A DNA stretch of 64,000 nt, taken from the NCBI RefSeq assembly GCF_055900595.2, contig NZ_CM148325.1; one strand, written 5' to 3'. Numbering within the stretch: the first letter of the stretch is position 1; every line of letters starts with the position of its first letter. The notes beneath the pieces were generated by a model. That model saw only the letters and a list, made by a program, of their open reading frames with translations, was not told the origin of the DNA and searched no databases. This document shows positions 1 to 64,000 of this stretch, one piece after another. A program made the translations under genes and the position numbers.

Positions 1-561
1 AGTCTCGGAGATAAGTACGAAGGCGTGACCGCCCAGCCAGTTGAGTTCAGCGAAAACGGCGTTATCGATAATCTTTTTGACCGTCAGTTAGATTTTATAA
101 TCTCCCCACAGCATGTATCTGCACGAGTTCAGGAACTGGAAAACCTGACTATTAGTGAACTACCACCGCTGCGATTGGGCTTTCTCGTTTCTCGCCGTTA
201 TGAAGAGCGACAAGAGCAAGAGTTGCTTCAGGAGCTACCCTGGCTACAAATGCGCTTTCAGAACCGGGCCAACTTCGAAGCAATGATTGATGCGAATATG
301 CGTCCTTGTGGGATCAATCCCACCATTATTTATCGACCTTACAGTTTTATGGCCAAAATCAGCGCCGTGGAGCGCGGACATTTTCTGACGGTGATCCCGC
401 ATTTTGCCTGGCGACTGGTTAATCCGGCAACGCTGAAATATTTTGATGCGCCGCACAGGCCGATGTATATGCAGGAATATCTTTATTCAATCAGAAATCA
501 TCGTTATACCGCCACGATGCTTCAGCATATTGCTGAAGATCGTGACGGGACGAGTCATTAA
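1..561 (+). CDS. ygfI: LysR-family transcriptional regulator YgfI, C-terminal part (5' end cut by window edge)
   Basis: Frame open from base 1 to the stop at 559-561; translated ORF track entry 25..561 resembles the LysR substrate-binding domain; lies next to scpC as in E. coli. Confidence 0.75.
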   Translation, partial: SLGDKYEGVTAQPVEFSENGVIDNLFDRQLDFIISPQHVSARVQELENLTISELPPLRLGFLVSRRYEERQEQELLQELPWLQMRFQNRANFEAMIDANMRPCGINPTIIYRPYSFMAKISAVERGHFLTVIPHFAWRLVNPATLKYFDAPHRPMYMQEYLYSIRNHRYTATMLQHIAEDRDGTSH

Positions 562-2036
562 CCCAGCATCGAGCCGGTTGCAATTAAATTACGGTGTAAA
601 TCGAAGACGTGGCTAAGATCGTGGTGAATATGTCCGCCGGGCGCATTTTCCAGATAGCGATGCAGATAATCCCTATACATAGGATGTGCACAATTATCAA
701 TGATGGTGCGGGCGCGTTGAAGCGGGGAAAGACCACGCAGATCGGCGATCCCTTGTTCGGTGATGATCACTTTGACGCTGTGTTCGCTGTGATCAACATG
801 GCTGCACATTGGCACGACGGTTGAGATCTTGCCTTCTTTAGCAATCGACGGGGCCATAAAGATCGACAGATACGCGTTGCGTTCAAAATCACCGCTGCCA
901 CCGATGCCGTTCATCAGATCGACCCCGGCTACGTGCGTTGAGTTGGCATGCCCGTAAATATCAAACTCCAGGCCGACGTTCAGAGCGATGACGCCCAGAC
1001 GACGGATGATTTCCGGGTTATTGGAAATCTCCTGCGGACGCAACACAATGCGGCTGGCAAAGTAATCCATATTGTCGTAAATCTTGCGCAGGGAATCGGC
1101 CGAGATAGTCAGGCTGGAGGCGCTGGCCCCGCTGATTTTGCCCGTTTCCAGTAAATGCACCACCGATTCCTGTAGCACTTCCGAATACATCATGAACGGA
1201 GGAATTTCCGGGTTTTCCCCTAGTCGCGCCATGACTGCATTATTGATATTGCCCACGCCACTTTGCAGCGGCAGAAATTCCGGTGGAATACGCCCATGCG
1301 CCATTTCCTGCAACAAGAACGTGACCACGTTATCGGCAATCTGCTGGCACATGGGATTTTGCTTATCCAGCATATTACCGGCGTCGGGCAAGTTGGTTTC
1401 CACGACGGCGACAATCTTTTTCGGATCGATTTGCACATAGCGGGTACCGACGCGATCCATTGCATGGAAGATCGACACGCTATTGCGCCGCGGTGGCGCG
1501 CCAGGAATCACAATATCCGCCAGTTCTGCAACGCGCGGATCGTGATAGTGATTGAGTTCAATGATCACTTTCTTCGCCCGCAGCAGCCAGGTCGGCGCAT
1601 TACCGATCCCGCTGGTTAACCAGACTCGGCCATCCGGTGCCAGTGCCGATGCTTCAATGACGGCAACATCAATTTCGCCGAAGAAACCGTAATTGACCAT
1701 TTGCGCCACTTCGCTCAAATGCAGGTCAACGAAACTCACCGCGCCCTGATTGATCTTTTTACGTAAACCGGACGATGTTTGATATGGCGCACGCCAGGAA
1801 ACAGCATCGGCGTCAGAAAGTACATCGTCAGCGGCGGCGCTGATTGACGCCCCCGTCAGCAGGCGAATTTGATACGGCTTTTTGGCCTCATGCTGTTCGT
1901 TAGCTCTGCGGGCAATCGCGTTGGGTAGGGCTTTCGGCGAACCCGCCGGGGTAAAGCCGCTAAATGCCACCATGTCGTTATGCTGGATAATTTCTGCCGC
2001 TTCATCGGCGGTCATCCTTGTCCACTGAGTTTCCAT
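558..2036 (-). CDS. scpC: propionyl-CoA:succinate CoA-transferase
   Basis: 492-aa ORF, length and sequence match E. coli ScpC/YgfH; last gene of the sbm operon. Confidence 0.9.
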   Translation of the reverse strand: METQWTRMTADEAAEIIQHNDMVAFSGFTPAGSPKALPNAIARRANEQHEAKKPYQIRLLTGASISAAADDVLSDADAVSWRAPYQTSSGLRKKINQGAVSFVDLHLSEVAQMVNYGFFGEIDVAVIEASALAPDGRVWLTSGIGNAPTWLLRAKKVIIELNHYHDPRVAELADIVIPGAPPRRNSVSIFHAMDRVGTRYVQIDPKKIVAVVETNLPDAGNMLDKQNPMCQQIADNVVTFLLQEMAHGRIPPEFLPLQSGVGNINNAVMARLGENPEIPPFMMYSEVLQESVVHLLETGKISGASASSLTISADSLRKIYDNMDYFASRIVLRPQEISNNPEIIRRLGVIALNVGLEFDIYGHANSTHVAGVDLMNGIGGSGDFERNAYLSIFMAPSIAKEGKISTVVPMCSHVDHSEHSVKVIITEQGIADLRGLSPLQRARTIIDNCAHPMYRDYLHRYLENAPGGHIHHDLSHVFDLHRNLIATGSMLG

Positions 2037-2059
2037 TTTTACTCCTTCGTTCGCAGGGA

Positions 2060-2845
2060 TTAATGACCAACGAAATTAGGTTTACGTTTTTCGAGGAAAG
2101 CGTTCATCCCTTCCTGGTAATCTTCGCTGTCATAAACCGCGCGGCGCATCCCCTGAATACGTTCAAATTCATCGGAGTTCATGGTGTGCGCTTCGCCCAG
2201 TACACGCAGTTCTTCTTTGATAACGGCAATGGCTAACGGCGCTTTCTCAGAGATGTGGTGCGCCATTTGTAAGGTGAAATCTTCCAGTTCTTCCACTTCC
2301 ACAACATGGTTGAGGATGCCGACAGCCAGCGCGCGCTGGGCTGTGATTGGCGAAGCGGTAAAAATCAGCTCTTTGACAATGTGGAAGCCCGCGTCGCGGG
2401 TCAGGTTGTGAATGCCGACCAGGTTATACGGGACGCCGAGGTTTACAGGCGTCATTGAGAAGGTTGAGGTACTGGCGGCGATGATCAGATCGGAATTCAT
2501 GATCATTTCAAATGCGCCCCCCCAAACACTACCTTCCACCATCGAAATGATCGGTTTCGGGAATTTTTGGATCATGCGGGTGATTTGACGCAACGGATCA
2601 TCATAGGAGAGCGGATCGCGACCGCCAGACGGCAGTTCGTGAATATCGTGACCTGCGGAGAAGACTTTGGATCCACTCGGCGCGCGCAAAATGATACAGC
2701 GAATTTCCGGCCGGTTGAGATCGCTTAATGCCTGCATAAGATCATCAATAAAGACTTTACTTAAGGCATTAAGTTTTCGGCCATAGTTAAACTCAATGAC
2801 CGCCACTTTGTTGATAGTGACAACGTTCACATACTGATAAGACAT
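2060..2845 (-). CDS. scpB: methylmalonyl-CoA decarboxylase (crotonase fold)
   Basis: ORF 2060..2887; internal ATG at 2843-2845 gives the 261-aa protein beginning MSYQYVNVVTINKVAVIEF. Confidence 0.88.
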   Translation of the reverse strand: MSYQYVNVVTINKVAVIEFNYGRKLNALSKVFIDDLMQALSDLNRPEIRCIILRAPSGSKVFSAGHDIHELPSGGRDPLSYDDPLRQITRMIQKFPKPIISMVEGSVWGGAFEMIMNSDLIIAASTSTFSMTPVNLGVPYNLVGIHNLTRDAGFHIVKELIFTASPITAQRALAVGILNHVVEVEELEDFTLQMAHHISEKAPLAIAVIKEELRVLGEAHTMNSDEFERIQGMRRAVYDSEDYQEGMNAFLEKRKPNFVGH

Positions 2846-2855
2846 AAAAATTCCT

Positions 2856-3851
2856 TTAATCAAAATATTGCGTCTGGATAAATTCACTGAGCTGTCGCAG
2901 GCCGGTGCGCGGTGAGAGCGTATTGTTTTTGACCGCTAAAAGCGTCTGGCGGTAATAGCGATCGAAATCTTCATTCGCGAACAGGTGATTCAGTACTTCT
3001 TCTTCGGTTTGTTTACGCAGCCATTCCACCGATTGTTGTTGCCGCACTTGCTGTAAACGACCACTGGCAGTTAGCGCGGTTTTGAAGTCGATGATGGCGT
3101 GCCAGATCTCATCGATTCCACGTTTTTCCAGTGCGCTACAAGTCAGAACTCGTGGCTGCCATTCGTCGTATTTACGTCGCAGAATATGCAGGGCACTCTC
3201 GTACATATGCCGGGCAATGGCGACATTGGTATGGTTATCGCCATCGTCTTTGTTGATAACGATCAGATCTGCCACTTCCATCAGCCCCTTTTTAATCCCC
3301 TGCAGATCATCGCCGCCACCGGCAATTTGCAACGAGATAAAACAGTCCACCATGCGGGCGACTTCCGTTTCCGACTGTCCGACGCCAACCGTTTCGACAA
3401 TCACTACGTCATAACCCGCCGCTTCGCATAACAGCATTAATTCCCGCGCTCGCTGACTGGCACCGCCCAGATGGCCGGAGGATGGTACCGGGCGAATAAA
3501 CGCCGCCTCGGCACGCGCCAGGTCATTCATGCGGGTTTTATCTCCGAGAATGCTACCGCCAGTGACCGGGCTGCTGGGATCGACCGCAATAACTGCAACC
3601 TTTAGTCCCTCACGAATCAACAACATGCCAAAGGCTTCAAGAAAGGTACTTTTCCCCGCGCCGGGTGTGCCGGTAACACCCAGTCGCAGGGCGTTACCAC
3701 AGAACGGCATAATGGCATCAAGCAGTTGCGTACTTAGCGCCTGATGACGCGGGTGACGGCTTTCCACCAGCGTCATGGCCTGGGCGAGCGTGGCACGCTC
3801 ACCCTGACGTAAGCGGCGAATACTTTCTGCCAGCGTAGCTTCATTAATCAT
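2856..3851 (-). CDS. argK: methylmalonyl-CoA mutase-associated GTPase (MeaB/ArgK)
   Basis: 331-aa ORF with P-loop [11 protein letters not shown]; start overlaps the scpA stop. Confidence 0.9.
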
Positions 3852-5988
3852 GATGCTGGCTTATCAGATTCAGTACGTCGCGCACGCTGTCGAGCATAGG
3901 CGTACCTGGACCATAAATCGCCGCCACGCCGCGCTCCTGCAGGAAGGCGTAATCCTGCGGCGGAATGACGCCACCCGCGACCACGCAGATATCTTCGCGT
4001 CCCCATTTTTTCAGCGCTTCGACCAGTTCCGGGATCAGCGTTTTATGACCGGCAGCCAGTGAAGATGCGCCCACTACGTGAACGTCGTTTTCTACTGCCA
4101 GGCGGGCGATCTCTTCAGGTGTAGAGAACATCGGGCTTAAATCTACGTCGAAACCGAGATCGGAATAGGCGCTGGCGATCACTTTCGCGCCGCGATCGTG
4201 CCCATCCTGGCCCATTTTGGCGATCAGAATGCGCGGGCGACGACCATTGTCGGCAAGGAACTGCTCCGTTTGCGCAACAATGGCATCGAACTCGGAGGCC
4301 GATTTCTCAGACTGATGATAGCTTTGCGCAATCACGCCGGTAACACACTGGCTTGGCACCAGATAACGGTCGAAAGCGGCTTCCAGCGCATCGGAAATTT
4401 CACCCAGGGTGGCGCGAACGCGAGCGGCATTAACAGCGGCAGCCAGCAGGTTTTCGTTATGCTGTGCGGCGTGAGTCAGGGCGTTCAACGCGGCGGTTAC
4501 GGCGGCATCATCACGGGTGGCGCGAATGCGTTCCAGCGAAGCAATTTGCTCGTTACGCACCATCACGTTGTCGATCTCAAGTACATCGGTTTCGTCTTCG
4601 TGATCCAGTTTGTACTTGTTGACACCAACGATGACACGTTTTCCCTGATCGATCAGCGACTGTTCACGCGCTGAGGCTTCTTCGATCATTCGTTTTGGCA
4701 GACCTGCTTCGATCGCTTTCGCCATACCTCCGGCTTCGTTGATCTGTTGGATAATGGCTCTGGCTTGTTTGACGATTTGATCGGTCAGCGATTCAACGTA
4801 ATAGGATCCGGCCAGTGGATCGACGGTGCGGCAGAGTTCTGATTCTTCCTGAATGATGATCTGGGTATTGCGGGCAATGCGTGCTGAGAAATCGGTAGGC
4901 AAACCAAGCGCTTCATCAAAGGCGTTGGTATGCAGTGACTGAGTACCGCCCAGCGTTGCAGCCAGTGCTTCAATGGTGGTGCGGATAACGTTGTTATACG
5001 GATCCTGTTCAGTCAGGCTCCAGCCTGAGGTCTGGCAGTGGGTACGCAGCGCCAGTGATTTCGGATCCTGTGCGCCAAATCCACTGACCGCTTCGCTCCA
5101 TAAATAACGTGCCGCACGCAACATGGCGACGTTCATAAACAGATCCATGCCAATGCCGAAGAAAAACGACAGGCGAGGAGCGAAGTCATCAATTTTCAGC
5201 CCAGCGGAGATTGCTGCTTTGATGTACTCAATCCCATCAGCGAGCGTAAATGCTACCTGCTGCACGCAGTTGGCACCCGCTTCACCCATATGGTAACCGC
5301 TGATACTGATGGTATTAAATCGCGGCATGTTGCCGGAACACCAGGCGATGATGTCTGCGATAATACGCATTGACGGTTTTGGCGGGTAAATATAGGTGTT
5401 GCGGCAAAGATACTCTTTGAGGATATCGTTCTGAATGGTGCCTGTCAGTTTATCGGGCGTAACTCCTTGCTCTTCTGCGGCGACGATATAAAACGCCAGT
5501 ACGGGTAACACTGCGCCATTCATGGTCATCGAAACCGACATTTTATCCAGCGGGATCTGGTCGAACAGGACTTTCATATCTTCCACGGTGTCGATAGCAA
5601 CGCCCGCTTTGCCGACGTCGCCCGCCACGCGCGGGTTATCGGAGTCGTAGCCACGGTGGGTGGCAAGGTCAAACGCAACGGAAAGACCTTTTTGCCCGGC
5701 GGCCAGGTTACGGCGATAAAAAGCGTTAGACTCTTTTGCTGTCGAGAAACCGGCATACTGACGGATAGTCCACGGTTGGGCGGTATACATAGTGGCACGC
5801 GGGCCACGAACGTAGGGTGGCAAACCAGGAAGGGTACCAGTCACTTCCAGATTATCGAGATCGGCTTCAGTATACAGCGGCTTGATGGCGATCCCTTCTG
5901 CGGTTTGCTGAACCAGCGAGTCGACAGTTTTCTCCCGACGACTCAATTCCTTGTTGGCAATCTGTTGCCACTCCTGCACGTTAGACAT
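3844..5988 (-). CDS. scpA: methylmalonyl-CoA mutase (B12-dependent)
   Basis: ORF 3844..6009; ATG at 5986-5988 gives 714 aa beginning [15 protein letters not shown], with a GGAG Shine-Dalgarno upstream. Confidence 0.9.
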
Positions 5989-6191
5989 TATTTGCTCCAT
6001 AAAACGCAATCAAAATGAGGGTATTTGCGCTTACGGTGAGCTTTTTACGTGGGTTTGTCGCCAGCAAAAAAAATGCATCCAGACGTCGTTTTTTGCCGCC
6101 TGAGATTTGTCTATTTTGTGATGTGATTCAAGGAATACAAAAAGAACTGGAGGTGATGCCTGGTATGTATTACCAGGCATTATTTGATGGA

Positions 6192-7085
6192 TTATTCCTG
6201 ACGAAGAACTTTGTGACCATAATCGAGCAACGCATCAGTGACTTTACGCATCATGCGGCTTTCAGGAGCAAAGCGGTGCCAGTAGAGCATCCGGCGTTGA
6301 AATAGCCCTGGCGTTAAGTCAATCAGTTCGCCGCTGGCCAGCTCTTTCTCGATTTGCAGGTGCGGGATCATACAGCAGGTGGTGCCCTGACGAGCAAGTT
6401 GCACGAATGCTTCCGAAGAATTAACGATATGGCACGGTACGCTGCCTGGGGGCAGATCGAAGTTTTGCTGCAAAAAGGCCTGGTGCATATCGTCAAGATG
6501 GTCAAAGGCGACCACAGGTGCTTTCAATAATGCCGAACGCGTTACGCCGTTAGGGAAATATTTTTCGGCAAACGGTTTTGAGCTGACGAACAGATAGTCA
6601 AGCGCACCGAGCTTATCGACAAGACAACTCGGCAGCGCCTGATGTTGAATACTCACCGCGCCGACCACTTCGCCGCGGCGCAGACGTTCCTGAGTGCGGG
6701 TTTCATCTTCTACCTGCAAGTTGAGGCGGATAGGCGAATCAGCTAACACAGGAGCCAGCGCCGGAAGCAACCACGTCGCCAGACTGTCAGCGTTGACCGC
6801 CAGTGAAAGCAGCAGCGGAGTTGAACCGGTTTGTTCATCGCCCAGCCACTCTTCTTCCAGTAACTCCACCTGGCGTAGCAGTGCCAGCAGTTTTTGCCCT
6901 TGTTCCGTCGGGCGCGGCGGTACGGTACGCACCAACAGCGGCTGCCCGAACATATTTTCCAGTTGCTTAATGCGCTGTGAGACGGCTGATTGTGTAATGC
7001 ACAGCTTTTGTGCCGCGCGCTCAAATCCTCGTTCACGTATCACCGCATCCAGTGCCTGTAATGTTCTGTAGTCCGGGCGTTTCAT
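6192..7085 (-). CDS. argP: LysR-family regulator ArgP (IciA)
   Basis: ORF 6192..7151; ATG at 7083-7085 gives 297 aa beginning [28 protein letters not shown], with an HTH near the N-terminus. Confidence 0.9.
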
Positions 7086-7545
7086 TGCTGTTGTCTGCTC
7101 CTGGTAAATGCTTTTTCCTGCACTATGACACAATTTTGCGTCAGGTTGCATATACCGAAGCCGTCGGCGGGTACATTTGTATCAGTGGTTAAACACGCAG
7201 CTTAAAAGATCAGGGATTTGCGCTATTGCATTTCGCTCAGCGAGTTCGCGCCCTGGAGCGGCATACCCAGACCTTTATATGCTTTATTTGCCGGGCGAAA
7301 GGGGATGCCCGCCATTGCGCGATATTTTATGGATGAGTTAACCACGCGGCTTGCCAACGGGGTCTGAATCGCTTTTTTTGTATATACTCGTCATACTTCA
7401 AGTTGCATGTGCTGTGTCTGCGTTCGCTCACCCCAGTCACTTACTTCTGTAAGCTCCTGGGGATTCACTCTCTTGTCGCCTTCCTGCAACTCGAATTATT
7501 TAGAGTATAATGCGAGTGAAATTTCATACCACAGGCGAAACGATC

Positions 7546-8205
7546 ATGACGCAGGATGAATTGAAAAAAGCAGTAGGATGGGCGGCACTTCAGTATGTTC
7601 AGCCCGGCACCATTGTTGGTGTAGGTACAGGTTCCACCGCCGCACACTTTATTGATGCGCTCGGCACGATGAAAGGCCAGATTGAAGGGGCCGTTTCCAG
7701 TTCGGATGCGTCCACTGAAAAACTGAAAAGCCTCGGCATTCACGTTTTTGATCTCAACGAAGTCGACAGCCTTGGCATCTACGTTGATGGCGCAGATGAA
7801 ATCAACGGCCACATGCAAATGATCAAAGGCGGCGGCGCGGCGCTGACCCGTGAAAAAATCATTGCTTCGGTTGCGGAAAAATTTATCTGTATTGCAGACG
7901 CTTCTAAGCAGGTTGATATTCTGGGCAAATTCCCGCTGCCAGTAGAAGTTATCCCGATGGCACGTAGTGCAGTGGCGCGCCAGCTGGTGAAACTGGGCGG
8001 TCGTCCGGAATACCGTCAGGGCGTGGTGACCGATAACGGCAACGTGATCCTCGACGTCCACGGCATGGAAATCCTTGACCCGATAGCGATGGAAAACGCC
8101 ATAAATGCGATTCCGGGCGTGGTGACTGTTGGCTTGTTTGCTAACCGTGGCGCGGACGTTGCGCTGATTGGCACACCTGACGGTGTCAAAACCATTGTGA
8201 AATGA
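7546..8205 (+). CDS. rpiA: ribose-5-phosphate isomerase A
   Basis: ATG at 7546 inside ORF 7510..8205 gives 219 aa [18 protein letters not shown]; a TATAAT-like box lies near 7505-7510. Confidence 0.92.
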
Positions 8206-8460
8206 TCTGACGGGGGAACCTCCCCCGTTAAAAAAATTCTCTTCATTAAATTTGGTGACATGTGTCACGTTTTTACCTGGCTATTGTCGATTGCTCTAAA
8301 TAAATCCTCTAATCCAGCATATTCATCCAAGAAAAACCTTTGCGTGATATTTCCTCAACATCGCGACGCAAACGTTCATATTGCCGCAATATTATTTTTT
8401 GATATGTTGAAAGGCGGATGCAAATCCGCACACAACATTTCAAAAGACAGGATTGGGTAA

Positions 8461-9693
8461 ATGGCAAAGGTATCGCTGGAGAAAGACAAGATTAAGTTTC
8501 TGCTGGTAGAAGGCGTGCACCAAAAGGCGCTGGAAAGCCTTCGTGCAGCGGGTTACACCAACATCGAATTTCACAAAGGCGCGCTGGATGATGAACAATT
8601 AAAAGAATCCATCCGCGATGCCCACTTCATCGGCCTGCGATCCCGTACCCATCTGACTGAAGACGTGATCAACGCCGCAGAAAAACTGGTCGCTATTGGC
8701 TGTTTCTGTATCGGAACGAACCAGGTTGATCTGGATGCAGCTGCAAAACGCGGGATCCCGGTATTTAACGCACCGTTCTCTAATACGCGCTCTGTTGCGG
8801 AGCTGGTAATTGGCGAACTTCTGCTGCTATTGCGCGGCGTACCGGAAGCCAACGCTAAAGCGCACCGTGGTGTCTGGAACAAGCTGGCAGCTGGCTCTTT
8901 TGAAGCGCGCGGCAAAAAGCTGGGTATCATCGGCTATGGTCATATTGGTACACAGTTGGGCATTCTGGCTGAATCGCTGGGAATGTATGTTTACTTTTAT
9001 GATATTGAAAACAAACTGCCGCTGGGCAACGCCACTCAGGTACAGCATCTTTCTGATCTGCTGAATATGAGCGATGTGGTGAGTTTGCATGTGCCAGAGA
9101 ATCCGTCTACCAAAAATATGATGGGCGCGAAAGAGATTTCGCTAATGAAGCCCGGCTCGTTGCTGATTAATGCCTCGCGCGGAACGGTGGTGGATATTCC
9201 GGCACTGTGTGATGCGCTGGCGAGCAAACACCTGGCAGGTGCGGCAATCGATGTCTTTCCGACGGAACCGGCGACCAACAGCGATCCGTTTACCTCTCCG
9301 CTGTGCGAGTTCGATAACGTCCTTCTGACGCCACATATTGGCGGTTCGACTCAGGAAGCACAGGAGAATATCGGTCTGGAAGTTGCAGGTAAATTAATCA
9401 AGTACTCTGACAATGGCTCAACGCTCTCTGCGGTGAACTTCCCGGAAGTCTCGCTGCCACTGCATGGTGGGCGTCGTCTGATGCACATCCACGAAAACCG
9501 TCCGGGCGTGTTAACTGCGCTGAACAAAATCTTCGCCGAGCAGGGCGTTAACATCGCTGCACAGTATCTGCAAACCTCAGCGCAGATGGGTTATGTGGTT
9601 ATTGATATTGAAGCTGACGAAGACGTTGCCGAAAAAGCGCTGCAGGCAATGAAAGCTATTCCGGGCACCATTCGCGCCCGTCTGCTGTACTGA
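8461..9693 (+). CDS. serA: D-3-phosphoglycerate dehydrogenase
   Basis: 410-aa ORF MAKVSLEKDKIKFLLVEGVHQKALE with a C-terminal ACT domain. Confidence 0.95.
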   Translation: MAKVSLEKDKIKFLLVEGVHQKALESLRAAGYTNIEFHKGALDDEQLKESIRDAHFIGLRSRTHLTEDVINAAEKLVAIGCFCIGTNQVDLDAAAKRGIPVFNAPFSNTRSVAELVIGELLLLLRGVPEANAKAHRGVWNKLAAGSFEARGKKLGIIGYGHIGTQLGILAESLGMYVYFYDIENKLPLGNATQVQHLSDLLNMSDVVSLHVPENPSTKNMMGAKEISLMKPGSLLINASRGTVVDIPALCDALASKHLAGAAIDVFPTEPATNSDPFTSPLCEFDNVLLTPHIGGSTQEAQENIGLEVAGKLIKYSDNGSTLSAVNFPEVSLPLHGGRRLMHIHENRPGVLTALNKIFAEQGVNIAAQYLQTSAQMGYVVIDIEADEDVAEKALQAMKAIPGTIRARLLY

Positions 9694-9715
9694 TCTCCCT
9701 TCTTTAATAATCAAC

Positions 9716-9744
9716 GGGCAAGTCACTGGCTTGCCCGTTTTTTT
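9716..9744 (+). terminator. rho-independent terminator of serA
   Basis: GC stem gggcaagtcactggcttgccc followed by a T7 run. Confidence 0.6.
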
Positions 9745-10455
9745 GTGCACAGAAAACCCCCAGCTAGGCTGGGGGTTCCGGAAAGCTTTCAGCTTTGAGC
9801 CAGTTATTAAAACCCCTTTTGATTTGTTAAAACACCTTGCGGTCTGGCAACTGCAAGTGTCAAACAAGAAATCAAAAGGGGGTCCCAATGGGGGACGAAA
9901 AGAGCTTAGCGCACACCCGCTGGAACTGTAAATATCACATAGTTTTTGCGCCGAAATACCGAAGACTGGCGTTTTACGGAGAGAAGCGTAGGGCGATAGG
10001 CAGTATTTTGAGAAAGCTGTGTGAGTGGAAAAGCGTACGGATTCTGGAAGCAGAGTGCTGCGCAGATCATATCCATATGCTTGTGGAAATCCCACCCAAA
10101 ATGAGCGTATCCGGCTTTATGGGATATCTGAAAGGGAAAAGCAGTCTGATGCTTTACGAGCAGTTTGGGGATTTGAAATTCAAATACAGAAACAGGGAGT
10201 TCTGGTGCCGAGGGTACTATGTCGATACGGTGGGTAAGAACACGGCGAAGATACAGGACTACATAAAGCACCAGCTTGAAGAGGATAAAATGGGGGAGCA
10301 GTTATCGATTCCATATCCGGGCAGCCCGTTTACGGGCCGTAAGTAACGAAGTTGAATGCAAATGTCAGATCGTATGCGCCTGTTAGGGCGCGGCTGGTAA
10401 CAGAGCCTTACAGGCGCATTTGAAAAACCTCCGGCTATGCCGGAGGATATTTATT
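9745..10455 (+). mobile_element. IS200-type insertion sequence (IS200/IS605 family); boundaries approximate
   Basis: Single 152-aa tnpA; perfect palindrome cccccagc-tag-gctggggg at 9757-9775 on the upstream side and two hairpins downstream (about 10374-10420 and 10428-10447); no terminal inverted repeats, as expected for IS200. Confidence 0.7.
9888..10346 (+). CDS. tnpA: IS200 transposase TnpA (Y1 HuH transposase)
   Basis: ATG at 9888 within ORF 9837..10346; protein MGDEKSLAHTRWNCKYHIVFAPKYRR...ADHIHML...RGYYVDTVGKN matches IS200 TnpA, including the HxH motif and the C-terminal tyrosines. Confidence 0.9.
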   Translation: MGDEKSLAHTRWNCKYHIVFAPKYRRLAFYGEKRRAIGSILRKLCEWKSVRILEAECCADHIHMLVEIPPKMSVSGFMGYLKGKSSLMLYEQFGDLKFKYRNREFWCRGYYVDTVGKNTAKIQDYIKHQLEEDKMGEQLSIPYPGSPFTGRK

Positions 10456-10599
10456 ATCCCTTTTCCCGCGCATGTCACTGCCATTTGTAATGCGCTGCAA
10501 TTGCCTTTGCGAGTCTGCTCGAAGAAATAAATCAAAGCCAGATCAATGCGTTGTGCTTATTTAAAGAGAGTTTACGATGGCAGGGCAGCATGGGGCTGT

Positions 10600-10743
10600 A
10601 ACGGTAAAGCCCTCACCGAAGCGAGGGCTTGAAGGAGAAGGGTTATGATGCGACTCGTCATCATACTGATTGTACTGTTACTGATAAGTTTGCCAGCTTA
10701 TTAACAGTCAGTCACAGGGGAGGAGTCATCCTCCCTTACCCTT
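10600..10743 (-). ncRNA. sibC: SibC antisense sRNA (antitoxin of ibsC); ends approximate
   Basis: Minus-strand sigma70-like promoter (TTGACA at 10779-10774, 17-bp spacer, TAATTT at 10756-10751) reading across ibsC; hairpin gccctc-accgaag-cgagggc at about 10611-10630. Confidence 0.5.
10645..10704 (+). CDS. ibsC: type I toxin IbsC (19-aa hydrophobic peptide)
   Basis: atgatgcgactcgtcatcatactgattgtactgttactgataagtttgccagcttattaa encodes MMRLVIILIVLLLISLPAY, preceded by the Shine-Dalgarno gaaggagaag; located between serA and fau as in K-12. Confidence 0.7.
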   Translation: MMRLVIILIVLLLISLPAY

Positions 10744-10804
10744 ACTCACTAAATTAGGTTAAAGAATCAACGATGTCAATCAGGGCGATGCAGGTGTGTC
10801 GCCC

Positions 10805-11353
10805 TTACCACTCCCAGACTTTCGACGGTGTAACCACCGCAGGAAGTGGGATATCCCACTCTTCAACGGGGAGTTTTTCCACCAACTGACAATCATGCGC
10901 ATAACCCACCGGTTGCATTTGATAGCTCTGCCAGTTTTGTAAGGTCCGATCATAAAAACCACCGCCCATTCCCAGGCGCTGACCGTACTCATCAAAGGCG
11001 ACCAGCGGTGTGATCAACACGTCTAATCGGGAAAGGGGTAGCACGTCACGCACATCCAGTTTTGGCTCATGGATCTTCAACCTGTTCATCACCAGTTCGC
11101 TTTGCGGATGGTAATTCAGGAACAGCAAATTACCGGCACTAAAGGGATGCAAAACTGGAAGATATACGCGCTTACCGGCGCGCCAGAGTTGTTCTATGAG
11201 TGGCTGGGTGTCGAGTTCGCCATCAAAAGAGAGGAATACAGCGACCGTATGTGCCATCACCACCGGGGGATACGTCATCATCCGGGTAGCGGCTTGTTGA
11301 CCCATTTCCTGCTGTTGTTCCGGCGTTAACGCACGACGACGTTGCCGAATCAT
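10805..11353 (-). CDS. fau: 5-formyltetrahydrofolate cyclo-ligase
   Basis: ORF 10805..11407; ATG at 11351-11353 gives 182 aa beginning MIRQRRRALTPEQQQEMGQQ; directly downstream of ssrS. Confidence 0.85.
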   Translation of the reverse strand: MIRQRRRALTPEQQQEMGQQAATRMMTYPPVVMAHTVAVFLSFDGELDTQPLIEQLWRAGKRVYLPVLHPFSAGNLLFLNYHPQSELVMNRLKIHEPKLDVRDVLPLSRLDVLITPLVAFDEYGQRLGMGGGFYDRTLQNWQSYQMQPVGYAHDCQLVEKLPVEEWDIPLPAVVTPSKVWEW

Positions 11354-11425
11354 TTTGCGGATTTCTTGTCGAGATAATGTCAGTGGGATTTCTGGTAGTT
11401 GCGTCATGGCTGGTGCCAGATAAGA

Positions 11426-11611
11426 AGGGAATCTCCGAGATGCCGCCGCAGGCTGTAACCCTTGAACCCTTGGTTCAAGGTGAATGTGTCGTCACAGTTT
11501 TAAGGCTTCTCGGACGGACCGAGCATGCTCACCAACCGCGGAGCGCCACATTCTTGTGGTATGAAATATCGGCTCAGGGGACTGGCCCGCTTGCGAACAT
11601 CTCAGAGAAAT
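11426..11611 (-). ncRNA. ssrS: 6S RNA
   Basis: Reverse complement begins AUUUCUCUGAGAUGUUCGCAAGCGGGCCAGUCCCCUGAGCC and ends ...CAUCUCGGAGAUUCCCU, matching E. coli 6S RNA; 3' end good to about 2 nt. Confidence 0.92.
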
Positions 11612-11652
11612 TTTGTCTTCACGGTTACTCTACCACAGTAAACCGAAAAGTG

Positions 11653-12048
<396 letters not shown>

Positions 12049-12149
12049 CTATAGCTACCCTGATGAGAAGAGACAAGCCCTTTTCTGGTCCACCAGGGCC
12101 CAAAGTGGTAGCATATCATGAATATTCCTCCCTTTGACGACGAATGCTT

Positions 12150-12728
12150 ATGTCTATACAGAACGAAATGCCTGGTTACAACGAAATGAACCAGTATCTG
12201 AACCAACAAGGGACGGGTCTGACCCCTGCTGAGATGCATGGTTTAATCAGTGGGATGATATGTGGTGGTAACGATGACAGCTCATGGCTGCCGCTGCTTC
12301 ACGACCTGACGAACGAAGGCATGGCTTTCGGTCATGAGCTGGCACAGGCATTGCGCAAAATGCACTCTGCTACCAGCGATGCCCTGCAGGATGACGGCTT
12401 CCTTTTTCAGCTTTATCTGCCTGATGGCGATGATGTCAGCGTTTTCGATCGGGCTGATGCGCTGGCAGGTTGGGTTAATCACTTCCTGCTTGGTCTTGGC
12501 GTTACGCAACCGAAGCTGGACAAAGTGACCGGCGAAACCGGTGAAGCCATCGACGATCTGCGTAACATCGCGCAGCTGGGCTACGACGAAGACGAAGATC
12601 AGGAAGAGCTGGAAATGTCGCTTGAAGAGATCATCGAGTACGTCCGTGTTGCCGCGCTGTTATGCCACGACACCTTTACTCATCCGCAACCGACCGCGCC
12701 AGAAGTACAAAAACCGACTCTACACTAA
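12150..12728 (+). CDS. ygfB: UPF0149 family protein YgfB
   Basis: ORF 12144..12728; the 192-aa protein begins [18 protein letters not shown] at the third codon. Confidence 0.85.
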
Positions 12729-12753
12729 AAACAAAAAACGTAAGGAGAGTGTT

Positions 12754-14079
12754 ATGAGTGAGATATCCCGGCAAGAGTTTCAGCGTCGCCGTCAGGCCCT
12801 GGTGGAGCAAATGCAACCCGGCAGCGCCGCGCTGATTTTTGCTGCACCAGAAGTAACACGTAGCGCCGACAGCGAATACCCCTATCGTCAGAACAGTGAC
12901 TTCTGGTACTTCACCGGCTTTAACGAACCGGAAGCGGTGCTGGTGCTGATTAAAAGTGATGACACTCATAACCACAGCGTTCTGTTTAACCGCGTACGCG
13001 ACCTGACGGCAGAGATCTGGTTTGGTCGCCGCTTAGGTCAGGATGCTGCACCGGATAAACTGGGCGTTGATCGCGCACTGGCGTTCAGCGAAATCAATCA
13101 GCAACTTTATCAACTACTTAATGGTCTGGATGTGGTGTACCACGCCCAGGGCGAATATGCATATGCTGATGAAATCGTGAACAGCGCGCTTGAAAAACTG
13201 CGTAAAGGTTCGCGACAGAATCTCACCGCCCCGGCAACGATGATCGACTGGCGTCCCATTGTTCATGAAATGCGCCTGTTCAAATCACCAGAAGAGATTG
13301 CCGTACTTCGCCGCGCGGGGGAAATCACCGCCCTGGCGCATACCCGGGCGATGGAAAAATGCCGTCCGGGAATGTTCGAGTACCATCTGGAAGGCGAAAT
13401 TCACCACGAATTTAACCGCCACGGTGCGCGCTATCCGTCCTATAACACCATTGTCGGCAGCGGTGAAAACGGCTGCATTCTGCACTACACCGAAAACGAG
13501 AGTGAACTGCGCGACGGTGACCTGGTGTTGATTGACGCGGGTTGTGAATACAAAGGTTACGCGGGCGATATTACCCGCACCTTCCCTGTTAACGGTAAAT
13601 TCACTCAGGCTCAGCGTGAAATCTACGACATTGTGCTGGAGTCTCTTGAAACCAGCCTGCGCCTGTATCGTCCGGGAACGTCCATTCAGGAAGTCACCGG
13701 TGAAGTGGTGCGCATCATGGTTAGCGGCCTGGTAAAACTCGGCATCCTGAAAGGTGATGTTGATGAACTGATCGCTCAGAACGCCCATCGTCCTTTCTTT
13801 ATGCATGGCCTTAGCCACTGGTTAGGACTGGATGTCCATGACGTTGGCGTTTATGGCCAGGATCGCTCGCGCATTCTGGAACCGGGCATGGTACTGACCG
13901 TAGAGCCGGGGCTGTATATTGCGCCGGATGCAGAAGTGCCAGAACAATATCGCGGTATCGGCATTCGTATTGAAGACGACATTGTGATTACCGAAACCGG
14001 TAACGAAAACCTCACCGCCAGCGTGGTGAAAAAGCCGGAAGAAATCGAAGCGTTGATGGCATCTGCGAGAAAGCAATGA
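12754..14079 (+). CDS. pepP: Xaa-Pro aminopeptidase (aminopeptidase P II)
   Basis: ATG at 12754 after Shine-Dalgarno taaggagag; 441 aa beginning MSEISRQEFQRRRQALVEQM; the upstream part of ORF 12541..14079 is a spurious extension across ygfB. Confidence 0.92.
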   Translation: MSEISRQEFQRRRQALVEQMQPGSAALIFAAPEVTRSADSEYPYRQNSDFWYFTGFNEPEAVLVLIKSDDTHNHSVLFNRVRDLTAEIWFGRRLGQDAAPDKLGVDRALAFSEINQQLYQLLNGLDVVYHAQGEYAYADEIVNSALEKLRKGSRQNLTAPATMIDWRPIVHEMRLFKSPEEIAVLRRAGEITALAHTRAMEKCRPGMFEYHLEGEIHHEFNRHGARYPSYNTIVGSGENGCILHYTENESELRDGDLVLIDAGCEYKGYAGDITRTFPVNGKFTQAQREIYDIVLESLETSLRLYRPGTSIQEVTGEVVRIMVSGLVKLGILKGDVDELIAQNAHRPFFMHGLSHWLGLDVHDVGVYGQDRSRILEPGMVLTVEPGLYIAPDAEVPEQYRGIGIRIEDDIVITETGNENLTASVVKKPEEIEALMASARKQ

Positions 14080-15254
14080 GCGTAATCATCGTCGGTGGCG
14101 GCATGGCGGGCGCGACGCTGGCGCTGGCTATTTCCCGGTTAAGTCACGGGGCGCTGCCGGTACATTTGATTGAAGCGACCGCGCCAGAGTCTCATGCTCA
14201 TCCGGGCTTTGATGGACGGGCTATTGCGTTGGCGGCGGGCACCTGTCAGCAACTGGCGCGCATCGGCGTCTGGCAATCTCTGGCAGATTGCGCAACCGCC
14301 ATCACTACCGTTCATGTCAGCGATCGTGGTCATGCCGGATTCGTCACCCTCGCCGCAGAAGATTACCAACTGGCGGCGCTGGGGCAGGTTGTCGAATTGC
14401 ATAATGTCGGGCAACGGCTGTTTGCATTGCTGCGCAAAGCACCTGGCGTAACGCTGCATTGCCCTGATCGCGTGGCTAACGTTGCCCGTGCTCAGAGTCA
14501 CGTTGAAGTGACGCTGGAGAGTGGCGAGACGCTGACGGGCTGCGTGCTGGTAGCCGCTGATGGCACCCATTCCGCGTTAGCCACCGCGTGCGGCGTTGAC
14601 TGGCAGCAGGAGCCTTACGAACAACTGGCTGTGATTGCTAACGTTGCGACTTCCGTTGCGCACGAAGGGCGCGCTTTTGAACGCTTTACGCAACATGGCC
14701 CGCTGGCGATGTTGCCGATGTCTGACGGACGCTGTTCGCTGGTCTGGTGTCATCCACTGGAACGGCGCGAAGAGGTGCTGTCGTGGAGCGACGAGACGTT
14801 TTGCCGTGAACTCCAGTCGGCCTTTGGTTGGCGACTTGGGAAAATTACCCACGCTGGTAAACGCAGTGCTTACCCGCTGGCGTTAACCCGCGCCGCCAGA
14901 CCTATTACCCATCGTACCGTGCTGGTGGGCAATGCGGCGCAAACTCTGCACCCGATTGCCGGGCAAGGGTTCAACCTCGGTATGCGGGATGTCATGAGCC
15001 TTGCGGAAACGCTGACTCAGGCTCAGGCACGTGAAGATGACATCGGTGATTACGGCGTATTGTGCCGTTATCAGCAGCGTCGGCAGAGCGATCGCGAAGC
15101 AACCATCGGTGTCACGGACAGCCTTGTACATCTTTTTGCCAACCGTTGGACGCCGCTGGTTGTCGGGCGCAACATCGGGCTGATGGCAATGGAATTATTC
15201 ACTCCGGCACGCGATGTGCTGGCGCAGCGCACCCTCGGTTGGGTGGCGCGTTAA
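14076..15254 (+). CDS. ubiH: 2-octaprenyl-6-methoxyphenol hydroxylase (flavin monooxygenase)
   Basis: 392-aa ORF with FAD-binding motif MSVIIVGGGMAGATLA; start overlaps the pepP stop. Confidence 0.92.
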   Translation: MSVIIVGGGMAGATLALAISRLSHGALPVHLIEATAPESHAHPGFDGRAIALAAGTCQQLARIGVWQSLADCATAITTVHVSDRGHAGFVTLAAEDYQLAALGQVVELHNVGQRLFALLRKAPGVTLHCPDRVANVARAQSHVEVTLESGETLTGCVLVAADGTHSALATACGVDWQQEPYEQLAVIANVATSVAHEGRAFERFTQHGPLAMLPMSDGRCSLVWCHPLERREEVLSWSDETFCRELQSAFGWRLGKITHAGKRSAYPLALTRAARPITHRTVLVGNAAQTLHPIAGQGFNLGMRDVMSLAETLTQAQAREDDIGDYGVLCRYQQRRQSDREATIGVTDSLVHLFANRWTPLVVGRNIGLMAMELFTPARDVLAQRTLGWVAR

Positions 15255-15276
15255 AGGCGGCTTTAAGGAATAAACA

Positions 15277-16479
15277 ATGCAAAGTGTTGATGTAGCCATT
15301 GTTGGCGGCGGCATGGTGGGGCTGGCGGTTGCCTGCGGCTTGCAGGGCAGCGGCTTACGCGTTGCCGTACTGGAGCAGCGCGTACCGGAACCCCTGGCGG
15401 CGGATGCACCACCACAACTGCGCGTTTCGGCTATCAATGCCGCCAGCGAAAAATTACTCACCCGTCTTGGCGTCTGGCAGGACATTCTCTCTCGTAGGGC
15501 CAGTTGTTATCACGGTATGGAAGTGTGGGACAAAGACAGTTTTGGTCACATTTCGTTTGACGATCAAAGCATGGGCTATAGCCATCTTGGGCATATCGTT
15601 GAAAACTCAGTGATTCACTACGCGCTGTGGAACAAAGCGCAGCAGTCGTCAGATATCACTCTGTTGGCCCCCGCAGAATTACAGCAGGTCGCCTGGGGAG
15701 AAAATGAAACCTTCCTGACGCTGAAAGATGGCAGCATGTTAACGGCGCGTCTGGTAATTGGCGCAGACGGCGCTAATTCCTGGTTGCGCAACAAAGCCGA
15801 TATTCCGCTGACTTTCTGGGATTATCTGCATCACGCGCTGGTGGCGACCATTCGCACGGAAGAACCGCATGATGCGGTGGCGCGACAGGTTTTCCATGGC
15901 GAAGGCATTCTGGCCTTTTTGCCGCTTAGCGATCCGCATCTTTGCTCAATTGTCTGGTCACTGTCGCCAGAGGAAGCACAGCGGATGCAGCAGGCAGGCG
16001 AAGACGAATTTAACCGCGAGTTAAATATCGCTTTTGATAATCGCCTGGGCTTATGCAAGGTTGAGAGTGAACGCCTGGTGTTCCCGCTGACTGGGCGTTA
16101 TGCGCGCCAGTTTGCCGCGCACCGTCTGGCGCTGGTGGGCGACGCCGCGCATACCATTCACCCGTTGGCGGGGCAGGGGGTGAATCTCGGCTTTATGGAT
16201 GCTGCAGAGCTGATTGCTGAACTGAAACGGTTGCATCGTCAGGGTAAAGACATCGGGCAGTACATTTACCTGCGTCGCTATGAGCGTAGCCGCAAGCACA
16301 GTGCGGCGCTGATGCTGGCAGGTATGCAGGGATTCCGCGATCTGTTTTCCGGGGCTCATCCGGCGAAAAAACTGCTGCGTGATATTGGCCTGAAACTGGC
16401 CGACACGCTTCCTGGCGTTAAACCACAACTTATCCGCCAGGCAATGGGATTAAACGATTTGCCTGAATGGCTGCGTTAA
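15277..16479 (+). CDS. ubiI: 2-octaprenylphenol hydroxylase (VisC)
   Basis: 400-aa ORF MQSVDVAIVGGGMVGLAVA, paralogous to UbiH. Confidence 0.92.
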   Translation: MQSVDVAIVGGGMVGLAVACGLQGSGLRVAVLEQRVPEPLAADAPPQLRVSAINAASEKLLTRLGVWQDILSRRASCYHGMEVWDKDSFGHISFDDQSMGYSHLGHIVENSVIHYALWNKAQQSSDITLLAPAELQQVAWGENETFLTLKDGSMLTARLVIGADGANSWLRNKADIPLTFWDYLHHALVATIRTEEPHDAVARQVFHGEGILAFLPLSDPHLCSIVWSLSPEEAQRMQQAGEDEFNRELNIAFDNRLGLCKVESERLVFPLTGRYARQFAAHRLALVGDAAHTIHPLAGQGVNLGFMDAAELIAELKRLHRQGKDIGQYIYLRRYERSRKHSAALMLAGMQGFRDLFSGAHPAKKLLRDIGLKLADTLPGVKPQLIRQAMGLNDLPEWLR

Positions 16480-16926
16480 AAATTTCTCCTCTGTTGTTTA
16501 TTTGATACCCATCACACTTTCATCTCCCGGTTTTTTCGCCGGGAGATTTTCCTCATTTGAAATAAACTAATTTCACCTCCGTTTTCGCATTATATTTTCT
16601 AATGTCACGAATTTTTGATTTAGTGTTTTTTGACATTTTTTCAGTTCTTAATATTGCCTTATTCAAATTAAGTTTCTCATCACATCATCTTTGTATAGAA
16701 AATGGAATGTTTTTTGGTTTTTTATTCTGTTGTTATTCTGGCGTTTTTTAACCATAAGCTAATGTGATGATCAATTTTACCTTATGGTTAACAGTCTGTT
16801 TCGGTGGTAAGTTCAGGGAAAAGAGAACGATTGCGTTGGGGACCGGGAGTGGCTCCGATGCTGGGTTTCGTGGTGATAATTTCGCCATGGAAAAGTTGTC
16901 AGCCCCGCTTATTCAATGAGGACAAG
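16480..16926 (+). promoter_or_regulatory. gcvTHP control region (AT-rich, no ORF)
   Basis: 447-bp AT-rich spacer upstream of gcvT containing a TTGACA hexamer near 16631; by established knowledge this region carries GcvA/Lrp/PurR/CRP sites in E. coli; individual sites were not mapped here. Confidence 0.4.
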
Positions 16927-18021
16927 ATGGCACAACAGACTCCTTTGTACGAACAACACACGCTTTGCGGCGCTCGCATGGTGGATTTCCACGGCTGGAT
17001 GATGCCGCTGCATTACGGTTCGCAAATCGACGAACATCATGCGGTACGTACCGATGCCGGAATGTTTGATGTGTCACATATGACCATCGTCGATCTTCGC
17101 GGCAGTCGCACCCGGGAGTTTCTGCGTTATCTGCTGGCGAACGATGTGGCGAAGCTCACCAAAAGCGGCAAAGCCCTTTACTCGGGGATGTTGAATGCCT
17201 CTGGCGGTGTGATAGATGATCTCATCGTTTACTACTTTACTGAAGATTTCTTCCGCCTCGTTGTTAACTCCGCCACCCGCGAAAAAGACCTCTCCTGGAT
17301 TACCCAACACGCTGAACCCTTCGGTATCGAAATTACCGTTCGTGATGACCTTTCCATGATTGCCGTACAAGGGCCGAATGCGCAGGCAAAAGCTGCCACA
17401 CTGTTTAATGATGCTCAGCGTCAGGCGGTGGAAGGGATGAAACCCTTCTTTGGCGTGCAGGCGGGCGCTCTGTTTATTGCCACCACCGGTTATACCGGTG
17501 AAGTGGGCTACGAAATTGCGCTGCCCAATGAAAAAGCGGCGGATTTCTGGCGTGCGCTGGTGGAAGCGGGCGTTAAGCCCTGCGGTCTGGGCGCGCGTGA
17601 CACGCTGCGTCTGGAAGCGGGTATGAATCTTTATGGTCAGGAGATGGACGAAACCATTTCTCCTTTAGCAGCCAACATGGGCTGGACCATCGCGTGGGAA
17701 CCGGCTGATCGTGACTTTATCGGTCGTGAAGCTCTGGAAGCGCAGCGTGAACATGGCACAGAAAAACTGGTTGGTCTGGTGATGACCGAAAAAGGCGTGC
17801 TGCGTAATGAACTGCCGGTACGTTTTACCGATGCGCAGGGCAATCAGCATGAAGGCATTATCACCAGCGGTACTTTCTCCCCGACGTTGGGTTACAGCAT
17901 TGCGCTGGCACGCGTGCCGGAAGGTATTGGCGAAACGGCGATTGTGCAAATTCGCAACCGTGAAATGCCGGTAAAAGTGACGAAACCTGTTTTTGTGCGT
18001 AACGGCAAAGCCGTCGCGTGA
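16927..18021 (+). CDS. gcvT: glycine cleavage system T protein (aminomethyltransferase)
   Basis: ATG at 16927 within ORF 16804..18021; 364 aa beginning [24 protein letters not shown]. Confidence 0.9.
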
Positions 18022-18044
18022 TTTACTTTTTTGGAGATTAATTG

Positions 18045-18434
18045 ATGAGCAACGTACCAGCAGAACTGAAATACAGCAAAGAACACGAATGGCTGCGTAA
18101 AGAAGCCGACGGCACTTACACTGTTGGCATCACTGAGCACGCTCAGGAGCTGTTAGGCGATATGGTGTTTGTTGACCTGCCGGAAGTGGGCGCAACGGTA
18201 AGCGCGGGCGATGACTGCGCGGTTGCCGAATCGGTAAAAGCGGCGTCAGACATTTATGCGCCAGTAAGCGGTGAAATCGTGGCGGTAAACGACGCACTGA
18301 GCGATTCTCCGGAACTGGTGAACAGCGAACCGTATGCAGGCGGCTGGATCTTCAAAATCAAAGCCAGCGATGAAAGCGAACTGGAATCACTGCTGGATGC
18401 GACCGCATACGAAGCATTGTTAGAAGACGAGTAA
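18045..18434 (+). CDS. gcvH: glycine cleavage system H protein (lipoyl carrier)
   Basis: 129 aa beginning [16 protein letters not shown]. Confidence 0.9.
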
Positions 18435-18552
18435 CGGCTTTATTCCTCTTCTGCGGAAGAGGATTAGGGTGAGGAACATTTACGCCTCACCCTCACTCTC
18501 TTCGCAAGGAGAGAGGTTCACAATTCACTGCACGTTTCAGGAACCATCGCTC

Positions 18553-21426
18553 ATGACACAGACGTTAAGCCAGCTTGAAAACAGCGGCGCTTTTATTGAA
18601 CGCCATATCGGACCGGACGCCGCGCAACAGCAAGAAATGCTGAATGCCGTTGGCGCACAATCGTTAAACGCGCTGACCGGCCAGATTGTGCCGAAAGATA
18701 TTCAGCTTGCGATACCACCGCAGGTTGGCGCACCGGCGACCGAATACGCCGCGCTGGCGGAACTCAAGGCTATTGCCAGTCGCAATAAACGCTTCACGTC
18801 TTACATCGGCATGGGTTACACCGCCGTGCAGCTACCGCCGGTTATCCTGCGTAACATGCTGGAAAATCCGGGCTGGTATACCGCGTATACTCCGTATCAA
18901 CCTGAAGTCTCCCAGGGCCGCCTTGAAGCACTGCTCAACTTCCAGCAGGTAACGCTGGATTTGACCGGGCTGGATATGGCTTCGGCTTCTCTTCTTGACG
19001 AAGCCACTGCTGCTGCCGAAGCAATGGCGATGGCAAAACGCGTCAGTAAACTGAAAAATGCCAACCGCTTCTTCGTTGCTTCTGACGTGCATCCGCAAAC
19101 TTTAGATGTAGTACGTACACGCGCAGAAACCTTTGGTTTTGAAGTGATTGTCGATGATGCACAAAAAGTGCTCGATCACCAGGACGTCTTCGGCGTGCTG
19201 TTACAGCAGGTCGGCACTACCGGTGAAATTCACGACTACACTGCGCTTATCAGCGAACTGAAATCACGCAAAATTGTAGTCAGCGTCGCCGCCGATATTA
19301 TGGCGCTGGTGCTGTTAACTGCACCGGGTAAACAGGGCGCGGATATTGTCTTTGGTTCGGCGCAACGCTTTGGCGTACCGATGGGCTACGGTGGCCCACA
19401 TGCGGCATTCTTTGCAGCGAAAGATGAATACAAACGCTCAATGCCGGGCCGTATTATTGGCGTATCGAAAGATGCCGCGGGCAATACTGCGCTGCGCATG
19501 GCGATGCAGACTCGCGAGCAACATATTCGCCGTGAGAAAGCGAACTCCAACATTTGTACTTCCCAGGTACTGCTGGCTAACATCGCCAGCCTGTATGCCG
19601 TTTATCACGGTCCGGTTGGCCTGAAACGTATCGCTAACCGCATCCACCGTCTGACCGATATCCTGGCTGCAGGTCTGCAACAAAAAGGTCAGAAGCTGCG
19701 CCATGCGCACTATTTCGATACTTTGTGTGTGGAAGTGGCCGACAAAGCGGGCGTGCTGGCGCGTGCCGAAGCGGCTGAAATCAACCTGCGTAGCGATATT
19801 CTGAATGCGGTGGGGATCACCCTTGATGAAACCACCACGCGCGAAAACGTGATGCAGCTTTTCAGCGTACTGCTGGGCGATAATCACGGACTGGACATCG
19901 ACACGCTGGACAAAGACGTGGCTCACGACAGCCGTTCTATTCAGCCTGCAATGCTGCGCGATGACGAAATTCTCACCCATCCGGTGTTTAATCGCTACCA
20001 CAGCGAAACCGAAATGATGCGCTATATGCACTCGCTGGAGCGTAAAGATCTGGCGCTGAATCAGGCGATGATCCCGCTGGGTTCCTGCACCATGAAACTG
20101 AACGCCGCCGCCGAGATGATCCCAATCACCTGGCCGGAATTTGCCGAACTGCACCCGTTCTGCCCGCCGGAACAGGCCGAAGGTTATCAGCAGATGATCG
20201 CCCAACTGGCTGACTGGCTGGTGAAACTGACCGGTTACGACGCCGTCTGTATGCAGCCGAACTCTGGCGCTCAGGGCGAATACGCGGGGCTGCTGGCGAT
20301 TCGTCATTATCATGAAAGCCGCAACGAAGGGCATCGCGATATCTGCCTGATCCCGGCTTCTGCGCATGGCACTAACCCGGCTTCCGCGCATATGGCAGGA
20401 ATGCAGGTGGTGGTTGTGGCGTGTGATAAAAACGGCAACATCGATCTGACTGACCTGCGCGCGAAAGCGGAGCAGGCGGGCGATAATCTCTCCTGCATTA
20501 TGGTGACCTATCCTTCCACCCACGGCGTGTACGAAGAAACGATCCGTGAAGTGTGTGAAATCGTGCATAAGTTCGGCGGTCAGGTTTACCTTGATGGCGC
20601 GAACATGAACGCCCAGGTTGGCATCACTTCGCCGGGCTTTATTGGCGCGGACGTTTCGCACCTTAACCTGCATAAAACTTTCTGCATTCCGCACGGCGGT
20701 GGTGGTCCGGGTATGGGACCGATCGGCGTGAAAGCGCATTTGGCACCGTTTGTTCCGGGTCATAGCGTGGTGCAAATCGAAGGCATGTTAACCCGTCAGG
20801 GCGCGGTTTCTGCGGCACCGTTCGGTAGCGCTTCTATTCTGCCAATTAGCTGGATGTACATCCGCATGATGGGCGCAGAAGGGCTGAAAAAAGCAAGCCA
20901 GGTGGCAATCCTCAACGCCAACTATATTGCCAGCCGCCTGCAGGATGCTTTCCCGGTGCTGTATACCGGTCGCGACGGTCGCGTGGCGCATGAATGTATT
21001 CTTGATATTCGTCCGTTGAAAGAAGAAACCGGCATCAGCGAGCTGGATATTGCCAAGCGCCTGATCGACTATGGTTTCCACGCGCCGACTATGTCGTTCC
21101 CGGTGGCGGGGACGCTGATGGTTGAACCGACTGAATCTGAAAGCAAAGTGGAACTGGATCGCTTTATTGATGCGATGCTGTCTATCCGCGCAGAAATCGA
21201 CCAGGTGAAAGCCGGTGTTTGGCCGCTGGAAGATAACCCGCTGGTGAACGCGCCGCACATTCAGAGCGAACTGGTCGCCGAGTGGGCGCATCCGTACAGC
21301 CGTGAAGTTGCAGTATTCCCGGCAGGCGTGGCAGACAAATACTGGCCAACAGTGAAACGTCTGGATGATGTTTACGGCGACCGTAACCTGTTCTGCTCCT
21401 GCGTACCGATTAGCGAATACCAGTAA
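18553..21426 (+). CDS. gcvP: glycine dehydrogenase (decarboxylating), P protein
   Basis: ATG at 18553 preceded by aggaa; 957 aa beginning [21 protein letters not shown]; the 5' part of ORF 18469..21426 is a GTG-initiated extension through the structured spacer. Confidence 0.92.
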
Positions 21427-21492
21427 TTTACTGATTCGACTATCTTCTAAAGGCGCTTCGGCGCCTTTGACACTGATGTCAAACTCAACATT

Positions 21493-21591
21493 GCCTGATG
21501 CACCTCGTTTATCAGGCCTACATAGTCTGTGCAATGTATTGAATTTGCACGATCTTGTAGGCTGGATAAGGCGTTCACGCCGCATCCGGCA
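21493..21591. repeat. BIME: two inverted REP units
   Basis: gcctgatgcacctcgtttatcaggcctaca and tgtaggctggataaggcgttcacgccgcatccggca match the REP consensus in opposite orientations. Confidence 0.65.
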
Positions 21592-21621
21592 TAATAAAAG
21601 CACTTTGTCATCAATAATTTG

Positions 21622-21649
21622 AAAGGCGCTTCGGCGCCTTTATTTTTTT
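21622..21649 (+). terminator. rho-independent terminator immediately upstream of the ygfF ribosome-binding site
   Basis: aaaggcgcttcggcgccttt stem followed by attttttt; the same 20-nt palindrome occurs at 21449-21468 without a T-run. Confidence 0.5.
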
Positions 21650-21659
21650 AGGAAAACAA

Positions 21660-22403
21660 ATGACTATAGCACTTGTGACCGGTGGCAGTCGCGGCATCGG
21701 GCGGGCAACTGCATTACTGTTGGCGCAAGAAGGGTATACGGTGGCGGTTAATTATCAGCAAAACCTCCACGCGGCGCAGGAAGTGGTGAAGTTAATCACG
21801 CAAGCCGGTGGCAAGGCATTCGTGCTTCAGGCGGATATCAGCGACGAAAATCAGGTCATCGCAATGTTTACAGCAATCGATCAGCACGATGAACCGCTAG
21901 CCGCGCTGGTCAATAACGCCGGGATCTTGTTTACCCAGTGCACCGTAGAAAACCTTACCGCAGAGCGAATCAACCGGGTACTTTCCACCAATGTGACGGG
22001 ATATTTTCTCTGTTGCCGCGAGGCGGTAAAACGCATGGCGCTTAAAAATGGCGGTAATGGCGGTGCTATCGTCAACGTCTCGTCAGTGGCCTCACGGCTG
22101 GGATCGCCGGGAGAATACGTTGACTATGCGGCATCGAAAGGGGCGATTGATACGTTAACCACCGGACTATCGCTGGAAGTCGCCGCGCAGGGGATCCGCG
22201 TTAACGGCGTGCGGCCAGGGTTTATTTATACCGAAATGCACGCCAGCGGTGGCGAGCCTGGACGCGTTGATCGCGTTAAGTCGAACATCCCCATGCAGCG
22301 TGGCGGACAGGCGGAAGAGGTCGCGCAGGCCATCGTCTGGCTGTTAAGTGATAAAGCCTCTTATGTTACGGGAAGTTTTATCGATTTGGCGGGCGGGAAA
22401 TAA
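21660..22403 (+). CDS. ygfF: short-chain dehydrogenase/reductase (NADP-dependent)
   Basis: 247-aa ORF with the SDR motifs TGGSRGIG and YxxxK. Confidence 0.85.
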   Translation: MTIALVTGGSRGIGRATALLLAQEGYTVAVNYQQNLHAAQEVVKLITQAGGKAFVLQADISDENQVIAMFTAIDQHDEPLAALVNNAGILFTQCTVENLTAERINRVLSTNVTGYFLCCREAVKRMALKNGGNGGAIVNVSSVASRLGSPGEYVDYAASKGAIDTLTTGLSLEVAAQGIRVNGVRPGFIYTEMHASGGEPGRVDRVKSNIPMQRGGQAEEVAQAIVWLLSDKASYVTGSFIDLAGGK

Positions 22404-22420
22404 AACAGGACAGTTGTCTG

Positions 22421-22453
22421 ACCGGATGCAACGCAACAAGTATTGCATCCGGT
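22421..22453. terminator. bidirectional hairpin between convergent ygfF and bglA
   Basis: accggatgcaa ... ttgcatccggt inverted repeat. Confidence 0.45.
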
Positions 22454-22464
22454 ACTTCATCGAC

Positions 22465-23925
<1,461 letters not shown>

Positions 23926-23942
23926 TTACAGGAAATAGTACC

Positions 23943-24254
23943 ATGCAGCCAAACGACATCACTTTTTTTCAACGATTCCAGGATGACATTCTGGCTGGGT
24001 GTAAAACCATCACCATCCGCGACGAGTCTGAATCGCACTTCAAAACGGGTGATGTGCTTCGTGTCGGGCGATTTGAAGATGACGGTTATTTTTGCACGAT
24101 TGAAGTCACCGCAACCTCAACCGTAACGCTGGATACACTGACGGAAAAACATGCAGAGCAGGAAAATATGACCCTGACTGATCTGAAAAAGGTCATTGCC
24201 GATATCTATCCCGGCCAGACACAGTTTTATGTGATTGAATTTAAATGCCTTTAA
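23943..24254 (+). CDS. yqfB: ASCH-domain protein YqfB
   Basis: 103-aa [31 protein letters not shown]. Confidence 0.85.
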
Positions 24255-24414
24255 ATTGAACTCACGCCTGTTAGTTGAAATTTCGCATTTAATTTCATGA
24301 TTTTTCGGAGATTAGTCTCAAATCAGAATTTATTTTAGCTAACAGGTGTTCACTGGAACTATTCTCAGTTACGCTGGAGAGGTATACATGTGCGTGTACG
24401 TTTCTCCGGAGTAA

Positions 24415-25077
<663 letters not shown>

Positions 25078-25088
25078 TTGGTGCGCCG

Positions 25089-25146
25089 TTGTAGGCATGA
25101 TAAGACGCGTCAGCGTCGCATCAGGCGATAAATGCCTGATGCGATA
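25089..25146. repeat. REP element between convergent yqfA and ygfZ
   Basis: gtaggcatgataagacgcgtcagcgtcgcatcaggcg plus a partial second unit gcctgatgcg. Confidence 0.55.
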
Positions 25147-25153
25147 CAGAGAT

Positions 25154-26134
25154 TTACTCTTCCAGCGAATAGGGCAGCGGCTCGATATGCAATGTATTCG
25201 CATCGTCGCGTACGCGGAAGATGCTGTCCGGTTCCATATCGTTATTCATGACGACCTGTACCACTACCTGGCCATCTTCCAGTTTTACCGCAGCCAGCAC
25301 CGTACCGGTACGACGCCAGTTCTCGCCCATTTTCAGCTCTAAATCTTCACCTGCTTCCGGCAGTCGACTGGCGCTACCTGCCAGCAGCCAGAGGGCACGT
25401 TTGTTGGCACCGCGGAATTTAGCTCGTGCCACCATCTCTTGTCCGGTATAGCAGCCTTTTTTAAAGCTGATGCCGCCCAGCGCCTGGAGGTTGGTCGCCT
25501 GTGGGATAAACTGCCCGCTGTTGGCGGCATCAATCACCGGAAAACCCGCTTCAATGTTTAATGCCAGCCACTGTTGGCTATTGTTCAGTTCCGCTTCACC
25601 GCGCAGTTTATCGGTCAGCGTATTGGCGGTAGCTTCATCGGTTACGATCAGGAAACGTTCTGCTGGGTGTTCAAACCATAGCAGGGTAGTCGCACCTTCT
25701 CTGATAACCTGCTTTTCCTTCGAAGGTAATTCACTAAAGAGGTTAGCCAGCGCAGCGCGTGCCTGAAAACCGGCAACACCAAGCAGCACACGTTCATCGT
25801 CTGGCGCGATGGTCACTTTAGAGAACACCGCATATTTTTTCAGTTCAGTCAGTTGCGACTCGCGCACGCTGCGCCGTTCAATCCACGCAAAGCCATCGCC
25901 GTCGCGGAACAGACGTAAATTGCTCCACATTTTACCTTTGGCGTCGCAATGGGCGGCGAGCAGGTGCTGATCTTCTGTCATCTGGCTGACATCTGCTGTC
26001 ACCTGACCCTGCATATATTTTTCGCTGTCCGTGCCAGTAATGGTGGCAAGCGCCCAGTCATCAAGCGTCATCAGCGTCAGCGGTAAACGGGCAGAAGCCG
26101 TAGGCTGACGGGGAGGAAAAGGTGTAAAAGCCAT
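25154..26134 (-). CDS. ygfZ: folate-binding Fe-S cluster repair / tRNA-modifying protein YgfZ
   Basis: ORF 25154..26200; 326 aa beginning [34 protein letters not shown]. Confidence 0.88.
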
Positions 26135-26373
26135 AATGGAGTCCTGTTTTACAAACGGCGTATTTATGACTAATGGTAAAAGAGCTATGAGGCAATGCAA
26201 GTGCTTTCACTACGCGATCTGTGCCTTCTGATATGCTTTGCGAGGCGACTTCCAAAAAAATGAAGCCCTTGAAATATTGTGGGTTAATTTCGCGATCGCG
26301 ATTGTGTTTACTGATATTCCCGCAAAAGAAGTCGAAAAACACGTTACAATAGCCTGGTACTGGATTTTCGTGA

Positions 26374-27040
<667 letters not shown>

Positions 27041-27079
27041 AGATGACGGCAAAGGCTGTGTGCTAAGCCGTCAGTGACA

Positions 27080-27601
27080 TCAGGCGTAATGCTCTGCCAT
27101 TTCGTTGAGGATTTGCTCGCACCAGCTCTGAATACGCTCGTCGCTAAGGTCATACTGGTTAGTTTCGTCCAGTGCCAGACCCACGAACAGTTGCCCGTCA
27201 GCAATCACCGGTTTCGGGCTGGTAAACTCATATCCTTCCGTTGGCCAGTAGCCGACGAACTTCACGCCTTTGGTCGAGAGTTTGTCATGCAGCATGCCGA
27301 GCGCATCGAGGAACCACTCGCCATACCCCAGTTGATCGCCAAGCCCATACAGCGCAACAATTTTACCTTCGAGATTCAGGTCGTCGAGCTGATCCCAGAC
27401 GGCTTCCCAGTCTTCCTGGATTTCGCCAAAATCCCAGGTCGGGATACCCAGAATGAGCACATCGTACTGCTCCATTAATTTCGGGGAGTCGTCCTTGAGG
27501 TTATGTAAGGTCACCAGTTCTGGGCCGATAATATCGCGGATTTTTTCTGCCGCCATTTCGGTATAACAGGTGCTGGAACCATAAAAAAGACCCATATTCA
27601 T
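27080..27601 (-). CDS. fldB: flavodoxin 2
   Basis: 173-aa [26 protein letters not shown]. Confidence 0.9.
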
Positions 27602-27712
27602 AACGTAAGCTTCTCGATTCTGCTGTGGCTTTTGCGGCTAGTGTATCAGAATCGCTTTAGTCACGGCACAATAAGGCATAATGGATCAAATGAGTGACCA
27701 TAAGGGGCGCAA

Positions 27713-28609
27713 GTGAAACAGGATCTGGCACGCATCGAGCAGTTTCTTGATGCTCTGTGGCTGGAAAAAAATCTGGCTGAAAATACGTTGAACGCATACC
27801 GTCGCGATCTGTCAATGATGGTGGAGTGGTTGCATCACCGCGGGTTGACGCTGGCGACGGCGCAAAGTGACGATTTGCAGGCATTACTGGCAGAACGGCT
27901 GGAGGGTGGGTATAAAGCCACCAGCTCAGCGCGTTTGCTGAGTGCAGTGCGCCGATTGTTCCAGTATCTTTATCGCGAAAAGTTTCGTGAAGACGATCCC
28001 AGCGCGCATCTCGCTTCGCCGAAATTGCCCCAGCGTTTGCCAAAAGATTTAAGCGAAGCGCAGGTCGAACGATTATTACAGGCACCATTAATTGATCAGC
28101 CACTGGAGCTGCGCGATAAAGCCATGCTTGAAGTGTTGTATGCTACCGGGCTGCGAGTCTCTGAACTGGTCGGGCTGACAATGAGTGATATCAGCCTGCG
28201 TCAGGGCGTAGTGCGGGTCATTGGTAAAGGCAACAAAGAACGCCTTGTGCCGTTAGGTGAAGAGGCGGTTTACTGGCTGGAAACTTATCTGGAACACGGG
28301 CGACCGTGGTTGCTAAACGGTGTGTCAATTGACGTGTTGTTTCCCAGCCAGCGCGCGCAGCAGATGACGAGACAAACCTTCTGGCACCGCATTAAACATT
28401 ATGCTGTGCTGGCGGGGATCGACAGCGAAAAGTTGTCACCGCATGTGTTGCGTCACGCCTTTGCCACTCATTTATTAAATCATGGTGCGGATTTACGCGT
28501 GGTTCAGATGCTACTGGGCCACAGCGATCTCTCTACCACGCAAATTTATACGCATGTCGCTACCGAGCGTCTGCGGCAACTTCATCAACAGCATCACCCG
28601 CGGGCGTGA
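27713..28609 (+). CDS. xerD: site-specific tyrosine recombinase XerD
   Basis: 298-aa ORF MKQDLARIEQFLDALWLEKNLAENTLNAYRRDL with the C-terminal catalytic motif HVLRHAFATHLL ... Y. Confidence 0.93.
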   Translation: MKQDLARIEQFLDALWLEKNLAENTLNAYRRDLSMMVEWLHHRGLTLATAQSDDLQALLAERLEGGYKATSSARLLSAVRRLFQYLYREKFREDDPSAHLASPKLPQRLPKDLSEAQVERLLQAPLIDQPLELRDKAMLEVLYATGLRVSELVGLTMSDISLRQGVVRVIGKGNKERLVPLGEEAVYWLETYLEHGRPWLLNGVSIDVLFPSQRAQQMTRQTFWHRIKHYAVLAGIDSEKLSPHVLRHAFATHLLNHGADLRVVQMLLGHSDLSTTQIYTHVATERLRQLHQQHHPRA

Positions 28610-28633
28610 TGTCTGAAAAGAACGGGAAGATTT

Positions 28634-29344
28634 ATGAAGAAAGGTTTTATGTTATTTACGTTGTTGGCGGCGTTTTCAGGCTTTGCTCAGGCGGATGACG
28701 CGGCAATTCAACAAACGTTAGCCAAAATGGGCATCAAAAGCAGTGATATTCAGCCTGCGCCCGTGGCTGGTATGAAGACAGTTCTGACTAACAGCGGTGT
28801 GTTGTACATCACTGATGATGGTAAACATATCATTCAGGGACCAATGTATGACGTTAGCGGAACGACTCCGGTCAATGTCACTAATAAGATGTTGTTAAAG
28901 CAGCTGAACGCGCTTGAAAACGAGATGATCGTTTATAAAGCGCCGCAGGAAAAACACGTCATTACCGTGTTTACTGATATTACCTGTGGTTACTGCCACA
29001 AACTGCATGAGCAAATGGCAGACTACAACGCGCTGGGGATCACCGTGCGTTATCTTGCTTTCCCGCGCCAGGGGCTGGAGAGCCAGGCTGAGCAACAAAT
29101 GAAAGCCATCTGGTGTGCGAAAGATAAAAAGAAAGCATTTGATGATGTGATGGCGGGTAAAGCTGCCACTCCGGCAAGTTGCGATATCGATATTGCCGAT
29201 CATTACGCACTTGGCGTCCAGCTTGGCGTTAGTGGCACTCCGGCAATTGTGCTGAGCAATGGCACACTTGTTCCGGGTTACCAGCCGCCGAAAGAGATGA
29301 AAGAATTCCTCGACGAACACCAAAAAATGACCAGCGGTAAATAA
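28634..29344 (+). CDS. dsbC: periplasmic disulfide isomerase DsbC
   Basis: 236-aa ORF with a signal peptide and the CGYC active site. Confidence 0.93.
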   Translation: MKKGFMLFTLLAAFSGFAQADDAAIQQTLAKMGIKSSDIQPAPVAGMKTVLTNSGVLYITDDGKHIIQGPMYDVSGTTPVNVTNKMLLKQLNALENEMIVYKAPQEKHVITVFTDITCGYCHKLHEQMADYNALGITVRYLAFPRQGLESQAEQQMKAIWCAKDKKKAFDDVMAGKAATPASCDIDIADHYALGVQLGVSGTPAIVLSNGTLVPGYQPPKEMKEFLDEHQKMTSGK

Positions 29345-29349
29345 TTCGC

Positions 29350-31083
29350 GTGAAACAACAGATACAACTTCGTCGCCGTGAAGTCGATGAAACGGCAGAC
29401 TTGCCCGCTGAATTGCCTCCCTTGCTGCGCCGTTTATATGCCAGCCGGGGAGTACGCAGTGCGCAAGAACTGGAACGTAGTGTAAAAGGTATGCTGCCCT
29501 GGCAGCAACTGAGCGGCGTCGAAAAGGCCGTTGAGATCCTTTACAACGCTTTTCGCGAAGGAACGCGGATTATGGTGGTCGGTGACTTCGACGCCGACGG
29601 TGCCACCAGCACGGCTCTAAGCGTGCTGGCGATGCGCTCGCTTGGTTGCAGCAATATCGACTACCTGGTACCAAACCGGTTCGAAGACGGTTACGGCTTA
29701 AGCCCGGAAGTGGTTGATCAGGCCCATGCCCGTGGCGCGCAGTTAATTGTCACGGTGGATAACGGTATTTCCTCCCATGCGGGGGTTGAACACGCTCGCT
29801 CGTTGGGCATTCCGGTTATTGTTACCGATCACCATTTGCCGGGCGAAACATTACCCGCGGCGGAAGCGATCATTAACCCTAACTTGCGCGACTGCAATTT
29901 CCCGTCGAAATCACTGGCAGGCGTGGGGGTGGCGTTTTATTTAATGCTGGCGCTGCGCACCTTTTTGCGTGATCAGGGCTGGTTTGATGAGCGTGGTATC
30001 GCAATTCCTAACCTGGCAGAACTGCTGGATCTGGTCGCATTGGGGACAGTGGCAGACGTCGTGCCGCTGGATGCTAATAATCGCATTCTGACCTGGCAGG
30101 GGATGAGTCGCATCCGTGCCGGAAAGTGCCGTCCAGGGATTAAAGCGCTGCTGGAAGTGGCCAACCGCGATGCGCAAAAACTCGCCGCCAGCGATTTAGG
30201 TTTTGCGCTGGGGCCACGTCTCAATGCTGCCGGGCGACTGGATGATATGTCCGTTGGTGTGGCGCTGTTGCTGTGCGACAACATCGGCGAAGCGCGCGTA
30301 CTGGCAAATGAACTCGATGCGCTAAACCAGACGCGAAAAGAGATCGAACAGGGAATGCAGGTTGAAGCCCTGACCCTGTGCGAGAAACTGGAGCGCAGCC
30401 GCGAGACACTACCCGGCGGGCTGGCAATGTATCACCCGGAATGGCATCAGGGCGTGGTTGGTATTCTGGCTTCGCGTATTAAAGAGCGTTTTCACCGTCC
30501 GGTTATCGCTTTTGCGCCTGCGGGTGACGGTACGCTGAAAGGTTCCGGTCGCTCCATTCAGGGGCTGCATATGCGTGATGCGCTGGAGCGGCTAGACACA
30601 CTCTACCCCGGCATGATGCTGAAATTTGGCGGTCATGCGATGGCGGCAGGCCTGTCGCTGGAAGAGGATAAATTCGAACTCTTTCAGCAACGGTTTGGCG
30701 AACTGGTTACTGAGTGGCTGGACCCTTCGCTATTGCAAGGCGAAGTGGTGTCAGACGGTCCGCTAAGCCCAGCCGAAATGACCATGGAAGTGGCGCAGCT
30801 GCTGCGCGATGCTGGCCCGTGGGGGCAGATGTTCCCGGAGCCGCTGTTTGACGGTCATTTCCGTCTGCTGCAACAGCGACTGGTGGGTGAACGTCATTTG
30901 AAAGTCATGGTCGAACCGGTCGGCGGCGGTCCGCTGCTGGACGGTATTGCTTTTAATGTCGATACCGCCCTCTGGCCGGATAATGGCGTGCGCGAAGTGC
31001 AACTGGCTTACAAGCTGGATATCAACGAGTTTCGTGGCAACCGCAGCCTGCAAATTATCATCGACAATATCTGGCCAATTTAG
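29350..31083 (+). CDS. recJ: single-stranded-DNA-specific exonuclease RecJ
   Basis: 577-aa ORF with GTG start and DHH motifs. Confidence 0.93.
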   Translation: MKQQIQLRRREVDETADLPAELPPLLRRLYASRGVRSAQELERSVKGMLPWQQLSGVEKAVEILYNAFREGTRIMVVGDFDADGATSTALSVLAMRSLGCSNIDYLVPNRFEDGYGLSPEVVDQAHARGAQLIVTVDNGISSHAGVEHARSLGIPVIVTDHHLPGETLPAAEAIINPNLRDCNFPSKSLAGVGVAFYLMLALRTFLRDQGWFDERGIAIPNLAELLDLVALGTVADVVPLDANNRILTWQGMSRIRAGKCRPGIKALLEVANRDAQKLAASDLGFALGPRLNAAGRLDDMSVGVALLLCDNIGEARVLANELDALNQTRKEIEQGMQVEALTLCEKLERSRETLPGGLAMYHPEWHQGVVGILASRIKERFHRPVIAFAPAGDGTLKGSGRSIQGLHMRDALERLDTLYPGMMLKFGGHAMAAGLSLEEDKFELFQQRFGELVTEWLDPSLLQGEVVSDGPLSPAEMTMEVAQLLRDAGPWGQMFPEPLFDGHFRLLQQRLVGERHLKVMVEPVGGGPLLDGIAFNVDTALWPDNGVREVQLAYKLDINEFRGNRSLQIIIDNIWPI

Positions 31084-31173
31084 CGTCATATTATCTATAA
31101 AAAAGAGCGTGGATTCGGTACAATCCCGCTCTTATCACCGCATTTTGACTAGCTCAATAAAAGAAATCAGACC

Positions 31174-32272
31174 ATGTTTGAAATTAATCCGGTAAATAAT
31201 CGCATTCAGGACCTCACGGAACGCTCCGACGTTCTTAGGGGGTATCTTTGACTACGACGCCAAGAAAGAGCGTCTGGAAGAAGTAAACGCCGAGCTGGAA
31301 CAGCCGGATGTCTGGAACGAACCCGAACGCGCACAGGCGCTGGGTAAAGAGCGTTCCTCCCTCGAAGCCGTTGTCGACACCCTCGACCAAATGAAACAGG
31401 GGCTGGAAGATGTTTCTGGTCTGCTGGAGCTGGCTGTAGAAGCTGACGACGAAGAAACCTTTAACGAAGCCGTTACTGAACTCGACGCCCTGGAAGAAAA
31501 ACTGGCGCAGCTTGAGTTCCGTCGTATGTTCTCTGGCGAATATGATAGCGCCGACTGCTACCTCGATATTCAGGCAGGTTCTGGCGGTACGGAAGCACAG
31601 GACTGGGCGAGCATGCTTGAGCGTATGTATCTGCGCTGGGCTGAATCGCGTGGTTTCAAAACTGAAATCATCGAAGAGTCGGAAGGTGAAGTGGCGGGTA
31701 TTAAATCCGTGACTATCAAAATCTCCGGCGATTACGCTTACGGCTGGCTGCGTACTGAAACCGGCGTTCACCGCCTGGTGCGCAAGAGCCCGTTTGACTC
31801 CGGCGGTCGTCGCCACACGTCGTTCAGCTCCGCGTTTGTTTACCCGGAAGTCGATGATGATATCGATATCGAAATCAATCCGGCGGATCTGCGCATCGAC
31901 GTTTATCGCGCATCCGGCGCGGGTGGTCAGCACGTTAACCGTACCGAATCTGCGGTGCGTATTACTCACATCCCAACCGGGATTGTGACCCAATGCCAGA
32001 ACGACCGTTCCCAGCACAAGAACAAAGACCAGGCCATGAAGCAGATGAAAGCGAAGCTTTATGAACTGGAGATGCAGAAGAAAAATGCCGAGAAACAGGC
32101 GATGGAAGATAACAAATCTGACATCGGCTGGGGCAGCCAGATTCGTTCTTATGTCCTTGATGACTCCCGCATTAAAGATCTGCGTACCGGGGTAGAAACT
32201 CGTAACACGCAGGCAGTGCTGGACGGCAGCCTGGATCAATTTATCGAAGCAAGTTTGAAAGCAGGGTTATGA
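31174..32272 (+). CDS. prfB: peptide chain release factor 2, needing a programmed +1 frameshift (codons 1-25 at 31174..31248, then 31250..32272)
   Basis: ATG at 31174 encodes [25 protein letters not shown], then in-frame TGA at 31249-31251 within cttAGGGGGtatCTTTGAC; the +1 frame continues [12 protein letters not shown]... through the GGQ motif to the stop at 32272 (365 aa total). Confidence 0.9.
31237..31252 (+). other. prfB: prfB autoregulatory +1 frameshift site (internal Shine-Dalgarno AGGGGG plus CUU UGA C slippery stop)
   Basis: Sequence AGGGGGTATCTTTGAC read directly. Confidence 0.9.
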
Positions 32273-32281
32273 GGAACCAAC

Positions 32282-33799
32282 ATGTCTGAACAACACGCAC
32301 AGGGCGCTGACGCGGTAGTCGATCTTAACAATGAACTGAAAACGCGTCGTGAGAAGCTGGCGAACCTGCGTGAGCAGGGGATTGCCTTCCCGAACGATTT
32401 CCGTCGCGATCATACCTCTGACCAATTGCACGCAGAATTCGACGGCAAAGAAAACGAAGAACTGGAAGCGCTGAACATCGAAGTTGCCGTTGCTGGCCGC
32501 ATGATGACCCGCCGTATTATGGGTAAAGCGTCTTTCGTTACCCTGCAGGATGTGGGGGGCCGCATTCAGCTGTACGTTGCTCGTGACGATCTGCCGGAAG
32601 GCGTTTACAACGAGCAGTTCAAAAAATGGGACCTCGGCGATATCCTCGGCGCGAAAGGTAAACTGTTCAAAACCAAAACCGGCGAACTGTCTATCCACTG
32701 CACCGAGCTGCGTCTGCTGACCAAAGCACTGCGTCCGCTGCCGGACAAATTCCACGGTTTGCAGGATCAGGAAGCGCGCTATCGTCAGCGTTATCTGGAT
32801 CTCATTTCTAACGATGAATCCCGCAACACCTTTAAAGTGCGTTCGCAGATCCTCTCTGGCATTCGCCAGTTCATGGTGAATCGTGGCTTTATGGAAGTTG
32901 AAACGCCGATGATGCAGGTGATCCCAGGCGGCGCGGCGGCGCGTCCGTTTATCACCCATCACAATGCGCTGGATCTCGACATGTACTTGCGTATCGCGCC
33001 GGAACTGTACCTCAAGCGTCTGGTGGTTGGTGGCTTCGAGCGTGTATTCGAAATCAACCGTAACTTCCGTAACGAAGGTATCTCCGTACGTCATAACCCA
33101 GAGTTCACCATGATGGAACTCTATATGGCTTACGCTGATTACAAAGATCTGATCGAGCTGACCGAATCGCTGTTCCGTACTCTGGCACAGGATATTCTCG
33201 GTAAGACCGAAGTGACCTACGGCGACGTGACGCTGGACTTCGGTAAACCGTTCGAAAAACTGACCATGCGTGAAGCGATCAAGAAATATCGCCCGGAAAC
33301 CGACATGGCGGATCTGGACAACTTCGACTCTGCGAAAGCGATTGCTGAATCTATCGGCATCCACGTTGAGAAGAGCTGGGGTCTGGGCCGTATCGTTACC
33401 GAGATCTTCGAAGAAGTGGCAGAAGCACATCTGATCCAGCCGACCTTCATTACTGAATATCCGGCAGAAGTTTCTCCGCTGGCGCGTCGTAACGACGTTA
33501 ACCCGGAAATCACTGACCGCTTTGAGTTCTTCATTGGTGGTCGTGAAATCGGTAACGGCTTTAGCGAGTTGAATGACGCGGAAGATCAGGCGCAGCGCTT
33601 CCTGGATCAGGTTGCCGCGAAAGACGCAGGCGACGACGAAGCGATGTTCTACGACGAAGATTACGTCACCGCACTGGAACACGGCTTACCGCCGACAGCA
33701 GGTCTGGGAATTGGTATCGACCGTATGGTAATGCTGTTCACCAACAGCCATACCATCCGCGACGTTATTCTGTTCCCGGCGATGCGTCCGGTGAAATAA
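32282..33799 (+). CDS. lysS: lysyl-tRNA synthetase (constitutive)
   Basis: 505-aa [36 protein letters not shown]. Confidence 0.93.
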
Positions 33800-33817
33800 G
33801 CATTACGTTATGCTCAC

Positions 33818-33845
33818 AACCCCGGCAAATGTCGGGGTTTTTTAT
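33818..33845 (+). terminator. rho-independent terminator of prfB-lysS
   Basis: aaccccggcaaatgtcgggg followed by ttttttatt; overlaps the idi stop codon (convergent). Confidence 0.65.
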
Positions 33846-34390
33846 TTAAGCTGGGTAAATGCAGATAATCGTTTTCTGGCTTCGCGATTTGTCGCCTGCA
33901 TCACCATCCACGGACTGAACGCCCACGGCGTGGCATCAATACCGCGTAAAACCGCTGCTAAATCACACCATTGATAATCCATCACTTCATCATCGTTGAT
34001 CTGTAACGCACTGGTCGTGCGTGCGGCAAATACCGGACATACTTCATTTTCTACAATGCCATTCGGATCGGTGGCGCGATAGCGAAAGTCAGGATAGATA
34101 GATTCAGGAGGTGTAATTTCCACGCCAAGCTCATAACGGCAACGGCGGATCACCGCGTCTTCGTTGCTTTCTCCCAGTTGTGGGTGCCCACAAACCGAGT
34201 TAGTCCACACGCCCGGCCATGCTTTTTTGCTAAGGGCGCGGCGGGTAACTAATAATTGCCCTTTGGCATTAAACAGCCAGCAGGAGAACGCGAGATGTAA
34301 GAGAGTGTCTGCCGTGTGTGCGGCATACTTTTCCAGCGTACCCGTGGGAACTCCCTGTGCATTCAATAAAATGACGTGTTCCGTTTGCAT
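33842..34390 (-). CDS. idi: isopentenyl-diphosphate delta-isomerase
   Basis: 182-aa Nudix-fold [28 protein letters not shown]. Confidence 0.9.
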
Positions 34391-34638
34391 AATTTCTCAC
34401 ATGTAATTCTAATCACTCATCATTATAGATAATTGAAGAGTGAAATGATTAACCAAGTGAGCGTTTATCGACAACCGCCCGTTTTGAGCGGATGTCGACA
34501 GGTAAAACCATTTAAAAAAGCAGCATCATATATTTGAAGCGACTTTCAATGGCCATTGCAACACAGTCAGAAATGACAGGAATAGAGAGAGTAAAAAGCA
34601 ACAACAGACTGAATATAGCGCGCATTAAAAGATTCATA

Positions 34639-36087
34639 TTATTCTCCATGCTCATTTTTCTTCAGCTTGCGCATCAGAAGCCACATACGTACTGTCCTGA
34701 CTTTTAAATTTTTATCAGAGACGGATTCCTTCACCAGATCAGCATGATGCTGATAGCCATTAAAGAAGACGTTCAGCACAACGGCGCTAAGGGTTGCGAG
34801 CATAATGCCGCTATGCAGCAACGGTTGCAGTACGGCCGGTAACTTAGAAAAGAAATCGTGAGAGAGCGTCGGAGTCATGCCAACGCCGAGACTGATCGCC
34901 ACAATATAGAGGTTGTAACGGTTAGTGGTGTAGTTACAGCGCGACAGAATTCGAATCCCCGTCGCCAGTACCATGCCGAACATCACCAGCCCTGCGCCGC
35001 CAAGCACAAATTGCGGAATCGAGGCTACCAGCACCGCCATTTTGGGCACCATGCCAAACATGATTAATATGATCCCCGAAGAAATACACACCCAGCGACT
35101 ATGAACGCGAGTCACGCTAACCAGGCCAACGTTTTGAGAAAATGACGTGTGGGGGAAGCTGTTAAACGTTCCGCCTATCATTGTCCCTACACCATCGACA
35201 CGCAGCCCGCGAATAATATCGTGCGAAGAGAGTTTACGACCGACTATTTCACCCAGTGCCAGGAACATCCCCATCGACTCGATAAACACGATGATTAACA
35301 CAGCGGTCATGGTTAGAATAGAAACGGGGTCAAATACCGGCATACCAAACGACATTGGGGTGACAATCGCAAACCACGAAGCATCATGTAGCCCGGACAA
35401 ATTGACTTCATTCATCATCCACGAAAGTAAAAAGCCAAATACAATCCCCAGTAATACGGCGACGTTGGACATAAATCCTTTCGCATAGCGAGTAATGAGC
35501 AAGATAAAAATTAAGACGGCAAAGGAGATACCTAAATAAACGGGATTACCATATTGCGGATTCCCTTTACCTCCAGCGGCCCAGTCAATACCGACCTGAA
35601 TAATGCTAAGCCCGATAGAAGTAATAACCACACCGGTAACCAGTGGCGGGAATAAAGGCATTAAGCGACCGATAAGTGGTGCTAATAATGTGGTGATAAA
35701 TCCCGCGGCGATAGTGGCACCAAATATCCCCAGCAGGCCGATATCCGGGTTCATGCCAATGGCTATCATTGGTGTTACAGCAGCAAAGGTTACCGACATA
35801 ATCACCGGCAGACGGATCCCCATAAAGCGGCCGATACCGATACATTGTAATAATGTGACGATCCCGCAGCAAAAGAGATCCGAGCTAATGAGCATCGCAA
35901 TAGCTTCTTTTGAGAGGCCCAGTCGGTCACCAATCATAAGAGGAACAGCGACTGCACCTGCGTACATTACAAGGACGTGTTGCAGACCGAGTATGATCAG
36001 CTTTCCTGGTGATAATATGCGGTCAACCTCATCAGTTGGGCGGTCTTGCCCTGAAGATGAGGGAAGTTGGGAATCTATGGCGCTCAT
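34639..36087 (-). CDS. uacT: uric acid transporter (NCS2/NAT family)
   Basis: ORF 34639..36216; 482 aa beginning MSAIDSQLPSSSGQDRP; polytopic. Confidence 0.88.
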   Translation of the reverse strand: MSAIDSQLPSSSGQDRPTDEVDRILSPGKLIILGLQHVLVMYAGAVAVPLMIGDRLGLSKEAIAMLISSDLFCCGIVTLLQCIGIGRFMGIRLPVIMSVTFAAVTPMIAIGMNPDIGLLGIFGATIAAGFITTLLAPLIGRLMPLFPPLVTGVVITSIGLSIIQVGIDWAAGGKGNPQYGNPVYLGISFAVLIFILLITRYAKGFMSNVAVLLGIVFGFLLSWMMNEVNLSGLHDASWFAIVTPMSFGMPVFDPVSILTMTAVLIIVFIESMGMFLALGEIVGRKLSSHDIIRGLRVDGVGTMIGGTFNSFPHTSFSQNVGLVSVTRVHSRWVCISSGIILIMFGMVPKMAVLVASIPQFVLGGAGLVMFGMVLATGIRILSRCNYTTNRYNLYIVAISLGVGMTPTLSHDFFSKLPAVLQPLLHSGIMLATLSAVVLNVFFNGYQHHADLVKESVSDKNLKVRTVRMWLLMRKLKKNEHGE

Positions 36088-36521
36088 CAGTGTTTCTCCT
36101 TTCGCCCGCCAGAGTAAAAAGCAACCGTTTACGTTATTGAAACTGTCTAAACATATGCTCGTGGAGTGCCAGTTTTTGCGAGGAAGGGGAGTTAGAGACA
36201 GGAATTGCGGAGGCAATCACATAATCGTGGTTAAACCACGAAAATGAGAAGAGAACCTGACAATGGAATTATCTGTAATTTTCTCATATTGATATTTCAT
36301 TAATCATTCTGGCATGTCGCACTCTCGCATTTAATCGTTTTTATCTGGATAGCGCTCTTTTGGTCGGCAATGTTGAAATAATGAAAGCGGCACAGATTGA
36401 GGGGTAATAATTTGAACTTAGTCACAAACTTATAATTAAAAAGTCATTCTACCTAATATATGCCCGTTTATTGCATCGCGAACTTTGAGAAGACATAACT
36501 CATTAAATGAAAGGGATGCAA

Positions 36522-38441
36522 ATGAATAAGTTTATCGCTGCTGAAGCTGCGGAATGTATAGGCTGTCATGCTTGTGAAATTGCCTGTGCGGTGGCACACA
36601 ATCAAGAAAACTGGCCGCTGAGTCACAGTGACTTTCGACCGCGTATCCACGTTGTAGGGAAAGGCCAGGCTGCGAATCCGGTGGCCTGTCATCACTGCAA
36701 CAATGCTCCTTGCGTTACGGCTTGTCCGGTTAATGCTCTGACTTTCCAGCCCGATAGCGTACAACTGGACGAGCAAAAATGTATTGGTTGTAAAAGATGC
36801 GCAATCGCTTGCCCCTTTGGCGTCGTTGAGATGGTCGATACGATTGCGCAGAAATGCGACCTTTGTAATCAGCGCAGTTCCGGCACGCAAGCCTGTATTG
36901 ACGTATGCCCAACACAGGCGTTACGGCTGATGGACGATAAAGGGTTGCAGCAGATAAAGGTGGCCCGCCAGCGCAAAACGGCAGCAGGAAAAGCGTCATC
37001 AGACGCTCAGCCATCTCGCAGTGCAGCGTTGCTCCCCGTTAACTCGCGTAAAGGCGCAGATAAAATTTCAGCGAGTGAACGGAAAACCCACTTTGGCGAA
37101 ATTTATTGCGGGCTGGATCCACAACAAGCGACTTATGAGAGTGACCGCTGTGTTTATTGTGCCGAAAAAGCTAACTGCAACTGGCATTGCCCGCTGCATA
37201 ACGCTATTCCGGATTACATCCGTCTGGTGCAGGAAGGAAAGATTATTGAAGCGGCAGAACTTTGCCACCAGACCAGTTCCTTACCAGAAATCTGCGGCAG
37301 GGTATGTCCACAGGACCGTCTTTGTGAAGGCGCATGTACTTTGAAAGATCACTCTGGCGCAGTCTCTATCGGGAATCTGGAACGCTACATCACCGATACC
37401 GCGTTGGCGATGGGCTGGCGTCCTGATGTCAGCCATGTTGTTCCCCGTATCGAAAAAGTGGCGGTGATTGGCGCAGGGCCTGCAGGGTTAGGGTGTGCTG
37501 ATATTCTGGCGCGCGCAGGAGTTCAGGTTGATGTCTTTGATCGCCATCCAGAAATTGGCGGTATGCTGACTTTTGGCATTCCTCCTTTCAAACTCGATAA
37601 AACAGTCTTAAGCCAGCGGCGTGAGATATTCACCGCAATGGGAATCGACTTTCATCTCAACTGTGAGATTGGCCGCGATATTACCTTTAGCGATTTAACT
37701 TCTGAATATGATGCAGTTTTCATCGGCGTGGGGACTTACGGGATGATGCGAGCAGATCTGCCGCATGAAGATGCGCCCGGTGTCATTCAGGCTCTACCGT
37801 TCCTGACTGCCCATACCCGCCAGTTGATGGGATTGCCGGAGTCTGAAGAGTATCCGCTGACGGATGTGGAAGGTAAGCGAGTCGTGGTATTGGGCGGTGG
37901 CGATACGACCATGGATTGTTTGCGGACTTCCATCCGCCTCAATGCCGCCAGCGTGACCTGCGCGTATCGTCGTGATGAAGTCAGTATGCCGGGCTCGCGC
38001 AAAGAGGTGGTCAATGCGCGCGAGGAAGGTGTCGAGTTTCAGTTCAATGTTCAGCCGCAATATATCGCTTGTGACGAAGATGGGCGTTTAACTGCGGTGG
38101 GCCTTATTCGTACCGCTATGGGTGAGCCGGGTCCGGATGGACGCCGTCGTCCTCGTCCGGTAGCGGGTTCAGAGTTTGAGCTGCCTGCCGATGTTCTGAT
38201 TATGGCCTTTGGTTTCCAGGCGCATGCCATGCCGTGGTTGCAAGGCAGCGGAATTAAGCTCGATAAATGGGGCCTGATTCAAACCGGGGACGTCGGGTAT
38301 TTACCCACCCAGACGCATCTGAAAAAAGTCTTTGCTGGTGGGGATGCAGTTCATGGCGCGGATCTGGTTGTCACTGCAATGGCCGCAGGAAGGCAGGCGG
38401 CGCGCGATATGTTAACTCTGTTTGATACGAAGGCATCGTGA
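36522..38441 (+). CDS. ygfT: Fe-S / FAD-NAD(P) oxidoreductase YgfT (N-terminal 4x[4Fe-4S] ferredoxin module fused to a GltD-like domain)
   Basis: ORF 36507..38441; Cys clusters [37 protein letters not shown] and CDLC, followed by the dinucleotide-binding motif VIGAGPAG. Confidence 0.85.
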
Positions 38442-38929
38442 TGAAATCGTTAATTATCGTTAATCCGGCTGACTGTATTGGCTGCCGTACTTGTGAAGTG
38501 GCCTGTGTGGTCGCTCACCCTTCAGAACAGGAGTTGAATGCCGATGTCTTTTTACCCCGGCTGAAGGTACAGCGACTGGACTGCATCAGTGCGCCGGTGA
38601 TGTGCCATCAGTGTGAAAACGCCCCTTGTGTTGGCGCTTGCCCCGTGGGAGCGCTGACGATGGGCGAGCAGGTGGTGCAGGCCAATTCTGCCCGTTGTAT
38701 TGGCTGTCAGAGTTGCGTCAGTGCGTGTCCGTTTGGGATGATCACCATTCAGTCGTTGCCGGGGGATACCCGGCAACAAATTGTGAAATGCGATCTCTGT
38801 GAACAGCGGGAAGAGGGGCCTGCCTGCGTTGAATCTTGCCCGACACAGGCGCTGCAGTTGCTTACTGAAAGAGAACTCAGGCTAGTCCGCCAGCAGCGTA
38901 TTGTTGCCAGCGGTGAGAATCCTCTCTGA
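38438..38929 (+). CDS. ygfS: 4Fe-4S ferredoxin-type protein YgfS
   Basis: 163-aa ORF with the same four Cys-cluster arrangement as the YgfT N-terminus; start overlaps the ygfT stop. Confidence 0.85.
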
Positions 38930-38933
38930 AAGA

Positions 38934-38961
38934 ATTCTCCGCGCTGAAAGGCGCGGAGAAT
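38934..38961. terminator. bidirectional hairpin between convergent ygfS and ghxQ
   Basis: attctccgcgc-tgaaag-gcgcggagaat perfect inverted repeat. Confidence 0.5.
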
Positions 38962-38964
38962 CTA

Positions 38965-40332
38965 TTAGATAGCCCATCCACCCGCGTAAAATGCGACCAG
39001 TGCGGCAGTAATGATTACCGTACCAATATTCAGCTTTTTCCATTCGCGTGCAAAGACGCGGCCTACGACCAGTGTCACAAAGCCCAGCATAATACCGGTA
39101 ACGATATTACAAGTCAGAACGATAAACACGGCACACACCAGGCCAGCCATTGCGTCAATAAAATCGTTGAAATCCAGCTTCGAGACGTTACTTAACATCA
39201 GCAAACCTACGTACATCAGAGCGGGTGCAGTGGCGTAACCAGGGATCAAAAATGACAGTGGTGATAAAAACAGAATCAACAGGAATAACGCCCCCACTAC
39301 GGTTGCGGTCAACCCTGTTTTACCCCCGGCGGCGGTTCCTGCCGCTGATTCGATATAAACCGCTGCGGGCGCAGCACCCACCAGGCCGGAGAATATTGAA
39401 CTTACTGAGTCACTGGTCAGGGCTTTACCGCCGTTGATGATCTGGTTGTCTTTATCTAACAAATTCGCCTGACCGGCGACGGCACGGATGGTACCGGTGG
39501 CGTCGAACACTGCGGTCATCACCAATGCCAGTACACTCGGAAGTACAGTTGGCTGGAGTGCCCCCATAATATCGAGGCTGAAAATCAGAGACTTACCATC
39601 TTCGCCAGTCAGACTGGGCATCGCCACCAGACCGTGGTACTTCACCGCTGGATCAAAGATTAAGCCGATGATCGAAATTGCAATAATCACCAACAAGATC
39701 CCGCCAGGTACGCGGCACTTTTCCAGACCGAAGATGACCGCCAGACCCAGTAAGCTCATCATCACCGGGAAGGAGGTAAACGCGCCGAGCGCCACCGGCA
39801 AGCCTTCAATCGGGTTTTTGATAACCATTCCCACACCGTTAGCAGCAATCAGCAGCAGAAACAGGCCGATACCGATACCTGTGCCGTGAGCGATACCCAT
39901 CGGTAAATTACGTAATATCCAGGTTCGCACACCGGTTACAGAAATGGCGGTGAAGATGACGCCCATCAGAAAGACCGCACCCAGTGCGACAGGAACGCTA
40001 ATTTGTTGCCCGAGTACCAGACTGAATGCGGTAAATGCCGTTAAGGAAATAGCGCAACCAATCGCCATTGGCAAGTTGGCCCACAAGCCCATCAGCAACG
40101 AGCCGAAGCCCGCGACCAGACAGGTGGCAACAAACACAGCTGCGGGAGGAAAACCTGCTTTGCCCAGCATTCCCGGAACGACGATAACGGAATAAACCAT
40201 GGCCAGAAAGGTCGTTAAGCCAGCCAGTACTTCCTGACGAACGGTACTGCCACGAGCGGTAATTTTAAAATAATTATCCAGTGCGCCTTGTGGCTTTGGT
40301 GCGTCCGGTGTTTGTAGGATGTCTCCAGACAT
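38965..40332 (-). CDS. ghxQ: guanine/hypoxanthine permease (AzgA-like NCS2)
   Basis: 455-aa polytopic [37 protein letters not shown]. Confidence 0.88.
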
Positions 40333-40367
40333 AATGATGTCCTCACGAGGATGTTAAAGTTTTATTA

Positions 40368-41687
40368 TTAGTTGCGTTCGTACACCAGACGACCATCAAC
40401 GTAGGTGCGGTAGATCGAACGGTCATCGCCCAACGTCATCATCACGAACAATTTGTCGACTAAAGAAACAGAGTTGTCATAGCGCAGCTGCTGTAGCGGG
40501 GTGGCGGTGGGTTCCATCACCACGAAATCAGCCTCTTTGCCAGGTAAAAAGTTGCCAATCAAATCGTCAAGGCCCAGAGATTTCGCCCCGCCGAGCGTGG
40601 CAAGGTAAAACGCTTCATATGCCGAGAGGCGATAGCCTTGTAATTGCAACACTTTGTAGGCTTCGTTCAGCGTTTGCAGCATGTTGAAAGTTGTTCCTGC
40701 GCCAATGTCAGTCCCCATGCCCACTTTGACTTTCTTCTGCCATGCTTTTTTCAAGTTGAATAAGCCACTGCCGAGGTAAAGGTTGGAGGTAGGACAGAAA
40801 GCAATGCTGGATTTGGTTTCGCTGAGACGATCCCACTCTTTCTCTTCGAGATGGACGCAGTGAGCAAAGACACAATTTTTACCTGTCAGACCGTACTGAT
40901 GGTAAACATCCAGATAACCATCATGGTCAGGATAAAGCGATTTGACCCAGGCAATTTCATCTTTATTTTCACAAAGATGGGTATGTACCCATGTATCGGG
41001 ATACTCTTCTTTCAGGCGTTGCGCCATCGCCATCTGTTCAGGAGATGAGGTTGGGGCGAAGCGTGGCGTAATCGCATACAACAGACGACCATTTTTGTGC
41101 CAGCGTTCGATCAGTTCTTTGCTTTGGTGATAGCTGCTTTCGGCAGTGTCGAGCAGATAATCCGGTGCGTTGCGGTCCATCATCACCTTACCGGCAATCA
41201 TACGCATATTGATATGACTGGCGGCTTCAAACAGCGCATCAACGGATTGCGGATGAACGGTACCAAACACCAACGCTGTGGTGGTTCCGTTACGTAAAAG
41301 CTGCTTGATGAAGAACGCCGACATTTCGCGGGCGTACTCTAAATCCTCATAACGACGTTCAGTAGGGAAGGTGTGTTTATTCAACCACTCCAACAATTGT
41401 TCACCATAGGCCCCAACCATTTCACTTTGCGGATAATGGATATGTGTATCGACAAAGCCCGGTACTACCAGTTTGCCGCGATAGTCGCGCACGCGAATGG
41501 TGTCAGGAATTTGATGCTTTCCGTCTTCCCATTCGCCAAACCATTCCACTTTTCCCTGTTTAATGAGTAATAAACCATCCTCAATAAACCGCAGCGCAGA
41601 GGCAATCTCTTCCGGGTTATCGACCGTACGGGTGACATCAATAAAACTGCCTCGTACCGCTTTTAACGTGTGTTCTCCTGACATCAT
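40368..41687 (-). CDS. guaD: guanine deaminase
   Basis: ORF 40368..41807; 439 aa beginning MMSGEHTLKAVRGSFIDV; amidohydrolase HxH motif. Confidence 0.9.
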   Translation of the reverse strand: MMSGEHTLKAVRGSFIDVTRTVDNPEEIASALRFIEDGLLLIKQGKVEWFGEWEDGKHQIPDTIRVRDYRGKLVVPGFVDTHIHYPQSEMVGAYGEQLLEWLNKHTFPTERRYEDLEYAREMSAFFIKQLLRNGTTTALVFGTVHPQSVDALFEAASHINMRMIAGKVMMDRNAPDYLLDTAESSYHQSKELIERWHKNGRLLYAITPRFAPTSSPEQMAMAQRLKEEYPDTWVHTHLCENKDEIAWVKSLYPDHDGYLDVYHQYGLTGKNCVFAHCVHLEEKEWDRLSETKSSIAFCPTSNLYLGSGLFNLKKAWQKKVKVGMGTDIGAGTTFNMLQTLNEAYKVLQLQGYRLSAYEAFYLATLGGAKSLGLDDLIGNFLPGKEADFVVMEPTATPLQQLRYDNSVSLVDKLFVMMTLGDDRSIYRTYVDGRLVYERN

Positions 41688-41701
41688 TGACTCCTTTACT
41701 G

Positions 41702-43102
41702 TTAATCCATCTCTTCCGCTGAGGTAATACCAGGCAGAACGTTTTCCTGTCGGTAGCCACCAGGGAGAATAATATTTAATAAAATCGCAGTTAACCCACC
41801 AGCACAAATAGGGTTTTCAACTAATACATAAATAGAGGCTGGCAATATTTTAAAAATTTCCGGATCGTAGGAGACGCCAAGCCCTAAACCTAAAGAAGTG
41901 GCGACAATAAGTGTTTCACGGCGCTTTAATCCGTTGGTGATGATGATGCGAATCCCAGCGATGGCAATCATGGAAAACATCAACGTCATTGCGCCTCCCA
42001 GAACAGCCGAGGGAATGGTCGTGAAGAAGCCGCCAATCATCGGAAACAAGCCGAGAATAACCAACATGACCGCGATGGTTCGCCCGACATAACGTGAAGC
42101 GACACCGGTCATCTGAATAACCCCATTATTTTGCGCAAACGTGGTTAACGGTAATGAACCGACAGCGGAAGCGATAACCGAAACCAGGCCATCTGCCAGT
42201 ACGCCGCCTTTCAGACGCGACTGATACTCTTCTCCCTGGATGGGGCGGCGGGAAACCATTGCCGTGGCGGTGATATCACCGACAGCTTCCAGCACGCTAA
42301 GCAAATAAATCGTGCCGACCACCAGGAACTGATGGAAGCTGAAACTAAACCCGTATTTGAACGGATGCGGGATGGTGATTAACGGCAAATTGCGCATACT
42401 GCTGAAATCCACCATGCCCAGGCATAACGACGCGATATAACCGACACATAGCCCAATGGCAATCCCTCCCATGCGTAGTAACGGACTGCGGCAGCAGTTA
42501 AAGCCGATCACCACAATCAAAACCAATAAACCAACGCCGAGATGTTCGTAATTGCCGAACGTACCGCTGCTTTTGGCAGCAAATCCTCCACCAAAATCGA
42601 TAATGCCGACTTTAATCAGGCTTAAGCCGATCATCAGCACCACAATGCCGCTAACGGTAGGTGTAATAACCCGACGTAAATAGGGCAGGATAAAAGAAGA
42701 GCCGACAACCAGAAATGCGCCAACGAAGGAGACGCCGAGAAGCGACGACATGATTAACTCTTCGTGAAAACCATCGCTTTTCATGCTGCTGCCCAGCGCA
42801 ATCATGACTGTAACAAATGAAAAATTGACTGACTGAATTGAGAGTAGGCCAGAACCGACGATGCCATAGCGGTTTACCTGTAACCAGGTACCAATACCAG
42901 AGGCGATCATCGCCATAGAAACAAGATAGGCGGTTGTTTCAGCGGAAAGCTGTAAGGCCGCACCGACGATTAACGCAGGGGTTACCATCGGAACGAAAAT
43001 TGCCAACAGATGGGTAATGGCACCAACGAGAGCCTGATGAAAGGGAGGGCGATCCTCCAGTTCAAATATAAGGTCAGAACCTGCATGGTTTATATCAGAC
43101 AT
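41702..43102 (-). CDS. xanQ: xanthine permease (NCS2/NAT)
   Basis: ORF 41702..43159; 466 aa beginning MSDINHAGSDLIFELEDRPPFHQALVGA. Confidence 0.88.
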   Translation of the reverse strand: MSDINHAGSDLIFELEDRPPFHQALVGAITHLLAIFVPMVTPALIVGAALQLSAETTAYLVSMAMIASGIGTWLQVNRYGIVGSGLLSIQSVNFSFVTVMIALGSSMKSDGFHEELIMSSLLGVSFVGAFLVVGSSFILPYLRRVITPTVSGIVVLMIGLSLIKVGIIDFGGGFAAKSSGTFGNYEHLGVGLLVLIVVIGFNCCRSPLLRMGGIAIGLCVGYIASLCLGMVDFSSMRNLPLITIPHPFKYGFSFSFHQFLVVGTIYLLSVLEAVGDITATAMVSRRPIQGEEYQSRLKGGVLADGLVSVIASAVGSLPLTTFAQNNGVIQMTGVASRYVGRTIAVMLVILGLFPMIGGFFTTIPSAVLGGAMTLMFSMIAIAGIRIIITNGLKRRETLIVATSLGLGLGVSYDPEIFKILPASIYVLVENPICAGGLTAILLNIILPGGYRQENVLPGITSAEEMD

Positions 43103-43266
43103 CCCTTCACTCCTTTTAAAGTAAATTTGATCATCTGAATCAGTAAAATAAATTCCCACGAATTTGGGGCGCAGGACGCCTTGAGAACGGCTTATCTCAT
43201 TTTCGCAGTCACTATTTAGTCATCGTTCAAACAGAGAAACAGGCCGCCGAAGCGGCCATTTATTAT

Positions 43267-46137
43267 TTATATTTTTTCCAGCGCGGTGAGTATTTTCTCC
43301 GGTGTGAAATGCCATTCGCGTAACCAGATGCCGCAGGCATCGTGAATTGCGGTAGCAATCGCCGGAGCTGCGCCATTTACACCGATTTCTGAGATTGATT
43401 TCGCCCCGAATGGGCCGACTTTATCGTCGCTCGGCACCAGCACAGCGCGGAAATCACGCGGAATGTCACCAATTTTCGGTGCGCCGTAACTGCGTAAATC
43501 ACGCGTTAACGGGTGGCCTTCGGCGTCATAAATGATTTCTTCGCTCATACTGTGCCCGATAGCACGCAGGGTGGCACCGTAGATTTGTCCCAACGCTAAC
43601 TCTGGATTGACCGGTGTACCGCAGTCCAGCAAGGCATAGAATTTATCCAGGCGGATTTCACCCGTACGTGTGTTGACGGCAACTTCAGCAAAGTTTGCGC
43701 CATACGGGAAGGCGAAATCAGGCGTGATATAACTGGCAGTTCCCACCAGTGAACCAAAACCGGTGCCGGTTTCGCCTTTATGGGCAATATCACCGAAACT
43801 AACTTCGCCTTTCTTGCCGCGAACGACACCCGGCGTTGCCAGTTGAACATCCTCCAGGGGTTCCCCCAGCATTTGTGCACCGTGGAACAGGATTTTCTCT
43901 CGGAGATTTTCTGCCGCCATACGCGCCGCGTTGCCGGAGAAACATGTACCGGACGAGGCATATGCGCCTTTATCAAACAGCGCATGATCGGTATCACCGG
44001 AGATAACATGCACGTCCTGCGGTGGGCAGTGCAGCACTTCTGCTGCCAGTTTCGTCACAACCGTATCCAGACCAGTACCAATATCCGCACCGCCAGAATG
44101 AACGATAAAAGTACCGTCCGATTCCAGTTTGATCATGCAGTTAGCCTGATCAATATCCGGGATACCCGATTTCTGCATGATAATGGCGACGCCGCGACCG
44201 ATGTGCCAGTCACCATTTTGCGGTTTTGGTGAAGACCATTGGATCATCTCGCGACCCTGACGCAGGATCTCTTCCAGCGCGCAGCTGGCGGCGGAAGGAA
44301 CGGAGGTCGGCGCTTTACCTTCACCAATCGCACCGAGAATTTTCAGCTCTTGCCCTTCGTGTACCCGATTACGTTCGATAATTTCCAGTTGATCGATCTG
44401 TAACTGTTCAGCCAGTTCCGCTAATGCCATGGTGATAGCGAAGTTACCTTTCGGTGCGCCATAACCCTGATAAGCACCATTTGGGCAAATGTTGCTGTAG
44501 TAGGTGGTGACCTGGAAATCGACGTTATCGCACGGATATAACGGCAGCGACAGCGCCGGTCCGTTACACGGTACGGTGAGTGAGTGGTTGCCGTAAGGGC
44601 CTGTGTTGGCGCGGAAATCCATCTTCACAGCCGTCAGGCGACCATCTTTCTTTGCCCCCAGTTTGACGGTGACTTTCGCGACGTGACGAGAGGTGTTAGC
44701 AATAAACTGTTCTTCACGGGTGTAGCGGAACAGTACCGGACGCCCGGTCACGCAGGTTGCCCAGGCGCACACTTCTTCCAGCAGGATGTCCTGTTTAGAC
44801 CCAAAACCGCCGCCAACTCGCTCTTTAATGACATGAACTTTATGTTGTTTCATGCCCACGAGGCGCGCGACCTGGCGGCGTAAGTGCCATGGTACCTGGG
44901 TGGAGGCGTGGATAACCAGACGATCGCCGTCCATACGGGTAAAGCAGATATGAGTTTCAGTCGGGCATTGCTGCGCCTGAGTTGAGTTATAGGTTCGCTC
45001 AATGATCACATCGGCATCGGCAAAGCCTTTATCCATATCGCCAATATGACCATGAATACTGGCGGCGATATTTTTACGAGGGCGAGAACCGATAGGGAAG
45101 TTGATAATCATATGCTCGCCGCGCTGGGCTGCATGGCTGTTATCGTCTTCCAGAGTGTCTGGCGCACCCGCCACATACACCACCGGTTCATCGTGTACGA
45201 CAGGCGCATCTTCCGCCATTGCCTCGTCAATCGACATTACAGGCTTAAGCACTTCATATTCAACGTCGATGAGCTTCAGTGCTTCGAGCGCAATTTCTTC
45301 ACTTTCAGCGACTACCGCAGCAACGCGATCGCCGACGTGACGCATTTTCTTGCCGAACATACGGCGGTCAAGCGGTGACGGTTCCGGTGCGCTCTGACCA
45401 CCCGGGGTGTAGTAGATATCCGGGCAATTCAGATGAGTAATAACGTGAACGACGCCTGGTAAGGCTTCAGCTTTGCTGACATCCAGGTGAGTAATCAGTG
45501 CGTGAGCGTGAGGGCTACGTAACATTTTAATGACGCAGGCGTCAGCCGTTACGCGGTCTTCAACATAGCAGGGTTTCGCCTGCACCATTTTTGCGGCATC
45601 AGTTTTAGGATAATGCTTACCAATGACTTCAAGGTCATCGCGGAAAGTCGGAGCGATATCAATGGTGGCCTGCGGGTTATTTTTACGTGCAACCGCCAGT
45701 TCAATGACCTGATAGTATTGTTGCCAGCCTGCATCGCGACTGAACAAACCAGAAAGCGCGTCGTCGATCTCTTCGCGGGTCGGTGCGGCGATACGCTCGA
45801 GCAGATCAGTGATAATCAGAGCAGCAGCTGGATCGTTATAACCAGACTGCACCACGCCAACATCAACCATTGCCTGTTGAACCAGACTTAACTCGTTCCA
45901 TTTTCCCAGAGACTCTGCGGTACGAATATTAGCCTTCTCTATCTGTGCGGCAATAAGTAAGGACGCGTTGACGATATTACCGTTAAAGATAATTGCGTCA
46001 GAACCGGCAAAACCGAATCCATCATCGCTGTTGCGTACAGAGTGCATTCCCATGTTAAACAACAGCTTTTGCACGTTTTCACCAGGATTAACGGTTAGCT
46101 CCTGGGGCGTGCCATTTAATGTAAAGTGGATGATCAT
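43267..46137 (-). CDS. xdhD: molybdopterin-containing hydroxylase, large subunit (xanthine dehydrogenase family, with N-terminal 2Fe-2S domain)
   Basis: 956-aa ORF. Confidence 0.88.
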   Translation of the reverse strand: MIIHFTLNGTPQELTVNPGENVQKLLFNMGMHSVRNSDDGFGFAGSDAIIFNGNIVNASLLIAAQIEKANIRTAESLGKWNELSLVQQAMVDVGVVQSGYNDPAAALIITDLLERIAAPTREEIDDALSGLFSRDAGWQQYYQVIELAVARKNNPQATIDIAPTFRDDLEVIGKHYPKTDAAKMVQAKPCYVEDRVTADACVIKMLRSPHAHALITHLDVSKAEALPGVVHVITHLNCPDIYYTPGGQSAPEPSPLDRRMFGKKMRHVGDRVAAVVAESEEIALEALKLIDVEYEVLKPVMSIDEAMAEDAPVVHDEPVVYVAGAPDTLEDDNSHAAQRGEHMIINFPIGSRPRKNIAASIHGHIGDMDKGFADADVIIERTYNSTQAQQCPTETHICFTRMDGDRLVIHASTQVPWHLRRQVARLVGMKQHKVHVIKERVGGGFGSKQDILLEEVCAWATCVTGRPVLFRYTREEQFIANTSRHVAKVTVKLGAKKDGRLTAVKMDFRANTGPYGNHSLTVPCNGPALSLPLYPCDNVDFQVTTYYSNICPNGAYQGYGAPKGNFAITMALAELAEQLQIDQLEIIERNRVHEGQELKILGAIGEGKAPTSVPSAASCALEEILRQGREMIQWSSPKPQNGDWHIGRGVAIIMQKSGIPDIDQANCMIKLESDGTFIVHSGGADIGTGLDTVVTKLAAEVLHCPPQDVHVISGDTDHALFDKGAYASSGTCFSGNAARMAAENLREKILFHGAQMLGEPLEDVQLATPGVVRGKKGEVSFGDIAHKGETGTGFGSLVGTASYITPDFAFPYGANFAEVAVNTRTGEIRLDKFYALLDCGTPVNPELALGQIYGATLRAIGHSMSEEIIYDAEGHPLTRDLRSYGAPKIGDIPRDFRAVLVPSDDKVGPFGAKSISEIGVNGAAPAIATAIHDACGIWLREWHFTPEKILTALEKI

Positions 46138-46913
46138 ACGGCTTCCTCCCCAGCCTGTTGGCAGTCGGCATAAAGGTCGGCTACCAGAACTCCCGTGATA
46201 TAGCGTTTATAGGCCACGCTGCCCCGCAAATCTTCCTGCGGGAAAATGGCGTTGGCGACAGCCTGTTCAAGGGCATCGCCTTCCAAGTTTTGTTTTTCAA
46301 CATCGTGCAGACGCAGTGCTTTACTGGCCACGCCATCCAACGCAATTCGCATACCGTCGTGATCGGTTAACGCAACGGCTGCCGTTACTACCGTTAACCC
46401 AGCCTGAGAACGGCTAATTTTGCGAGTCGCACAGGTGCGATACGGATCTTTAATGATGATTTCGGTTAGCAGGCGATCGCATGGGCAGGCCAGGTACTCC
46501 TCAATTGACAGAGTTTCACCGTTGCCAAAAACCAGTTCGGCATCCAGTGCCAGCAGGACGGGAAGCAGCACCGACTCTTCCTGCCGGGCGGCGATTTCAC
46601 CACCAATGGTCGACTGATTACGAATATGGCGAGAGTAGACAAAGCCGAGAGCCTCACGCAGTGCTGCAGGAATAAACCGTGCATCACGCAGTGTTTGCAA
46701 GCGAGACATCGCGCCAATCCGCAATGCACCGTTATCCCAGTCAACCCAGTCCAGTTCCAGATCCTGTAAGGATATGGCAATCTTTTTATCGGTACGGGTT
46801 GGTGTGGCGTTGAGTTTACTGCCTCCGGCAAACCAGACAGCTTCATCCTGATAGCGGCGCTTCAGTTCCAGCGCCTGTTCGACAGAGTCGGGTCTGAAAA
46901 ATTGTTCAATCAT
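46134..46913 (-). CDS. ygfM: FAD-binding subunit of molybdo-hydroxylase (CO dehydrogenase flavoprotein-like)
   Basis: 259-aa ORF; start overlaps xdhD. Confidence 0.85.
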   Translation of the reverse strand: MIEQFFRPDSVEQALELKRRYQDEAVWFAGGSKLNATPTRTDKKIAISLQDLELDWVDWDNGALRIGAMSRLQTLRDARFIPAALREALGFVYSRHIRNQSTIGGEIAARQEESVLLPVLLALDAELVFGNGETLSIEEYLACPCDRLLTEIIIKDPYRTCATRKISRSQAGLTVVTAAVALTDHDGMRIALDGVASKALRLHDVEKQNLEGDALEQAVANAIFPQEDLRGSVAYKRYITGVLVADLYADCQQAGEEAV

Positions 46914-46963
46914 CTTCTTTCCTTATTTAACCCTCTTCCTTTAAGGAAGAGGGTATCTGTCAT

Positions 46964-48292
46964 TTATGCCAGCGCATCCATCCGACGCCACATACTGGCG
47001 GCGGCTTTTTGGGCTTGCGCATAAATGGAATCGCAATCGAAGTTAAACTGACGGTCTTCATAGACCATAACGCCATTGACCATCACGCTATGAACGCTGC
47101 CTGAACCCATGCCGAAAGCGATATGTCCAGCGATATTGTCTGCCAGCAGTGGCGTCGGTGAGTTGTAATCGCAAATGGTTAAATCGGCTTTATAACCGGC
47201 TTCAAGAAGGCCAAATTTCGCGCCAAAGTTGCGGCTCATCAGTTCGTTGCCGTTAGCCAGAGCTTTGGCAAAGCTGTCAGGCCACAGCGGACCACCCGCA
47301 TCGCGATGTTTAAAGAAGGCAAATTTCATCTCTTCAAACATGTCCGAACCAATTCCGTCCGTTCCCAACGCCAGATTGCGGATGTCGCAAAGATGATGGT
47401 TGTAGCCGACATGGTTGTTCATGTTTGAACGGGCGTTATGCACCAGGAATGCATCACGCTGATTGAGCAACGCGATGTCGTCTTTAGACAGATAAAGCCC
47501 ATGAGCGACCAGCGTTTTGCTGTCGATGAGATCGAATTGCGCTAATCGTGCCAGCAGATCTTTGCCGTACCAGTGATGACTATGGGAAACATCGTAAAGG
47601 TCTTCCGCAGCGTGAATATGTAAACCACGGCCTGTGGCTTTCACGGCCTCACGCAGCATTTCCAGACCGGCATCCGGCACAGTAAACGGCGCGTGAGCAC
47701 CAATATGAGCCTCTACCAGATACGGTTCAGTTGCCGCTTTCTTCGCATCATCAATCTGACGGGCGAAGCGGATATTTTCCTCTACTCCTTCCTGTAGTTC
47801 TTTAATGCCGTTGTTACGGTCAGTGGTTTCAAAACAGGTCATCGCACGCAGGCCAACTTTTAAAAATGCGTTGCGCAATGTGGAGAGCGACCCGCCGATA
47901 TACGCCGGAGAGGCATGGTGATCGATAACAGATGTACATCCGCTCTTAATCGCTTCCAGGGAACAAATCAGTCCGCTGTAATAGAGAGACTCTTCATCAA
48001 GGGCGCGATCGAGTCGCCACCAGAGATTTTTCAGCGTTGAGATGAAATCCGGGCAGGGGGCGATGTTTGCCATAATTCCACGGGAAAGCCCCGAGTAAAA
48101 ATGGTTGTGCGAGCAGACAATTCCCGGCATCACAATCCGACCATGCATCTCTTTGTAGCTGGCATCGGGGTAGCGTTGCGTCAGAGCATCGCCTATAGCG
48201 ACAATCACATCATTTTCGATGGCGATATCAACGCCTTCCTGCACTTTCGCCGGGTGTAACTGCACTGCGGTGACATTCTTCAGAATCAACAT
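46964..48292 (-). CDS. ssnA: amidohydrolase-superfamily protein SsnA (chlorohydrolase/deaminase-like)
   Basis: 442-aa ORF with an HxH metal-binding motif. Confidence 0.88.
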   Translation of the reverse strand: MLILKNVTAVQLHPAKVQEGVDIAIENDVIVAIGDALTQRYPDASYKEMHGRIVMPGIVCSHNHFYSGLSRGIMANIAPCPDFISTLKNLWWRLDRALDEESLYYSGLICSLEAIKSGCTSVIDHHASPAYIGGSLSTLRNAFLKVGLRAMTCFETTDRNNGIKELQEGVEENIRFARQIDDAKKAATEPYLVEAHIGAHAPFTVPDAGLEMLREAVKATGRGLHIHAAEDLYDVSHSHHWYGKDLLARLAQFDLIDSKTLVAHGLYLSKDDIALLNQRDAFLVHNARSNMNNHVGYNHHLCDIRNLALGTDGIGSDMFEEMKFAFFKHRDAGGPLWPDSFAKALANGNELMSRNFGAKFGLLEAGYKADLTICDYNSPTPLLADNIAGHIAFGMGSGSVHSVMVNGVMVYEDRQFNFDCDSIYAQAQKAAASMWRRMDALA

Positions 48293-48294
48293 GA

Positions 48295-51200
48295 TTACAC
48301 CTCCACGCGGCCCAGCAGATAATGATGATGCTGGTGGACATGGCTAATGATGCGGCACATATCGTTCAGCTCCGGTGGTACGTTGTTGAACTGACCTTCG
48401 CTGTCGATGTTTAACACCCAGCTTTGGTTATTCAGACGTATGCGTACCTGGCAATCTTCCACAAGGAAGCCTGGGTTGCTGCTGTTATCAAAGTCTTGCG
48501 ACAGGCTGAATACGGTGATTTTGTCTTTATATGGTTTACCGTTCCACGGGCAGAACTGGGCGCAGTTGCCGCATTCGTTACAGTAAGCGTCGAGGTGCAG
48601 CGTCTGGAAACGGTTCTGGAATCCAGGGACCGCAATTGAGACATTGGCGCGGTTAGGGCAGACATCCACACACTTGCTGCAAACGTAGTTACATTCAAGA
48701 CAGCGAGAAGCTTCCTGAGCGACAAACGCATCACGATCGTCGCTATCCACCAGGGTGATAGAGATATCGCCTTTGCGTTGATAGATTTCCGCCGGATTGA
48801 CGTTGTTCCAGTATTTATCGTTCTGGTGGGAACGGATATTTTCCCGACTAAGGATGGCATCGGTCGCCCGACGCGCGGTTCCGACAGCAGCGACAATGGA
48901 GGATGGTCCGCGCTGTACGTCGCCGATCATAAAGACGTCAGTCAGACGAGTTTCGCCATTATGGTCGACGTCTGGCCAGCCGTTTTTGTCCAGCGGCACG
49001 CCCATCGCATTCAGGGCTTCAGTATCCTGCTGTTCACCAATGGCGGTGATCAGGCTGTCTACATGCAGTGTTACTGTTTCGTTGGTTTCAACCGGACGGC
49101 GACGACCTTTCTCATCAGGTTCGCCAAGCGACATAACGCGCAAGGTTAAGGTGCCATCAGCATCGAAACGTTCCGGATTATTCAGGAAACGGAACTCCAC
49201 GCCGTCGTGCAACGCTTCTTCATACTCTTCGCGCCATGCTGGCATCTCTTGCAGTGAACGACGGTAAACGACCGTTGCTTTTTCTACGCCTGGAACGCGT
49301 AACGCCGCACGAGCGCAGTCCATTGCGGTGTTACCCGCCCCGACAACGACCACATGTTTGCCCAGCTTGAGCGCTGTGCCCTTGTTGTATTCACGCAGGA
49401 AGGGGAGTGATTTCCAGACATTTTGGTTGTCGCCCGCCAGTTTCACACCGCTATTTTTATCAGTGCCGGTGGCAATCAGAACATAGTGGAAGCCCTGATT
49501 TTTTAACTGTTCAACGGTCAGATCGGGTGAGCAGCCATACTCAAATTTCACGCCGTGAGCGGCAACAAAATCGATATCGTGCTGAATTAACTCTGCAGGA
49601 ATACGGAACTGAGGAATGATATTTTTCACCACGCCGCCCGCATTGGCTTCGCGTTCAAACAGCGTAACCGGATGGCCCGCTCTGGCAAGGAAGTAACCTG
49701 CTGCCAGACCCGCCGGACCTGCACCAATCACGGCAACCGGATGGCGTGAACCAGAACCGGCTGGTTTGTGCCAGCGTTGCTTATATTCATCCCAACCTTT
49801 TTCCAGCGCGACTTTTTTCAGTTCGCGGATATTCAGCGCACTGTCGTAATCCAGGCGGGTACAGTTGTATTGGCACTGGTGATCGCAAATATGACCGGTA
49901 ATGGCGGGCAGGGCGTTGCGTTGGTAGATGAGTTCCAGTGCGTCGGCATAGCGGTGTTCGCCAAGCAGACGGATGTATTCCGGAATATCCTGTTTAATGG
50001 CGCAAGCAGTAACGCACGGTGCAACGTAGCAGTCGGTCAACGGCAGGTCTTCTGCCACTTCAATACGCTCTTCTGGCTTCCAGTGTTTCTGAGTGTATTC
50101 CATGGTTAACGCGTCTGCTGCCAGTTTGTTCAGTCGTTCGACGTCAACATGGTCAAGCCCCCAGGCGTCGGAGCCTTCCAGCTCGCGCATGCAGGCACTT
50201 AAGCGCAGATAGCCGCCAGGTTTCAGCAGGTCGGTTGCCATAGTAATAGGGCGAATACCAGTATCAAAAATATCGCGGATAGTCAGCTGACTGGCACCAC
50301 CGGAATAAGAAATGGGCAGTTTGCCGTCAAAGGCGCGAGAGAGAACTGCTGCAACATTGATGGAGAGCGGGAACAGCGCACGGCCTGACATATACATCTC
50401 TTCACCAGGCAGTGCGCCTTTATTGTTGATGGTGCCGAGAGTGTTAGTCAGTTTTACGCCAAAGCCGAGTGATTTTTCTTTTGCCAGTACCATCAGGCGT
50501 TCCAGCATTTCCAGCGCTTGCGTCAGCTTGAGGTCGTGATCAAATGACTCTTCTTTTAAGCCTATGTAACCGAAACCGCAGACATCGAGGATCTCACGAA
50601 CACGCGCGTACCCCAGTAAGGTCGGGTTGAGTTTCACAAAGGTATTGAGCCCTTTTTCTTCCAGCATGTAGCGGCAAATGGCTTCGATTTCATGCGGAGG
50701 ACAGCCGTGCATCGTGGAGAGGGTGACGCCCTGCACCATGCTGGTGGGGATGCGAGCGGGTAAGGCCTGCAAGCATTCGCGTTTTTCCTGTAAGCCGTGG
50801 CGGGCTAAAAATGCGTCATCCTGGAGTAATTTATTCAGCGTATCGCGATATTGAGCGAATTTCGGATGGTCAGATGCGTCCATCATATTGTCGATGAACT
50901 GTTGCATTGGCGGTTGCTTAATACCTTCGAGGTTGTAACCGACGCTCATATTAAAGATGAACGATTTACCGGAATCAGAAGGCTGGAACATCGCTTCGAG
51001 AAGGTGCAGGGCAAACCAGGCTTTGAGGTATTCATCCCAGGCTTTAAGCAGGGTAAATTCGGTAGACCATTCGGTGTTAAAGCACTCGTCTTCAGCGTCG
51101 ATACAGGGCTTTTCCAGTTCCAGGCGGTCAAGAATTTGGACAGTTTTTAGTTCGATGAAGCGTCCGCCAGTCAGCCAGGATGTGACAATATTTTGCGCGA

Positions 51201-51393
51201 GCTGCGTGTGCGGACCAGCGGCAGGGCCGACGGGAGTGGCACAGGTTTCACCGAAGACGCTAACAGTTTTACCTTTTACGGGTGAGTAAAACTGTTGCTC
51301 GGGAATACCAAAGATTGAGCGTTGTTGTTGGTATTCATCAAATATGCGCGTCAAAAGTTCCTCAAACGGAATGGGACGCATAATATCCCCCAT
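48295..51393 (-). CDS. ygfK: large Fe-S flavoprotein YgfK (GltD/DPD-like with ferredoxin domains; annotated putative selenate reductase component)
   Basis: 1032-aa ORF MGDIMRPIPFEELLTRIFDEYQQQRSIFGIP. Confidence 0.88.
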   Translation of the reverse strand: MGDIMRPIPFEELLTRIFDEYQQQRSIFGIPEQQFYSPVKGKTVSVFGETCATPVGPAAGPHTQLAQNIVTSWLTGGRFIELKTVQILDRLELEKPCIDAEDECFNTEWSTEFTLLKAWDEYLKAWFALHLLEAMFQPSDSGKSFIFNMSVGYNLEGIKQPPMQQFIDNMMDASDHPKFAQYRDTLNKLLQDDAFLARHGLQEKRECLQALPARIPTSMVQGVTLSTMHGCPPHEIEAICRYMLEEKGLNTFVKLNPTLLGYARVREILDVCGFGYIGLKEESFDHDLKLTQALEMLERLMVLAKEKSLGFGVKLTNTLGTINNKGALPGEEMYMSGRALFPLSINVAAVLSRAFDGKLPISYSGGASQLTIRDIFDTGIRPITMATDLLKPGGYLRLSACMRELEGSDAWGLDHVDVERLNKLAADALTMEYTQKHWKPEERIEVAEDLPLTDCYVAPCVTACAIKQDIPEYIRLLGEHRYADALELIYQRNALPAITGHICDHQCQYNCTRLDYDSALNIRELKKVALEKGWDEYKQRWHKPAGSGSRHPVAVIGAGPAGLAAGYFLARAGHPVTLFEREANAGGVVKNIIPQFRIPAELIQHDIDFVAAHGVKFEYGCSPDLTVEQLKNQGFHYVLIATGTDKNSGVKLAGDNQNVWKSLPFLREYNKGTALKLGKHVVVVGAGNTAMDCARAALRVPGVEKATVVYRRSLQEMPAWREEYEEALHDGVEFRFLNNPERFDADGTLTLRVMSLGEPDEKGRRRPVETNETVTLHVDSLITAIGEQQDTEALNAMGVPLDKNGWPDVDHNGETRLTDVFMIGDVQRGPSSIVAAVGTARRATDAILSRENIRSHQNDKYWNNVNPAEIYQRKGDISITLVDSDDRDAFVAQEASRCLECNYVCSKCVDVCPNRANVSIAVPGFQNRFQTLHLDAYCNECGNCAQFCPWNGKPYKDKITVFSLSQDFDNSSNPGFLVEDCQVRIRLNNQSWVLNIDSEGQFNNVPPELNDMCRIISHVHQHHHYLLGRVEV

Positions 51394-51473
51394 AACCCTC
51401 TCCTTAGCTTATACAGATATCATTGAGTGACCGGTGTTGAGAAATCCGGTGGTTTAGGGGGATAGAGCAACAA

Positions 51474-51490
51474 TCGCACCACTCTTGCCA
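51474..51490 (-). promoter_or_regulatory. candidate sigma54 (-24/-12) promoter for the ygfK-ssnA-ygfM-xdhD operon
   Basis: Minus-strand TGGCAA-gagtg-GTGC about 83 nt upstream of the ygfK ATG; GG and GC spaced as in the consensus TGGCAC-N5-TTGC. Confidence 0.3.
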
Positions 51491-51714
51491 GGTTTGGCGG
51501 GAAATATAAAAAAATGTGAGGCGGCTCGAAACTTAAGGGCTTTTTGTGAATGAACTCACAGGTGCCAAATGAGAATTAAAATCACTCCTGGAAATTATTA
51601 TTACCAGCCCATTTATCACTTTTTCTCTTTTCTCAAAATCAGTGATTCCTTATCATAATGATAAAGCAGGCTGGATGGTTTAAATATTTGAGCGCAAACG
51701 TTTAACTACGTTTT

Positions 51715-52293
51715 CTAAATTTCAGTATACCTTTTTTGCGCTGTAATAAAGTCGTCCGGAGTATCAATATCTAAAATTATTTCTGCATTCTCTATTTCGA
51801 CGGAATAATGTTCTCCCATAAGGAGTGCCTGACGCATATTGGTGACATTGGGTCGCTGGGTTGCCTGCATCAGGCATGGCTTTGACACTAAAATCGGATG
51901 GCCGGGGATACCTTTATGGAGTGGCAGTATTGCGCCATCATTACGTAACGACCAGATTTTTCTAAAAATATCGATGGTGAGGGTTGGCATGTCACCGTGG
52001 GTGAGAAAACAATGTTCGGTTTGCACCGCGGGTACTGCGGCCTTTACTGATGTCAGTAAACCCTGCGCATAATTTGGGTTGTGGATAATAGTGATATTAC
52101 TCTGGTTCGCATAACGTTCGTGCAGTTCATTACCACGATAGCCGGTGACTAAAATAATTCGGCTACAAAACTGCAACGCATTTTTGATACTTGCATCAAG
52201 AATTGTTCCCTGTTGCCAGGGTAACATCATTTTCCATTGCCCCATTCTTGATGATAATCCGGCAGCGGTAATTATACAGTCGATGGCTGACAT
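51715..52293 (-). CDS. mocA: molybdenum cofactor cytidylyltransferase
   Basis: 192-aa ORF MSAIDCIITAAGLSSRMGQWKMMLPW (MobA-like nucleotidyltransferase). Confidence 0.85.
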   Translation of the reverse strand: MSAIDCIITAAGLSSRMGQWKMMLPWQQGTILDASIKNALQFCSRIILVTGYRGNELHERYANQSNITIIHNPNYAQGLLTSVKAAVPAVQTEHCFLTHGDMPTLTIDIFRKIWSLRNDGAILPLHKGIPGHPILVSKPCLMQATQRPNVTNMRQALLMGEHYSVEIENAEIILDIDTPDDFITAQKRYTEI

Positions 52294-52395
52294 AGTGGTT
52301 CCATTATTTATAGGGGCTAATAACGCCTGATAATTGCGTTACTTCCTGATGGATTAAGTTGGGGATAATTTATCCCAGAGAGGTCATAAAGACTC

Positions 52396-53166
52396 GTGAA
52401 AAGTATAGTTGACCCATCGGCATTATTCATTGATTTAGGCGCGCAGAAACGCCCCACTGTGATTTCTGTTGTTGGGGCTGGGGGGAAAACCAGCTTGCTT
52501 TTTTGGCTGGCAGAACTGCTCCAGGCTAGCGGCAGGCGTGTGTTAATCACTACGACGACACATATGTTTATGCCAACGTCTCACTGGCCCGTGGTTTTCT
52601 GTCGTGATCCCGCCATGCTTCCTCATGCGTCTCTTACATCCCCCATTTCATTTTGTTTTCACAGCTGGAAAGCGAACCAGGGAAAAGTGCAGGGATTTAT
52701 GCCAGAAGCGATTGATGCACTGGTGCAACGACCAGAGTGTGACGTAATTCTCATTGAGGCAGATGGCTCGCGTGGAATGCCGTTAAAAGCGCCTGATGAG
52801 CACGAACCTTGCATACCCAAAAGCAGTTGCTGCGTGATTGCTGTGATGGGAGGACATATTTTGGGTGCGAAAGTGAGCACAGAAAATGTCCATCGCTGGT
52901 CGCAGTTTGCTGATATTACCGGGTTAACACCTGATGCAACCTTGCAACTGAGCGATCTCGTTGCGCTGGTTCGCCACCCTCAGGGCGCATTTAAAAACGT
53001 ACCGCAAGGTTGTCGGCGAGTCTGGTTCATTAACCGTTTTTCTCAATGTGAGAATGCGATTGCGCAAAGCGAGCTCCTTCAACCGCTGCAACAACACGAC
53101 GTAGAGGCAATCTGGCTGGGCGATATACAAGAACATCCTGCAATCGCGCGCAGATTTGTGAATTAG
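52396..53166 (+). CDS. yqeC: YqeC, accessory protein of the putative selenium-dependent molybdenum hydroxylase system
   Basis: 256-aa ORF with P-loop-like VVGAGGKTS. Confidence 0.8.
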   Translation: MKSIVDPSALFIDLGAQKRPTVISVVGAGGKTSLLFWLAELLQASGRRVLITTTTHMFMPTSHWPVVFCRDPAMLPHASLTSPISFCFHSWKANQGKVQGFMPEAIDALVQRPECDVILIEADGSRGMPLKAPDEHEPCIPKSSCCVIAVMGGHILGAKVSTENVHRWSQFADITGLTPDATLQLSDLVALVRHPQGAFKNVPQGCRRVWFINRFSQCENAIAQSELLQPLQQHDVEAIWLGDIQEHPAIARRFVN

Positions 53167-53213
53167 CGGCCCGGGTATTCCGGGTTACTGAAAGGATATC
53201 CATTGAGGTTGGT

Positions 53214-54839
53214 ATGAATATTTTCACAGAGGCTGCAAAACTTGAAGAGCAAAATTGTCCGTTTGCGATGGCGCAAATTGTTGATAGCCGAGGCTCGACT
53301 CCCCGCCATTCTGCACAAATGTTAGTGCGCGCCGATGGTTCTATCGTCGGTACAATTGGTGGTGGAATGGTTGAGCGGAAGGTGATTGAAGAGTCGCTTC
53401 AGGCATTGCAGGAACGTAAGCCGCGATTATTCCATGGACGTATGGCTCGTAACGGTGTGGATGCTGTCGGGTCAGATTGTGGAGGTGCAATGTCCGTGTT
53501 TATCAGCGTCCATGGTATGCGTCCTCGTCTGGTGTTGATTGGCGCGGGGCATGTCAACCGGGCGATAGCCCAGAGTGCGGCGCTATTAGGATTTGATATT
53601 GCCGTTGCCGATATTTATCGCGAAAGCCTTAATCCTGAATTATTCCCACCATCAACCACGCTTCTCCATGCTGAGTCGTTTGGTGCGGCAGTGGAAGCAC
53701 TGGATATTCGCCCTGATAATTTTGTCCTGATTGCCACGAATAATCAGGATCGTGAAGCCCTCGACAAACTCATTGAACAGCCCATTGCATGGCTGGGGTT
53801 GCTGGCAAGTCGCCGCAAGGTTCAGCTTTTCCTACGTCAATTGCGTGAGAAAGGCGTGGCTGAAGAACATATTGCCCGTTTACATGCGCCCGTTGGTTAC
53901 AACATAGGTGCGGAAACGCCGCAGGAGATCGCCATCAGCGTGCTGGCAGAAATATTACAGGTGAAAAATAACGCGCCGGGTGGGCTGATGATGAAACCTT
54001 CTCATCCTTCCGGACACCAGCTGGTGGTGATTCGCGGTGCGGGGGATATCGCCAGTGGTGTGGCGCTACGTCTGTATCATGCGGGTTTTAAAGTGATCAT
54101 GCTGGAAGTGGAAAAACCGACAGTGATTCGTTGTACCGTGGCGTTTGCCCAGGCCGTGTTCGATGGCGAAATGACGGTCGAAGGCGTCACTGCCCGCCTG
54201 GCAACCAGCTCTGCGGAAGCGATGAAACTTACCGAACGCGGATTCATCCCTGTGATGGTAGATCCCGCCTGTTCATTGCTTGATGAACTGAAACCGCTTT
54301 GCGTGGTGGACGCTATTCTGGCGAAACAGAATTTGGGTACGCGGGCAGATATGGCACCAGTAACAATCGCGCTTGGGCCGGGCTTTACTGCTGGGAAGGA
54401 TTGCCATGCGGTAATTGAAACAAATCGCGGGCACTGGCTCGGTCAGGTGATTTACTCTGGTTGTGCGCAGGAGAATACCGGTGTTCCCGGCAATATTATG
54501 GGGCATACCACCCGACGGGTGATCCGTGCTCCTGCTGCAGGCATTATGCGATCCAACGTGAAATTAGGCGATCTGGTGAAAGAGGGCGATGTGATTGCCT
54601 GGATTGGTGAGCATGAAATTAAAGCACCGTTGACGGGGATGGTGCGTGGCTTGTTGAACGACGGACTGGCGGTGGTCGGTGGTTTTAAAATTGGTGATAT
54701 CGATCCACGTGGTGAAACGGCTGATTTCACCAGCGTTTCTGATAAAGCCCGGGCAATTGGCGGCGGCGTACTTGAGGCATTAATGATGTTGATGCATCAG
54801 GGCGTTAAAGCGACAAAAGAAGTGCTGGAAGTGGCTTAA
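53214..54839 (+). CDS. yqeB: YqeB, XdhC/CoxI-family molybdo-hydroxylase maturation protein
   Basis: 541-aa ORF MNIFTEAAKLEEQNCPFAMAQIVDSRGSTPRHSAQMLV. Confidence 0.85.
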   Translation: MNIFTEAAKLEEQNCPFAMAQIVDSRGSTPRHSAQMLVRADGSIVGTIGGGMVERKVIEESLQALQERKPRLFHGRMARNGVDAVGSDCGGAMSVFISVHGMRPRLVLIGAGHVNRAIAQSAALLGFDIAVADIYRESLNPELFPPSTTLLHAESFGAAVEALDIRPDNFVLIATNNQDREALDKLIEQPIAWLGLLASRRKVQLFLRQLREKGVAEEHIARLHAPVGYNIGAETPQEIAISVLAEILQVKNNAPGGLMMKPSHPSGHQLVVIRGAGDIASGVALRLYHAGFKVIMLEVEKPTVIRCTVAFAQAVFDGEMTVEGVTARLATSSAEAMKLTERGFIPVMVDPACSLLDELKPLCVVDAILAKQNLGTRADMAPVTIALGPGFTAGKDCHAVIETNRGHWLGQVIYSGCAQENTGVPGNIMGHTTRRVIRAPAAGIMRSNVKLGDLVKEGDVIAWIGEHEIKAPLTGMVRGLLNDGLAVVGGFKIGDIDPRGETADFTSVSDKARAIGGGVLEALMMLMHQGVKATKEVLEVA

Positions 54840-54879
54840 ATGAAAATGGCCGGATGGTATTACCCACCCGGCCTTTAAA

Positions 54880-55812
54880 TTACTGACAAATCACCGTTCC
54901 GGTTTTGCCTTCAATCCCTTCTTTCGCTTTGCTCAATACGGTAATCAGTGCTTCGCGTCCAGCGCGAGAGCGAGCAAACGAGGCGGCTGCTTCCACTTTA
55001 GGCAGCATAGAACCTTTCGCAAAATGACCTTCTTCGATAAAGCGTTCAGCATCGACCAATGACAGGCGGTCGAGCCACTGCTCATTCTCTTTACCGAAGT
55101 TAATGGCCACTTTTTCTACCGCGGTCAGAATGATCAGCATATCGGCATCAATCATTTCTGCTAAACGGGCACTGGCCCAGTCTTTATCGATAACCGCGCT
55201 GGCACCACGCAGATGGTTACCTTCACGAATAACAGGAATACCACCACCGCCAACGGTGATCACTACCTGGCCTGCATCTACCAGAGCTTTAACCGTTTCT
55301 TTTTCAATGATATCAACCGGTTTTGGCGAGGCAACAACACGGCGATAGCCGCGACCAGCATCTTCTTTCAGAGTGTAACCCTGTTTTGTCAGTTGCTCGG
55401 CTTCCTGCTCGGTAAAGAACGAACCGATTGGTTTGGTCGGGTTGAGGAATGCCGGATCGTTAGCGTCGACTTCGACCTGGGTAACCAGCGTTGCTACAGG
55501 TTTATTAATGCCACGAGAAAGCAGTTCTTCTCTTAAGGCGTTTTGTAGATCGTAACCAATATAACCCTGGCTTAAGGCAACACAGACAGACATCGGCAGC
55601 ATTGGCGAGTGCGCTTCCGTTTTTGCGGCAGCTTCAAAGGCCTGGTTAATCATGCCCACCTGCGGCCCGTTACCATGAGTGACGATGACCTCATGTCCCT
55701 GGGCAATTAAATCAACAATTGCCTGAGACGTAATTTTTACCGCTTTCATTTGTCCGGCTAGATCGTCGCCCAGCGCATTCCCGCCCAGGGCGAGAACAAT
55801 TTTCTTACTCAT
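54880..55812 (-). CDS. yqeA: carbamate kinase-like protein
   Basis: 310-aa ORF MSKKIVLALGGNALG (amino acid kinase family). Confidence 0.88.
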   Translation of the reverse strand: MSKKIVLALGGNALGDDLAGQMKAVKITSQAIVDLIAQGHEVIVTHGNGPQVGMINQAFEAAAKTEAHSPMLPMSVCVALSQGYIGYDLQNALREELLSRGINKPVATLVTQVEVDANDPAFLNPTKPIGSFFTEQEAEQLTKQGYTLKEDAGRGYRRVVASPKPVDIIEKETVKALVDAGQVVITVGGGGIPVIREGNHLRGASAVIDKDWASARLAEMIDADMLIILTAVEKVAINFGKENEQWLDRLSLVDAERFIEEGHFAKGSMLPKVEAAASFARSRAGREALITVLSKAKEGIEGKTGTVICQ

Positions 55813-55859
55813 TTTTCCTCACTCATCATTCTTGATTGTGTATAGATCCCTGGCAGTGG

Positions 55860-57245
55860 TTAGAGCACGGGAGGGACAAACGGTTTGCGTCGCAGGAAAC
55901 GACCTCGCCCGGCTTTACCTGTAAAGGTGCCGTCACAGAAAATCGTTTCACCACGGGATAATGTTCTGACAATTGCGCCCTGACAGGTAAAACCCTCCCA
56001 GGGCGAGTAGTCGGCGTTGTCGTGGAGATGGCGGTGTTGAATTTGTTGACTCTGACGTGGGTCGATAATTACCACATCACCATCTGAGCCGGGCGCTAAT
56101 AATCCTTTTTGTGGCCACAGGCCAAATAGCCTGGCGGGCATCGCACTGGTCAATTCAACAAAACGCTCCGGTGTGATACGTCCCGTCATCACGCCACTGG
56201 AGAACAGCAACTGCATGCGGTTTTCCACACCGGGCAAGCCATTTGGGCAGCGGCTGAAATCGCCTTTAGAAATTTGCTGGCGCTGGGCCATCGAGAAGGT
56301 GCAGTGATCGGTCGCCACTACGTCAATCGCACCATCACTAATGCCACACCACAGTTTGTCCTGCTCACGCACGTTACGCAGTGGTGGGCTAAGAATGAAC
56401 TTCATGCCGTCTTCTGTATCGTAACTGCGTTCGTCCAGCAGGAGATATTGCGGGCAGGTTTCAACCCAGACTGGCTGGTGATTCGCGCGGGCAAGACGCA
56501 GATAATCCAGACCTAAGCCGTTAGAGAGGTGGACGATATAGAGCGGGGCGTTACCGGCAATTTGTGCCAGGTTAATCATGCGTGCGATGGCTTCCGCTTC
56601 GCATTCCAGAGGGCGACTCAAGGCGTGATAGCGCGGCGCGGTTAACCCTGCGGCGATAAACTCCGCCCGCTTGCTGGCGATAGCCGCGTCATTTTCCGGG
56701 TGCACGGTGGTCAGCGCGCCGGACTCATGCAAGCGGCGTAACGCCTGCAAAACCTCGTCGTCGTTGAGTTTGTATTGATAGGTTAAATAGAGTTTAAAAC
56801 TGCTCAGTCCTTCTTCGACCATCATCGGAATTTCGTCGAGGATGGCGTGATTAATGTGCTGGATAACACCGTGAAAGCTGTAGTCAATAACCGCTTTATG
56901 GGCGGCATAACCACGATAAACTTCCAGTTGATGGCGTAACCGGCAGCCATTCGGGCCAAATCCCATATGGTCAATAATGGTTGTTGTACCGCCACACGCA
57001 GCTGCGCGGGTACCGGTAAAAAAATCATCACAACTGCGCGCGATGCCGACATCAATATTGAAATGCGTATGGACATCCACGCCGCCAGGGAAAACGTAAC
57101 AGCCAGTGGCATCAATTTCTTCATACGGGAGCTGCGGCGAAATATTGCTGCCCAATTGGCGAACAATCCCGCTCTCAATCAGCAAATCTTGTTTGGCTTG
57201 TCCATCTGCGTTAACGACAGTGCCGTTTTTGATCAATACGCGCAT
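55860..57245 (-). CDS. hyuA: D-phenylhydantoinase / dihydropyrimidinase-like cyclic amidohydrolase
   Basis: ORF 55860..57257; 461 aa beginning MRVLIKNGTVVNADGQ. Confidence 0.88.
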   Translation of the reverse strand: MRVLIKNGTVVNADGQAKQDLLIESGIVRQLGSNISPQLPYEEIDATGCYVFPGGVDVHTHFNIDVGIARSCDDFFTGTRAAACGGTTTIIDHMGFGPNGCRLRHQLEVYRGYAAHKAVIDYSFHGVIQHINHAILDEIPMMVEEGLSSFKLYLTYQYKLNDDEVLQALRRLHESGALTTVHPENDAAIASKRAEFIAAGLTAPRYHALSRPLECEAEAIARMINLAQIAGNAPLYIVHLSNGLGLDYLRLARANHQPVWVETCPQYLLLDERSYDTEDGMKFILSPPLRNVREQDKLWCGISDGAIDVVATDHCTFSMAQRQQISKGDFSRCPNGLPGVENRMQLLFSSGVMTGRITPERFVELTSAMPARLFGLWPQKGLLAPGSDGDVVIIDPRQSQQIQHRHLHDNADYSPWEGFTCQGAIVRTLSRGETIFCDGTFTGKAGRGRFLRRKPFVPPVL

Positions 57246-57297
57246 AGCAAACTCCAAAAACCCTCCGGCGAACCGGAGGGGAATAAGTGAAGAGTAA

Positions 57298-58509
57298 TTA
57301 TTCGGTTGCCAGCCAGCTTAACGGGATTGCAGCGTACATAGCGGCACAGGTCACCAGGTGAGATTTCCAGGTTTTTTCGTTAGGTGCGTGCGCTTCAGGT
57401 TCTTTACCAGGGCCAAAACCGATCACCGGAATGCCGTGACGACCCATGATGGAGACGCCGTTAGTTGAGAAGGTCCACTTATCAACAACCGGCGCTTTGC
57501 CAAACAGCCCTTCGTAGGCGTTCACCAGGGCTTTAACAGTGAAGTGATCTTCTTCCACTTTCCAGGTCGGGAAGTAGCATTCGGTTGGGTAAACCAGGCC
57601 AGTCCAGGAAGGACGGTCGTAGTTGTACATAGAAACAACCGCGTTAGCTTTCTGTACCGCAGGCAGGGCGCGGATTTCGTCCAGCGCGCCTTCCCAGGTT
57701 TCGCCCCAGGTCAGACGACGGTCAATTGAAACTGCGCAGCTGTCTGCTACAGCGCAACGGCTTGGAGATGTGAAGAAGATTTCAGAAACGGTGAGGGTGC
57801 CTTTGCCGAGGAATTCGTCATAGCCCAGGCGCTGGGAGAGTTCCTGCAATTCTCCAAGAATCGGACCCATTTTGAAAATGGCGTTATCACCGCGTTCTGG
57901 CGCAGAGCCGTGGCAGCTAACGCCCTGAACATCAATGCGAATTTCCATACGACCGCGTTGACCACGATATACCTGGCAGTCGGTTGGTTCGGTACTGACC
58001 ACAAATTCCGGGCGAATGCCAGATTGTTCAATAATGTACTGCCAGCACAGACCGTCGCAGTCTTCTTCCTGCACAGTGCCGGTGACCAGCAGGGTGTATT
58101 CATCTTCCAGACCGAGGTCTTTAATGATTTTACCGGCATAAACCATAGATGCCATGCCGCCTTCCTGGTCGGAAGTACCACGGCCGCCTATCAGCTCATC
58201 AGTTTCCATGCCTTCGTACGGATCGAAGTCCCAGTTTTTGATGTTGCCAATGCCGACGGTGTCGATATGCGCGTCCATCGCCACCAGACGCGGGCCGTGA
58301 CCGATATAACCGAGCACGTTGCCCATCGGGTCGATTTCAACTTTATCGAAGCCGACTTTTTCCATCTCTTCTTTAATACGATGCACTACGCGTTTTTCGT
58401 CGCAGCTTTCGCTGGGGATCGCAACCATGTCGCGCAGGAAGCGAGTCATGTCTGCCTGGTAATCTCTTGCTTTTTCAAGAATCAGTTTGAATGGAATATT
58501 CTTAGCCAT
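57298..58509 (-). CDS. ygeY: M20-family peptidase / amidohydrolase YgeY
   Basis: 403-aa ORF. Confidence 0.88.
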
Positions 58510-58566
58510 TATTTTTCTCCAGATTTTTTACTCCCCGTTTGGCGGGGAGCAGTTCCAATAGGGTGA

Positions 58567-59763
58567 TTAAGGTGCTACAGAGTGTTTGCCTTCCCAGACA
58601 ACTTCGCGGTAGTGCTTCACGTCGGTGTCGCCTTCAGTGCTGATAACCAGCACCACGGCATCTTTGTTCAGCGCTAGTTTTTCCATCAGGCTTTGACGTT
58701 GCGGGTGATAATGAACCGCCGCGAGAACGCCCAAACCGACAGCGCCGGATTCACCGGAGATGATGCGCGGGTCGTTGCCGTACGGATTACCCAGCACGCG
58801 CATACCTAATGCGGCAACGCTGTCCTGGCAGGAGATGAATTGGGTGGCGCAGTTACGTAGAATCTCCCAGCCCAGCGGGTTAGGTTCGCCGCAGGCCAGA
58901 CCCGCCATGATGGTGGCCATATCGCCGCCAACGTTGACGATGTCGCCTTTGACGCCGGAGCGATAAATACAGTCAGCTTTGTCAGGTTCAACAATAATGC
59001 TGTGCAGATTTTGCGGGCTGTAGACGTCGACCAGATAACCCAGTACGCCGCCGGCCATCGCGCCGACACCGGCTTGCAGCAGAACGTGAGTTGGGGTTAC
59101 GCCCATTTCACGCATTTGCTCGACGGCTTCATCTGCCAGAGTGGCATAGCCCTGCATGATCCAGGTTGGGATTTTGGTGTAGCCTTCCCAGGCGGTATCT
59201 TGCACCACTTCCCAGCCGTGTTGCTGCGCGTGTTGCATGGTCAGACGAACGGTATCGTCATAGTTCATATCAGTGACGATGCACTCGGCTCCGAGGTTCA
59301 GAATGGCGTCAACGCGTTCCTGAGCGGAACCTTTCGGCATGTAAATTACCGCGTTCTGACCGAGTTGCTGTGCTGCCCAGGCAACACCGCGCCCGTGGTT
59401 GCCGTCGGTCGTTGTAGCAAATGTCATTTTTTCGCCGATGGCACTTTTCAGATGCTCGAATGACAGTGTTTCGATATCAAGATGATATTTTTCGCACAAC
59501 AACTGAGCGATGGCATATGCGCCGCCGAGCATTTTGAATGCGTTCAGACCGAATCGTTTTGATTCGTCCTTAACGAGAATTTTTTTTACCCCAAAAAGGT
59601 TTGCGAGATCGTCCAGCGCGCAAAGTGGTGTTGGGCGATAGCCAGCAATTTTCTGGTGGAACTGGCGCGCCAGTTTTGCCTGGCTTTGCGAAAAGAGCGG
59701 TGATGTTTCGCCGTTGAAAAATTTGTTATCGGCGATATCAATCTTCAATGAGAAAACGGACAT
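58567..59763 (-). CDS. dpaL: diaminopropionate ammonia-lyase (PLP-dependent)
   Basis: 398-aa ORF (YgeX). Confidence 0.88.
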   Translation of the reverse strand: MSVFSLKIDIADNKFFNGETSPLFSQSQAKLARQFHQKIAGYRPTPLCALDDLANLFGVKKILVKDESKRFGLNAFKMLGGAYAIAQLLCEKYHLDIETLSFEHLKSAIGEKMTFATTTDGNHGRGVAWAAQQLGQNAVIYMPKGSAQERVDAILNLGAECIVTDMNYDDTVRLTMQHAQQHGWEVVQDTAWEGYTKIPTWIMQGYATLADEAVEQMREMGVTPTHVLLQAGVGAMAGGVLGYLVDVYSPQNLHSIIVEPDKADCIYRSGVKGDIVNVGGDMATIMAGLACGEPNPLGWEILRNCATQFISCQDSVAALGMRVLGNPYGNDPRIISGESGAVGLGVLAAVHYHPQRQSLMEKLALNKDAVVLVISTEGDTDVKHYREVVWEGKHSVAP

Positions 59764-59821
59764 ATCCTATCCTTTTGGCCTCTGGAAATAGAGAGCCGAC
59801 CTGTCGATCGGCCCGAGGGGG

Positions 59822-61012
59822 TTATTTCACGCGTTCTTGCGCTTCTTTCAGCAGTTGTTCGAGCAGTGCGCCTGGTTTGGAATATTTACGGGAAAGGATC
59901 ATTGCTGCGATGATGTATGGCTTCCAGCTGGCTTCTTTGTAGGTCGCGATACGGTATTTTTCGAATACGCCTTCAGTGACTTCACCTTCTTTGCAGGATA
60001 CGCCGCTGATATCTGCTGGCAGGCAGTGCATGTACAGGGCTTCGCCATCACGGGTCAGTTCCATCATCTCTTCAGTGCAATGCCAGTCTTTGTGTTGCGC
60101 GTTCTGTGCCAGACACTGTTTTTCCAGTGCTTTTAAGCCTTCGTGATCGTTCGCACGCAGCAGTTCAGTACGCTCTTCCATCACTTTGTAAGGTGCCCAT
60201 GACTTCGGATAAACGATGTCTGCGTCTTTGAAGGCTTCTTCCATGCTGGTGACCTGACGGAAGCTACCGCCAGAGGCTTTAGCATTATTTTTAGCTACTT
60301 CAACTACATCCGGGATCAAATCGTAGCCTTCCGGATGGGCCAGGGTGACATCCATACCGAAGCGGGTCATCAGGCCGATAATGCCTTGCGGTACAGAGAG
60401 CGGTTTGCCGTAGCTTGGCGAGTATGCCCAGGTCATGGCGATTTTTTTACCTTTCAGGTTTTCGAGCGAACCAAAGTGTTCACGCAACCATGCCAGGTCA
60501 GCCATTGACTGAGTCGGATGGTCGATATCGCATTGCAGGTTCACTAAAGCCGGACGCTGTGGAAGCACGCCCTGCTTGTAGCCGTCATCAAGCGCAGCGC
60601 CAACTTCACGCATATAGGCGTTACCTGCGCCCAGATACATATCGTCACGAATACCAATAGAGTCGGCGCAGAAGGAGATCATATTGGCGGTTTCACGTAC
60701 GGTTTCGCCGTGAGCGATTTGTGATTTGCCTTCGTCGAGATCTTGCTGTGCAAGGCCGAGCAGGTTAAGCGCGGAAGCATAAGAGAAGCGGGTACGGGTG
60801 GAGTTGTCGCGGAATACGGAAATACCTAATCCACTATTAAAGACTTTGGTTGAGATGTTTTCAGCACGCAGTGCTTTTAATGCTGCGGCAACGTCCAGTA
60901 CTTGTTTCAGTTCATCAGGCGTCTGTTCCCACGTTAACAAAAAATCTTTCTCGTGAAGGTGAGAGGTCAGCGAATTGATATCCTTAATCAGCTCATTAAC
61001 AGTTTTCATCAT
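59822..61012 (-). CDS. ygeW: carbamoyltransferase YgeW (ATCase/OTCase fold)
   Basis: 396-aa ORF MMKTVNELIKDINSLTSHLHEKDF with carbamoyl-phosphate-binding STRTR. Confidence 0.88.
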   Translation of the reverse strand: MMKTVNELIKDINSLTSHLHEKDFLLTWEQTPDELKQVLDVAAALKALRAENISTKVFNSGLGISVFRDNSTRTRFSYASALNLLGLAQQDLDEGKSQIAHGETVRETANMISFCADSIGIRDDMYLGAGNAYMREVGAALDDGYKQGVLPQRPALVNLQCDIDHPTQSMADLAWLREHFGSLENLKGKKIAMTWAYSPSYGKPLSVPQGIIGLMTRFGMDVTLAHPEGYDLIPDVVEVAKNNAKASGGSFRQVTSMEEAFKDADIVYPKSWAPYKVMEERTELLRANDHEGLKALEKQCLAQNAQHKDWHCTEEMMELTRDGEALYMHCLPADISGVSCKEGEVTEGVFEKYRIATYKEASWKPYIIAAMILSRKYSKPGALLEQLLKEAQERVK

Positions 61013-61103
61013 AAAGTCCCGGTAGTGGAATGACAGGCAAAGTGGTTTATTTCACTGTGACTTGCCAAAGTGATTGGTGTTTTCACAGCTATACCAGGGA
61101 CTA

Positions 61104-61118
61104 ACAATAAGTGTGCCA
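61104..61118 (-). promoter_or_regulatory. candidate sigma54 promoter for ygeW
   Basis: Minus-strand TGGCAC-actta-TTGT about 90 nt upstream of the ygeW ATG; -24 element perfect, -12 has GT instead of GC. Confidence 0.3.
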
Positions 61119-61487
61119 GAATTATCCACGCGGCTATAAAAGACTAATTTGACGGGTAATGTGTGGTGTAGATCACAAATTGATGCCAGCTTCCGGTTGT
61201 GTGTAAAATACGAAAACGTTTGGCTTTTTTTATTGCGTTGTTTATTTGCTGCTAAGTATCAGAAATAAGATAAAGGGGCAGGCTATCCCTCGTCAGTTTG
61301 ATAAACTCACCGCTGTAATTCTCATATTGATATAGAAATGTGATATCTCTTCCATAATTTCATTAGAAAGTGATAAAAACCTTATGTTTTTATCAAAGCC
61401 AATTTCGCCTGAGTTAATATCATGATGATCTGTGAACCATCAACGTCTTCAATGATCGACTTTTAAGTAAGTCTGGAAGGTAAAGCT

Positions 61488-63266
61488 ATGGAGCTTGCTA
61501 CTACGCAGTCAGTATTGATGCAAATTCAACCGACAATTCAGCGTTTTGCCAGAATGCTTGCCAGCGTTTTGCAGCTTGAGGTTGAGATCGTTGATGAAAA
61601 CTTGTGTCGCGTCGCCGGAACGGGCGCGTATGGGAAGTTTCTTGGCCGCCAGTTGAGCGGCAACTCACGCCTGCTCCGCCACGTCCTGGAAACGAAAACT
61701 GAAAAAGTTGTGACACAGTCTCGCTTCGATCCCCTTTGCGAAGGTTGCGATAATAAAGATAATTGTCGCGAAAAAGCATTTCTGGGTACGCCTGTCATTT
61801 TACAGGATCGTTGTGTTGGGGTGATAAGTTTGATTGCAGTTACCCACGAGCAACAAGAACATATCAGTGATAATTTACGCGAGTTTTCTGATTACGTTCG
61901 CCATATATCCACCATTTTTGTTTCGAAACTTCTGGAGGATCAGGGACCAGGAGATAACATCAGTAAAATATTCGCGACCATGATCGATAATATGGATCAG
62001 GGCGTATTAGTTGTTGATGACGATAATCGGGTTCAGTTTGTTAATCAGACGGCCTTAAAAACACTCGGTGTTGTGCAAAATAATATTATTGGGAAACCTA
62101 TCCGTTTCAGACCATTAACATTTGAGAGTAATTTTACCCACGGACATATGCAACATATTGTTTCGTGGGACGATAAAAGTGAATTAATCATTGGTCAATT
62201 GCATAACATTCAGGGCAGACAATTATTTTTAATGGCGTTTCACCAATCGCATACCAGTTTTTCTGTAGCAAATGCACCTGATGAACCGCATATTGAACAA
62301 TTGGTTGGCGAGTGCCGTGTTATGCGGCAATTAAAACGACTCATTAGCCGTATTGCGCCCAGCCCATCCAGCGTTATGGTGGTTGGTGAAAGCGGCACGG
62401 GTAAAGAAGTCGTCGCGCGTGCAATCCATAAGTTGAGTGGAAGACGAAATAAACCCTTTATTGCTATCAACTGTGCCGCGATTCCTGAACAACTTCTGGA
62501 GAGCGAACTATTCGGTTATGTTAAAGGCGCATTTACTGGCGCTTCAGCCAACGGTAAAACAGGGTTGATTCAGGCGGCGAATACGGGCACGCTGTTTCTC
62601 GATGAAATTGGTGATATGCCATTAATGTTGCAGGCTAAATTACTGCGCGCTATTGAGGCGCGTGAAATACTGCCGATTGGTGCCAGTAGCCCAATTCAGG
62701 TCGACATCCGAATCATTTCTGCAACTAACCAGAATTTGGCCCAGTTCATTGCCGAAGGTAAATTCCGCGAAGATCTCTTCTACCGACTCAATGTTATCCC
62801 GATCACTCTTCCACCGCTGCGTGAACGTCAGGAAGATATTGAACTGCTGGTACATTACTTTTTACATCTGCATACCCGTCGTCTGGGATCGGTTTATCCG
62901 GGTATTGCTCCCGATGTCGTCGAGATATTGCGTAAGCATCGTTGGCCCGGAAACCTGCGCGAGTTAAGCAATTTAATGGAATATCTGGTTAACGTTGTTC
63001 CTTCAGGTGAAGTTATCGACAGCACGCTATTGCCTCCAAATTTGCTGAATAATGGCACAACGGAGCAAAGTGATGTAACAGAGGTCAGCGAGGCGCACTT
63101 GGCACTCGATGATGCGGGCGGCACGGCGCTGGAGGAGATGGAAAAGCAAATGATCCGCGAGGCGCTTTCACGTCATAACAGCAAGAAGCAAGTTGCTGAT
63201 GAACTGGGTATCGGCATTGCTACGCTCTATCGCAAGATAAAGAAATATGAGTTGTTAAACGCATAA
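61488..63266 (+). CDS. ygeV: sigma54-dependent transcriptional activator (bacterial enhancer-binding protein)
   Basis: 592-aa ORF with Walker A GESGTGKE, GAFTGA motif and C-terminal HTH. Confidence 0.9.
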   Translation: MELATTQSVLMQIQPTIQRFARMLASVLQLEVEIVDENLCRVAGTGAYGKFLGRQLSGNSRLLRHVLETKTEKVVTQSRFDPLCEGCDNKDNCREKAFLGTPVILQDRCVGVISLIAVTHEQQEHISDNLREFSDYVRHISTIFVSKLLEDQGPGDNISKIFATMIDNMDQGVLVVDDDNRVQFVNQTALKTLGVVQNNIIGKPIRFRPLTFESNFTHGHMQHIVSWDDKSELIIGQLHNIQGRQLFLMAFHQSHTSFSVANAPDEPHIEQLVGECRVMRQLKRLISRIAPSPSSVMVVGESGTGKEVVARAIHKLSGRRNKPFIAINCAAIPEQLLESELFGYVKGAFTGASANGKTGLIQAANTGTLFLDEIGDMPLMLQAKLLRAIEAREILPIGASSPIQVDIRIISATNQNLAQFIAEGKFREDLFYRLNVIPITLPPLRERQEDIELLVHYFLHLHTRRLGSVYPGIAPDVVEILRKHRWPGNLRELSNLMEYLVNVVPSGEVIDSTLLPPNLLNNGTTEQSDVTEVSEAHLALDDAGGTALEEMEKQMIREALSRHNSKKQVADELGIGIATLYRKIKKYELLNA

Positions 63267-63275
63267 CCTCAGTAA

Positions 63276-63299
63276 ATCCGGCCTGAGTTCAGGCCGGAT
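63276..63299 (+). terminator. hairpin terminator between convergent ygeV and xdhC
   Basis: atccggcctga-gt-tcaggccggat followed by atcctttt. Confidence 0.5.
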
Positions 63300-63305
63300 A
63301 TCCTT

Positions 63306-63785
63306 TTACTTCGTTTTCTCGCAATCCAGAACTGTATTTACAATCATCTGATACCCCGTGCAGCGACAAAGATTTCCCGCCAGGCCGCGACGAATCTCCG
63401 TAATAGTTAATGGCTTCTCGCGTGGTTTCGCCAGCATTGCCGTGGTAGCCATAATCAGGCCAGGCGTACAAAACCCGCACTGCACCGCGCCGGATTTCGC
63501 ATAAGCTTGCTGGACGTGAGAAAGTTTTCCGCCTTTCGCTTCACCTTCCAGCGTGCGGATTTCTTTGCCTTCAGCCCAGGCGGCAAGGTATAAGCAACTG
63601 TCTATCGCAGTACCGTCGACCAGCACCGTACAGGCACCACATTCACCCACGCAGCAACCTTGCTTGACGCTTAGCAGCCCTTGTTCGCGGAGTAATTCCG
63701 AGAGCGGCGTGCCTGGCGTGGCGTGAAGCTGAAAAGGTATCTCGTTAATGGTGCATTCGATGGTAATTGTTTCGCTGTGATTCAT
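63306..63785 (-). CDS. xdhC: xanthine dehydrogenase Fe-S subunit (2x[2Fe-2S])
   Basis: 159-aa ORF with [11 protein letters not shown] and CGFCTPG motifs. Confidence 0.88.
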
Positions 63786-64000
63786 TGCAGTTTTCCCCCC
63801 GCCGCGGCGACGGCTTCACTAATCACTTTTTTGGTCATCGTCTGGATGAGATGCAGACGAAACTCTTTGCTGGCCCGCCATGAAGAACGCGGGGCGACAT
63901 CCTGCAGGACTGATTCGCTGATGGCTTCCAGCGTTTGCAGGTTTAATGGCGCATTTTGTGCAGTTTGTTCGGCATGTTGGCAGCGAATCGGCGTTGGCGC
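63782..64000 (-). CDS. xdhB: xanthine dehydrogenase FAD-binding subunit, C-terminal 72 codons (5' end beyond window)
   Basis: Minus-strand frame open from the window edge to TGA at 63782-63784, ending ...[16 protein letters not shown]; stop overlaps the xdhC start (ATGA). Confidence 0.75.

Follow-up and report, generated by a model that had tools for sequence, protein, structure and literature searches.

The window, i.e., the whole 64,000-nt stretch of DNA analyzed, contains the gene of release factor 2 (RF2), prfB, at positions 31174–32272 on the plus strand, identified by orthologue annotation and profile matches; these coordinates include both frame segments and the final TGA stop codon. 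The genes xerD, dsbC, and recJ are located upstream of prfB, while lysS and idi are located downstream; the recJ–prfB–lysS order was kept in every genus compared. The lysS gene (32282–33799, plus strand; orthologue annotation) begins 9 nt past the stop codon of prfB, and a GAGGA sequence at 32271–32275 overlaps this stop codon ahead of lysS. A terminator-like hairpin with a T-run was found 3' of lysS (33818–33839). The spacing, together with established knowledge, suggests that prfB and lysS belong to one operon. A promoter scan gave a single weak sigma-70-like match (31034–31061, 9/12) within the 3' end of recJ, fewer matches than shuffled sequences give.

The recJ–prfB spacer contains a strong hairpin of 12 bp with a single bulge (31103–31133), which is located right after the recJ stop codon and has a z-score of about −4 on both strands. 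Since the A-run lies 5' of it on the plus strand, the T-run expected of a classical terminator is found on the minus strand, from which no gene reads into the hairpin. Its sole difference from K-12 (31116) lies in the loop. Downstream of lysS, idi is intact in the window (33842–34390, 182 aa); in RMDEC465, the closest complete genome at prfB, an IS4 insertion was found in this place beside a frameshifted idi pseudogene (5749–7191 of the RMDEC465 locus).

Several other elements were found in the window. A segment of approximately 760 bp (9745–10504), located between serA and ibsC/sibC, is not present in E. coli N96 and matches tnpA of the IS200/IS605 family (IS200C-like); its 5' end carries an Rfam STnc490 match (9755–9878, plus strand). 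Only 17 of the 5426 complete genomes cover the region 9600–10850 in one piece. Matches at the Rfam gathering level on the minus strand included SIB antitoxin RNA (10629–10779), beside a gene annotated as an Ibs toxin in N96, 6S RNA (ssrS, 11428–11611), and the sRNA ES036/CssrF (21514–21556), the last being barely over its threshold (38.4 versus 37.6 bits). With the 25-kb query 20000–44999, the median number of matching places was 21 per E. coli genome; therefore, this region contains short dispersed repeats, probably of the REP/BIME type. Self-BLAST of the 64 kb window revealed no internal repeats.

Recoding site of prfB and its joined product

The prfB gene starts with ATG at 31174, and its first 25 sense codons are followed by an in-frame TGA; this frame-0 segment (31174–31251, plus strand, as are all the elements described below) was evident from the ORF list and its translation. 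An internal Shine–Dalgarno-like sequence, AGGGGG (31237–31242), is located 3 nt 5' of the CTT codon and is the same in six enterobacterial prfB genes. The spacer codon TAT (Tyr24, 31243–31245) separates them and would occupy the E site once CTT has reached the P site (for its role, see PMC12421855 and PMC2377451). The putative slippery sequence CTT T (31246–31249) is formed by the Leu25 codon CTT (31246–31248) and the first base of the stop codon, in agreement with the mechanism described in PMC12421855. The in-frame stop codon TGA, specific for RF2, is codon 26 (31249–31251) and, with the following C (31252), gives the weak context TGAC at 31249–31252 (PMC12421855). T31249 is the base that would be skipped by the +1 shift. 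The +1-frame segment (31250–32272) begins with GAC (Asp26), comprises codons 26–365, and ends with the TGA stop codon at 32270–32272. The first-pass annotation of this DNA had reported an in-frame UGA at codon 26, AGGGGG, and CUU UGA C; all three were confirmed, each at its position.

Joining of 31174–31248 with 31250–32272 yielded a protein of 365 aa, with Ala246 in the context YRASGAGGQ. Two motifs were recognized in its sequence: the SPF tripeptide (residues 205–207, 31787–31795) and the GGQ motif of peptidyl-tRNA hydrolysis (residues 250–252, 31922–31930). The SPF tripeptide is the motif by which RF2 recognizes stop codons. The ORF list contained no single ORF across the whole prfB: only the 25-aa frame-0 ORF and a +1-frame ORF ending at 32272 were present, the latter being 293 aa when counted from the ATG at 31391 (Met73). 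The earlier statement that a continuous single-frame RF2 ORF is missing thus held true for this list.

The joined product matched the NCBIfam model TIGR00020 (prfB) with 525.7 bits at a cutoff of 370, while RF1 models gave 304–306 bits, under their cutoffs of 400–423. Pfam domains PCRF (PF03462, residues 31–219) and RF-1 (PF00472, residues 228–337) were found. Alignment with the chains of E. coli RF2 in PDB (1gqe, 1ml5, and many ribosome complexes) covered residues 1–365 with an E-value of about 1e-240 and was unbroken over the frame junction at residues 25/26; the check proposed in the first-pass annotation, alignment to RF2 of the two frames joined at 31248/31250, thereby gave an end-to-end match. 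The residues of the SPF and GGQ motifs were the same as in the solved E. coli RF2. Given the identity of 364–365 of 365 residues with the biochemically studied E. coli RF2, the protein would be expected to promote release at UGA and UAA. Of the 5426 complete E. coli genomes, 5425 contained a single copy of the prfB locus. RefSeq gives the coding sequence as a join of two pieces, with the note 'programmed frameshift', in EC600 (a K-12 derivative), RMDEC465, and N96.

Conservation of the site and the origin of the frame break

The pattern AGGGGGNNNCTTTGAC occurred once in the 64 kb window. When one mismatch was allowed, 0.12 chance matches were expected, and at least one match was found in 11 of 100 shuffles; therefore, the rarity of the motif alone is weak evidence, and the case for a real site is based on its position and conservation. 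The motif is placed exactly at the frame change between the two halves of the RF2 homologue. The 16-nt cassette AGGGGGTATCTTTGAC (AGGGGG-TAT-CTT-TGA-C) is identical in K-12, Escherichia marmotae, Salmonella, Klebsiella, and Enterobacter; in the six enterobacterial sequences, the invariant run extends over 18 nt (31237–31254), with synonymous sites varying on either side of it. The autoregulatory +1 frameshift of E. coli prfB was reportedly described by Craigen and Caskey in 1986 and by Weiss et al. in 1987. The window locus resembles this known system in the cassette, in the stop at codon 26, and in the recJ–prfB–lysS context; the first 255 nt of K-12 prfB are the same as in the window gene, with no difference at the recoding site. 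The frameshift of E. coli prfB is surveyed in PMC12421855.

We compared the codons of prfB in the joined frame. Relative to K-12, there were 29 nucleotide changes in 28 codons, 26 synonymous and 2 replacements; the differing codons were 71 synonymous and 2 replacement with E. marmotae and 121 synonymous and 16 replacement with Salmonella. Within codons 26–85, every substitution relative to E. marmotae was synonymous in the +1 frame. This pattern indicates purifying selection on prfB in the joined frame.

A frame break of this kind might be a sequencing or assembly indel, or a mark of a pseudogene, with no recoding involved. A naive ORF scan indeed gives the 25-aa ORF and the 293-aa ATG-initiated ORF alone, and a damaged prfB is annotated as a pseudogene in the complete genome of NIPH17_0036. 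However, the same one-base offset was found at the same position in K-12, RMDEC465, N96, E. marmotae, Salmonella, Klebsiella, and Enterobacter, and the draft assembly GCA_049661685.1, which differs from the window by 3 SNPs in 21 kb, has an identical frame break. In the joined frame, the great majority of substitutions are synonymous, and RF2 was reported to be essential for growth in LB (PMC12956098). An indel or a pseudogene is effectively refuted as the source of the frame break. Two separate products made without a frameshift, a 25-aa peptide and a truncated RF2 starting from the internal ATG at 31391 (Met73), would also agree with the ORF list, in which the 293-aa ORF runs from this ATG to 32272. 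This scheme has next to no probability either: residues 26–72 (31250–31390, +1 frame), encoded upstream of the ATG, align perfectly with the solved full-length RF2, the crystallized form of which is the full-length protein of 365 aa (1gqe, 1ml5). Substitutions in this stretch are all synonymous relative to E. marmotae and mostly so relative to Salmonella; therefore, the stretch is translated in the +1 frame.

The prfB gene of NIPH17_0036 (NZ_AP024561.1, 1575–2644) has an internal stop and lacks the C-terminus, with a shorter match of 95.6% identity. Such damage is odd for a gene reported to be essential for growth in LB; an assembly error may be the cause.

We conclude, with a probability of about 0.97, that positions 31174–32272 represent a functional prfB of an Escherichia coli strain, which would be expressed via the canonical autoregulatory +1 programmed ribosomal frameshift; no observation spoke against this reading. 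Frameshifting is expected in the strain of the window because the sequence of its site is identical to that of the experimentally studied K-12 site. The recoding site and the allele were both known before, and the exact protein had been recorded as well.

RF2 allele and strain background

One of the two replacements relative to K-12 concerns residue 246, four residues before GGQ: codon 246 (31910–31912) is GCA (Ala) in the window, while K-12 has ACG (Thr), as does the K-12 derivative EC600. Both the residue and its numbering had been given correctly in the first-pass annotation. We counted alleles in the 5426 complete E. coli genomes using 30-mers centered on codon 246 and Megablast with a 28-nt exact word; a central mismatch in the 30-mer removes the match. 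The K-12 (Thr246) 30-mer was present in 338 genomes. Sampled records of this 30-mer were mostly named K-12 laboratory strains (MG1655, DH1, DH10B, MC4100, EC600, and EPI300), and some came from animal or human sources. The Ala246 30-mer with GCG was found in 3619 genomes and the window's own version with GCA in 868; the Ala246 versions together accounted for at least 4487 of the 5426 genomes, about 600 genomes with other flanking variants being beyond the resolution of the probes. Ala246 is also present in E. marmotae, Salmonella, Klebsiella, and Enterobacter. The description of the allele as non-K-12 is supported by Thr246 in EC600 and by the small number of genomes with the K-12 30-mer; it does not mark any one lineage, Ala246 being the norm of the species. 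This residue excludes K-12 only and is the normal state in E. coli and other enterobacteria, which for E. coli is also supported by PMC5373646.

Among the complete genomes, E. coli EcN_Sk (NZ_CP172017.1), which has a Nissle-like name and a genome of 5.06 Mb, much larger than that of K-12, contained the exact K-12 Thr246 30-mer, which points to a segment derived from K-12, to engineering of the strain, or to an independent origin.

Thr246 of K-12 was reported to lower peptide-release activity and to make RF2 dependent on methylation by PrmC (PMC5373646). The T246A variant of K-12 RF2 was equated with wild-type RF2 from strains B and MRE600 (PMC1849895); the same replacement arose in a laboratory evolution experiment and was described as repairing a defect (PMC12956098). 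By analogy, the Ala246 protein of the window would be the fully active wild-type form characteristic of E. coli B, MRE600, and most natural strains. The RF2-B allele (E. coli B, BL21, MRE600, and most natural isolates; UniProt RF2_ECO27, WP_001701073.1) shares Ala246 with the window protein and is identical to it in 364 of 365 residues, but it has Ala101 instead of Thr101, and codon 246 is GCG in most E. coli instead of GCA. The RF2-K-12 allele (UniProt RF2_ECOLI, WP_010723217.1) has the same frameshift site and is identical in 363 of 365 residues; it combines Thr246 with Ala101, whereas the window protein combines Ala246 with Thr101.

The second replacement relative to K-12, A101T, was missed in the first-pass annotation. 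Codon 101 (31475–31477) is ACT (Thr) in the window and GCT (Ala) in K-12 and in the closest complete genome; Ala101 was found in all five comparison sequences (K-12, E. marmotae, Salmonella, Klebsiella, and Enterobacter). No complete RefSeq E. coli genome among the 5426 contained the 30-mer around Thr101. Nevertheless, the exact 365-aa protein with Thr101 has already been deposited (UniProt A0A2K3TR21_ECOLX, 100% identical to the window protein over 365 aa) and occurs on 306 contigs, and the draft assembly GCA_049661685.1 is 99.986% identical to the window over 21174–42272. These data indicate that Thr101 is not an error but a variant fixed in a lineage that has been sampled before. The absence of Thr101 from K-12, the closest complete genome, the other genera, and all the complete E. 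coli genomes might speak for a functionally distinct RF2, in which A101T, located in domain 1, alters termination or the frameshift set-point, so that the protein would not be merely RF2-B-like. We consider this very unlikely. The replacement of Ala by Thr is conservative, residue 101 is distant from both the SPF and the GGQ motif, and domain 1 was the most variable part in the six-way comparison, with replacements at residues 8, 18, 19, 66, 74, 78, 104, and 105; no phenotype evidence for A101T was found.

Divergence from K-12, which is unusually high and was likewise missed in the first-pass annotation, was 4.5% for xerD, 6.5% for dsbC, 4.2% for recJ, 2.6% for prfB, and 2.9% for lysS. A divergence or import specific to prfB was ruled out, with the neighboring genes at 2.9–6.5%. 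The neighborhood as a whole (28100–33800, xerD–dsbC–recJ–prfB–lysS) is 2.6–6.5% off K-12, dsbC being the most distant. The best complete RefSeq E. coli genome had only 98.9% identity with the window over 25 kb. The background of the window is a divergent lineage that has been sampled for the most part in draft assemblies.

Proposed frameshift mechanism and constraint around the site

The mechanism is known for the identical site of K-12 (PMC12421855), with kinetic detail given in PMC2377451 and PMC6815119; frame shifting, its efficiency, and the higher activity of the Ala246 protein in the strain of the window are expected from the literature. The ribosome would translate 25 codons in frame 0, bringing CUU to the P site and UGA-C to the A site. 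When RF2 is plentiful, UGA would be recognized and a 25-residue peptide released. When RF2 is scarce, the ribosome would pause, and termination by RF2 would compete with a +1 slip (PMC12421855). The slip would be promoted by AGGGGG, located 3 nt upstream and pairing with the anti-Shine–Dalgarno end of 16S rRNA, as well as by the weak UGAC stop context. The peptidyl-tRNA-Leu would then re-pair from CUU to UUU, and GAC would be decoded as codon 26, resulting in the full-length RF2 of 365 aa. In this way, the abundance of RF2 would feed back on its own synthesis.

The conserved region extends beyond the cassette. All 29 nucleotide differences from K-12 fall after gene position 255, and a run of 312 nt (31117–31428), comprising a part of prfB and the adjacent spacer, is without difference, as against a divergence of 3.4% over the remainder of prfB. 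If the first 255 nt had diverged at the rate of this remainder, they should contain about 8.8 differences; the Poisson probability of none is about 1.6e-4. Among the six enterobacterial prfB genes, synonymously variable codons make up 25% of codons 10–48 (approximately 31201–31318) versus 63% of codons 49–365 (permutation p < 5e-5, for an interval chosen after seeing the data and for six sequences only).

RNA structure as the reason for this extended conservation was unsupported: the MFE z-score was −1.30, and 20 of 200 shuffles were as good. None of the 50 pairs predicted by RNAalifold for the six sequences was compensatory, an analysis with little power owing to the low variation. The scan of the whole window at the Rfam gathering threshold identified no curated RNA family over the prfB site, its only matches being STnc490, SIB, 6S, and ES036 at other positions, and the words "synonymous", "secondary structure", and "hairpin" are absent from the text of PMC12421855.

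A constraint wider than the 16-nt cassette could mean that additional, undescribed cis-acting context tunes the frameshift set-point; separately, A101T might alter the behavior of RF2. We regard this proposal as improbable. The candidate context could be a ribosome queueing effect or pairing of the Shine–Dalgarno-like GGGGG with an upstream ACCUC (31211–31215). Codon bias, a tract of recombination, effects of context on frameshifting, and chance are each able to account for the low synonymous variation.

Gene callers blind to recoding would split or truncate the essential prfB gene here; therefore, it should be annotated as a joined coding sequence (31174..31248, 31250..32272). Ala246 points to a strain with a fully active RF2, which would matter for stop-codon readthrough and for the tolerance of prmC, rluD, and prfC mutations. 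It would matter as well for RF1 deletion and genetic-code-expansion work, in which the behavior of K-12 differs (PMC5373646, PMC10521639).

Follow-up and report, generated by a model that had tools for sequence, protein, structure and literature searches.

The part of the analysed DNA between 34.6 and 64.0 kb is, by sequence comparison, the b2868-b2888 purine-catabolic supercluster of E. coli K-12, and it very probably encodes purine uptake and an anaerobic, ATP-yielding degradation of urate under the control of YgeV. The DNA, hereafter the window, is a 64,000-nucleotide stretch of contig NZ_CM148325.1 (RefSeq assembly GCF_055900595.2). K-12 proteins searched against it by tblastn gave full-length, gapless matches; all 20 complete genes are intact, with protein identities to K-12 of 95.8-100%, and every block protein tested passed its curated NCBIfam cut-off. 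The gene order is that annotated by RefSeq in E. coli genomes, and the block is found in 5211 of 5426 complete genomes, in keeping with the original prediction that it is conserved chromosome. The genes named in that prediction are all present, and its gene list was mostly right but omitted ygeX (dpaL), the exit enzyme. It also placed the start of the block at 36507, the first ATG of the ygfT reading frame (the K-12 start of ygfT matches 36522), which excludes uacT (34639-36087) although uacT was counted in the list.

Gene set, order and orientation match b2866-b2888 of K-12 MG1655 (xdhABC-ygeV-ygeWXY-hyuA-yqeA-yqeBC-mocA-ygfK-ssnA-ygfM-xdhD-xanQ-guaD-ghxQ-ygfST-uacT), whose sigma-54 sites and candidate enhancers are identical to those of the window. 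Unlike K-12, the window has no 180-bp REP-type insertion in the yqeA-yqeB interval, and its ygeV-ygeW spacer is another allele, which shares about 96% identity with the common ones. The block is a well-known chromosomal locus with biochemistry that is already assigned. The enzyme steps of the urate route were worked out in 2023-2025, and each catabolic step from urate to pyruvate has an enzyme assigned from in vitro assays and mutants, so the idea that this is a good place to look for unassigned biochemistry does not hold. The pathway steps given below are taken from the literature on the near-identical K-12 and Nissle proteins, and we infer the functions of this strain's proteins from their 95.8-100% identity to K-12.

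The genes for import and for funnelling purines to urate are the following:

34639..36087, minus strand: uacT, urate:H+ symporter (99.4% identity to K-12 UacT over 482 aa; annotated)
38965..40332, minus strand: ghxQ, guanine/hypoxanthine transporter (99.8% identity to K-12; annotated)
40368..41687, minus strand: guaD, guanine deaminase (TIGR02967, 633 bits, cut-off 375; 99.3% identity to K-12)
41702..43102, minus strand: xanQ, xanthine:H+ symporter (100% identity to K-12)
63306..63785, minus strand: xdhC, Fe-S subunit of xanthine dehydrogenase XdhABC (NF007387, 335 bits)
63782..64000, minus strand: 3' end of xdhB, its last 72 codons, the gene running off the window (tblastn)

UacT, XanQ and GhxQ would import urate, xanthine and guanine/hypoxanthine respectively, and GuaD and XdhABC would funnel the imported purines to urate. 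Two molybdo-hydroxylase sets had been predicted. One, xdhD-ygfM, is complete, but the other is represented in the window by xdhC and the final 72 codons of xdhB; xdhA lies beyond its end, and in the closest genome xdhA and xdhB do continue past xdhC.

The enzymes that would take urate to pyruvate form two groups on the same strand:

43267..46137, minus strand: xdhD, Mo/Fe-S subunit of 2,8-dioxopurine dehydrogenase, urate to 2,8-dioxopurine (TIGR03313, 2114 bits, cut-off 1102)
46134..46913, minus strand: ygfM, FAD subunit (TIGR03312, 486 bits)
46964..48292, minus strand: ssnA, amidohydrolase, ring opening after YgfK reduction (TIGR03314, 739 bits; 10.1101/2025.05.19.654654)
48295..51393, minus strand: ygfK, Fe-S flavoprotein, reductive dearomatisation of 2,8-dioxopurine (TIGR03315, 1781 bits; 10.1101/2025.05.19.654654)
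54880..55812, minus strand: yqeA, arcC-type carbamate kinase, ATP-forming step (TIGR00746, 383 bits)
55860..57245, minus strand: hyuA, hydantoinase, ureidomethyl-hydantoin to 2,3-diureidopropionate (TIGR02033, 677 bits; 10.1101/2025.05.19.654654)
57298..58509, minus strand: ygeY, M20 hydrolase, release of 2,3-diaminopropionate by cleaving off the remaining ureido group (TIGR03526, 721 bits; 10.1101/2025.05.19.654654)
58567..59763, minus strand: ygeX (dpaL), diaminopropionate ammonia-lyase, to pyruvate and 2 NH3 (TIGR03528, 651 bits; 10.1101/2025.05.19.654654)
59822..61012, minus strand: ygeW, knotted carbamoyltransferase, ureido-group phosphorolysis to carbamoyl phosphate (NF005538, 823 bits)

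XdhD is 99.1% identical to its K-12 counterpart and keeps the active-site Glu606. This molybdenum hydroxylase, with YgfM, would convert urate to 2,8-dioxopurine; the purified XdhD-YgfM pair, in which YgfM co-purifies with XdhD, carries out this reduction (10.1101/2025.05.19.654654). YgfK, whose gene adjoins ssnA (46964-51393), would then reduce the ring and SsnA open it, as the two proteins together convert 2,8-dioxopurine to ureidomethyl-hydantoin (10.1101/2025.05.19.654654). The genes for the remaining steps (hyuA, ygeW, yqeA, ygeY, ygeX) are contiguous on a single strand from 54880 to 61012, all scoring above curated NCBIfam cut-offs. HyuA would form 2,3-diureidopropionate, one ureido group would pass through carbamoyl phosphate (YgeW) into ATP (YqeA), YgeY would take off the other, and YgeX would split 2,3-diaminopropionate into pyruvate and ammonia. 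The anaerobic, ATP-yielding route that had been predicted from the gene content has indeed been reconstituted in vitro with E. coli and clostridial enzymes, with xdhA, xdhD and ygfK mutants also described (10.1101/2025.05.19.654654), and an independent paper on the 2,8-dioxopurine pathway showed that E. coli YgeW and YqeA make ATP (10.1101/2025.04.24.650524). The two preprints give different answers as to which ureido group is the target of YgeW.

Genes for cofactor maturation and electron transfer accompany these enzymes:

36522..38441, plus strand: ygfT (uacF), GltD-like NAD(P)H flavoprotein with a fused HydN-like 4Fe-4S domain (NF009451, 1501.8 bits, cut-off 1154; 99.4% identity to K-12)
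38441..38929, plus strand: ygfS, HydN-like ferredoxin of 162 aa (best NCBIfam matches: N-terminal domains of AegA and YgfT, and HydN)
51715..52293, minus strand: mocA, molybdenum cofactor cytidylyltransferase (TIGR03310, 216 bits; 95.8% identity to K-12)
52396..53166, plus strand: yqeC, selenium-cofactor accessory protein (TIGR03172, 240 bits)
53214..54839, plus strand: yqeB, XdhC-like domain and selenium-dependent Mo-hydroxylase maturation domain (TIGR03309, 417 bits)

MocA and YqeB/YqeC presumably mature XdhD-YgfM, and the presence of yqeB and yqeC beside the hydroxylase is a trait of selenium-dependent molybdenum hydroxylases. In C. difficile, yqeB is needed for growth on xanthine and urate, and this growth depends on SelD (PMC11448449); the C. 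sporogenes enzyme and pathway depend on SelD, selenium and molybdenum (10.1101/2025.04.24.650524). The selenium requirement is shown for the clostridial enzyme, and E. coli XdhD may share it; selD itself lies outside the window. The prediction had listed YgfK, YgfT and YgfS as large Fe-S flavoproteins, a description that fits the first two but not the small, ferredoxin-like YgfS, which has been grouped with the paralogues HydN and YsaA (PMC6004506). YgfT and YgfS may supply formate-linked electrons to both reductive steps, uacF (ygfT) having been named after formate-dependent urate utilisation. However, the YgfT paralogue AegA neither interacted with nor affected FDH-H (PMC6004506), which leaves the formate link putative.

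The block also has its own regulator and a set of candidate control sites:

61488..63266, plus strand: ygeV, sigma-54 enhancer-binding protein, GAF(Cys3)-PAS-AAA+-HTH_8 (Pfam domains)
36459..36475, plus strand: sigma-54 binding site of ygfT, weak, with an atypical -24 element (identical to ChIP-seq site OS32, TATGCCCGTTTATTGCA)
51466..51482, minus strand: sigma-54 promoter of ygfK-ssnA-ygfM-xdhD (identical to ChIP-seq site OS31, GTGGTGCGATTGTTGCT)
61103..61119, minus strand: sigma-54 promoter of ygeW-ygeX-ygeY-hyuA-yqeA (identical to ChIP-seq site OS30, CTGGCACACTTATTGTT)
36281..36295, minus strand: candidate YgeV UAS ATATCAATATGAGAA, uacT/ygfT divergent region (exact 15-mer also in the ygeW/ygeV region)
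51650..51664: candidate YgeV UAS, palindrome TTATCATTATGATAA, ygfK region
61319..61333, minus strand: candidate YgeV UAS ATATCAATATGAGAA, ygeW/ygeV region
61418-61430: weaker second UAS copy, ygeW/ygeV region
36411..36426, plus strand: CRP-like site TTTGAACTTAGTCACA upstream of the ygfT promoter (one mismatch to TGTGA-N6-TCACA)
51545..51560: perfect CRP consensus TGTGAATGAACTCACA upstream of the ygfK promoter
61162..61177: CRP-like site TGTGGTGTAGATCACA in the ygeV/ygeW spacer
43242..43257: GC-rich terminator-like hairpin directly after xdhD (terminator-like scan)
54848..54873: strong hairpin (terminator) between the convergent yqeB and yqeA

YgeV has the AAA+ and HTH domains of a sigma-54 activator (PF00158 at 2e-70, PF02954 at 3e-13), with the Walker A motif at residue 300 and GAFTGA at residue 347. 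Its N-terminus models as a GAF fold (pLDDT 94), followed by a PAS domain; the GAF domain contains an invariant CxxCx5C triad (C84/C87/C93), and among its structural matches are the GAF domains of Nlh1, Nlh2 and NifA, all of them activators. YgeV may sense its signal through this three-cysteine domain. Sigma-54 ChIP-seq sites have been mapped in K-12 at ygeW, ygfK, ygfT and xdhA (PMC4591121), and the three within the window (OS30, OS31, OS32) are unchanged. An RpoN gSELEX peak also lies in the ygeV/ygeW spacer (PMC8743547). The ygfT site matches the consensus very poorly (3.5 bits by PWM), and sigma-54-like matches over the whole window show no excess (14 vs 14.9 expected), so that their positions alone are informative. 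YgeV would activate all four promoters, three in the window and that of xdhA just outside it. The published YgeV iModulon consists of purine genes, and ygfT expression is lower in a ygeV mutant (PMC10602906); uacT is a further member (PMC12132413). The upstream region of ybiY, also a member, has neither the palindrome described below nor a sigma-54 site. Urate strongly induces ygfK and ygfT (10.1101/2022.07.24.501321), which agrees with the predicted co-regulation under a purine condition, just as the ChIP-seq sites and the iModulon support the prediction of a dedicated sigma-54 activator. The hairpin after xdhD is likely the end of the ygfK-ssnA-ygfM-xdhD operon.

A palindromic motif, TATCA-N3-TGA(T/G)A, occurs at all four of these promoters (ygeW, ygfK, ygfT, xdhA). 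Two promoter regions share the exact 15-mer and the other two have copies with three mismatches; the copy in the ygfT region lies 164 bp upstream of the sigma-54 site, and the three window promoters together have the motif about 165-200 bp upstream. Eight matches were found in the window against 1.5 expected, and nine in the K-12 locus against 1.1, while none of 100 shuffles reached either count. The copy at 61319..61333 is invariant in eight E. coli alleles, which fits a functional site, although the comparison has little power. The same palindrome is the predicted UAS of DioR in Clostridiales (PMC6615313 supplement); TTATCATTATGATAA and the core of the C. botulinum DioR site, TTATCATAATGATAA, are identical at 14 of 15 bases. 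In Propionigenium, Sedimentibacter and the Clostridium MAG loci L003 and L009 (three Bacillota, one Fusobacteriota), it stands in tandem beside YgeV homologues, 100-285 bp upstream of sigma-54 promoters close to the consensus. E. coli, L003, L005 and L012 share one identical recognition helix, LGIGIATLYRKI. We infer that the palindrome is a candidate YgeV enhancer matching that predicted for DioR, an assignment new in this analysis, and that YgeV would bind it 100-200 bp upstream of each promoter. All three sigma-54 promoters in the window also adjoin a CRP-like site, one of them a perfect consensus. A native Crp site was named in the ygeV/ygeW spacer by Li et al., and the half-sites of TGTGGTGTAGATCACA are invariant in the same eight alleles (again consistent with function, at low power). 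A CRP site lying between enhancer and promoter would account for the reported repression of the pathway by glucose (10.1101/2025.05.19.654654).

IHF sites often lie between a sigma-54 promoter and its enhancer, and the palindromes could instead be sites of another factor (IHF, FNR, ModE or a nucleoid protein), a reading we consider rather doubtful. The core ATCAA does resemble half an IHF or FNR site, but on visual inspection the palindromes have no match to the second half of the IHF (TTR), FNR (TTGAT-N4-ATCAA) and ModE consensus sequences, and an exact identity over 15 nt exceeds what degenerate IHF sites need. The motif instead goes together with YgeV/DioR homologues whose recognition helix is the same in three phyla, favouring the YgeV enhancer. 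Another reading is that YgeV is mainly an indole-sensing orphan response regulator (IsrR) of virulence genes, its purine neighbourhood being incidental. In EHEC, indole induces few genes as strongly as ygeV, and isrR mutants show altered LEE expression and attenuation of C. rodentium (PMC9426417). The same paper, however, does not settle whether LEE control is direct, and a GAF-PAS-AAA+-HTH architecture lacks a receiver domain: no Response_reg domain was among the best 25 of 29 Pfam domains with E <= 10, a result at odds with the two-component label. The four sigma-54 promoters sharing the palindrome all belong to purine operons, the mutant and iModulon data above point the same way, and full-length YgeV homologues adjoin urate genes with the same enhancer in Bacillota and Fusobacteriota, which makes a chiefly virulence-related role improbable.

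For the enzymes, current names suggest a different function, with ygfK-ygfM-xdhD (ygfN) as a selenate reductase and SsnA and YgeY as general selenium metabolism proteins. NCBIfam and RefSeq use "putative selenate reductase subunit YgfK", "Se_sel_red_Mo", "Se_sel_red_FAD" and "YgeY family selenium metabolism-linked hydrolase", and the genes co-occur with selD (PMC2276186). The selenium link is, however, accounted for by the selenium dependence of the hydroxylase itself, the names are older than the biochemistry, and it is on names only that the selenate reading of YgfKMN rests. The published assays instead show purine substrates, urate for XdhD-YgfM and 2,8-dioxopurine for YgfK with SsnA (10.1101/2025.05.19.654654). 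Selenate reduction as the main function is largely refuted, and we regard this whole reading as scarcely credible beside urate degradation.

The enzyme set resembles that of the 2,8-dioxopurine (reductive uricolysis) clusters of gut Bacillota such as C. sporogenes, C. difficile and E. faecalis. Shared are the XdhD-type hydroxylase, YgfK or an equivalent, SsnA, HyuA, YgeW with carbamate kinase, YgeY, YgeX and YqeB/C, along with the TATCA-N3-TGATA enhancer, -24/-12 promoters and a predicted regulator, DioR, of the same GAF(Cys3)-PAS-AAA+-HTH family as YgeV. E. coli additionally has the FAD subunit YgfM, so that its XdhD uses NADH, whereas the clostridial enzyme uses no NAD(H). YgfT-YgfS, three purine transporters, GuaD and the CRP sites are further additions. 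C. difficile has a PydA-like enzyme instead of YgfK and a hydrolase instead of YgeW/YqeA (10.1101/2025.05.19.654654).

NorR is a sigma-54 activator whose GAF domain holds non-haem iron. YgeV is an enhancer-binding protein of the same one-component kind, and its GAF sensor could hold a metal, but it has a CxxCx5C triad and an extra PAS domain that NorR lacks. The arginine deiminase pathway (ornithine carbamoyltransferase and carbamate kinase) makes ATP at substrate level in the same way, with a ureido group phosphorolysed to carbamoyl phosphate, a comparison drawn by the authors of 10.1101/2025.04.24.650524. It acts on citrulline, while the E. coli block acts on 2,3-diureidopropionate, and YgeW belongs to a separate "knotted" carbamoyltransferase family. 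The reductive pyrimidine (Pyd) pathway (PydA, PydB, PydC) follows the same logic of flavin-dependent dearomatising reduction, cyclic amidohydrolase and ureido cleavage; the cofactors of YgfK are laid out much as in PydA, and SsnA is a relative of PydB (10.1101/2025.05.19.654654). Unlike the Pyd pathway, the E. coli route handles a bicyclic purine, with two rings and two ureido groups, after a molybdenum-dependent dehydroxylation.

The purine and urate gene block is real, as the original prediction had it: every gene has a full-length, gapless tblastn match to its K-12 protein (95.8-100% identity), none is disrupted, and the products tested all exceed the curated NCBIfam cut-offs. The gene order (uacT / ygfT-ygfS / ghxQ-guaD-xanQ / xdhD-ygfM-ssnA-ygfK / mocA / yqeC-yqeB / yqeA-hyuA-ygeY-ygeX-ygeW / ygeV / xdhC-xdhB-xdhA) is identical in the best megablast match and in the RefSeq annotation of K-12 MG1655. 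Also borne out is the claim that this is conserved chromosome; megablast with 36507-56507 matched the chromosomes of 5211 of 5426 complete E. coli genomes (top identity 99.0%), with at least 80% of the query spanned in 5146 of those. The remainder of the window, from yggE to idi, is unremarkable chromosomal sequence for E. coli. Some details need correction. The genes named do lie in the predicted range, but uacT precedes its start, and the start given as 36507 should be 36522, the position corresponding to that of ygfT. The second hydroxylase set, xdhBC, has xdhC inside the window but just 72 codons of xdhB, and the enzyme list is sound except for the omission of ygeX. YgfS, described as a large Fe-S flavoprotein, is a small HydN-like ferredoxin, while YgfT joins a HydN-like Fe-S domain to a GltD-like flavoprotein. 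The lowest protein identity to K-12 in the block is that of mocA (51715-52293; 95.8%), whose G+C is 0.437; ygeV (61488-63266) has 0.459, and both genes are thus markedly richer in A+T than the surrounding enzymes (G+C 0.50-0.54).

The block was also proposed to encode an anaerobic, ATP-yielding urate route, which is correct, with steps not all assigned, which has been overtaken by published biochemistry. Phylogenetic profiling ties the entire block to selD (Haft and Self 2008, PMC2276186). Without oxygen, E. coli turns labelled urate into acetate, and urate strongly induces ygfK and ygfT (Liu et al., 10.1101/2022.07.24.501321); aegA, ygfT and ygeV have been implicated in formate-dependent urate use (Iwadate and Kato 2019, as cited in 10.1101/2022.07.24.501321). 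In a stepwise reconstitution (Li et al. 2025, 10.1101/2025.05.19.654654), XdhD-YgfM with NADH converts urate to 2,8-dioxopurine, YgfK and SsnA with NAD(P)H convert this to ureidomethyl-hydantoin, HyuA opens the ring, YgeW with phosphate yields albizziin, and YgeY and YgeX complete the last steps to pyruvate; xdhA, xdhD and ygfK mutants had the expected phenotypes. The same pathway was found independently by Liu et al. 2025 (10.1101/2025.04.24.650524), who report that E. coli YgeW and YqeA form ATP and that the clostridial hydroxylase requires SelD, Se and Mo. C. difficile growth on urate and xanthine requires yqeB, but not yqeC (Johnstone and Self 2024, PMC11448449). The product of YgeW (59822-61012), and with it the ureido group removed, differs between the two 2025 preprints: 3-ureido-2-aminopropionate (albizziin) in one and 3-amino-2-ureidopropanoate in the other (10.1101/2025.05.19.654654, 10.1101/2025.04.24.650524). 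Database names for YgfK, YgfM, XdhD, SsnA and YgeY ('selenate reductase', 'selenium metabolism') are outdated; NCBIfam and RefSeq still carry 'putative selenate reductase subunit YgfK', behind the published biochemistry.

Gut bacteria with this pathway remove intestinally secreted urate, and E. coli Nissle overexpressing the same cluster lowers serum urate in uricase-deficient mice (10.1101/2025.05.19.654654). The locus is a well-known conserved E. coli block whose biochemistry was solved in 2023-2025, and with the pathway and its medical use published, the window adds no new enzyme biology. Its addition is regulatory: a candidate YgeV enhancer motif at all four sigma-54 promoters of the block. 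Such native control elements (candidate YgeV enhancer, CRP site and sigma-54 promoter) are relevant to engineering urate-degrading probiotics.

Sigma-54 ChIP-seq sites have been reported upstream of xdhA, ygeW, ygfK and ygfT (PMC4591121), and the ygeV-ygeW spacer holds a gSELEX peak for RpoN (PMC8743547) and a Crp site, glucose repressing the pathway (10.1101/2025.05.19.654654). Three of these promoters lie inside the window; that of xdhA lies outside and was read from K-12.

Sigma-54 motifs and CRP-like sites at the three promoters inside the window
61103-61119, minus strand: ChIP-seq sigma-54 motif, unchanged, upstream of ygeW
61162-61177: CRP-like site directly upstream of the ygeW promoter
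51466-51482, minus strand: ChIP-seq sigma-54 motif, unchanged, upstream of ygfK
51545-51560: CRP-like site, perfect consensus, directly upstream of the ygfK promoter
36459-36475, plus strand: ChIP-seq sigma-54 motif, unchanged, upstream of ygfT
36411-36426: CRP-like site directly upstream of the ygfT promoter

Across the whole window, sigma-54 consensus matches are about as frequent as chance predicts, and therefore only their positions are informative. Sigma-70 and terminator scans of the window were likewise at chance overall. The top sigma-54 matrix score in the window (17.6 bits) belongs to CTGGCACGATTAGCGCA at 47538-47554 (minus strand), within ssnA and in the sense direction; neither this string nor the word 'ssnA' occurs in the main text of PMC4591121, the part searched. 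Other strong matrix matches lie at 60096-60112 (minus strand) within ygeW and at 43687-43703 (minus strand) near the 3' end of xdhD.

Reading the three spacers revealed a 15-mer, ATATCAATATGAGAA, present in identical copies at 61319-61333 and 36281-36295. If three mismatches or fewer are allowed, it recurs upstream of ygfK (TTATCATTATGATAA, 51650-51664) and, in K-12, in two copies upstream of xdhA. Its matches are over-represented both in the window (8 observed vs 1.5 expected) and in the K-12 locus (9 vs 1.1), with 0/100 shuffles reaching as many in either case. The core is a palindrome, TATCA-N3-TGA(T/G)A, and each site stands some 100-200 bp upstream of the sigma-54 -24 element. The promoters have a common three-part layout of candidate elements, described here for the first time: a putative enhancer, a CRP site and a sigma-54 promoter. 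As the factor binding the 15-mer, PurR, FNR, ModE and IHF were judged poor matches when their consensus sequences were compared by eye. Upstream of ybiY, which is listed as a member of the YgeV iModulon, the 131-bp K-12 ybiY-fsaA spacer (11513-11642 of locus L082) holds no palindrome and no sigma-54 site.

Further palindrome copies lie in coding sequence, at 59475-59487 in ygeX (TATCAAGATGATA) and 41201-41215 within guaD (ATATCAATATGCGTA), and another at 53040-53054 near the end of yqeC (TTCTCAATGTGAGAA). C. difficile yqeB has a sigma-54 promoter (PMC11448449). A role for the copy at 53040-53054 as enhancer of an internal yqeB promoter is unsupported, as a search of 53055-53213 downstream gave no -24/-12 match.

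A genome scan with YgeV listed matches at 50% identity or less, with no close enterobacterial orthologues among them; a protein homologue search listed near-identical E. coli variants and no intermediate relatives. We compared loci encoding full-length relatives at 33-39% identity.

Loci with YgeV relatives
L003, Clostridium MAG: adjoins a permease, xdhABC and ygeY
L005, Sedimentibacter: adjoins ygeX-ygeW-ygeY, then yqeA-ssnA and a permease
L012, Propionigenium (Fusobacteriota): adjoins ygeX-ygeY, then ssnA, a permease and hyuA
L007, Ruthenibacterium: adjoins ygeX

Directly upstream of the genes beside these relatives are near-consensus sigma-54 promoters, and 100-285 bp upstream of those promoters stand perfect TATCA-N3-TGATA palindromes in tandem, mostly 18-21 bp apart. 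The clostridial activator DioR, its function listed as 'unknown', was predicted by Nie et al. 2019 (PMC6615313) to control dpaL, ygeW-ygfK-ssnA-ygeY, yqeB, pbuX and xdh genes, with sites in their supplementary table that include ATTTATCATAATGATAAGG and AATTTTAAAAATGAGAATT. The motif predicted for DioR in Clostridiales is the same as the candidate E. coli enhancer, which we found independently; this equivalence is new here. E. coli YgeV and the proteins of L003, L005 and L012 share the same predicted recognition helix, LGIGIATLYRKI. From the shared motif and helix, we infer that YgeV is the enterobacterial DioR and the palindromes its candidate enhancers. Citrobacter werkmanii (L004, 7207-11743) encodes a YgeV-like activator, full-length and 38% identical, that is divergent from a ygeX-like and a ygeY-like gene only. 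The spacer holds two imperfect palindromes, and the locus may represent a minimal module for diaminopropionate/ureido-amino-acid use under the same type of regulator.

The ygeV-ygeW spacer (61013-61487) is unusually polymorphic in E. coli. Of 5180 genomes, no more than 11 match the window allele at 99% identity or above and 1018 match it at 90-95%, whereas the flanking proteins share >99% identity with K-12. The variation is concentrated outside the proposed regulatory elements, in the stretches between them. In a comparison of eight E. coli alleles, which has low power, no differences fall in the candidate enhancer, the CRP half-sites or the promoter's GG/TTGT elements. As ~10% of the alignment columns vary, invariance of the 15-nt block alone is not significant, and the conservation is compatible with the proposed elements.

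YgeV, also called IsrR, has been labelled an 'orphan response regulator' (PMC9426417). Its Pfam domains are PAS, AAA+ sigma-54 interaction, lid and HTH_8, with the GAFTGA and Walker A motifs intact; the label is unsupported because no receiver domain is among the matches listed (25 of 29 domains with E <= 10), and this domain content speaks against a response regulator. Searched by sequence against PDB chains, the sensor region gave PAS matches only and none for residues 1-160, so structure prediction was needed. The family defined by residues 1-158 comprises 613 representative clusters, whose proteins mostly have 560-620 aa and the same architecture. C84, C87, C93 and G111 are 99-100% conserved both across 88 full-length representatives and in an alignment of 50 sequences, with R41, G44-T45-G46 and P102 nearly as conserved. 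The AlphaFold2 model of the N-terminus on the 50-sequence alignment is confident (pLDDT 94.2, pTM 0.89), and Foldseek matches it to GAF domains, among them those from Nlh1, Nlh2 and NifA, which are sigma-54 activators, as well as to a free methionine-sulfoxide reductase. Free methionine-sulfoxide reductases use catalytic cysteines. The model points to a GAF(Cys3)-PAS activator, with a predicted GAF sensor carrying three invariant cysteines that is new here. The triad could bind a metal or an Fe-S centre, form a redox-active disulfide or be part of the wall of a ligand pocket. As inducers of YgeV, ethanol (PMC10602906, the iModulon paper) and indole (PMC9426417, the IsrR paper) have been suggested.

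Perhaps YgeV and its several hundred relatives (the 613 clusters) are a class of their own among one-component sigma-54 activators, in which the invariant C-x2-C-x5-C triad of the GAF domain would hold a metal or Fe-S centre or serve as a redox switch. Such a sensor would restrict urate degradation to conditions that are anoxic and rich in purines. Sensor, TATCA-N3-TGATA enhancer and sigma-54 promoter would then be one cassette kept with the pathway in Bacillota, Fusobacteriota and Enterobacteria, and YgfT-YgfS would be an enterobacterial add-on coupling formate oxidation to the two reductive steps. As a joint reading, the combination of sensor class, conserved cassette and add-on is tentative, and we consider it rather doubtful that all of it holds.

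Outside the block, four RNAs score at Rfam level.

RNAs in the window
9755-9878, plus strand: STnc490 Hfq-binding sRNA, Rfam gathering score
10629-10779, minus strand: SIB antitoxin RNA, beside ibsC, Rfam gathering score
11428-11611, minus strand: 6S RNA (ssrS), Rfam gathering score
21514-21556, minus strand: ES036 sRNA, barely above the Rfam threshold

The window carries a single hairpin, AGGCCGGGTGGGTAATACCATCCGGCC, at 54840-54879, without the 180-bp REP/BIME-like insertion that K-12 has in its yqeA/yqeB gap (16395-16614 of the K-12 locus), where a duplicated copy of this terminator hairpin flanks the insertion. Within the ygeW-to-yqeA gene string, a strong terminator-like hairpin with a T-run lies between ygeY and hyuA (57261-57280, minus strand), and ygeW is separated from ygeX by a weaker hairpin (59793-59814, minus strand); the two suggest attenuation or sub-operons.

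Follow-up and report, generated by a model that had tools for sequence, protein, structure and literature searches.

What controls the transcription of uacT and ygfT, two genes that point away from each other across a long AT-rich spacer? In the 64,000-nucleotide stretch of E. coli chromosome that was analyzed here (the window; 100% identical to NZ_CP169399.1), uacT occupies 34639-36087 on the minus strand and ygfT occupies 36522-38441 on the plus strand, followed by ygfS, and the spacer between them is therefore exactly 36088-36521, 434 bp in length. Its GC content is 38.5%, compared to 51.3% for the window; by these gene bounds and this composition, an earlier note on this DNA was correct both in its coordinates and in its description of a 434-bp AT-rich spacer flanked by uacT and ygfT. 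A 601-nt query around the spacer matched 5,330 of 5,426 complete genomes, and in the same search about 5,300 other complete genomes were 96-98% identical to the window region. Neither the PGAP annotation of the strain nor the K-12 MG1655 record places any feature in the spacer. The statement in the earlier note that no ORF is present holds for annotated and conserved ORFs and fails in the mechanical sense, as ORFs of 25-41 aa can be found. These small ORFs were rejected as genes, being missing or frame-broken in both Citrobacter orthologues, and the 27-aa ORF simply overlaps the conserved activator block described below. The same note had proposed a divergent control region with promoters and regulator sites, and the proposal is borne out by two sigma-54 elements, a common activator motif and a PurR box, all of which lie in phylogenetic footprints.

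Orthologous uacT-ygfT spacers were obtained by scanning reference genomes with YgfT (80-94% identical), which yielded spacers from three other Escherichia lineages, one divergent E. coli and two Citrobacter. K-12 and three more E. coli lineages were added to give an alignment of 11 genomes from Escherichia and Citrobacter. Half of the spacer columns (50%) were invariant in this alignment, clustered in ten runs of 7-15 nt, and the resulting footprints were sharply bounded. The predicted sites were 78-94% invariant versus 30-33% for the DNA in between, with 55% for CRP-like site 2. The earlier note had named a lack of conserved blocks across related genomes as the result that would count against a control region; conserved blocks are present in the 11 genomes. 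Two other candidates were tried and rejected. The perfect palindrome TCGTGGTTAAACCACGA gave the first impression of an enhancer; its conservation ends with E. coli proper, and the window contains it just once. Of its 17 columns, 2 are invariant in the 11 genomes: the window strain, K-12, ST131 and strain 3359 have it whole, and Citrobacter and the remaining clades have degraded forms. The other rejected candidate, CTGGCATGTCGCACTCT (36309-36325), a third sigma-54-like element, lacks GC at -12 and is not kept in Citrobacter R56. The features of the region are collected in the table.

Table. Features of the uacT-ygfT spacer and related sites elsewhere in the window (positions in the window; invariance refers to the 11-genome alignment)
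Feature	Sequence	Position	Strand	Remarks
Invariant run across uacT start codon	ATGGCGCTCAT			
uacT Shine-Dalgarno	AGGAGA	36095-36100	-	7 nt before ATG (36087-36085); TCTCCTT at 36095-36101 invariant in 11 genomes
Candidate PurR operator, uacT leader box	ACGTAAACGGTTGCTT	36134-36119 (36119-36134)	-	+12 to +27 of predicted start; 19.0 bits, top PurR PWM match in 64 kb
Predicted uacT transcription start		36145	-	12 nt downstream of -12 C; 58-nt leader
Predicted sigma-54 promoter of uacT	CTGGCAC TCCAC GAGCA	36172-36156	-	runs ATGCTCGTGG to TGCCAGTTTT
CRP-like site 1	core TGCGG-AGGCAA-TCACA	36203-36224 (core 36206-36221)		centre -68.5 from predicted uacT start
Perfect 8+1+8 palindrome	TCGTGGTTAAACCACGA	36225-36241		17 bp; limited to E. 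coli proper
Possible extra activator half-site	TTCTCAT	36244-36250	-	inverted repeat with 36281-36290; weak
Activator block		36278-36314		longest footprint; 29 of 37 columns invariant
Imperfect palindrome	TTCTCATATTGATAT	36281-36295		15-mer, inside activator block
Half-site	TAATCAT	36301-36307		invariant; 20 bp from left arm of TTCTCATATTGATAT
CRP-like site 2	TTTGA-ACTTAG-TCACA	36411-36426		centre -67.5 from ygfT start
Sigma-54 promoter of ygfT-ygfS	TATGCCC GTTTA TTGCA = TATGCCCGTTTATTGCA	36459-36475	+	
ygfT Shine-Dalgarno	AAGGGA	36511-36516	+	5 nt before ATG at 36522; conserved
PurR motif inside ygfT	GGGCAAGCGATTGCGC	36799-36814	-	14.2 bits; outside spacer
Known gcvT PurR site		16821-16836		18.4 bits
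ChIP-supported ygfK PurR site		51692-51707		16.3 bits
ygeW-ygeV spacer PurR box		61210-61225		17.2 bits
Sigma-54 site of ygfK		51466-51482		
Sigma-54 site of ygeW		61103-61119		
Further invariant runs of at least 7 columns	TCTCCTT, AAAAGCAACCGTTTA, ATGCTCGTGG, TGCCAGTTTT, AATCACATAAT			
Invariant runs of at least 7 columns, remaining	TTTCTCATATTGATA, TTAATCATT, ATATGCCC, TTTATTGCAT			

The promoter on the ygfT side is already on record. In the sigma-54 ChIP-seq map by Bonocora et al. 2015 (PMC4591121, Table 1), the element TATGCCCGTTTATTGCA is listed as OS32, with FAT 3 and PSSM 4.5, oriented to ygfT and 36 nt from the gene start. The position of OS32 puts the ygfT transcription start at about 36486, leaving a 36-nt leader that was found to be unstructured when its fold was compared with those of shuffled sequences. 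This promoter (PygfT) comprises the invariant runs ATATGCCC and TTTATTGCAT, and 16 of its 17 columns are invariant in the 11 genomes. Its -12 element is TTGCA, while the -24 element reads ATGCCC, with TG replacing GG, and on a sigma-54 matrix that we built from 49 published intergenic sites it scored 5.75 bits. A -24 variant without GG was also seen in a Buttiauxella-like genome (TGTGCAT) and in a metagenome (TGCGCAC); we regard such a conserved non-GG -24 element as a putative, newly recognized character of ygfT-type promoters. At -24, TG or CG is kept in ygfT-type promoters from E. coli to Buttiauxella-like genomes. The closest likeness among the ChIP-seq sites is the potF site TATGCACGTTTATTGCA (OS08), which is nearly identical to TATGCCCGTTTATTGCA and also has TG for GG at -24; both gave weak ChIP signals, with FAT of 2 (OS08) and 3 (OS32) (PMC4591121). 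The potF site belongs to another regulon, and its relation to the ygfT site is one of sequence resemblance alone.

On the opposite side of the spacer, we predict a second sigma-54 promoter (PuacT) that faces uacT, with GG at -25/-24 and GC at -13/-12, 10 bp apart. The -24 element is a perfect CTGGCAC and the -12 region is GAGCA, not TTGCA. Fifteen of the 17 columns are invariant in the 11 genomes, including Citrobacter R56 despite its diverged flanks, and nothing varies except position 6 of the -24 hexamer (C or T) and the first spacer base. Both of these variable columns are positions that are degenerate in sigma-54 promoters. On the same matrix, PuacT scored 5.6 bits, about equal to the ChIP-proven ygfT site, with the training sites ranging from 7.6 to 20.9 bits; as 135 positions of the window scored at least 6 bits, the PuacT match is not statistically significant, and the real support for PuacT comes from its conservation, not from its matrix score. 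PuacT is missing from the sigma-54 ChIP-seq tables, from their supplement (PMC4591121) and from the RpoN gSELEX list, and our literature search returned no paper tying ygfU/uacT to rpoN. The uacT sigma-54 promoter is put forward as a new prediction, and we infer that it is active.

Two outward-facing sigma-54 promoters, one of them predicted, raise the question of the activator, and the longest footprint of the spacer offers a candidate site for it. From the centre of this activator block it is 143.5 bp to the predicted uacT start and 197.5 bp to the ygfT start, the block being upstream of both. An identical copy of its 15-mer TTCTCATATTGATAT was found 25 kb away in the ygeW-ygeV spacer (61319-61333), and the window contains 8 matches to it with up to 3 mismatches, versus 1.4 expected. 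The 12-mer core CTCATATTGATA also occurs upstream of xdhA and the perfect palindrome TTATCATAATGATAA occurs upstream of ygfK, each of these two loci having a second motif copy 20-21 bp off. Outside the spacer, motif centres were located at -131 and -152 (xdhA), -202.5 (ygfK) and -234.5 (ygeW), which gives a range of about 130-235 bp upstream for the family; the pattern is that of an enhancer, a dyad site located 80-250 bp upstream of promoters and common to one regulon. The ATGAGAA of the possible extra half-site is retained in 9 of the 11 genomes.

The regulator most readily connected with this block is YgeV. The ygeV gene is intact in the window, and its product carries PAS, Sigma54_activat and HTH_8 domains; in all genomes examined, ygeV was the one regulator gene that was seen in the cluster. 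In PRECISE-1K, the YgeV iModulon has xdhABC, ygeWXY, hyuA, ygfK, ssnA, ygfM, xdhD, ygfT and uacT among its members, and lowered ygfT expression in a ygeV mutant is cited there. The consensus TT(A/C)TCA-N3-TGA(T/G)AA is probably the recognition site of YgeV, and both this candidate palindrome and its conservation are new here.

Whether the palindrome goes together with ygeV was examined in distant genomes. YgeV relatives of 53%, 51% and 45% identity were obtained by searching cluster representatives, and their loci (L022/L016, L023/L024 and L025) were compared. The distant contigs carry ygeV beside a ygeW-type operon, together with a divergent pair made up of xdh on the minus strand and a ygfT-like gene on the plus strand. 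In one contig, the spacer is almost the same as in Buttiauxella sp. A111 and contains the divergent sigma-54 elements CTGGCACAGCCTTTGCT and, toward the ygfT-like gene and without GG, TGTGCATCTTTTTTGCA, with the palindrome TTATCAAACTGATAA between the two. The metagenomic relative carries CTGGCACATCCCTTGCT, TGCGCACGCTTATTGCA and TTATCAAAATGAGAA, and in the third relative TTATCAGATTGATAG and TTATCATAATGGTGA lie upstream of a ygfK-like sigma-54 promoter. Over the three distant genomes, 7 of the 10 strong matches to the palindrome matrix fell in spacers with sigma-54 promoters, which make up about 5% of the DNA. By genome, the matches in spacers were 3/4, 2/4 (3/4 when a mis-called ygeV start was corrected) and 2/2, and shuffled spacers reached the observed counts in 0/500, 16/500 and 4/500 trials, respectively. 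The enhancer motif therefore co-occurs with the activator gene ygeV across genomes. Two further loci, L012 and L013 (Pantoea and Dickeya), were rejected as ygfT loci: coding sequence lies upstream, and the match covers a part of the protein (residues 187-636), as would fit a paralogue of the glutamate-synthase type better than ygfT.

These data also bear on the possibility that TT(A/C)TCA-N3-TGA(T/G)AA is the operator of another regulator, for example of a repressor or of a global factor that binds AT-rich DNA, such as Fur or ArcA, and that YgeV has its site at another place, 36201-36225 being one candidate. In base composition the motif is AT-rich; in our own impression it loosely resembles iron-box-like GATAAT repeats, and no YgeV binding study was found in the searchable literature. 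We nevertheless consider this assignment rather unlikely, as the motif follows YgeV orthologues and sigma-54 promoters into genomes where YgeV is 45-53% identical, lies 130-235 bp upstream and often in pairs 20-21 bp apart, like the sites of enhancer-binding proteins, and no other regulator gene was seen with ygeV in the clusters of the genomes examined.

Between the activator block and each promoter, the spacer contains a CRP-like site. Site 1 has 2 mismatches to TGTGA-N6-TCACA and 18 of 22 columns invariant in the 11 genomes, being made up of the run AATCACATAAT and an invariant TGCGG, which is the weak half. No indels separate it from the uacT sigma-54 element in the 11 genomes, and the intervening DNA is 30% invariant. 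Site 2 has 1 mismatch, with a conserved left half and a right half that varies between strains. Two matches to the CRP core in the spacer compare with about 0.2 expected, given 28.6 per 64 kb. When the core was scored at each offset for 12 sigma-54 promoters of the regulon, taken from the three distant genomes as well as E. coli, the best offset was -67.5, with a mean mismatch of 4.58 versus 7.38 overall, more than 5 sd below (sd 0.52 between positions). Eight of the 12 promoters had 4 mismatches or fewer at exactly -67.5; the CRP-like site of E. coli uacT is one base off, that of E. coli ygeW is one helical turn off (-77.5), and at two distant promoters the site is missing. Carbon-source input through CRP-like sites was not foreseen in the earlier note. 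IHF sites are usual between enhancer and promoter in sigma-54 systems; here, by its position, CRP may bind in place of IHF, and a CRP-like element fixed near -67.5 would be a new element of these promoters. A native Crp site in the ygeV-ygeW spacer and the pathway's repression by glucose are mentioned in a recent paper.

The CRP-like site at uacT admits another reading, in which ygfT alone is sigma-54-dependent and transcription of uacT starts at a weak sigma-70 promoter of the CRP-dependent class I type; site 1 would then be at about -70.5, TATGTT (36155-36150) could be the -10 element, and the conserved stretch 36155-36176 would bind some other protein. With a start at about 36143, site 1 would be near the canonical class I position, and such a promoter would agree with the lack of a listed sigma-54 ChIP peak for uacT and with a PuacT score that is insignificant on its own. 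However, the -10 candidate is unconserved, reading TGTGTT in K-12 and TGTCAT in other clades, while the bases that are invariant, TGCCAG and GCTCG, are precisely the -24 and -12 sigma-54 elements. A scan of the spacer for sigma-70 promoters was empty, and uacT co-varies with the sigma-54 operons in the YgeV iModulon. We consider a sigma-70 promoter of uacT unlikely and retain PuacT as the predicted sigma-54 promoter.

A further input is suggested by the box in the uacT leader. The candidate PurR operator ACGTAAACGGTTGCTT contains the invariant run AAAAGCAACCGTTTA and is invariant in 14 of 16 columns in the 11 genomes; 13 of its 16 positions agree with the consensus ACGCAAACGTTTGCGT, a 16-bp palindrome with a central CG. 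With up to 3 mismatches, the consensus has two matches in the window, ACGTAAACGGTTGCTT included, versus 0.45 expected. A PurR PWM was constructed from 26 ChIP-chip sites (Cho et al. 2011, PMC3159470) and run over the 64-kb window, giving the scores listed in the table. Published PurR ChIP-chip peaks exist in the regions of ygfT and ygfK (PMC3159470). Cho et al. 2011 reported a saturating, adenine-dependent PurR region labelled ygfT-ygfS, by which PurR control of the locus is documented, and assigned its peak to GGGCAAGCGATTGCGC within ygfT (PMC3159470, Table 1). When mapped through the OS32 coordinate, this interval corresponds to about 36224-37260 of the window; it takes in that half of the spacer which adjoins ygfT, has the intragenic site at its centre, and leaves the uacT-leader box about 100 bp outside. 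The leader box, which scores highest and is the most conserved of the boxes, is a new candidate operator. Like the purB and purR operators, it is a LacI-type palindrome, 16 bp long with CG at its centre, and would lie after the start site, and at purB and purR the repressor binds within the ORF and blocks elongation (Cho 2011, PMC3159470). Unlike those operators, its predicted target would be the sigma-54 promoter of a catabolic importer. The purine-responsive control that the earlier note had raised with caution is upheld by this strong PurR box inside a phylogenetic footprint.

The suggestion of anaerobiosis-responsive control was not backed by any FNR site, since a consensus scan of the spacer returned no FNR match with up to 2 mismatches. 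Cra likewise had no match in the spacer with up to 1 mismatch, so that, of the motifs proposed for scanning, sigma-54 and PurR gave matches and FNR and Cra gave none. No credible IHF site was found in the spacer, the sole consensus match with up to 1 mismatch overlapping the PurR box, and the scan for sigma-70 promoters and terminators found none inside the spacer. A permissive Rfam scan of 35500-37100 gave chance-level hits, none better than E = 0.98, and the leader RNAs were not more stable than shuffled sequences (z = +1.3 and 0.0). The leaders carry no riboswitch or attenuator signal.

Overall, these results favor, with a probability of about 0.68, the view that the spacer is a compact two-way sigma-54 control region that serves urate uptake by uacT and the formate-dependent utilization of urate by ygfT-ygfS. 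The footprints, the motif matches, their recurrence and the published sigma-54 ChIP at PygfT argue for this arrangement, in which PuacT would be active and the activator block, CRP-like sites and PurR box would each be bound by the protein that its sequence suggests. Two sigma-54 promoters, PygfT on the plus strand and the predicted PuacT on the minus strand, would direct transcription outward, with about 290 bp between their positions. YgeV, a PAS/AAA+/HTH_8 enhancer-binding protein whose gene is 25 kb away but part of the same purine-catabolism cluster, most likely binds the activator block and would loop from there to either promoter, leading to open-complex formation. Since an IHF consensus is missing from the spacer, we propose that cAMP-CRP, bound on either side at a site between activator block and promoter, about 68 bp before the start, may supply the DNA bend and with it catabolite sensitivity. 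PurR loaded with hypoxanthine or guanine would, at +12 to +27, block the transcription of uacT. That the spacer is instead plain AT-rich intergenic DNA, long but with ordinary promoters, in which the motifs match by chance is very improbable. Single consensus scans are near chance expectation over the window, but the footprints have sharp bounds, the 15-mer is duplicated exactly 25 kb away, both sigma-54 and PurR are covered by published ChIP data, and the same layout was found again in distant genomes.

Arrangements of this kind are known. In the sigma-54 ChIP-seq map (PMC4591121), divergent pairs are seen at hycA-hypA (OS27/OS28) and zraP-zraSR (OS38/OS39). As in these pairs, which are controlled by FhlA and ZraR, respectively, the -24/-12 promoters of uacT-ygfT stand back to back a few hundred base pairs apart, and the putative activator sites between them would serve both directions. 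In contrast to both pairs, the activator gene ygeV is 25 kb off rather than adjacent, the ygfT promoter lacks the GG doublet, uacT lacks ChIP support, and CRP-like sites stand where IHF sites are usual. Closer relatives are the ChIP-seq sites at xdhA, ygeW and ygfK (OS29-OS31; Bonocora 2015, PMC4591121), of which those of ygeW and ygfK were located in the window. These promoters share with uacT-ygfT the upstream palindrome family, a CRP-like element (at -67.5 or -77.5) and neighbouring PurR boxes (those of the ygeW-ygeV spacer and ygfK). They differ in being single-direction promoters with stronger sigma-54 scores (13.5-16.7 bits versus 5.6-5.8 for uacT and ygfT) and in having their PurR boxes upstream, whereas that of uacT is in the leader. 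The ygfT sigma-54 site, the regional PurR binding and the membership of uacT and ygfT in the YgeV iModulon are already published. Since an enhancer common to divergent sigma-54 promoters is a textbook mechanism, the advance is local and not conceptual.

A broader generalization can be offered tentatively, and we hold it to be doubtful as it stands: the YgeV regulon may represent a conserved subclass of sigma-54 promoters in which the obligatory co-activator that bends the DNA is not IHF but acts through a CRP-type site fixed at about -67.5, and in which ygfT-type members bind sigma-54 polymerase weakly. The textbook sigma-54 promoter holds a pre-bound closed complex. If the subclass exists, ygfT-type promoters, with TG or CG for GG, would need activator- or CRP-assisted recruitment of the polymerase, and a single 434-bp module would integrate urate through YgeV, cAMP and PurR in both directions. 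The uacT, ygfT and ygeW-ygfK genes act in the anaerobic degradation of urate by gut bacteria, which is of interest for hyperuricaemia and gout. The map presented here, with its two promoters, candidate YgeV site, CRP-like sites near -68 and PurR box, opens the regulation of urate degradation in the gut to direct testing, and it suggests a reason why the pathway may be silent in glucose-rich laboratory media.

When both are read on the (+) strand, the uacT promoter block (AACATATGCTCGTGGAGTGC) and the ygfT promoter block (AATATATGCCCGTTTATTGC) are 75% alike, despite the opposite directions of the two promoters. This likeness may be due to chance, or there may be an extra operator common to both (ATATGCNCGT). 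Across very distant genomes, ygfT-type promoters retain a −24 element that departs from the canonical form, with TG or CG instead of GG, and the E. coli potF site (OS08, TATGCACGTTTATTGCA) is near-identical to the E. coli ygfT sigma-54 site. High-scoring matches to the sigma-54 matrix were also detected inside the coding regions of xdhD, ssnA and ygfB, and these putative sites resemble the intragenic sigma-54 sites of Bonocora et al. (PMC4591121). At xdhA, the sigma-54 start site would be 45 nt upstream by the PGAP start codon, whereas Bonocora et al. (PMC4591121) listed a distance of 84 nt for K-12 b2866, suggesting that the start-codon calls differ between the two annotations. The annotations also differ close to yqfG, where PGAP placed a 30-aa hypothetical protein in the window strain; in K-12, the 23-aa yqfH is annotated instead, in roughly the same place.

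Coordinates of the features (window positions unless a comparison locus is named)
Feature	Position	Strand	Remark
30-aa hypothetical protein	34445-34537	+	PGAP; overlaps yqfG
yqfG	34512-34637	-	PGAP
uacT promoter block	36150-36169		read on (+)
ygfT promoter block	36455-36474		read on (+)
ygfT promoter	36459-36475	+	non-GG −24
ygfT-type promoter, distant genome	L022 12442-12458		non-GG −24
ygfT-type promoter, distant genome	L023 12495-12511		non-GG −24
Palindrome TCGTGGTTAAACCACGA	36225-36241		perfect, 8+1+8; between CRP-like site 1 and activator block
PurR-like box	36119-36134		
PurR-like box	36799-36814		
PurR-like box	51692-51707		
PurR-matrix match ACGAAAACGTTTGGCT	61210-61225		ygeW-ygeV spacer; 17.2 bits, strong
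Sigma-54 match, ygfB	12339-12355	+	14.5 bits
Sigma-54 match ATGGCGCAAACTTTGCT, xdhD	43687-43703	-	16 bits
Sigma-54 match, ssnA	47538-47554	-	13.6 bits
xdhA upstream region	L005 3705-4119		

The palindrome of the uacT-ygfT spacer is intact in E. coli proper only, and no second copy was found elsewhere in the window. Its core, TGGT-N3-ACCA, is presumably similar to operators of the GntR/FadR type. Taken together, the four PurR-like boxes provide each sigma-54 spacer or operon of the in-window cluster with such a box, and the match in the ygeW-ygeV spacer is absent from the ChIP-chip table of Cho 2011 (PMC3159470).

In Citrobacter R56 (L008), the ygfT promoter lies 22 bp (about two turns) further from the activator block (columns 290-309 and 341-342 of the spacer alignment A2). 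On the uacT side, CRP-like site 1 of O103:H2 str. 12009 (L021) is separated from the activator block by an additional 5 bp, or half a helical turn (columns 203-207). This insertion could alter helical phasing for uacT activation. Full coverage of the 601-nt query was missing in approximately 140 of the 5,330 matching genomes. Strain 23CRST036 (L018, NZ_AP045808.1) has an IS1 located 25 bp upstream of ygfT. It has lost uacT and yqfG together with most of idi and almost all of the spacer, leaving ygfT-ygfS without their control region.

Follow-up and report, generated by a model that had tools for sequence, protein, structure and literature searches.

The window analysed in our study, a stretch of DNA of 64,000 nucleotides (NCBI RefSeq assembly GCF_055900595.2, contig NZ_CM148325.1), was found to contain the adjacent genes ygfT and ygfS on the plus strand. 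[quoted passage not shown] The junction of the two genes (nucleotides 38429–38443, plus strand) was read as atcGTGATGaaa and contained a GAAGG Shine-Dalgarno-like box (38429–38433), the TGA stop codon of ygfT (38439–38441) and the ATG start codon of ygfS (38441–38443). The first-pass annotation had given YgfS a length of 163 aa, which corresponds to a GTG start at 38438, and an overlap of 4 nt with ygfT. The overlap itself was found, but it spans 1 nt (TGATG) when translation begins at the ATG; the 4 nt overlap (GTGA) occurs only with the GTG start, which is without annotation or orthologue support. The GTG start was rejected in favour of the ATG at 38441 on the basis of RefSeq and of the N-termini of the YgfS orthologues, all of which start with M-(K/T/S)-x-(F/L)-I and align to this ATG. 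The spacing from the GAAGG box was 7 nt to the ATG, whereas it was only 4 nt to the GTG.

Seven lineages besides the window had a stop/start overlap (TGATG or ATGA) with AAGGAG-like boxes ahead of it, so that eight lineages share such a junction, and the two genes are, as judged from the sequence, translationally coupled whichever start codon applies. A sigma-54 binding site, TATGCCCGTTTATTGCA, was located upstream of ygfT (nucleotides 36459–36475, plus strand) and was identical to the listed ChIP-seq site OS32, which has been assigned to ygfT (PMC4591121). No sigma-70-like promoter was found by the promoter scan in the intergenic region upstream of ygfT, and the scan for sigma-70 promoters and intrinsic terminators gave nothing exceeding the shuffle expectation; the uacT-ygfT intergenic region contained only two weak inverted-repeat pairs. 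Between the convergent ygfS and ghxQ genes, RNA folding revealed a strong hairpin with an 11-bp G+C-rich stem (nucleotides 38935–38960, no strand assigned) of −27.4 kcal/mol (z = −6.3), and none of 200 shuffles was equally stable. This hairpin marks the end of the predicted two-gene ygfT-ygfS operon. The overlaps in eight lineages, the upstream sigma-54 site and the hairpin after ygfS thus point to a translationally coupled operon of two genes. Three minus-strand ORFs within ygfT (140, 94, and 88 aa) were found to be unsupported, and no Rfam family was found in nucleotides 36522–38929. In the literature, ygfT is described as strongly induced by urate.

YgfT was found to contain a four-cluster ferredoxin module (aa 1–138, nucleotides 36522–36935, plus strand), delimited by the YgfS alignment, the cysteine positions, the Fer4_11 match and a match to HycB (7z0s_B, E = 4e-30). 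The cysteines of the module were at positions 12, 15, 18, 22, 56, 59, 64, 68, 87, 90, 93, 97, 112, 115, 125, and 129. The module is followed by a putative helix (aa ~139–154) and then by a linker of low complexity that leads to the GltD-like part (nucleotides 36936–37082, plus strand), both delimited from a poor AlphaFold model with a low-confidence stretch at aa 152–179. This full-length model, for which 11 sequences were used, reached a pLDDT of 61 and a pTM of 0.55, too low to show the packing of the module on the GltD-like part. A Fer4_20 domain (PF14691, E = 7e-37; aa 188–298, nucleotides 37083–37415, plus strand) contained cysteines 210, 213, 219, and 223 and 258, 262, 268, and 272, which are predicted to bind two further [4Fe-4S] clusters. 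The FAD/NAD(P)-binding Pyr_redox_2 domain (PF07992) was found at aa 312–623 (nucleotides 37455–38390, plus strand) and matched GltD (6s6s_G, E = 5e-108), NfnI and dihydropyrimidine dehydrogenase (DPD). YgfT scored 1501.8 bits with the equivalog model NF009451 (cut-off 1154) and 849 bits with TIGR01318 (cut-off 483). These scores, together with Fer4_20 and Pyr_redox_2, place YgfT in the YgfT (UacF) equivalog family and among the GltD-like Fe-S flavoproteins, and the GltD-like flavoprotein domain named in the first-pass annotation was confirmed.

The pairwise alignment by BLASTP, which the first-pass annotation had recommended, gave a single end-to-end match of YgfS 2–160 to YgfT 1–157, with 74 of 163 positions identical (45%), 10 gap positions and an E-value of 4e-40. 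When the 16 cysteine columns were excluded, the identity was ~39% (58/147). YgfS and YgfT each contained the four cysteine motifs noted earlier once, in an identical order: CIGCxxCExAC at position 12 of YgfS and 12 of YgfT, CHxCxNAPCVxACP at 55 and 56, CIGCxxCxxACPFG at 86 and 87, and CDLC at 117 and 112, respectively. Both YgfS and the N-terminal module of YgfT (YgfT-N) contained 16 predicted ligand cysteines in four groups, and each is predicted from these to bind four [4Fe-4S] clusters. YgfS of the window carried a 17th cysteine, C48, a strain-specific S48C substitution relative to K-12.

The 16-cysteine pattern that defines the HycB/HydN-type four-cluster ferredoxins (Fer4_11 class), namely CxxCxxCxxxC, CxxCxxxxCxxxCP, CxxCxxCxxxCP, and CxxC...CxxxCP in fixed order, was present in YgfS and in YgfT 1–130. 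In an alignment of 77 sequences, 15 of the 16 cysteine columns were invariant and the remaining one was at least 90% conserved; YgfS matched 1782 clusters (50% identity clustering) at E ≤ 1e-10. The pattern is a signature of the family and not specific to the pair.

YgfS resembled the solved members of the Fer4_11 class in sequence and in fold. Its AlphaFold model had a pLDDT of 93.9 and ended in a C-terminal helix (aa 143–158, pLDDT ~92), with which the helix after the YgfT module was aligned by BLASTP. The top Foldseek matches of YgfS were HycB, HycB3/4, WorS, and AorA (TM 0.73–0.81), and both YgfS and YgfT-N matched HycB 7z0s_B, HycB3/4 7qv7, WorS 9mqx_E, and AorA 8c0z_C. HycB 7z0s_B was the best PDB match of YgfS both by sequence (E = 1.3e-29) and by Foldseek (E = 3e-15, TM 0.78). 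In WorS, AorA, and HycB3/4 the C-terminal helix binds the next subunit and so forms a chain of clusters (PMC12318220). Helices comparable to those of this docking subclass are modelled at aa 143–158 of YgfS and, in the poor model, at aa 139–154 of YgfT.

The first-pass annotation had described YgfS as duplicating the YgfT module; if this is taken to mean a local, pair-specific copy, it was not upheld. YgfS was 42–47% identical to AegA-N, YsaA, HydN, HycB, and HyfA, and among the E. coli proteins its BLASTP bit scores were 140 with AegA-N, 138 with YsaA, 129 with YgfT-N, and 127 with HydN; the best E. coli match of YgfT-N was likewise AegA-N. The AegA family model scored YgfS at 163.7 bits vs 136.1 bits for the YgfT model, and YgfS orthologues from other families were 55–60% identical, above every E. 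coli paralogue. An earlier neighbour-joining tree, built from 50%-identity representatives alone, was star-like and uninformative. The YgfS and YgfT-N groups were resolved in a 33-taxon neighbour-joining tree because true orthologues had been added; each group had 93% bootstrap support and the two were separate and not sisters; with weak support, YgfT-N joined AegA-N, and YgfS was placed near HydN/YsaA. A recent tandem duplication was rejected on the basis of the paralogue matrix and the two trees. That ygfS arose inside the operon as a copy of the 5' part of ygfT, the two being mutual closest relatives, would fit the adjacency of the genes on the same strand, the 45% identity that extends through the module and the helix that both have behind the last cysteine group, and, because the deep nodes of the tree are weak (9–34%), a very old tandem origin is formally conceivable; however, the closeness of YgfS to the unlinked AegA-N and YsaA, its higher score with the AegA model, its nearer orthologues elsewhere and the separate groups in the tree make a local copy very improbable. 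YgfS and YgfT-N (~155 residues) are old paralogues of the HycB/HydN-type ferredoxin family and not a recent copy. Their kinship within this family was already published by Pinske 2018 (PMC6004506). The resemblance is textbook-level family paralogy, and its value lies in the genomic context.

The neighbourhood in other genera was examined by exact-protein look-ups; a scan of the genome collection for YgfT used overly specific peptide patterns and gave no more than 12 loci. The pair ygfT-ygfS proved to be conserved in Enterobacterales, being present in Escherichia spp., Klebsiella, Enterobacter, Serratia, and Mixta as well as on one metagenome contig, with a related pair in Buttiauxella. The overlap of the ygfT stop and the ygfS start was kept in every lineage examined that had both genes, and the YgfS orthologue group was kept over three families of Enterobacterales. 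ygfS may be dispensable, since it was frameshifted on contig L011, truncated in some E. coli records and missing in Citrobacter sp. R56, in which 58 bp separate ygfT from the next gene, ghxQ. Among Escherichia species the identity of YgfS was 89–92% vs 98% for UacT and GhxQ. A molybdenum hydroxylase gene set always adjoined the pair. E. coli has xdhD-ygfM at this place; Klebsiella, Enterobacter, Serratia, Mixta, and Buttiauxella have genes for a Fer2 protein and for a fused Xdh-like protein of ~1070 aa. In Klebsiella, Enterobacter, and Serratia, the locus with uacT and ygfT-ygfS also contained a gene of 715–717 aa with a TGA at codon 140. The Klebsiella protein of this class scored 1045 bits with TIGR01591 (formate dehydrogenase alpha; cut-off 666), and the urate locus of these three genera is predicted to carry a selenocysteine fdhF, a context that is new in the present analysis. 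The gene order on metagenome contig L008 was ygfT, a ygfS-like gene and an fdhF-like gene of the cysteine type, with overlapping genes, and at locus L009 a YgfS-like gene stood immediately upstream of a selenocysteine fdhF. No fdhF was found within 10 kb of ygfT-ygfS in E. coli, Mixta, or Buttiauxella.

Elucidation of the anaerobic urate pathway (XdhD, YgfK, SsnA, and others) dates only from 2023–2025, and the pathway is relevant to the disposal of urate in the human gut. An electron-relay role of YgfS and YgfT-N would be the natural reading by analogy, as their closest solved homologues HycB, HycB3/4, WorS, and AorA are relay or "nanowire" subunits. To this extent the electron-transfer wire into the YgfT flavoprotein that was suggested in the first-pass annotation is plausible; the direction of electron flow is one that we infer. 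We lean somewhat towards a relay from FdhF through YgfS and YgfT-N to the GltD-like domain, with YgfS and YgfT produced from one coupled operon, feeding the breakdown of urate. In this relay, formate would be oxidised by FdhF, a selenoprotein formate dehydrogenase, and the electrons would then pass through YgfS and the fused YgfT-N module, over up to eight clusters, to the two GltD-type clusters of YgfT and on to FAD, which would reduce NAD(P)+. The NAD(P)H would drive the two steps of anaerobic urate breakdown in which XdhD-YgfM and YgfK carry out NADH-dependent reductions. YgfS would be the FdhF-docking subunit, as HycB is in formate hydrogenlyase, and would contact YgfT, whose fused module may serve as a permanent lead into the flavoprotein.

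The 45% identity, the 16 cysteines, the helix in both modules, the GltD-like acceptor end and the conserved coupled pair are in line with this relay, as is the presence of fdhF or an fdhF-like gene near ygfT-ygfS in Klebsiella, Enterobacter, and Serratia and on L008, and near the YgfS-like gene at L009. According to papers citing Iwadate and Kato 2019, aegA and ygfT take part in formate-dependent urate degradation, and AegA/YgfT were proposed to carry electrons from formate dehydrogenase to NADP+ or urate. In two-hybrid assays, HycB, HydN, and YsaA bound FdhF, and AegA bound those ferredoxins and not FdhF (PMC6004506); XdhD-YgfM and YgfK of E. coli use NADH in vitro (literature). Counting against the relay, ygfS is lost or damaged in some genomes, fdhF is absent within 10 kb in the three groups named above, and HydN and YsaA enhance only the FDH-H dye activity and are dispensable for H2 production (PMC6004506). 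A more specific form of the proposal, put forward tentatively, is that YgfS is the dedicated FdhF dock of a soluble, previously undescribed FdhF-YgfS-YgfT complex, a formate:NAD(P)+ or possibly formate:Xdh oxidoreductase, with ten [4Fe-4S] clusters in YgfS and YgfT in addition to the one of FdhF.

Alternatively, the Fe-S chain of XdhD or the Xdh-like protein might receive electrons directly from YgfS and YgfT, the source being either formate (through FdhF) or NAD(P)H (through the GltD-like domain); the two proteins would then not merely provide free NAD(P)H. The constant presence of the molybdenum hydroxylase gene set beside the pair, and the Serratia unit of xdh-like, Fer2, fdhF, uacT, and ygfT-ygfS, which lacks ssnA or ygfK downstream within the 10-kb flank, would agree with this; XdhAC of clostridia makes no use of NAD(P)H (literature), and Iwadate and Kato, as far as citing papers convey, allowed for straight transfer to urate. 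We nevertheless regard it as unlikely, for the XdhD of E. coli, which is purified together with its FAD subunit YgfM, needs nothing but NADH to reduce urate in vitro (literature), so an extra wire to XdhD is unnecessary, and the GltD-like domain retains the full NAD(P)-binding fold. It is also rather improbable that YgfS is a non-essential, replaceable helper like HydN and YsaA, giving a modest gain in partner activity or assembly and forming no fixed subunit of a YgfT complex. The loss, frameshift and truncation of ygfS and its faster divergence relative to UacT/GhxQ are what such a helper would lead one to expect; deletions of hydN and ysaA cut the FDH-H dye activity partly and left H2 production unaffected, and members of the family cross-interact widely in two-hybrid assays (PMC6004506). 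Yet the stop/start overlap is conserved in all lineages with both genes, which fits the production of YgfS in step with YgfT, and orthologues of YgfS are retained in three families.

If the relay from FdhF through YgfS and YgfT is true, it would show how formate electrons enter the E. coli pathway, account for the formate need of enterobacterial anaerobic urate degradation and supply the step, so far missing, by which electrons enter the 2,8-dioxopurine pathway. The genomic footprint of the complex would then be the selenocysteine fdhF found at the urate locus in Klebsiella, Enterobacter, and Serratia, the uncharacterised YgfS would gain a role, and a GltD-type flavoprotein would join the enzymes wired by HycB-like modules.

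Among the known systems, HycB, a small subunit linking FdhF to hydrogenase 3 in the formate hydrogenlyase of E. coli (7z0s chain B), shares with YgfS the fold and the four-group pattern of 16 cysteines; the pattern is also shared by the HycB paralogues HydN, YsaA, and HyfA. HycB contains an insert of ~30 residues between cysteine groups III and IV, whereas YgfS is shorter, and HycB is part of a membrane-bound hydrogenase complex, whereas the gene for YgfS adjoins that of a GltD-like flavoprotein, with no hydrogenase genes in the vicinity. HycB3/HycB4 of the hydrogen-dependent CO2 reductase (7qv7), WorS of WorABCSL (9mqx), and AorA of AorABC (8c0z) contain modules homologous to YgfS (E = 1e-27 to 1e-19). 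A helix comparable to the docking C-terminal helix of these nanowire subunits was found in YgfS, but polymerisation is not indicated for YgfS. The cluster strings in WorABC and AorC end at an NAD-linked flavoprotein module (PMC12318220); in YgfT, one module is covalently fused to the flavoprotein, which is of the GltD type and not of the BfuABC type. In E. coli, the YgfT paralogue AegA has the same ferredoxin module and GltD-like domain (55% identity) and, according to the literature, is involved in the same formate-dependent urate phenotype, with only modest induction of aegA by urate; aegA stands alone beside narQ and nudK without a following ygfS-like gene, whereas ygfT has ygfS. GltD, NfnB, and the N-terminal unit of DPD, with two [4Fe-4S] clusters, FAD, and NAD(P)H, are matched by YgfT ~176–631, which would probably carry the same set (E = 5e-108 with GltD 6s6s_G; DPD and the large subunits of Nfn also match). 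YgfT differs in its N-terminally fused HycB-type four-cluster module, which was present in none of the solved GltD-type relatives found.

YgfS aligned over its full length with residues 1-157 of YgfT, the N-terminal ferredoxin part (YgfT-N), in a single BLASTP alignment (~45% identity, 60% positives, E=4e-40). The four Cys motifs quoted in the first-pass annotation were found once each and in the same order in YgfS and YgfT, with 16 ligand cysteines per module, and the identity was still ~39% without the cysteines. The resemblance claimed there is therefore correct and statistically solid. Residues 1-138 of YgfT contained the four-cluster module as in YgfS, followed by the aligned helix and a linker. 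The post-linker part contained a Fer4_20 domain, predicted to hold two more clusters, and a Pyr_redox_2 domain for FAD and NAD(P), and its matches to GltD (E=5e-108), Nfn large subunits and dihydropyrimidine dehydrogenase agreed with the GltD-like flavoprotein described earlier. The full-length YgfT model was too poor for judging domain packing.

The same annotation had YgfS duplicating the ferredoxin module of YgfT; a relationship specific to this pair was not borne out. The K-12 paralogues were taken out and their modules aligned with YgfS. AegA-N (45% identity, 140 bits) and YsaA (47%, 138 bits) scored higher than YgfT-N (~45-46%, 129 bits), followed by HydN (43%, 127 bits), HyfA (42%, 112 bits), HycB (42%, 105 bits) and YdhY, YdhX and NrfC (~30%, 58-72 bits). 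The best E. coli match to YgfT-N was AegA-N, not YgfS, and the NCBIfam models scored YgfS higher as AegA (163.7 bits) than as YgfT (136.1 bits); HydN scored 134. When YgfS was searched exhaustively against 1.84 billion representative proteins, 1782 clusters matched at E<=1e-10. At 90% clustering, true YgfS orthologues were 55-60% identical and came from Klebsiella, Enterobacter, Yokenella, Pluralibacter, Kluyvera, Raoultella, Trabulsiella, Cedecea, Serratia, Mixta, Pantoea alhagi and Pseudocitrobacter. In a neighbour-joining tree of 33 taxa, the YgfS orthologues and the YgfT N-modules came out as separate groups, each with 93% bootstrap support, and were not sisters; YgfT-N grouped weakly with AegA-N, and the position of YgfS near HydN/YsaA was also weak. 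Support for the deep nodes was poor, and the branching order of the subfamilies is tentative. YgfS and YgfT-N split before Enterobacteriaceae, Erwiniaceae and Yersiniaceae diverged. A literal tandem duplication, in which ygfS is a copy of the YgfT module, would account for the full-length likeness of the neighbours, but with the higher AegA-N and YsaA scores and the non-sister groups it is very improbable. The likeness is a known family relationship; HydN, YsaA, HycB, HyfA, AegA, YgfS and YgfT were already treated as one paralogous group (Pinske, 2018, PMC6004506).

The region belongs to the ordinary E. coli chromosome; with 3.5 kb around ygfT-ygfS as the query, matches of 95-99% identity were obtained in 5330 of 5426 complete E. 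coli genomes. The genes are annotated in the order uacT (-), ygfT (36522-38441, +), ygfS (38441-38929, +) and ghxQ (-). The pair was 97.8% identical to K-12 at the DNA level, with four residue differences in YgfT and three in YgfS (S48C, T81A, R148L). S48C (codon 48, 38582-38584) and R148L also set this strain apart from the closest RefSeq strain; the first adds a 17th cysteine, which is not part of the cluster motifs, and the second falls within the C-terminal helix. Between Escherichia species (Escherichia sp. E1V33 and E. whittamii), identity was clearly lower for YgfT (92-93%) and YgfS (89-92%) than for the neighbouring UacT, GhxQ, GuaD, XanQ and XdhD (97-99%). Elsewhere in the window, Rfam matches were found to the STnc490 sRNA (9755-9878, +), a Sib antitoxin RNA (10629-10779, -), 6S RNA (ssrS, 11428-11611, -) and, borderline, the ES036 sRNA (21514-21556, -). 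The known programmed +1 frameshift of prfB (~31175-32272, +) gave two ORFs (30947-31195 and 31391-32272), which are a joined CDS in RefSeq.

The junction of the two genes reads atcGTGATGaaa. The 4-nt overlap and 163 aa first given for ygfS were not upheld, as 4 nt is obtained only with a GTG start; the ATG at 38441, used in RefSeq for the closest strain and K-12, gives 162 aa and shares one base with the stop codon (TGATG). This ATG position was also the start of the orthologues in Klebsiella, Enterobacter, Serratia, Mixta, Citrobacter MGH106 and two metagenome contigs, where the overlap was TGATG or ATGA with a GAAGG/AAGGAG box 7-10 nt upstream. Translational coupling is accordingly both real and conserved.

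A sigma-54 site with a weak motif, TATGCCCGTTTATTGCA, was located by ChIP-seq upstream of ygfT (36459-36475, +). The same table contains sites at hydN, hycA, hypA, xdhA, ygeW and ygfK, and ferredoxin-family genes and the purine cluster therefore come under common sigma-54 control. No sigma-70-like promoter stood out in the intergenic region. Urate strongly induces ygfT. Between the ygfS stop codon and the convergent ghxQ lies a hairpin of high predicted stability (-27.4 kcal/mol, z=-6.3), which would close the ygfT-ygfS operon. The PurR-box-like GGGCAAGCGATTGCGC inside ygfT (36799-36814, -) has been reported as a PurR ChIP-chip site of ygfT-ygfS (PMC3159470); its position matches exactly the stretch that encodes the third Cys motif (CAIACP).

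The resemblance of YgfS to YgfT-N was already known in substance; the novelty lies in the genomic context of the pair elsewhere, with fdhF, which is new information in this analysis. The pair was present in other Escherichia species, Citrobacter sp. MGH106, Klebsiella, Enterobacter, a Serratia species, Mixta and Buttiauxella, with overlapping stop and start codons in every one of these lineages; in Buttiauxella it is a related pair, which adjoins an Xdh-like gene. In Klebsiella, Enterobacter and Serratia, the locus contained a gene of 715-717 codons that comes after uacT, with ygfT-ygfS on the other strand; codon 140 of this gene is TGA, within the motif CCARV*HGPSVAG. The Klebsiella product scored 1045 bits against TIGR01591 (formate dehydrogenase alpha; cut-off 666) and is a selenocysteine-containing homologue of FdhF. 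This fdhF was found with uacT and ygfT-ygfS in the urate locus at L025 3772-5919 (-) in Klebsiella, L029 3811-5964 (-) in Enterobacter and L030 3997-6144 (-) in Serratia. In the annotated ygfT-ygfS region of E. coli, fdhF was not found. In a metagenome locus (L008), ygfT (69% identical), a ygfS-like gene (52%) and an fdhF-like gene followed one another with overlaps of 4 and 8 nt; on this short contig (1-1565), the fdhF-like gene contained Cys for selenocysteine at the active site (CCARVCHGPSVAG). In another locus (L009), a YgfS-like gene lay directly 5' of a selenocysteine fdhF. The Serratia xdh-like/Fer2/fdhF/uacT/ygfT-ygfS block was followed, over the 10-kb flank covered, by unrelated genes for amidase, D-lactate dehydrogenase and type VI secretion in place of ssnA-ygfK (L030 10517-20498), which suggests that it can move as a unit.

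The electron wire to the GltD-like domain proposed earlier is a reasonable hypothesis; it agrees with published proposals and gains some support from the fdhF synteny. As described in papers citing Iwadate and Kato (2019), aegA and ygfT (uacF) take part in formate-dependent anaerobic urate degradation, and AegA/UacF were proposed to pass formate dehydrogenase H electrons to NADP+ or urate. In two-hybrid assays, FdhF was bound by HycB, HydN and YsaA, whereas AegA bound these three but not FdhF (Pinske, 2018, PMC6004506). FdhF would dock on a free HycB-type subunit, which in this operon would be YgfS; from YgfS, electrons would go to the module fused in YgfT, and NAD(P)+ would be reduced at the GltD-like domain to supply both reductive steps of urate breakdown. 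This relay is the simplest model fitting all the evidence and is, as a whole, somewhat probable; the specific FdhF-docking role of YgfS is tentative. In the pathway defined in 2025, XdhD-YgfM reduces urate to 2,8-dioxopurine, which YgfK reduces further; both E. coli enzymes were active with NADH in vitro, and the electron donor of the clostridial enzyme is not known. Direct wiring of YgfS/YgfT into the molybdenum hydroxylase is unlikely. Citrobacter sp. R56 contained ygfT (80% identical) without ygfS, with 58 bp from ygfT to ghxQ (L015 11917-11975). In a Klebsiella/Enterobacter-like contig (L011 4447-4906), ygfS was frameshifted near codon 67-71 among intact neighbours; this product occurred on three contigs, so the gene could be a genuine pseudogene. 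Among E. coli records, several YgfS forms were truncated. These losses, and the location of fdhF elsewhere in E. coli, disfavour a strict requirement for YgfS. The reading of YgfS as a dispensable helper, like HydN, has a low probability.

YgfS is predicted to be a complete four-cluster ferredoxin (AlphaFold pLDDT 93.9), and its best structural matches were the formate hydrogenlyase subunit HycB, HycB3/HycB4 from hydrogen-dependent CO2 reductase, WorS and AorA (TM 0.73-0.81; sequence E-values 1e-29 to 1e-19). In WorS, AorA and HycB3/4, the C-terminal helix docks on the next module to form a cluster chain, which in WorABCSL and AorABC terminates in an NAD-linked flavoprotein module (PMC12318220). 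YgfS resembles HycB3/HycB4, WorS and AorA as a homologous module with a C-terminal helix predicted at residues 143-158.

Follow-up and report, generated by a model that had tools for sequence, protein, structure and literature searches.

Where does transcription of the ygfK-ssnA-ygfM-xdhD genes of Escherichia coli begin, and which sigma factor and activator drive it? These genes encode the first steps of the reductive uric-acid pathway that was recently described in gut bacteria and that bears on gout and on engineered probiotics, and the authors of the 2025 paper on this pathway consider the control of the uric-acid genes to be still poorly understood. The exact position of the promoter matters both for engineering and for studies of regulation. 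An initial annotation of the 64,000-nt stretch of DNA analysed here (the window) had proposed a sigma54 promoter upstream of ygfK, reasoning that the four genes are too closely packed to need more than one promoter and that YgeV, a sigma54 activator, is encoded nearby. The window is E. coli DNA in reversed orientation relative to the K-12 map; it is matched by 5,174 of 5,426 complete genomes, the top match being 99.7% identical. The genes that frame the question are the following.

51715..52293, minus strand: mocA, the gene that precedes the 321-nt spacer leading to ygfK
43267..51393, minus strand: the ygfK-ssnA-ygfM-xdhD block, downstream of the promoter, from open reading frames and RefSeq annotation
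48295..51393, minus strand: ygfK, with its ATG at 51393
46964..48292, minus strand: ssnA, separated from ygfK by a 2-nt gap
46134..46913, minus strand: ygfM, separated from ssnA by a 50-nt gap
43267..46137, minus strand: xdhD, overlapping ygfM by 4 nt

These two gaps and the overlap bear out the tight packing of the four genes. On the gene strand of the mocA-ygfK spacer, a consensus scan found no sigma70-like hexamer pair. A terminator scan called no terminator-like site after mocA, so that some read-through from mocA is possible. A hairpin just 3' of the mocA stop codon (AAACGT-N6-ACGTTT, 51713..51696) was considered as a terminator and rejected: its stem is weak, it is not followed by a T-run, one of its arms is broken in K-12 and the terminator scan did not call it.

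Published ChIP-seq in K-12 shows RNA polymerase-sigma54 bound immediately in front of ygfK and directed towards the operon. The site is listed by Bonocora et al. (2015, PLoS Genet, PMC4591121), in their Table 1, as peak OS31, with a FAT of 26, the motif GTGGTGCGATTGTTGCT, ygfK as the downstream gene and a predicted start 62 nt before it. With this FAT, OS31 is among the ten strongest intergenic peaks of the table; its peak centre lies 18 nt from the motif centre, and GTGGTGCGATTGTTGCT is the register chosen by MEME (PMC4591121). The supplementary conservation table of that study gives the ygfK site high scores in several other genera, and ygfK is one of only five genes confirmed by ChIP from an earlier microarray of sigma54 dependence (its ref 28), in which cells without sigma54 were compared with cells overexpressing it (PMC4591121). 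Over the region that begins with the CRP-like site described below and runs through the ygfK start codon, K-12 MG1655 and the window do not differ in sequence, and the published site therefore maps exactly to 51482..51466 on the minus strand. The 17-mer, its orientation, its predicted start (62 nt) and its flanks are thus the same in both, and only the strain background differs. The existence and the orientation of the sigma54 promoter proposed in the initial annotation are supported by the ChIP-seq data and by this identity, whereas its -24/-12 element had been placed 9 nt too far upstream.

A sigma54 promoter of ygfK was in fact already known, first as a prediction in EcoCyc and then through the sigma54 binding mapped in 2015; that it had been predicted before is indicated by the flag 'P' (promoter predicted in EcoCyc) carried by OS31 in Table 1 of Bonocora et al. 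Since the promoter is present in the literature and in EcoCyc, the finding itself is not new, and what is added here is the corrected register together with a comparative map of the upstream control region that includes a candidate activator site. The original prediction probably goes back to Reitzer and Schneider (2001). The two registers and the elements that define them are located as follows.

51482..51466, minus strand: the sigma54 -24/-12 element GTGGTGCGATTGTTGCT, placed by weight matrix, identity with the OS31 motif and conservation
51480/51479, minus strand: the -24 GG of GTGGTGCGATTGTTGCT, with the -12 GC at 51468/51467
51455, minus strand: the predicted transcription start, placed 19 nt beyond the centre of the motif, which leaves 62 nt to the ygfK ATG
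51475..51491, minus strand: the register of the initial annotation, CTGGCAAGAGTGGTGCG, a chance look-alike that shares 8 nt with the real site

The string on which the initial annotation had relied is correctly read: on the minus strand, TGGCAAGAGTGGTGC occupies 51490..51476, its GG and GC are 10 nt apart, which is the spacing of the sigma54 consensus, and 83 nt separate its end from the ygfK ATG (51393). A consensus search gave an overlapping second match 9 nt downstream, TGGTGCGATTGTTGCT (51481..51466), which has a perfect TTGCT -12. Because both registers satisfy the GG-N10-GC spacing, this spacing alone cannot pick between them. In the window as a whole, neither the simple consensus search with three mismatches (100 matches against 128 expected) nor the core TGGCA-N7-TGC (6 against 4.43 +/- 2.28 expected, with 30 of 100 shuffles reaching 6) was enriched. 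The call of the register rests on a position weight matrix and on conservation, since ChIP-seq cannot resolve registers that are 9 nt apart.

The matrix was derived from the 135 ChIP-seq motifs of Tables 1 and 2 of Bonocora et al. (2015), from which the four ChIP sites of the window itself were left out, giving a model of 131 sites and an intergenic-only model of 47 sites. The scan covered 127,968 positions of the window. With the larger model GTGGTGCGATTGTTGCT scores 14.2 bits, near the median of real sites, and ranks second; with the smaller it scores 12.3 bits and ranks fifth. The upstream register CTGGCAAGAGTGGTGCG falls to 8.1 bits (rank 60) and 9.7 bits (rank 28), respectively, lower than 99% and 94% of the sites on which the two models were trained. 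The interval given in the initial annotation, 51474..51490, shares 9 nt with the true element: the GTGC taken for the -12 belongs to TGGTGC, the true -24 element, whose -12 partner is the TTGCT further downstream. GTGGTGCGATTGTTGCT is intergenic and faces ygfK, with 72 nt from the motif to the ATG and a predicted 5' UTR of 62 nt; the rule for predicting the start and the distance are those of Table 1 of Bonocora et al. and were reproduced here.

Conservation also supports the downstream register. We compared 80 ygfK loci from Escherichia, Citrobacter, Klebsiella, Kluyvera, Serratia, Edwardsiella, Morganella, Erwinia/Pantoea, Aeromonas, Vibrio/Photobacterium, Shewanella, some Betaproteobacteria and spirochaetes; these loci share phylogenetic history, and their counts therefore overstate the number of independent observations. 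Exactly one sense-strand site of at least 11.7 bits is present within 400 nt upstream of ygfK in 74 of these loci, 49-154 nt from the ATG, at a background in the rest of the same loci of 1.05e-4 per position, or 0.042 expected per 400 nt. The register is that of the ChIP motif in all 74, and TGG (positions 2-4) and TTGC (positions 13-16) are invariant. By comparison, the -24 GG of the upstream register is kept in 6 of the 74 loci, against about 4.6 expected by chance. Its hexamer differs even among three Escherichia species (CTGGCAAGAG, CTGGCAATAG and CTGGTAAGAG), in all of which the true 17-mer is unchanged, and the register is absent outside the Escherichia loci. The sigma54 site and its surroundings are thus under strong purifying selection. 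The six loci without a site are four from spirochaetes, one from Ideonella and one with only 53 nt of upstream sequence; in the spirochaetes (L076, L078, L079 and L080) and Ideonella (L051) the best upstream score is 2.9-6.3 bits. As these spirochaete and Ideonella homologues lack an upstream site, sigma54 control of ygfK is not universal.

These results bear on two alternative placements. That the functional promoter uses the upstream register, with TGGCAA as -24 and GTGC as -12 (51490..51476), is extremely improbable: its GG/GC spacing is correct and ChIP-seq would not distinguish it from the site 9 nt downstream, but its scores, its variability within Escherichia, its absence beyond the genus and the choice of the other register by MEME in the original study all speak against it. 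It is also highly unlikely that both overlapping registers bind sigma54 in Escherichia and produce two starts 9 nt apart. The presence of GG-N10-GC in both and the strength of the Escherichia ChIP peak could accommodate such an arrangement, but the upstream register scores poorly and is under no visible selection, and the two sites would sterically exclude each other. The TGGCAA...GTGC match is a chance overlap specific to Escherichia. The downstream register, GTGGTGCGATTGTTGCT, is the one retained in what follows, and the correction matters for the design of point mutants.

Upstream of GTGGTGCGATTGTTGCT, the mocA-ygfK spacer carries a series of further elements, whose centres are given relative to the predicted start.

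51515..51530, minus strand: a box, TTCGAGCCGCCTCACA, of the family TTnGA-N6-TCACr, centre -67.5
51545..51560, minus strand: a CRP-like site, TGTGAGTTCATTCACA, with perfect TGTGA-N6-TCACA half-sites, centre -97.5
51570..51584, minus strand: an element, TGATTTTAATTCTCA, that contains a TTCTCA half-site and is conserved in the anchored comparison, centre near -122
51630..51644, minus strand: a degenerate second copy of the palindrome, with a conserved right half TGAGAA, centre near -182
51650..51664, no strand assigned: a perfect palindrome, TTATCATTATGATAA, with zero mismatches to TTATCA-N3-TGATAA, centre -202, a candidate UAS

The layout of these elements across species was obtained by anchoring the loci on the sigma54 motif. 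The TTnGA-N6-TCACr box is separated from the motif by 32-33 nt in 50 of the 72 loci, and by 43-45 nt in a further 13. Throughout Enterobacterales, the CRP-like site is conserved at a spacing of exactly 30 nt on the upstream side of the -67.5 box. This box could be an IHF-like or CRP-like bending site. The loci with the longer distance of 43-45 nt include those of Vibrio and Photobacterium (L052-L062, L071, L072 and L077) and Morganella (L043-L046); there the CRP-like box moves by the same amount, so that exactly one helical turn is added and the phasing is kept. Of 72 loci, 71 have the palindrome near -200; the 102 matches compare with 6.5 +/- 2.4 after shuffling of the upstream sequence and with 3 in control stretches of coding sequence of the same length. 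Across species its centres cluster at -182, -192, -202 and -214, so that successive clusters are about one helical turn apart, and many species have another copy about 20 nt downstream of the main one.

The conservation of this region also helps in weighing the proposal that sigma54 occupies the site but that most transcription of the operon comes from mocA, by read-through, or from a sigma70 promoter that has escaped recognition. Bonocora et al. write of a 'binding site' rather than a 'promoter' and warn that such sites are not necessarily promoters; only NtrC, PspF and GlrR were active under their growth conditions, in which the ygfK site was not activated (PMC4591121). Moreover, we found no mapped ygfK transcription start in the literature, and the main text of an in vitro holoenzyme gSELEX study gives the ygeV/ygeW spacer but does not include ygfK. 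Together with the lack of a terminator-like site after mocA, these points agree with transcription from elsewhere. Against it, the gene strand of the spacer holds no sigma70-like hexamer pair, and the sigma54 site, the palindrome and the -67.5 box are kept from Enterobacterales to Aeromonas, Vibrionaceae and Shewanella, with the site and the palindrome also present in some Betaproteobacteria, a conservation that is hard to explain if the site were silent. Furthermore, uric acid strongly induces ygfK together with ygfT in MG1655. We consider transcription mainly from elsewhere to be quite unlikely and the sigma54 element to be the probable origin of the operon's transcript.

The same palindrome recurs within the window. 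The pattern TTMTCA-N3-TGAKAA, with at most two mismatches, has 10 matches against 1.98 expected, a number reached by none of 100 shuffles. Four of these matches lie upstream of sigma54 sites, at -202 for ygfK, -234 and -205 for ygeW and -198 for ygfT, and just beyond the window xdhA has a palindrome at -152. The two sister sites within the window are located as follows.

61103..61119, minus strand: the ygeW sigma54 site CTGGCACACTTATTGTT (peak OS30), with palindromes at 61319..61333 and 61290..61304
36459..36475, plus strand: the ygfT sigma54 site TATGCCCGTTTATTGCA (peak OS32), with the palindrome TTCTCATATTGATAT at 36281..36295, centre -198

The promoters of xdhA (OS29), ygeW (OS30) and ygfT (OS32) resemble that of ygfK in combining a -24/-12 element with a palindrome at about -150 to -235 and a box ending in TCACA, which is centred at -67.5 for both xdhA and ygfT but at -77.5 for ygeW, and their genes belong to one published iModulon. 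The ygfK promoter differs from its sisters in having TGGTGC instead of TGGCAC as its -24 element and in its perfect CRP site at -97.5. At ygfT, the motif TATGCCCGTTTATTGCA is very poor (no GG, 5.4 bits) and yet ChIP-positive, with a FAT of 3; its box TTTGAACTTAGTCACA lies at -67.5 (about 36411..36426) and its palindrome is a 15-mer identical to one of the ygeW copies. Such a pairing of a weak core with a complete upstream module is unusual.

Because the palindrome is so widely kept near -200 (71 of 72 loci) and recurs in front of ygeW, ygfT and xdhA, it is a candidate enhancer for YgeV, whose gene lies 10.0 kb from the ygfK promoter, as the initial annotation had noted.

61488..63266, plus strand: ygeV, candidate enhancer-binding activator, from annotation and Pfam

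In Pfam, the protein has a Sigma54_activat AAA+ domain (E = 2e-70), accompanied by PAS, AAA_lid_14 and HTH_8, which is the full set of an enhancer-binding protein. A tblastn search with YgeV found no homologue of ygeV within 2.5 kb of ygfK in any of the 80 loci, and linkage is therefore unusable as evidence for the activator. In the published 'YgeV iModulon', ygfK, ssnA, ygfM and xdhD co-vary with xdhABC, ygeWXY, hyuA and ygfT, an assignment that is correlative and in which ygeV itself is not a member. Two further observations are known through citations: Lamoureux et al. refer to a study that saw lower ygfT expression in a YgeV mutant, and Liu et al. cite Iwadate & Kato 2019 for an involvement of ygeV in uric acid consumption. 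The gene has also been described as IsrR, an indole-responsive regulator of virulence, in a description that reports no binding site. Taken together, the link between YgeV and the ygfK promoter appears plausible but indirect.

An arrangement in which ygfK is sigma54-dependent but uses an activator other than YgeV, or in which the palindrome binds a different regulator, for instance a repressor, is rather unlikely. It would be in keeping with the IsrR description, with the correlative nature of an iModulon from which ygeV is missing, and with our having found no report of YgeV binding in the literature. However, members of the palindrome family lie upstream of all four sigma54 promoters of ygeV's own cluster, the Fis-type HTH of YgeV suits palindromic sites, and the two cited reports, on ygfT in a YgeV mutant and on uric acid consumption, point to YgeV as far as they are relayed by Lamoureux et al. 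and Liu et al. YgeV thus stays our preferred activator. We slightly favour the broader view that the phased, often paired TTMTCA-N3-TGAKAA sites at -180 to -215 are a previously undescribed YgeV enhancer, which with the -67.5 box and the CRP site would form a common sigma54 control module for the anaerobic uric-acid pathway, serving four promoters in E. coli (xdhA, ygeW, ygfK and ygfT) and extending over Gammaproteobacteria and some Betaproteobacteria. The conserved candidate enhancer, common to all four of the cluster's sigma54 promoters, offers a lead on how this pathway is regulated that can be tested.

Based on the above data, the ygfK operon very probably has a classical sigma54-dependent promoter in the mocA-ygfK spacer, with the element GTGGTGCGATTGTTGCT and with YgeV as the most likely activator. 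The published ChIP-seq in K-12 shows RNA polymerase-sigma54 sitting as a closed complex at this element (51482..51466 on the minus strand). We propose that an enhancer-binding ATPase, most likely YgeV, would bind the -202 palindrome and its -182 neighbour, and perhaps the -122 element. Bending of the DNA at the -67.5 box, whether IHF-like or CRP-like, and/or at the CRP site at -97.5 would allow the activator to reach the closed complex, and ATP hydrolysis by the activator would then open the promoter. Transcription would start near 51455, about 62 nt before ygfK, and continue through ygfK-ssnA-ygfM-xdhD. Uric acid or a related purine is the likely inducing signal, and cAMP-CRP the likely one for repression by glucose; uric-acid degradation is glucose-repressed in the wild type.

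The promoters glnAp2, activated by NtrC, and pspA, activated by PspF with IHF, are textbook examples of enhancer-dependent sigma54 promoters. Like them, the ygfK promoter would combine a pair of distal sites for the activator with a closed complex at -24/-12 and a DNA-bending site in between. It differs in that its candidate activator sites are unusually far away, at about -180 to -215, in that its bending element is not a clean IHF site and in that a consensus CRP site lies between enhancer and promoter. The DioR regulon of Clostridiales (PMC6615313) is comparable in that ygeW-ygfK-ssnA-ygeY and genes nearby are predicted targets of a sigma54 activator; judged from its published description, it belongs to another phylum and has another activator and another operator motif.

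Lastly, several other sigma54-like or related sites were observed in the window, one of which is a published intragenic ChIP site.

52797..52813, plus strand: IS34, TGAGCACGAACCTTGCA, inside yqeC and directed towards yqeB, with a FAT of 7 (Bonocora et al., Table 2) and a matrix score of 9.1 bits

A palindrome, TTCTCAATGTGAGAA, is also located in yqeC (53040..53054), 235 nt downstream of IS34 and about 160 nt before the yqeB start; between it and yqeB no sigma54 motif scores above 4.7 bits. The best or second-best match to the matrix in the window is ATGGCGCAAACTTTGCT (43703..43687, minus strand; 15.5 or 15.9 bits), which sits within xdhD, towards its 3' end, with about 585 nt between it and the start of xanQ, and is absent from the high-stringency tables of Bonocora et al.; neither xdhD nor xanQ was found in the supplementary data examined. 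Two more sigma54-like sequences, CTGGCACAGGCATTGCG (12339..12355, plus strand; 13.8-14.4 bits) and CTGGCACGATTAGCGCA (47554..47538, minus strand, inside ssnA; 13.3-13.5 bits, without TTGC), are likewise missing from the published high-stringency list. In the spacer between ygeV and ygeW, a CRP-like site, TGTGATCTACACCACA (61163..61178, minus strand), lies at -77.5 from the predicted ygeW start, and it is probably the 'native Crp-binding site' that was swapped out in strain CBT2.0 (2025 preprint).
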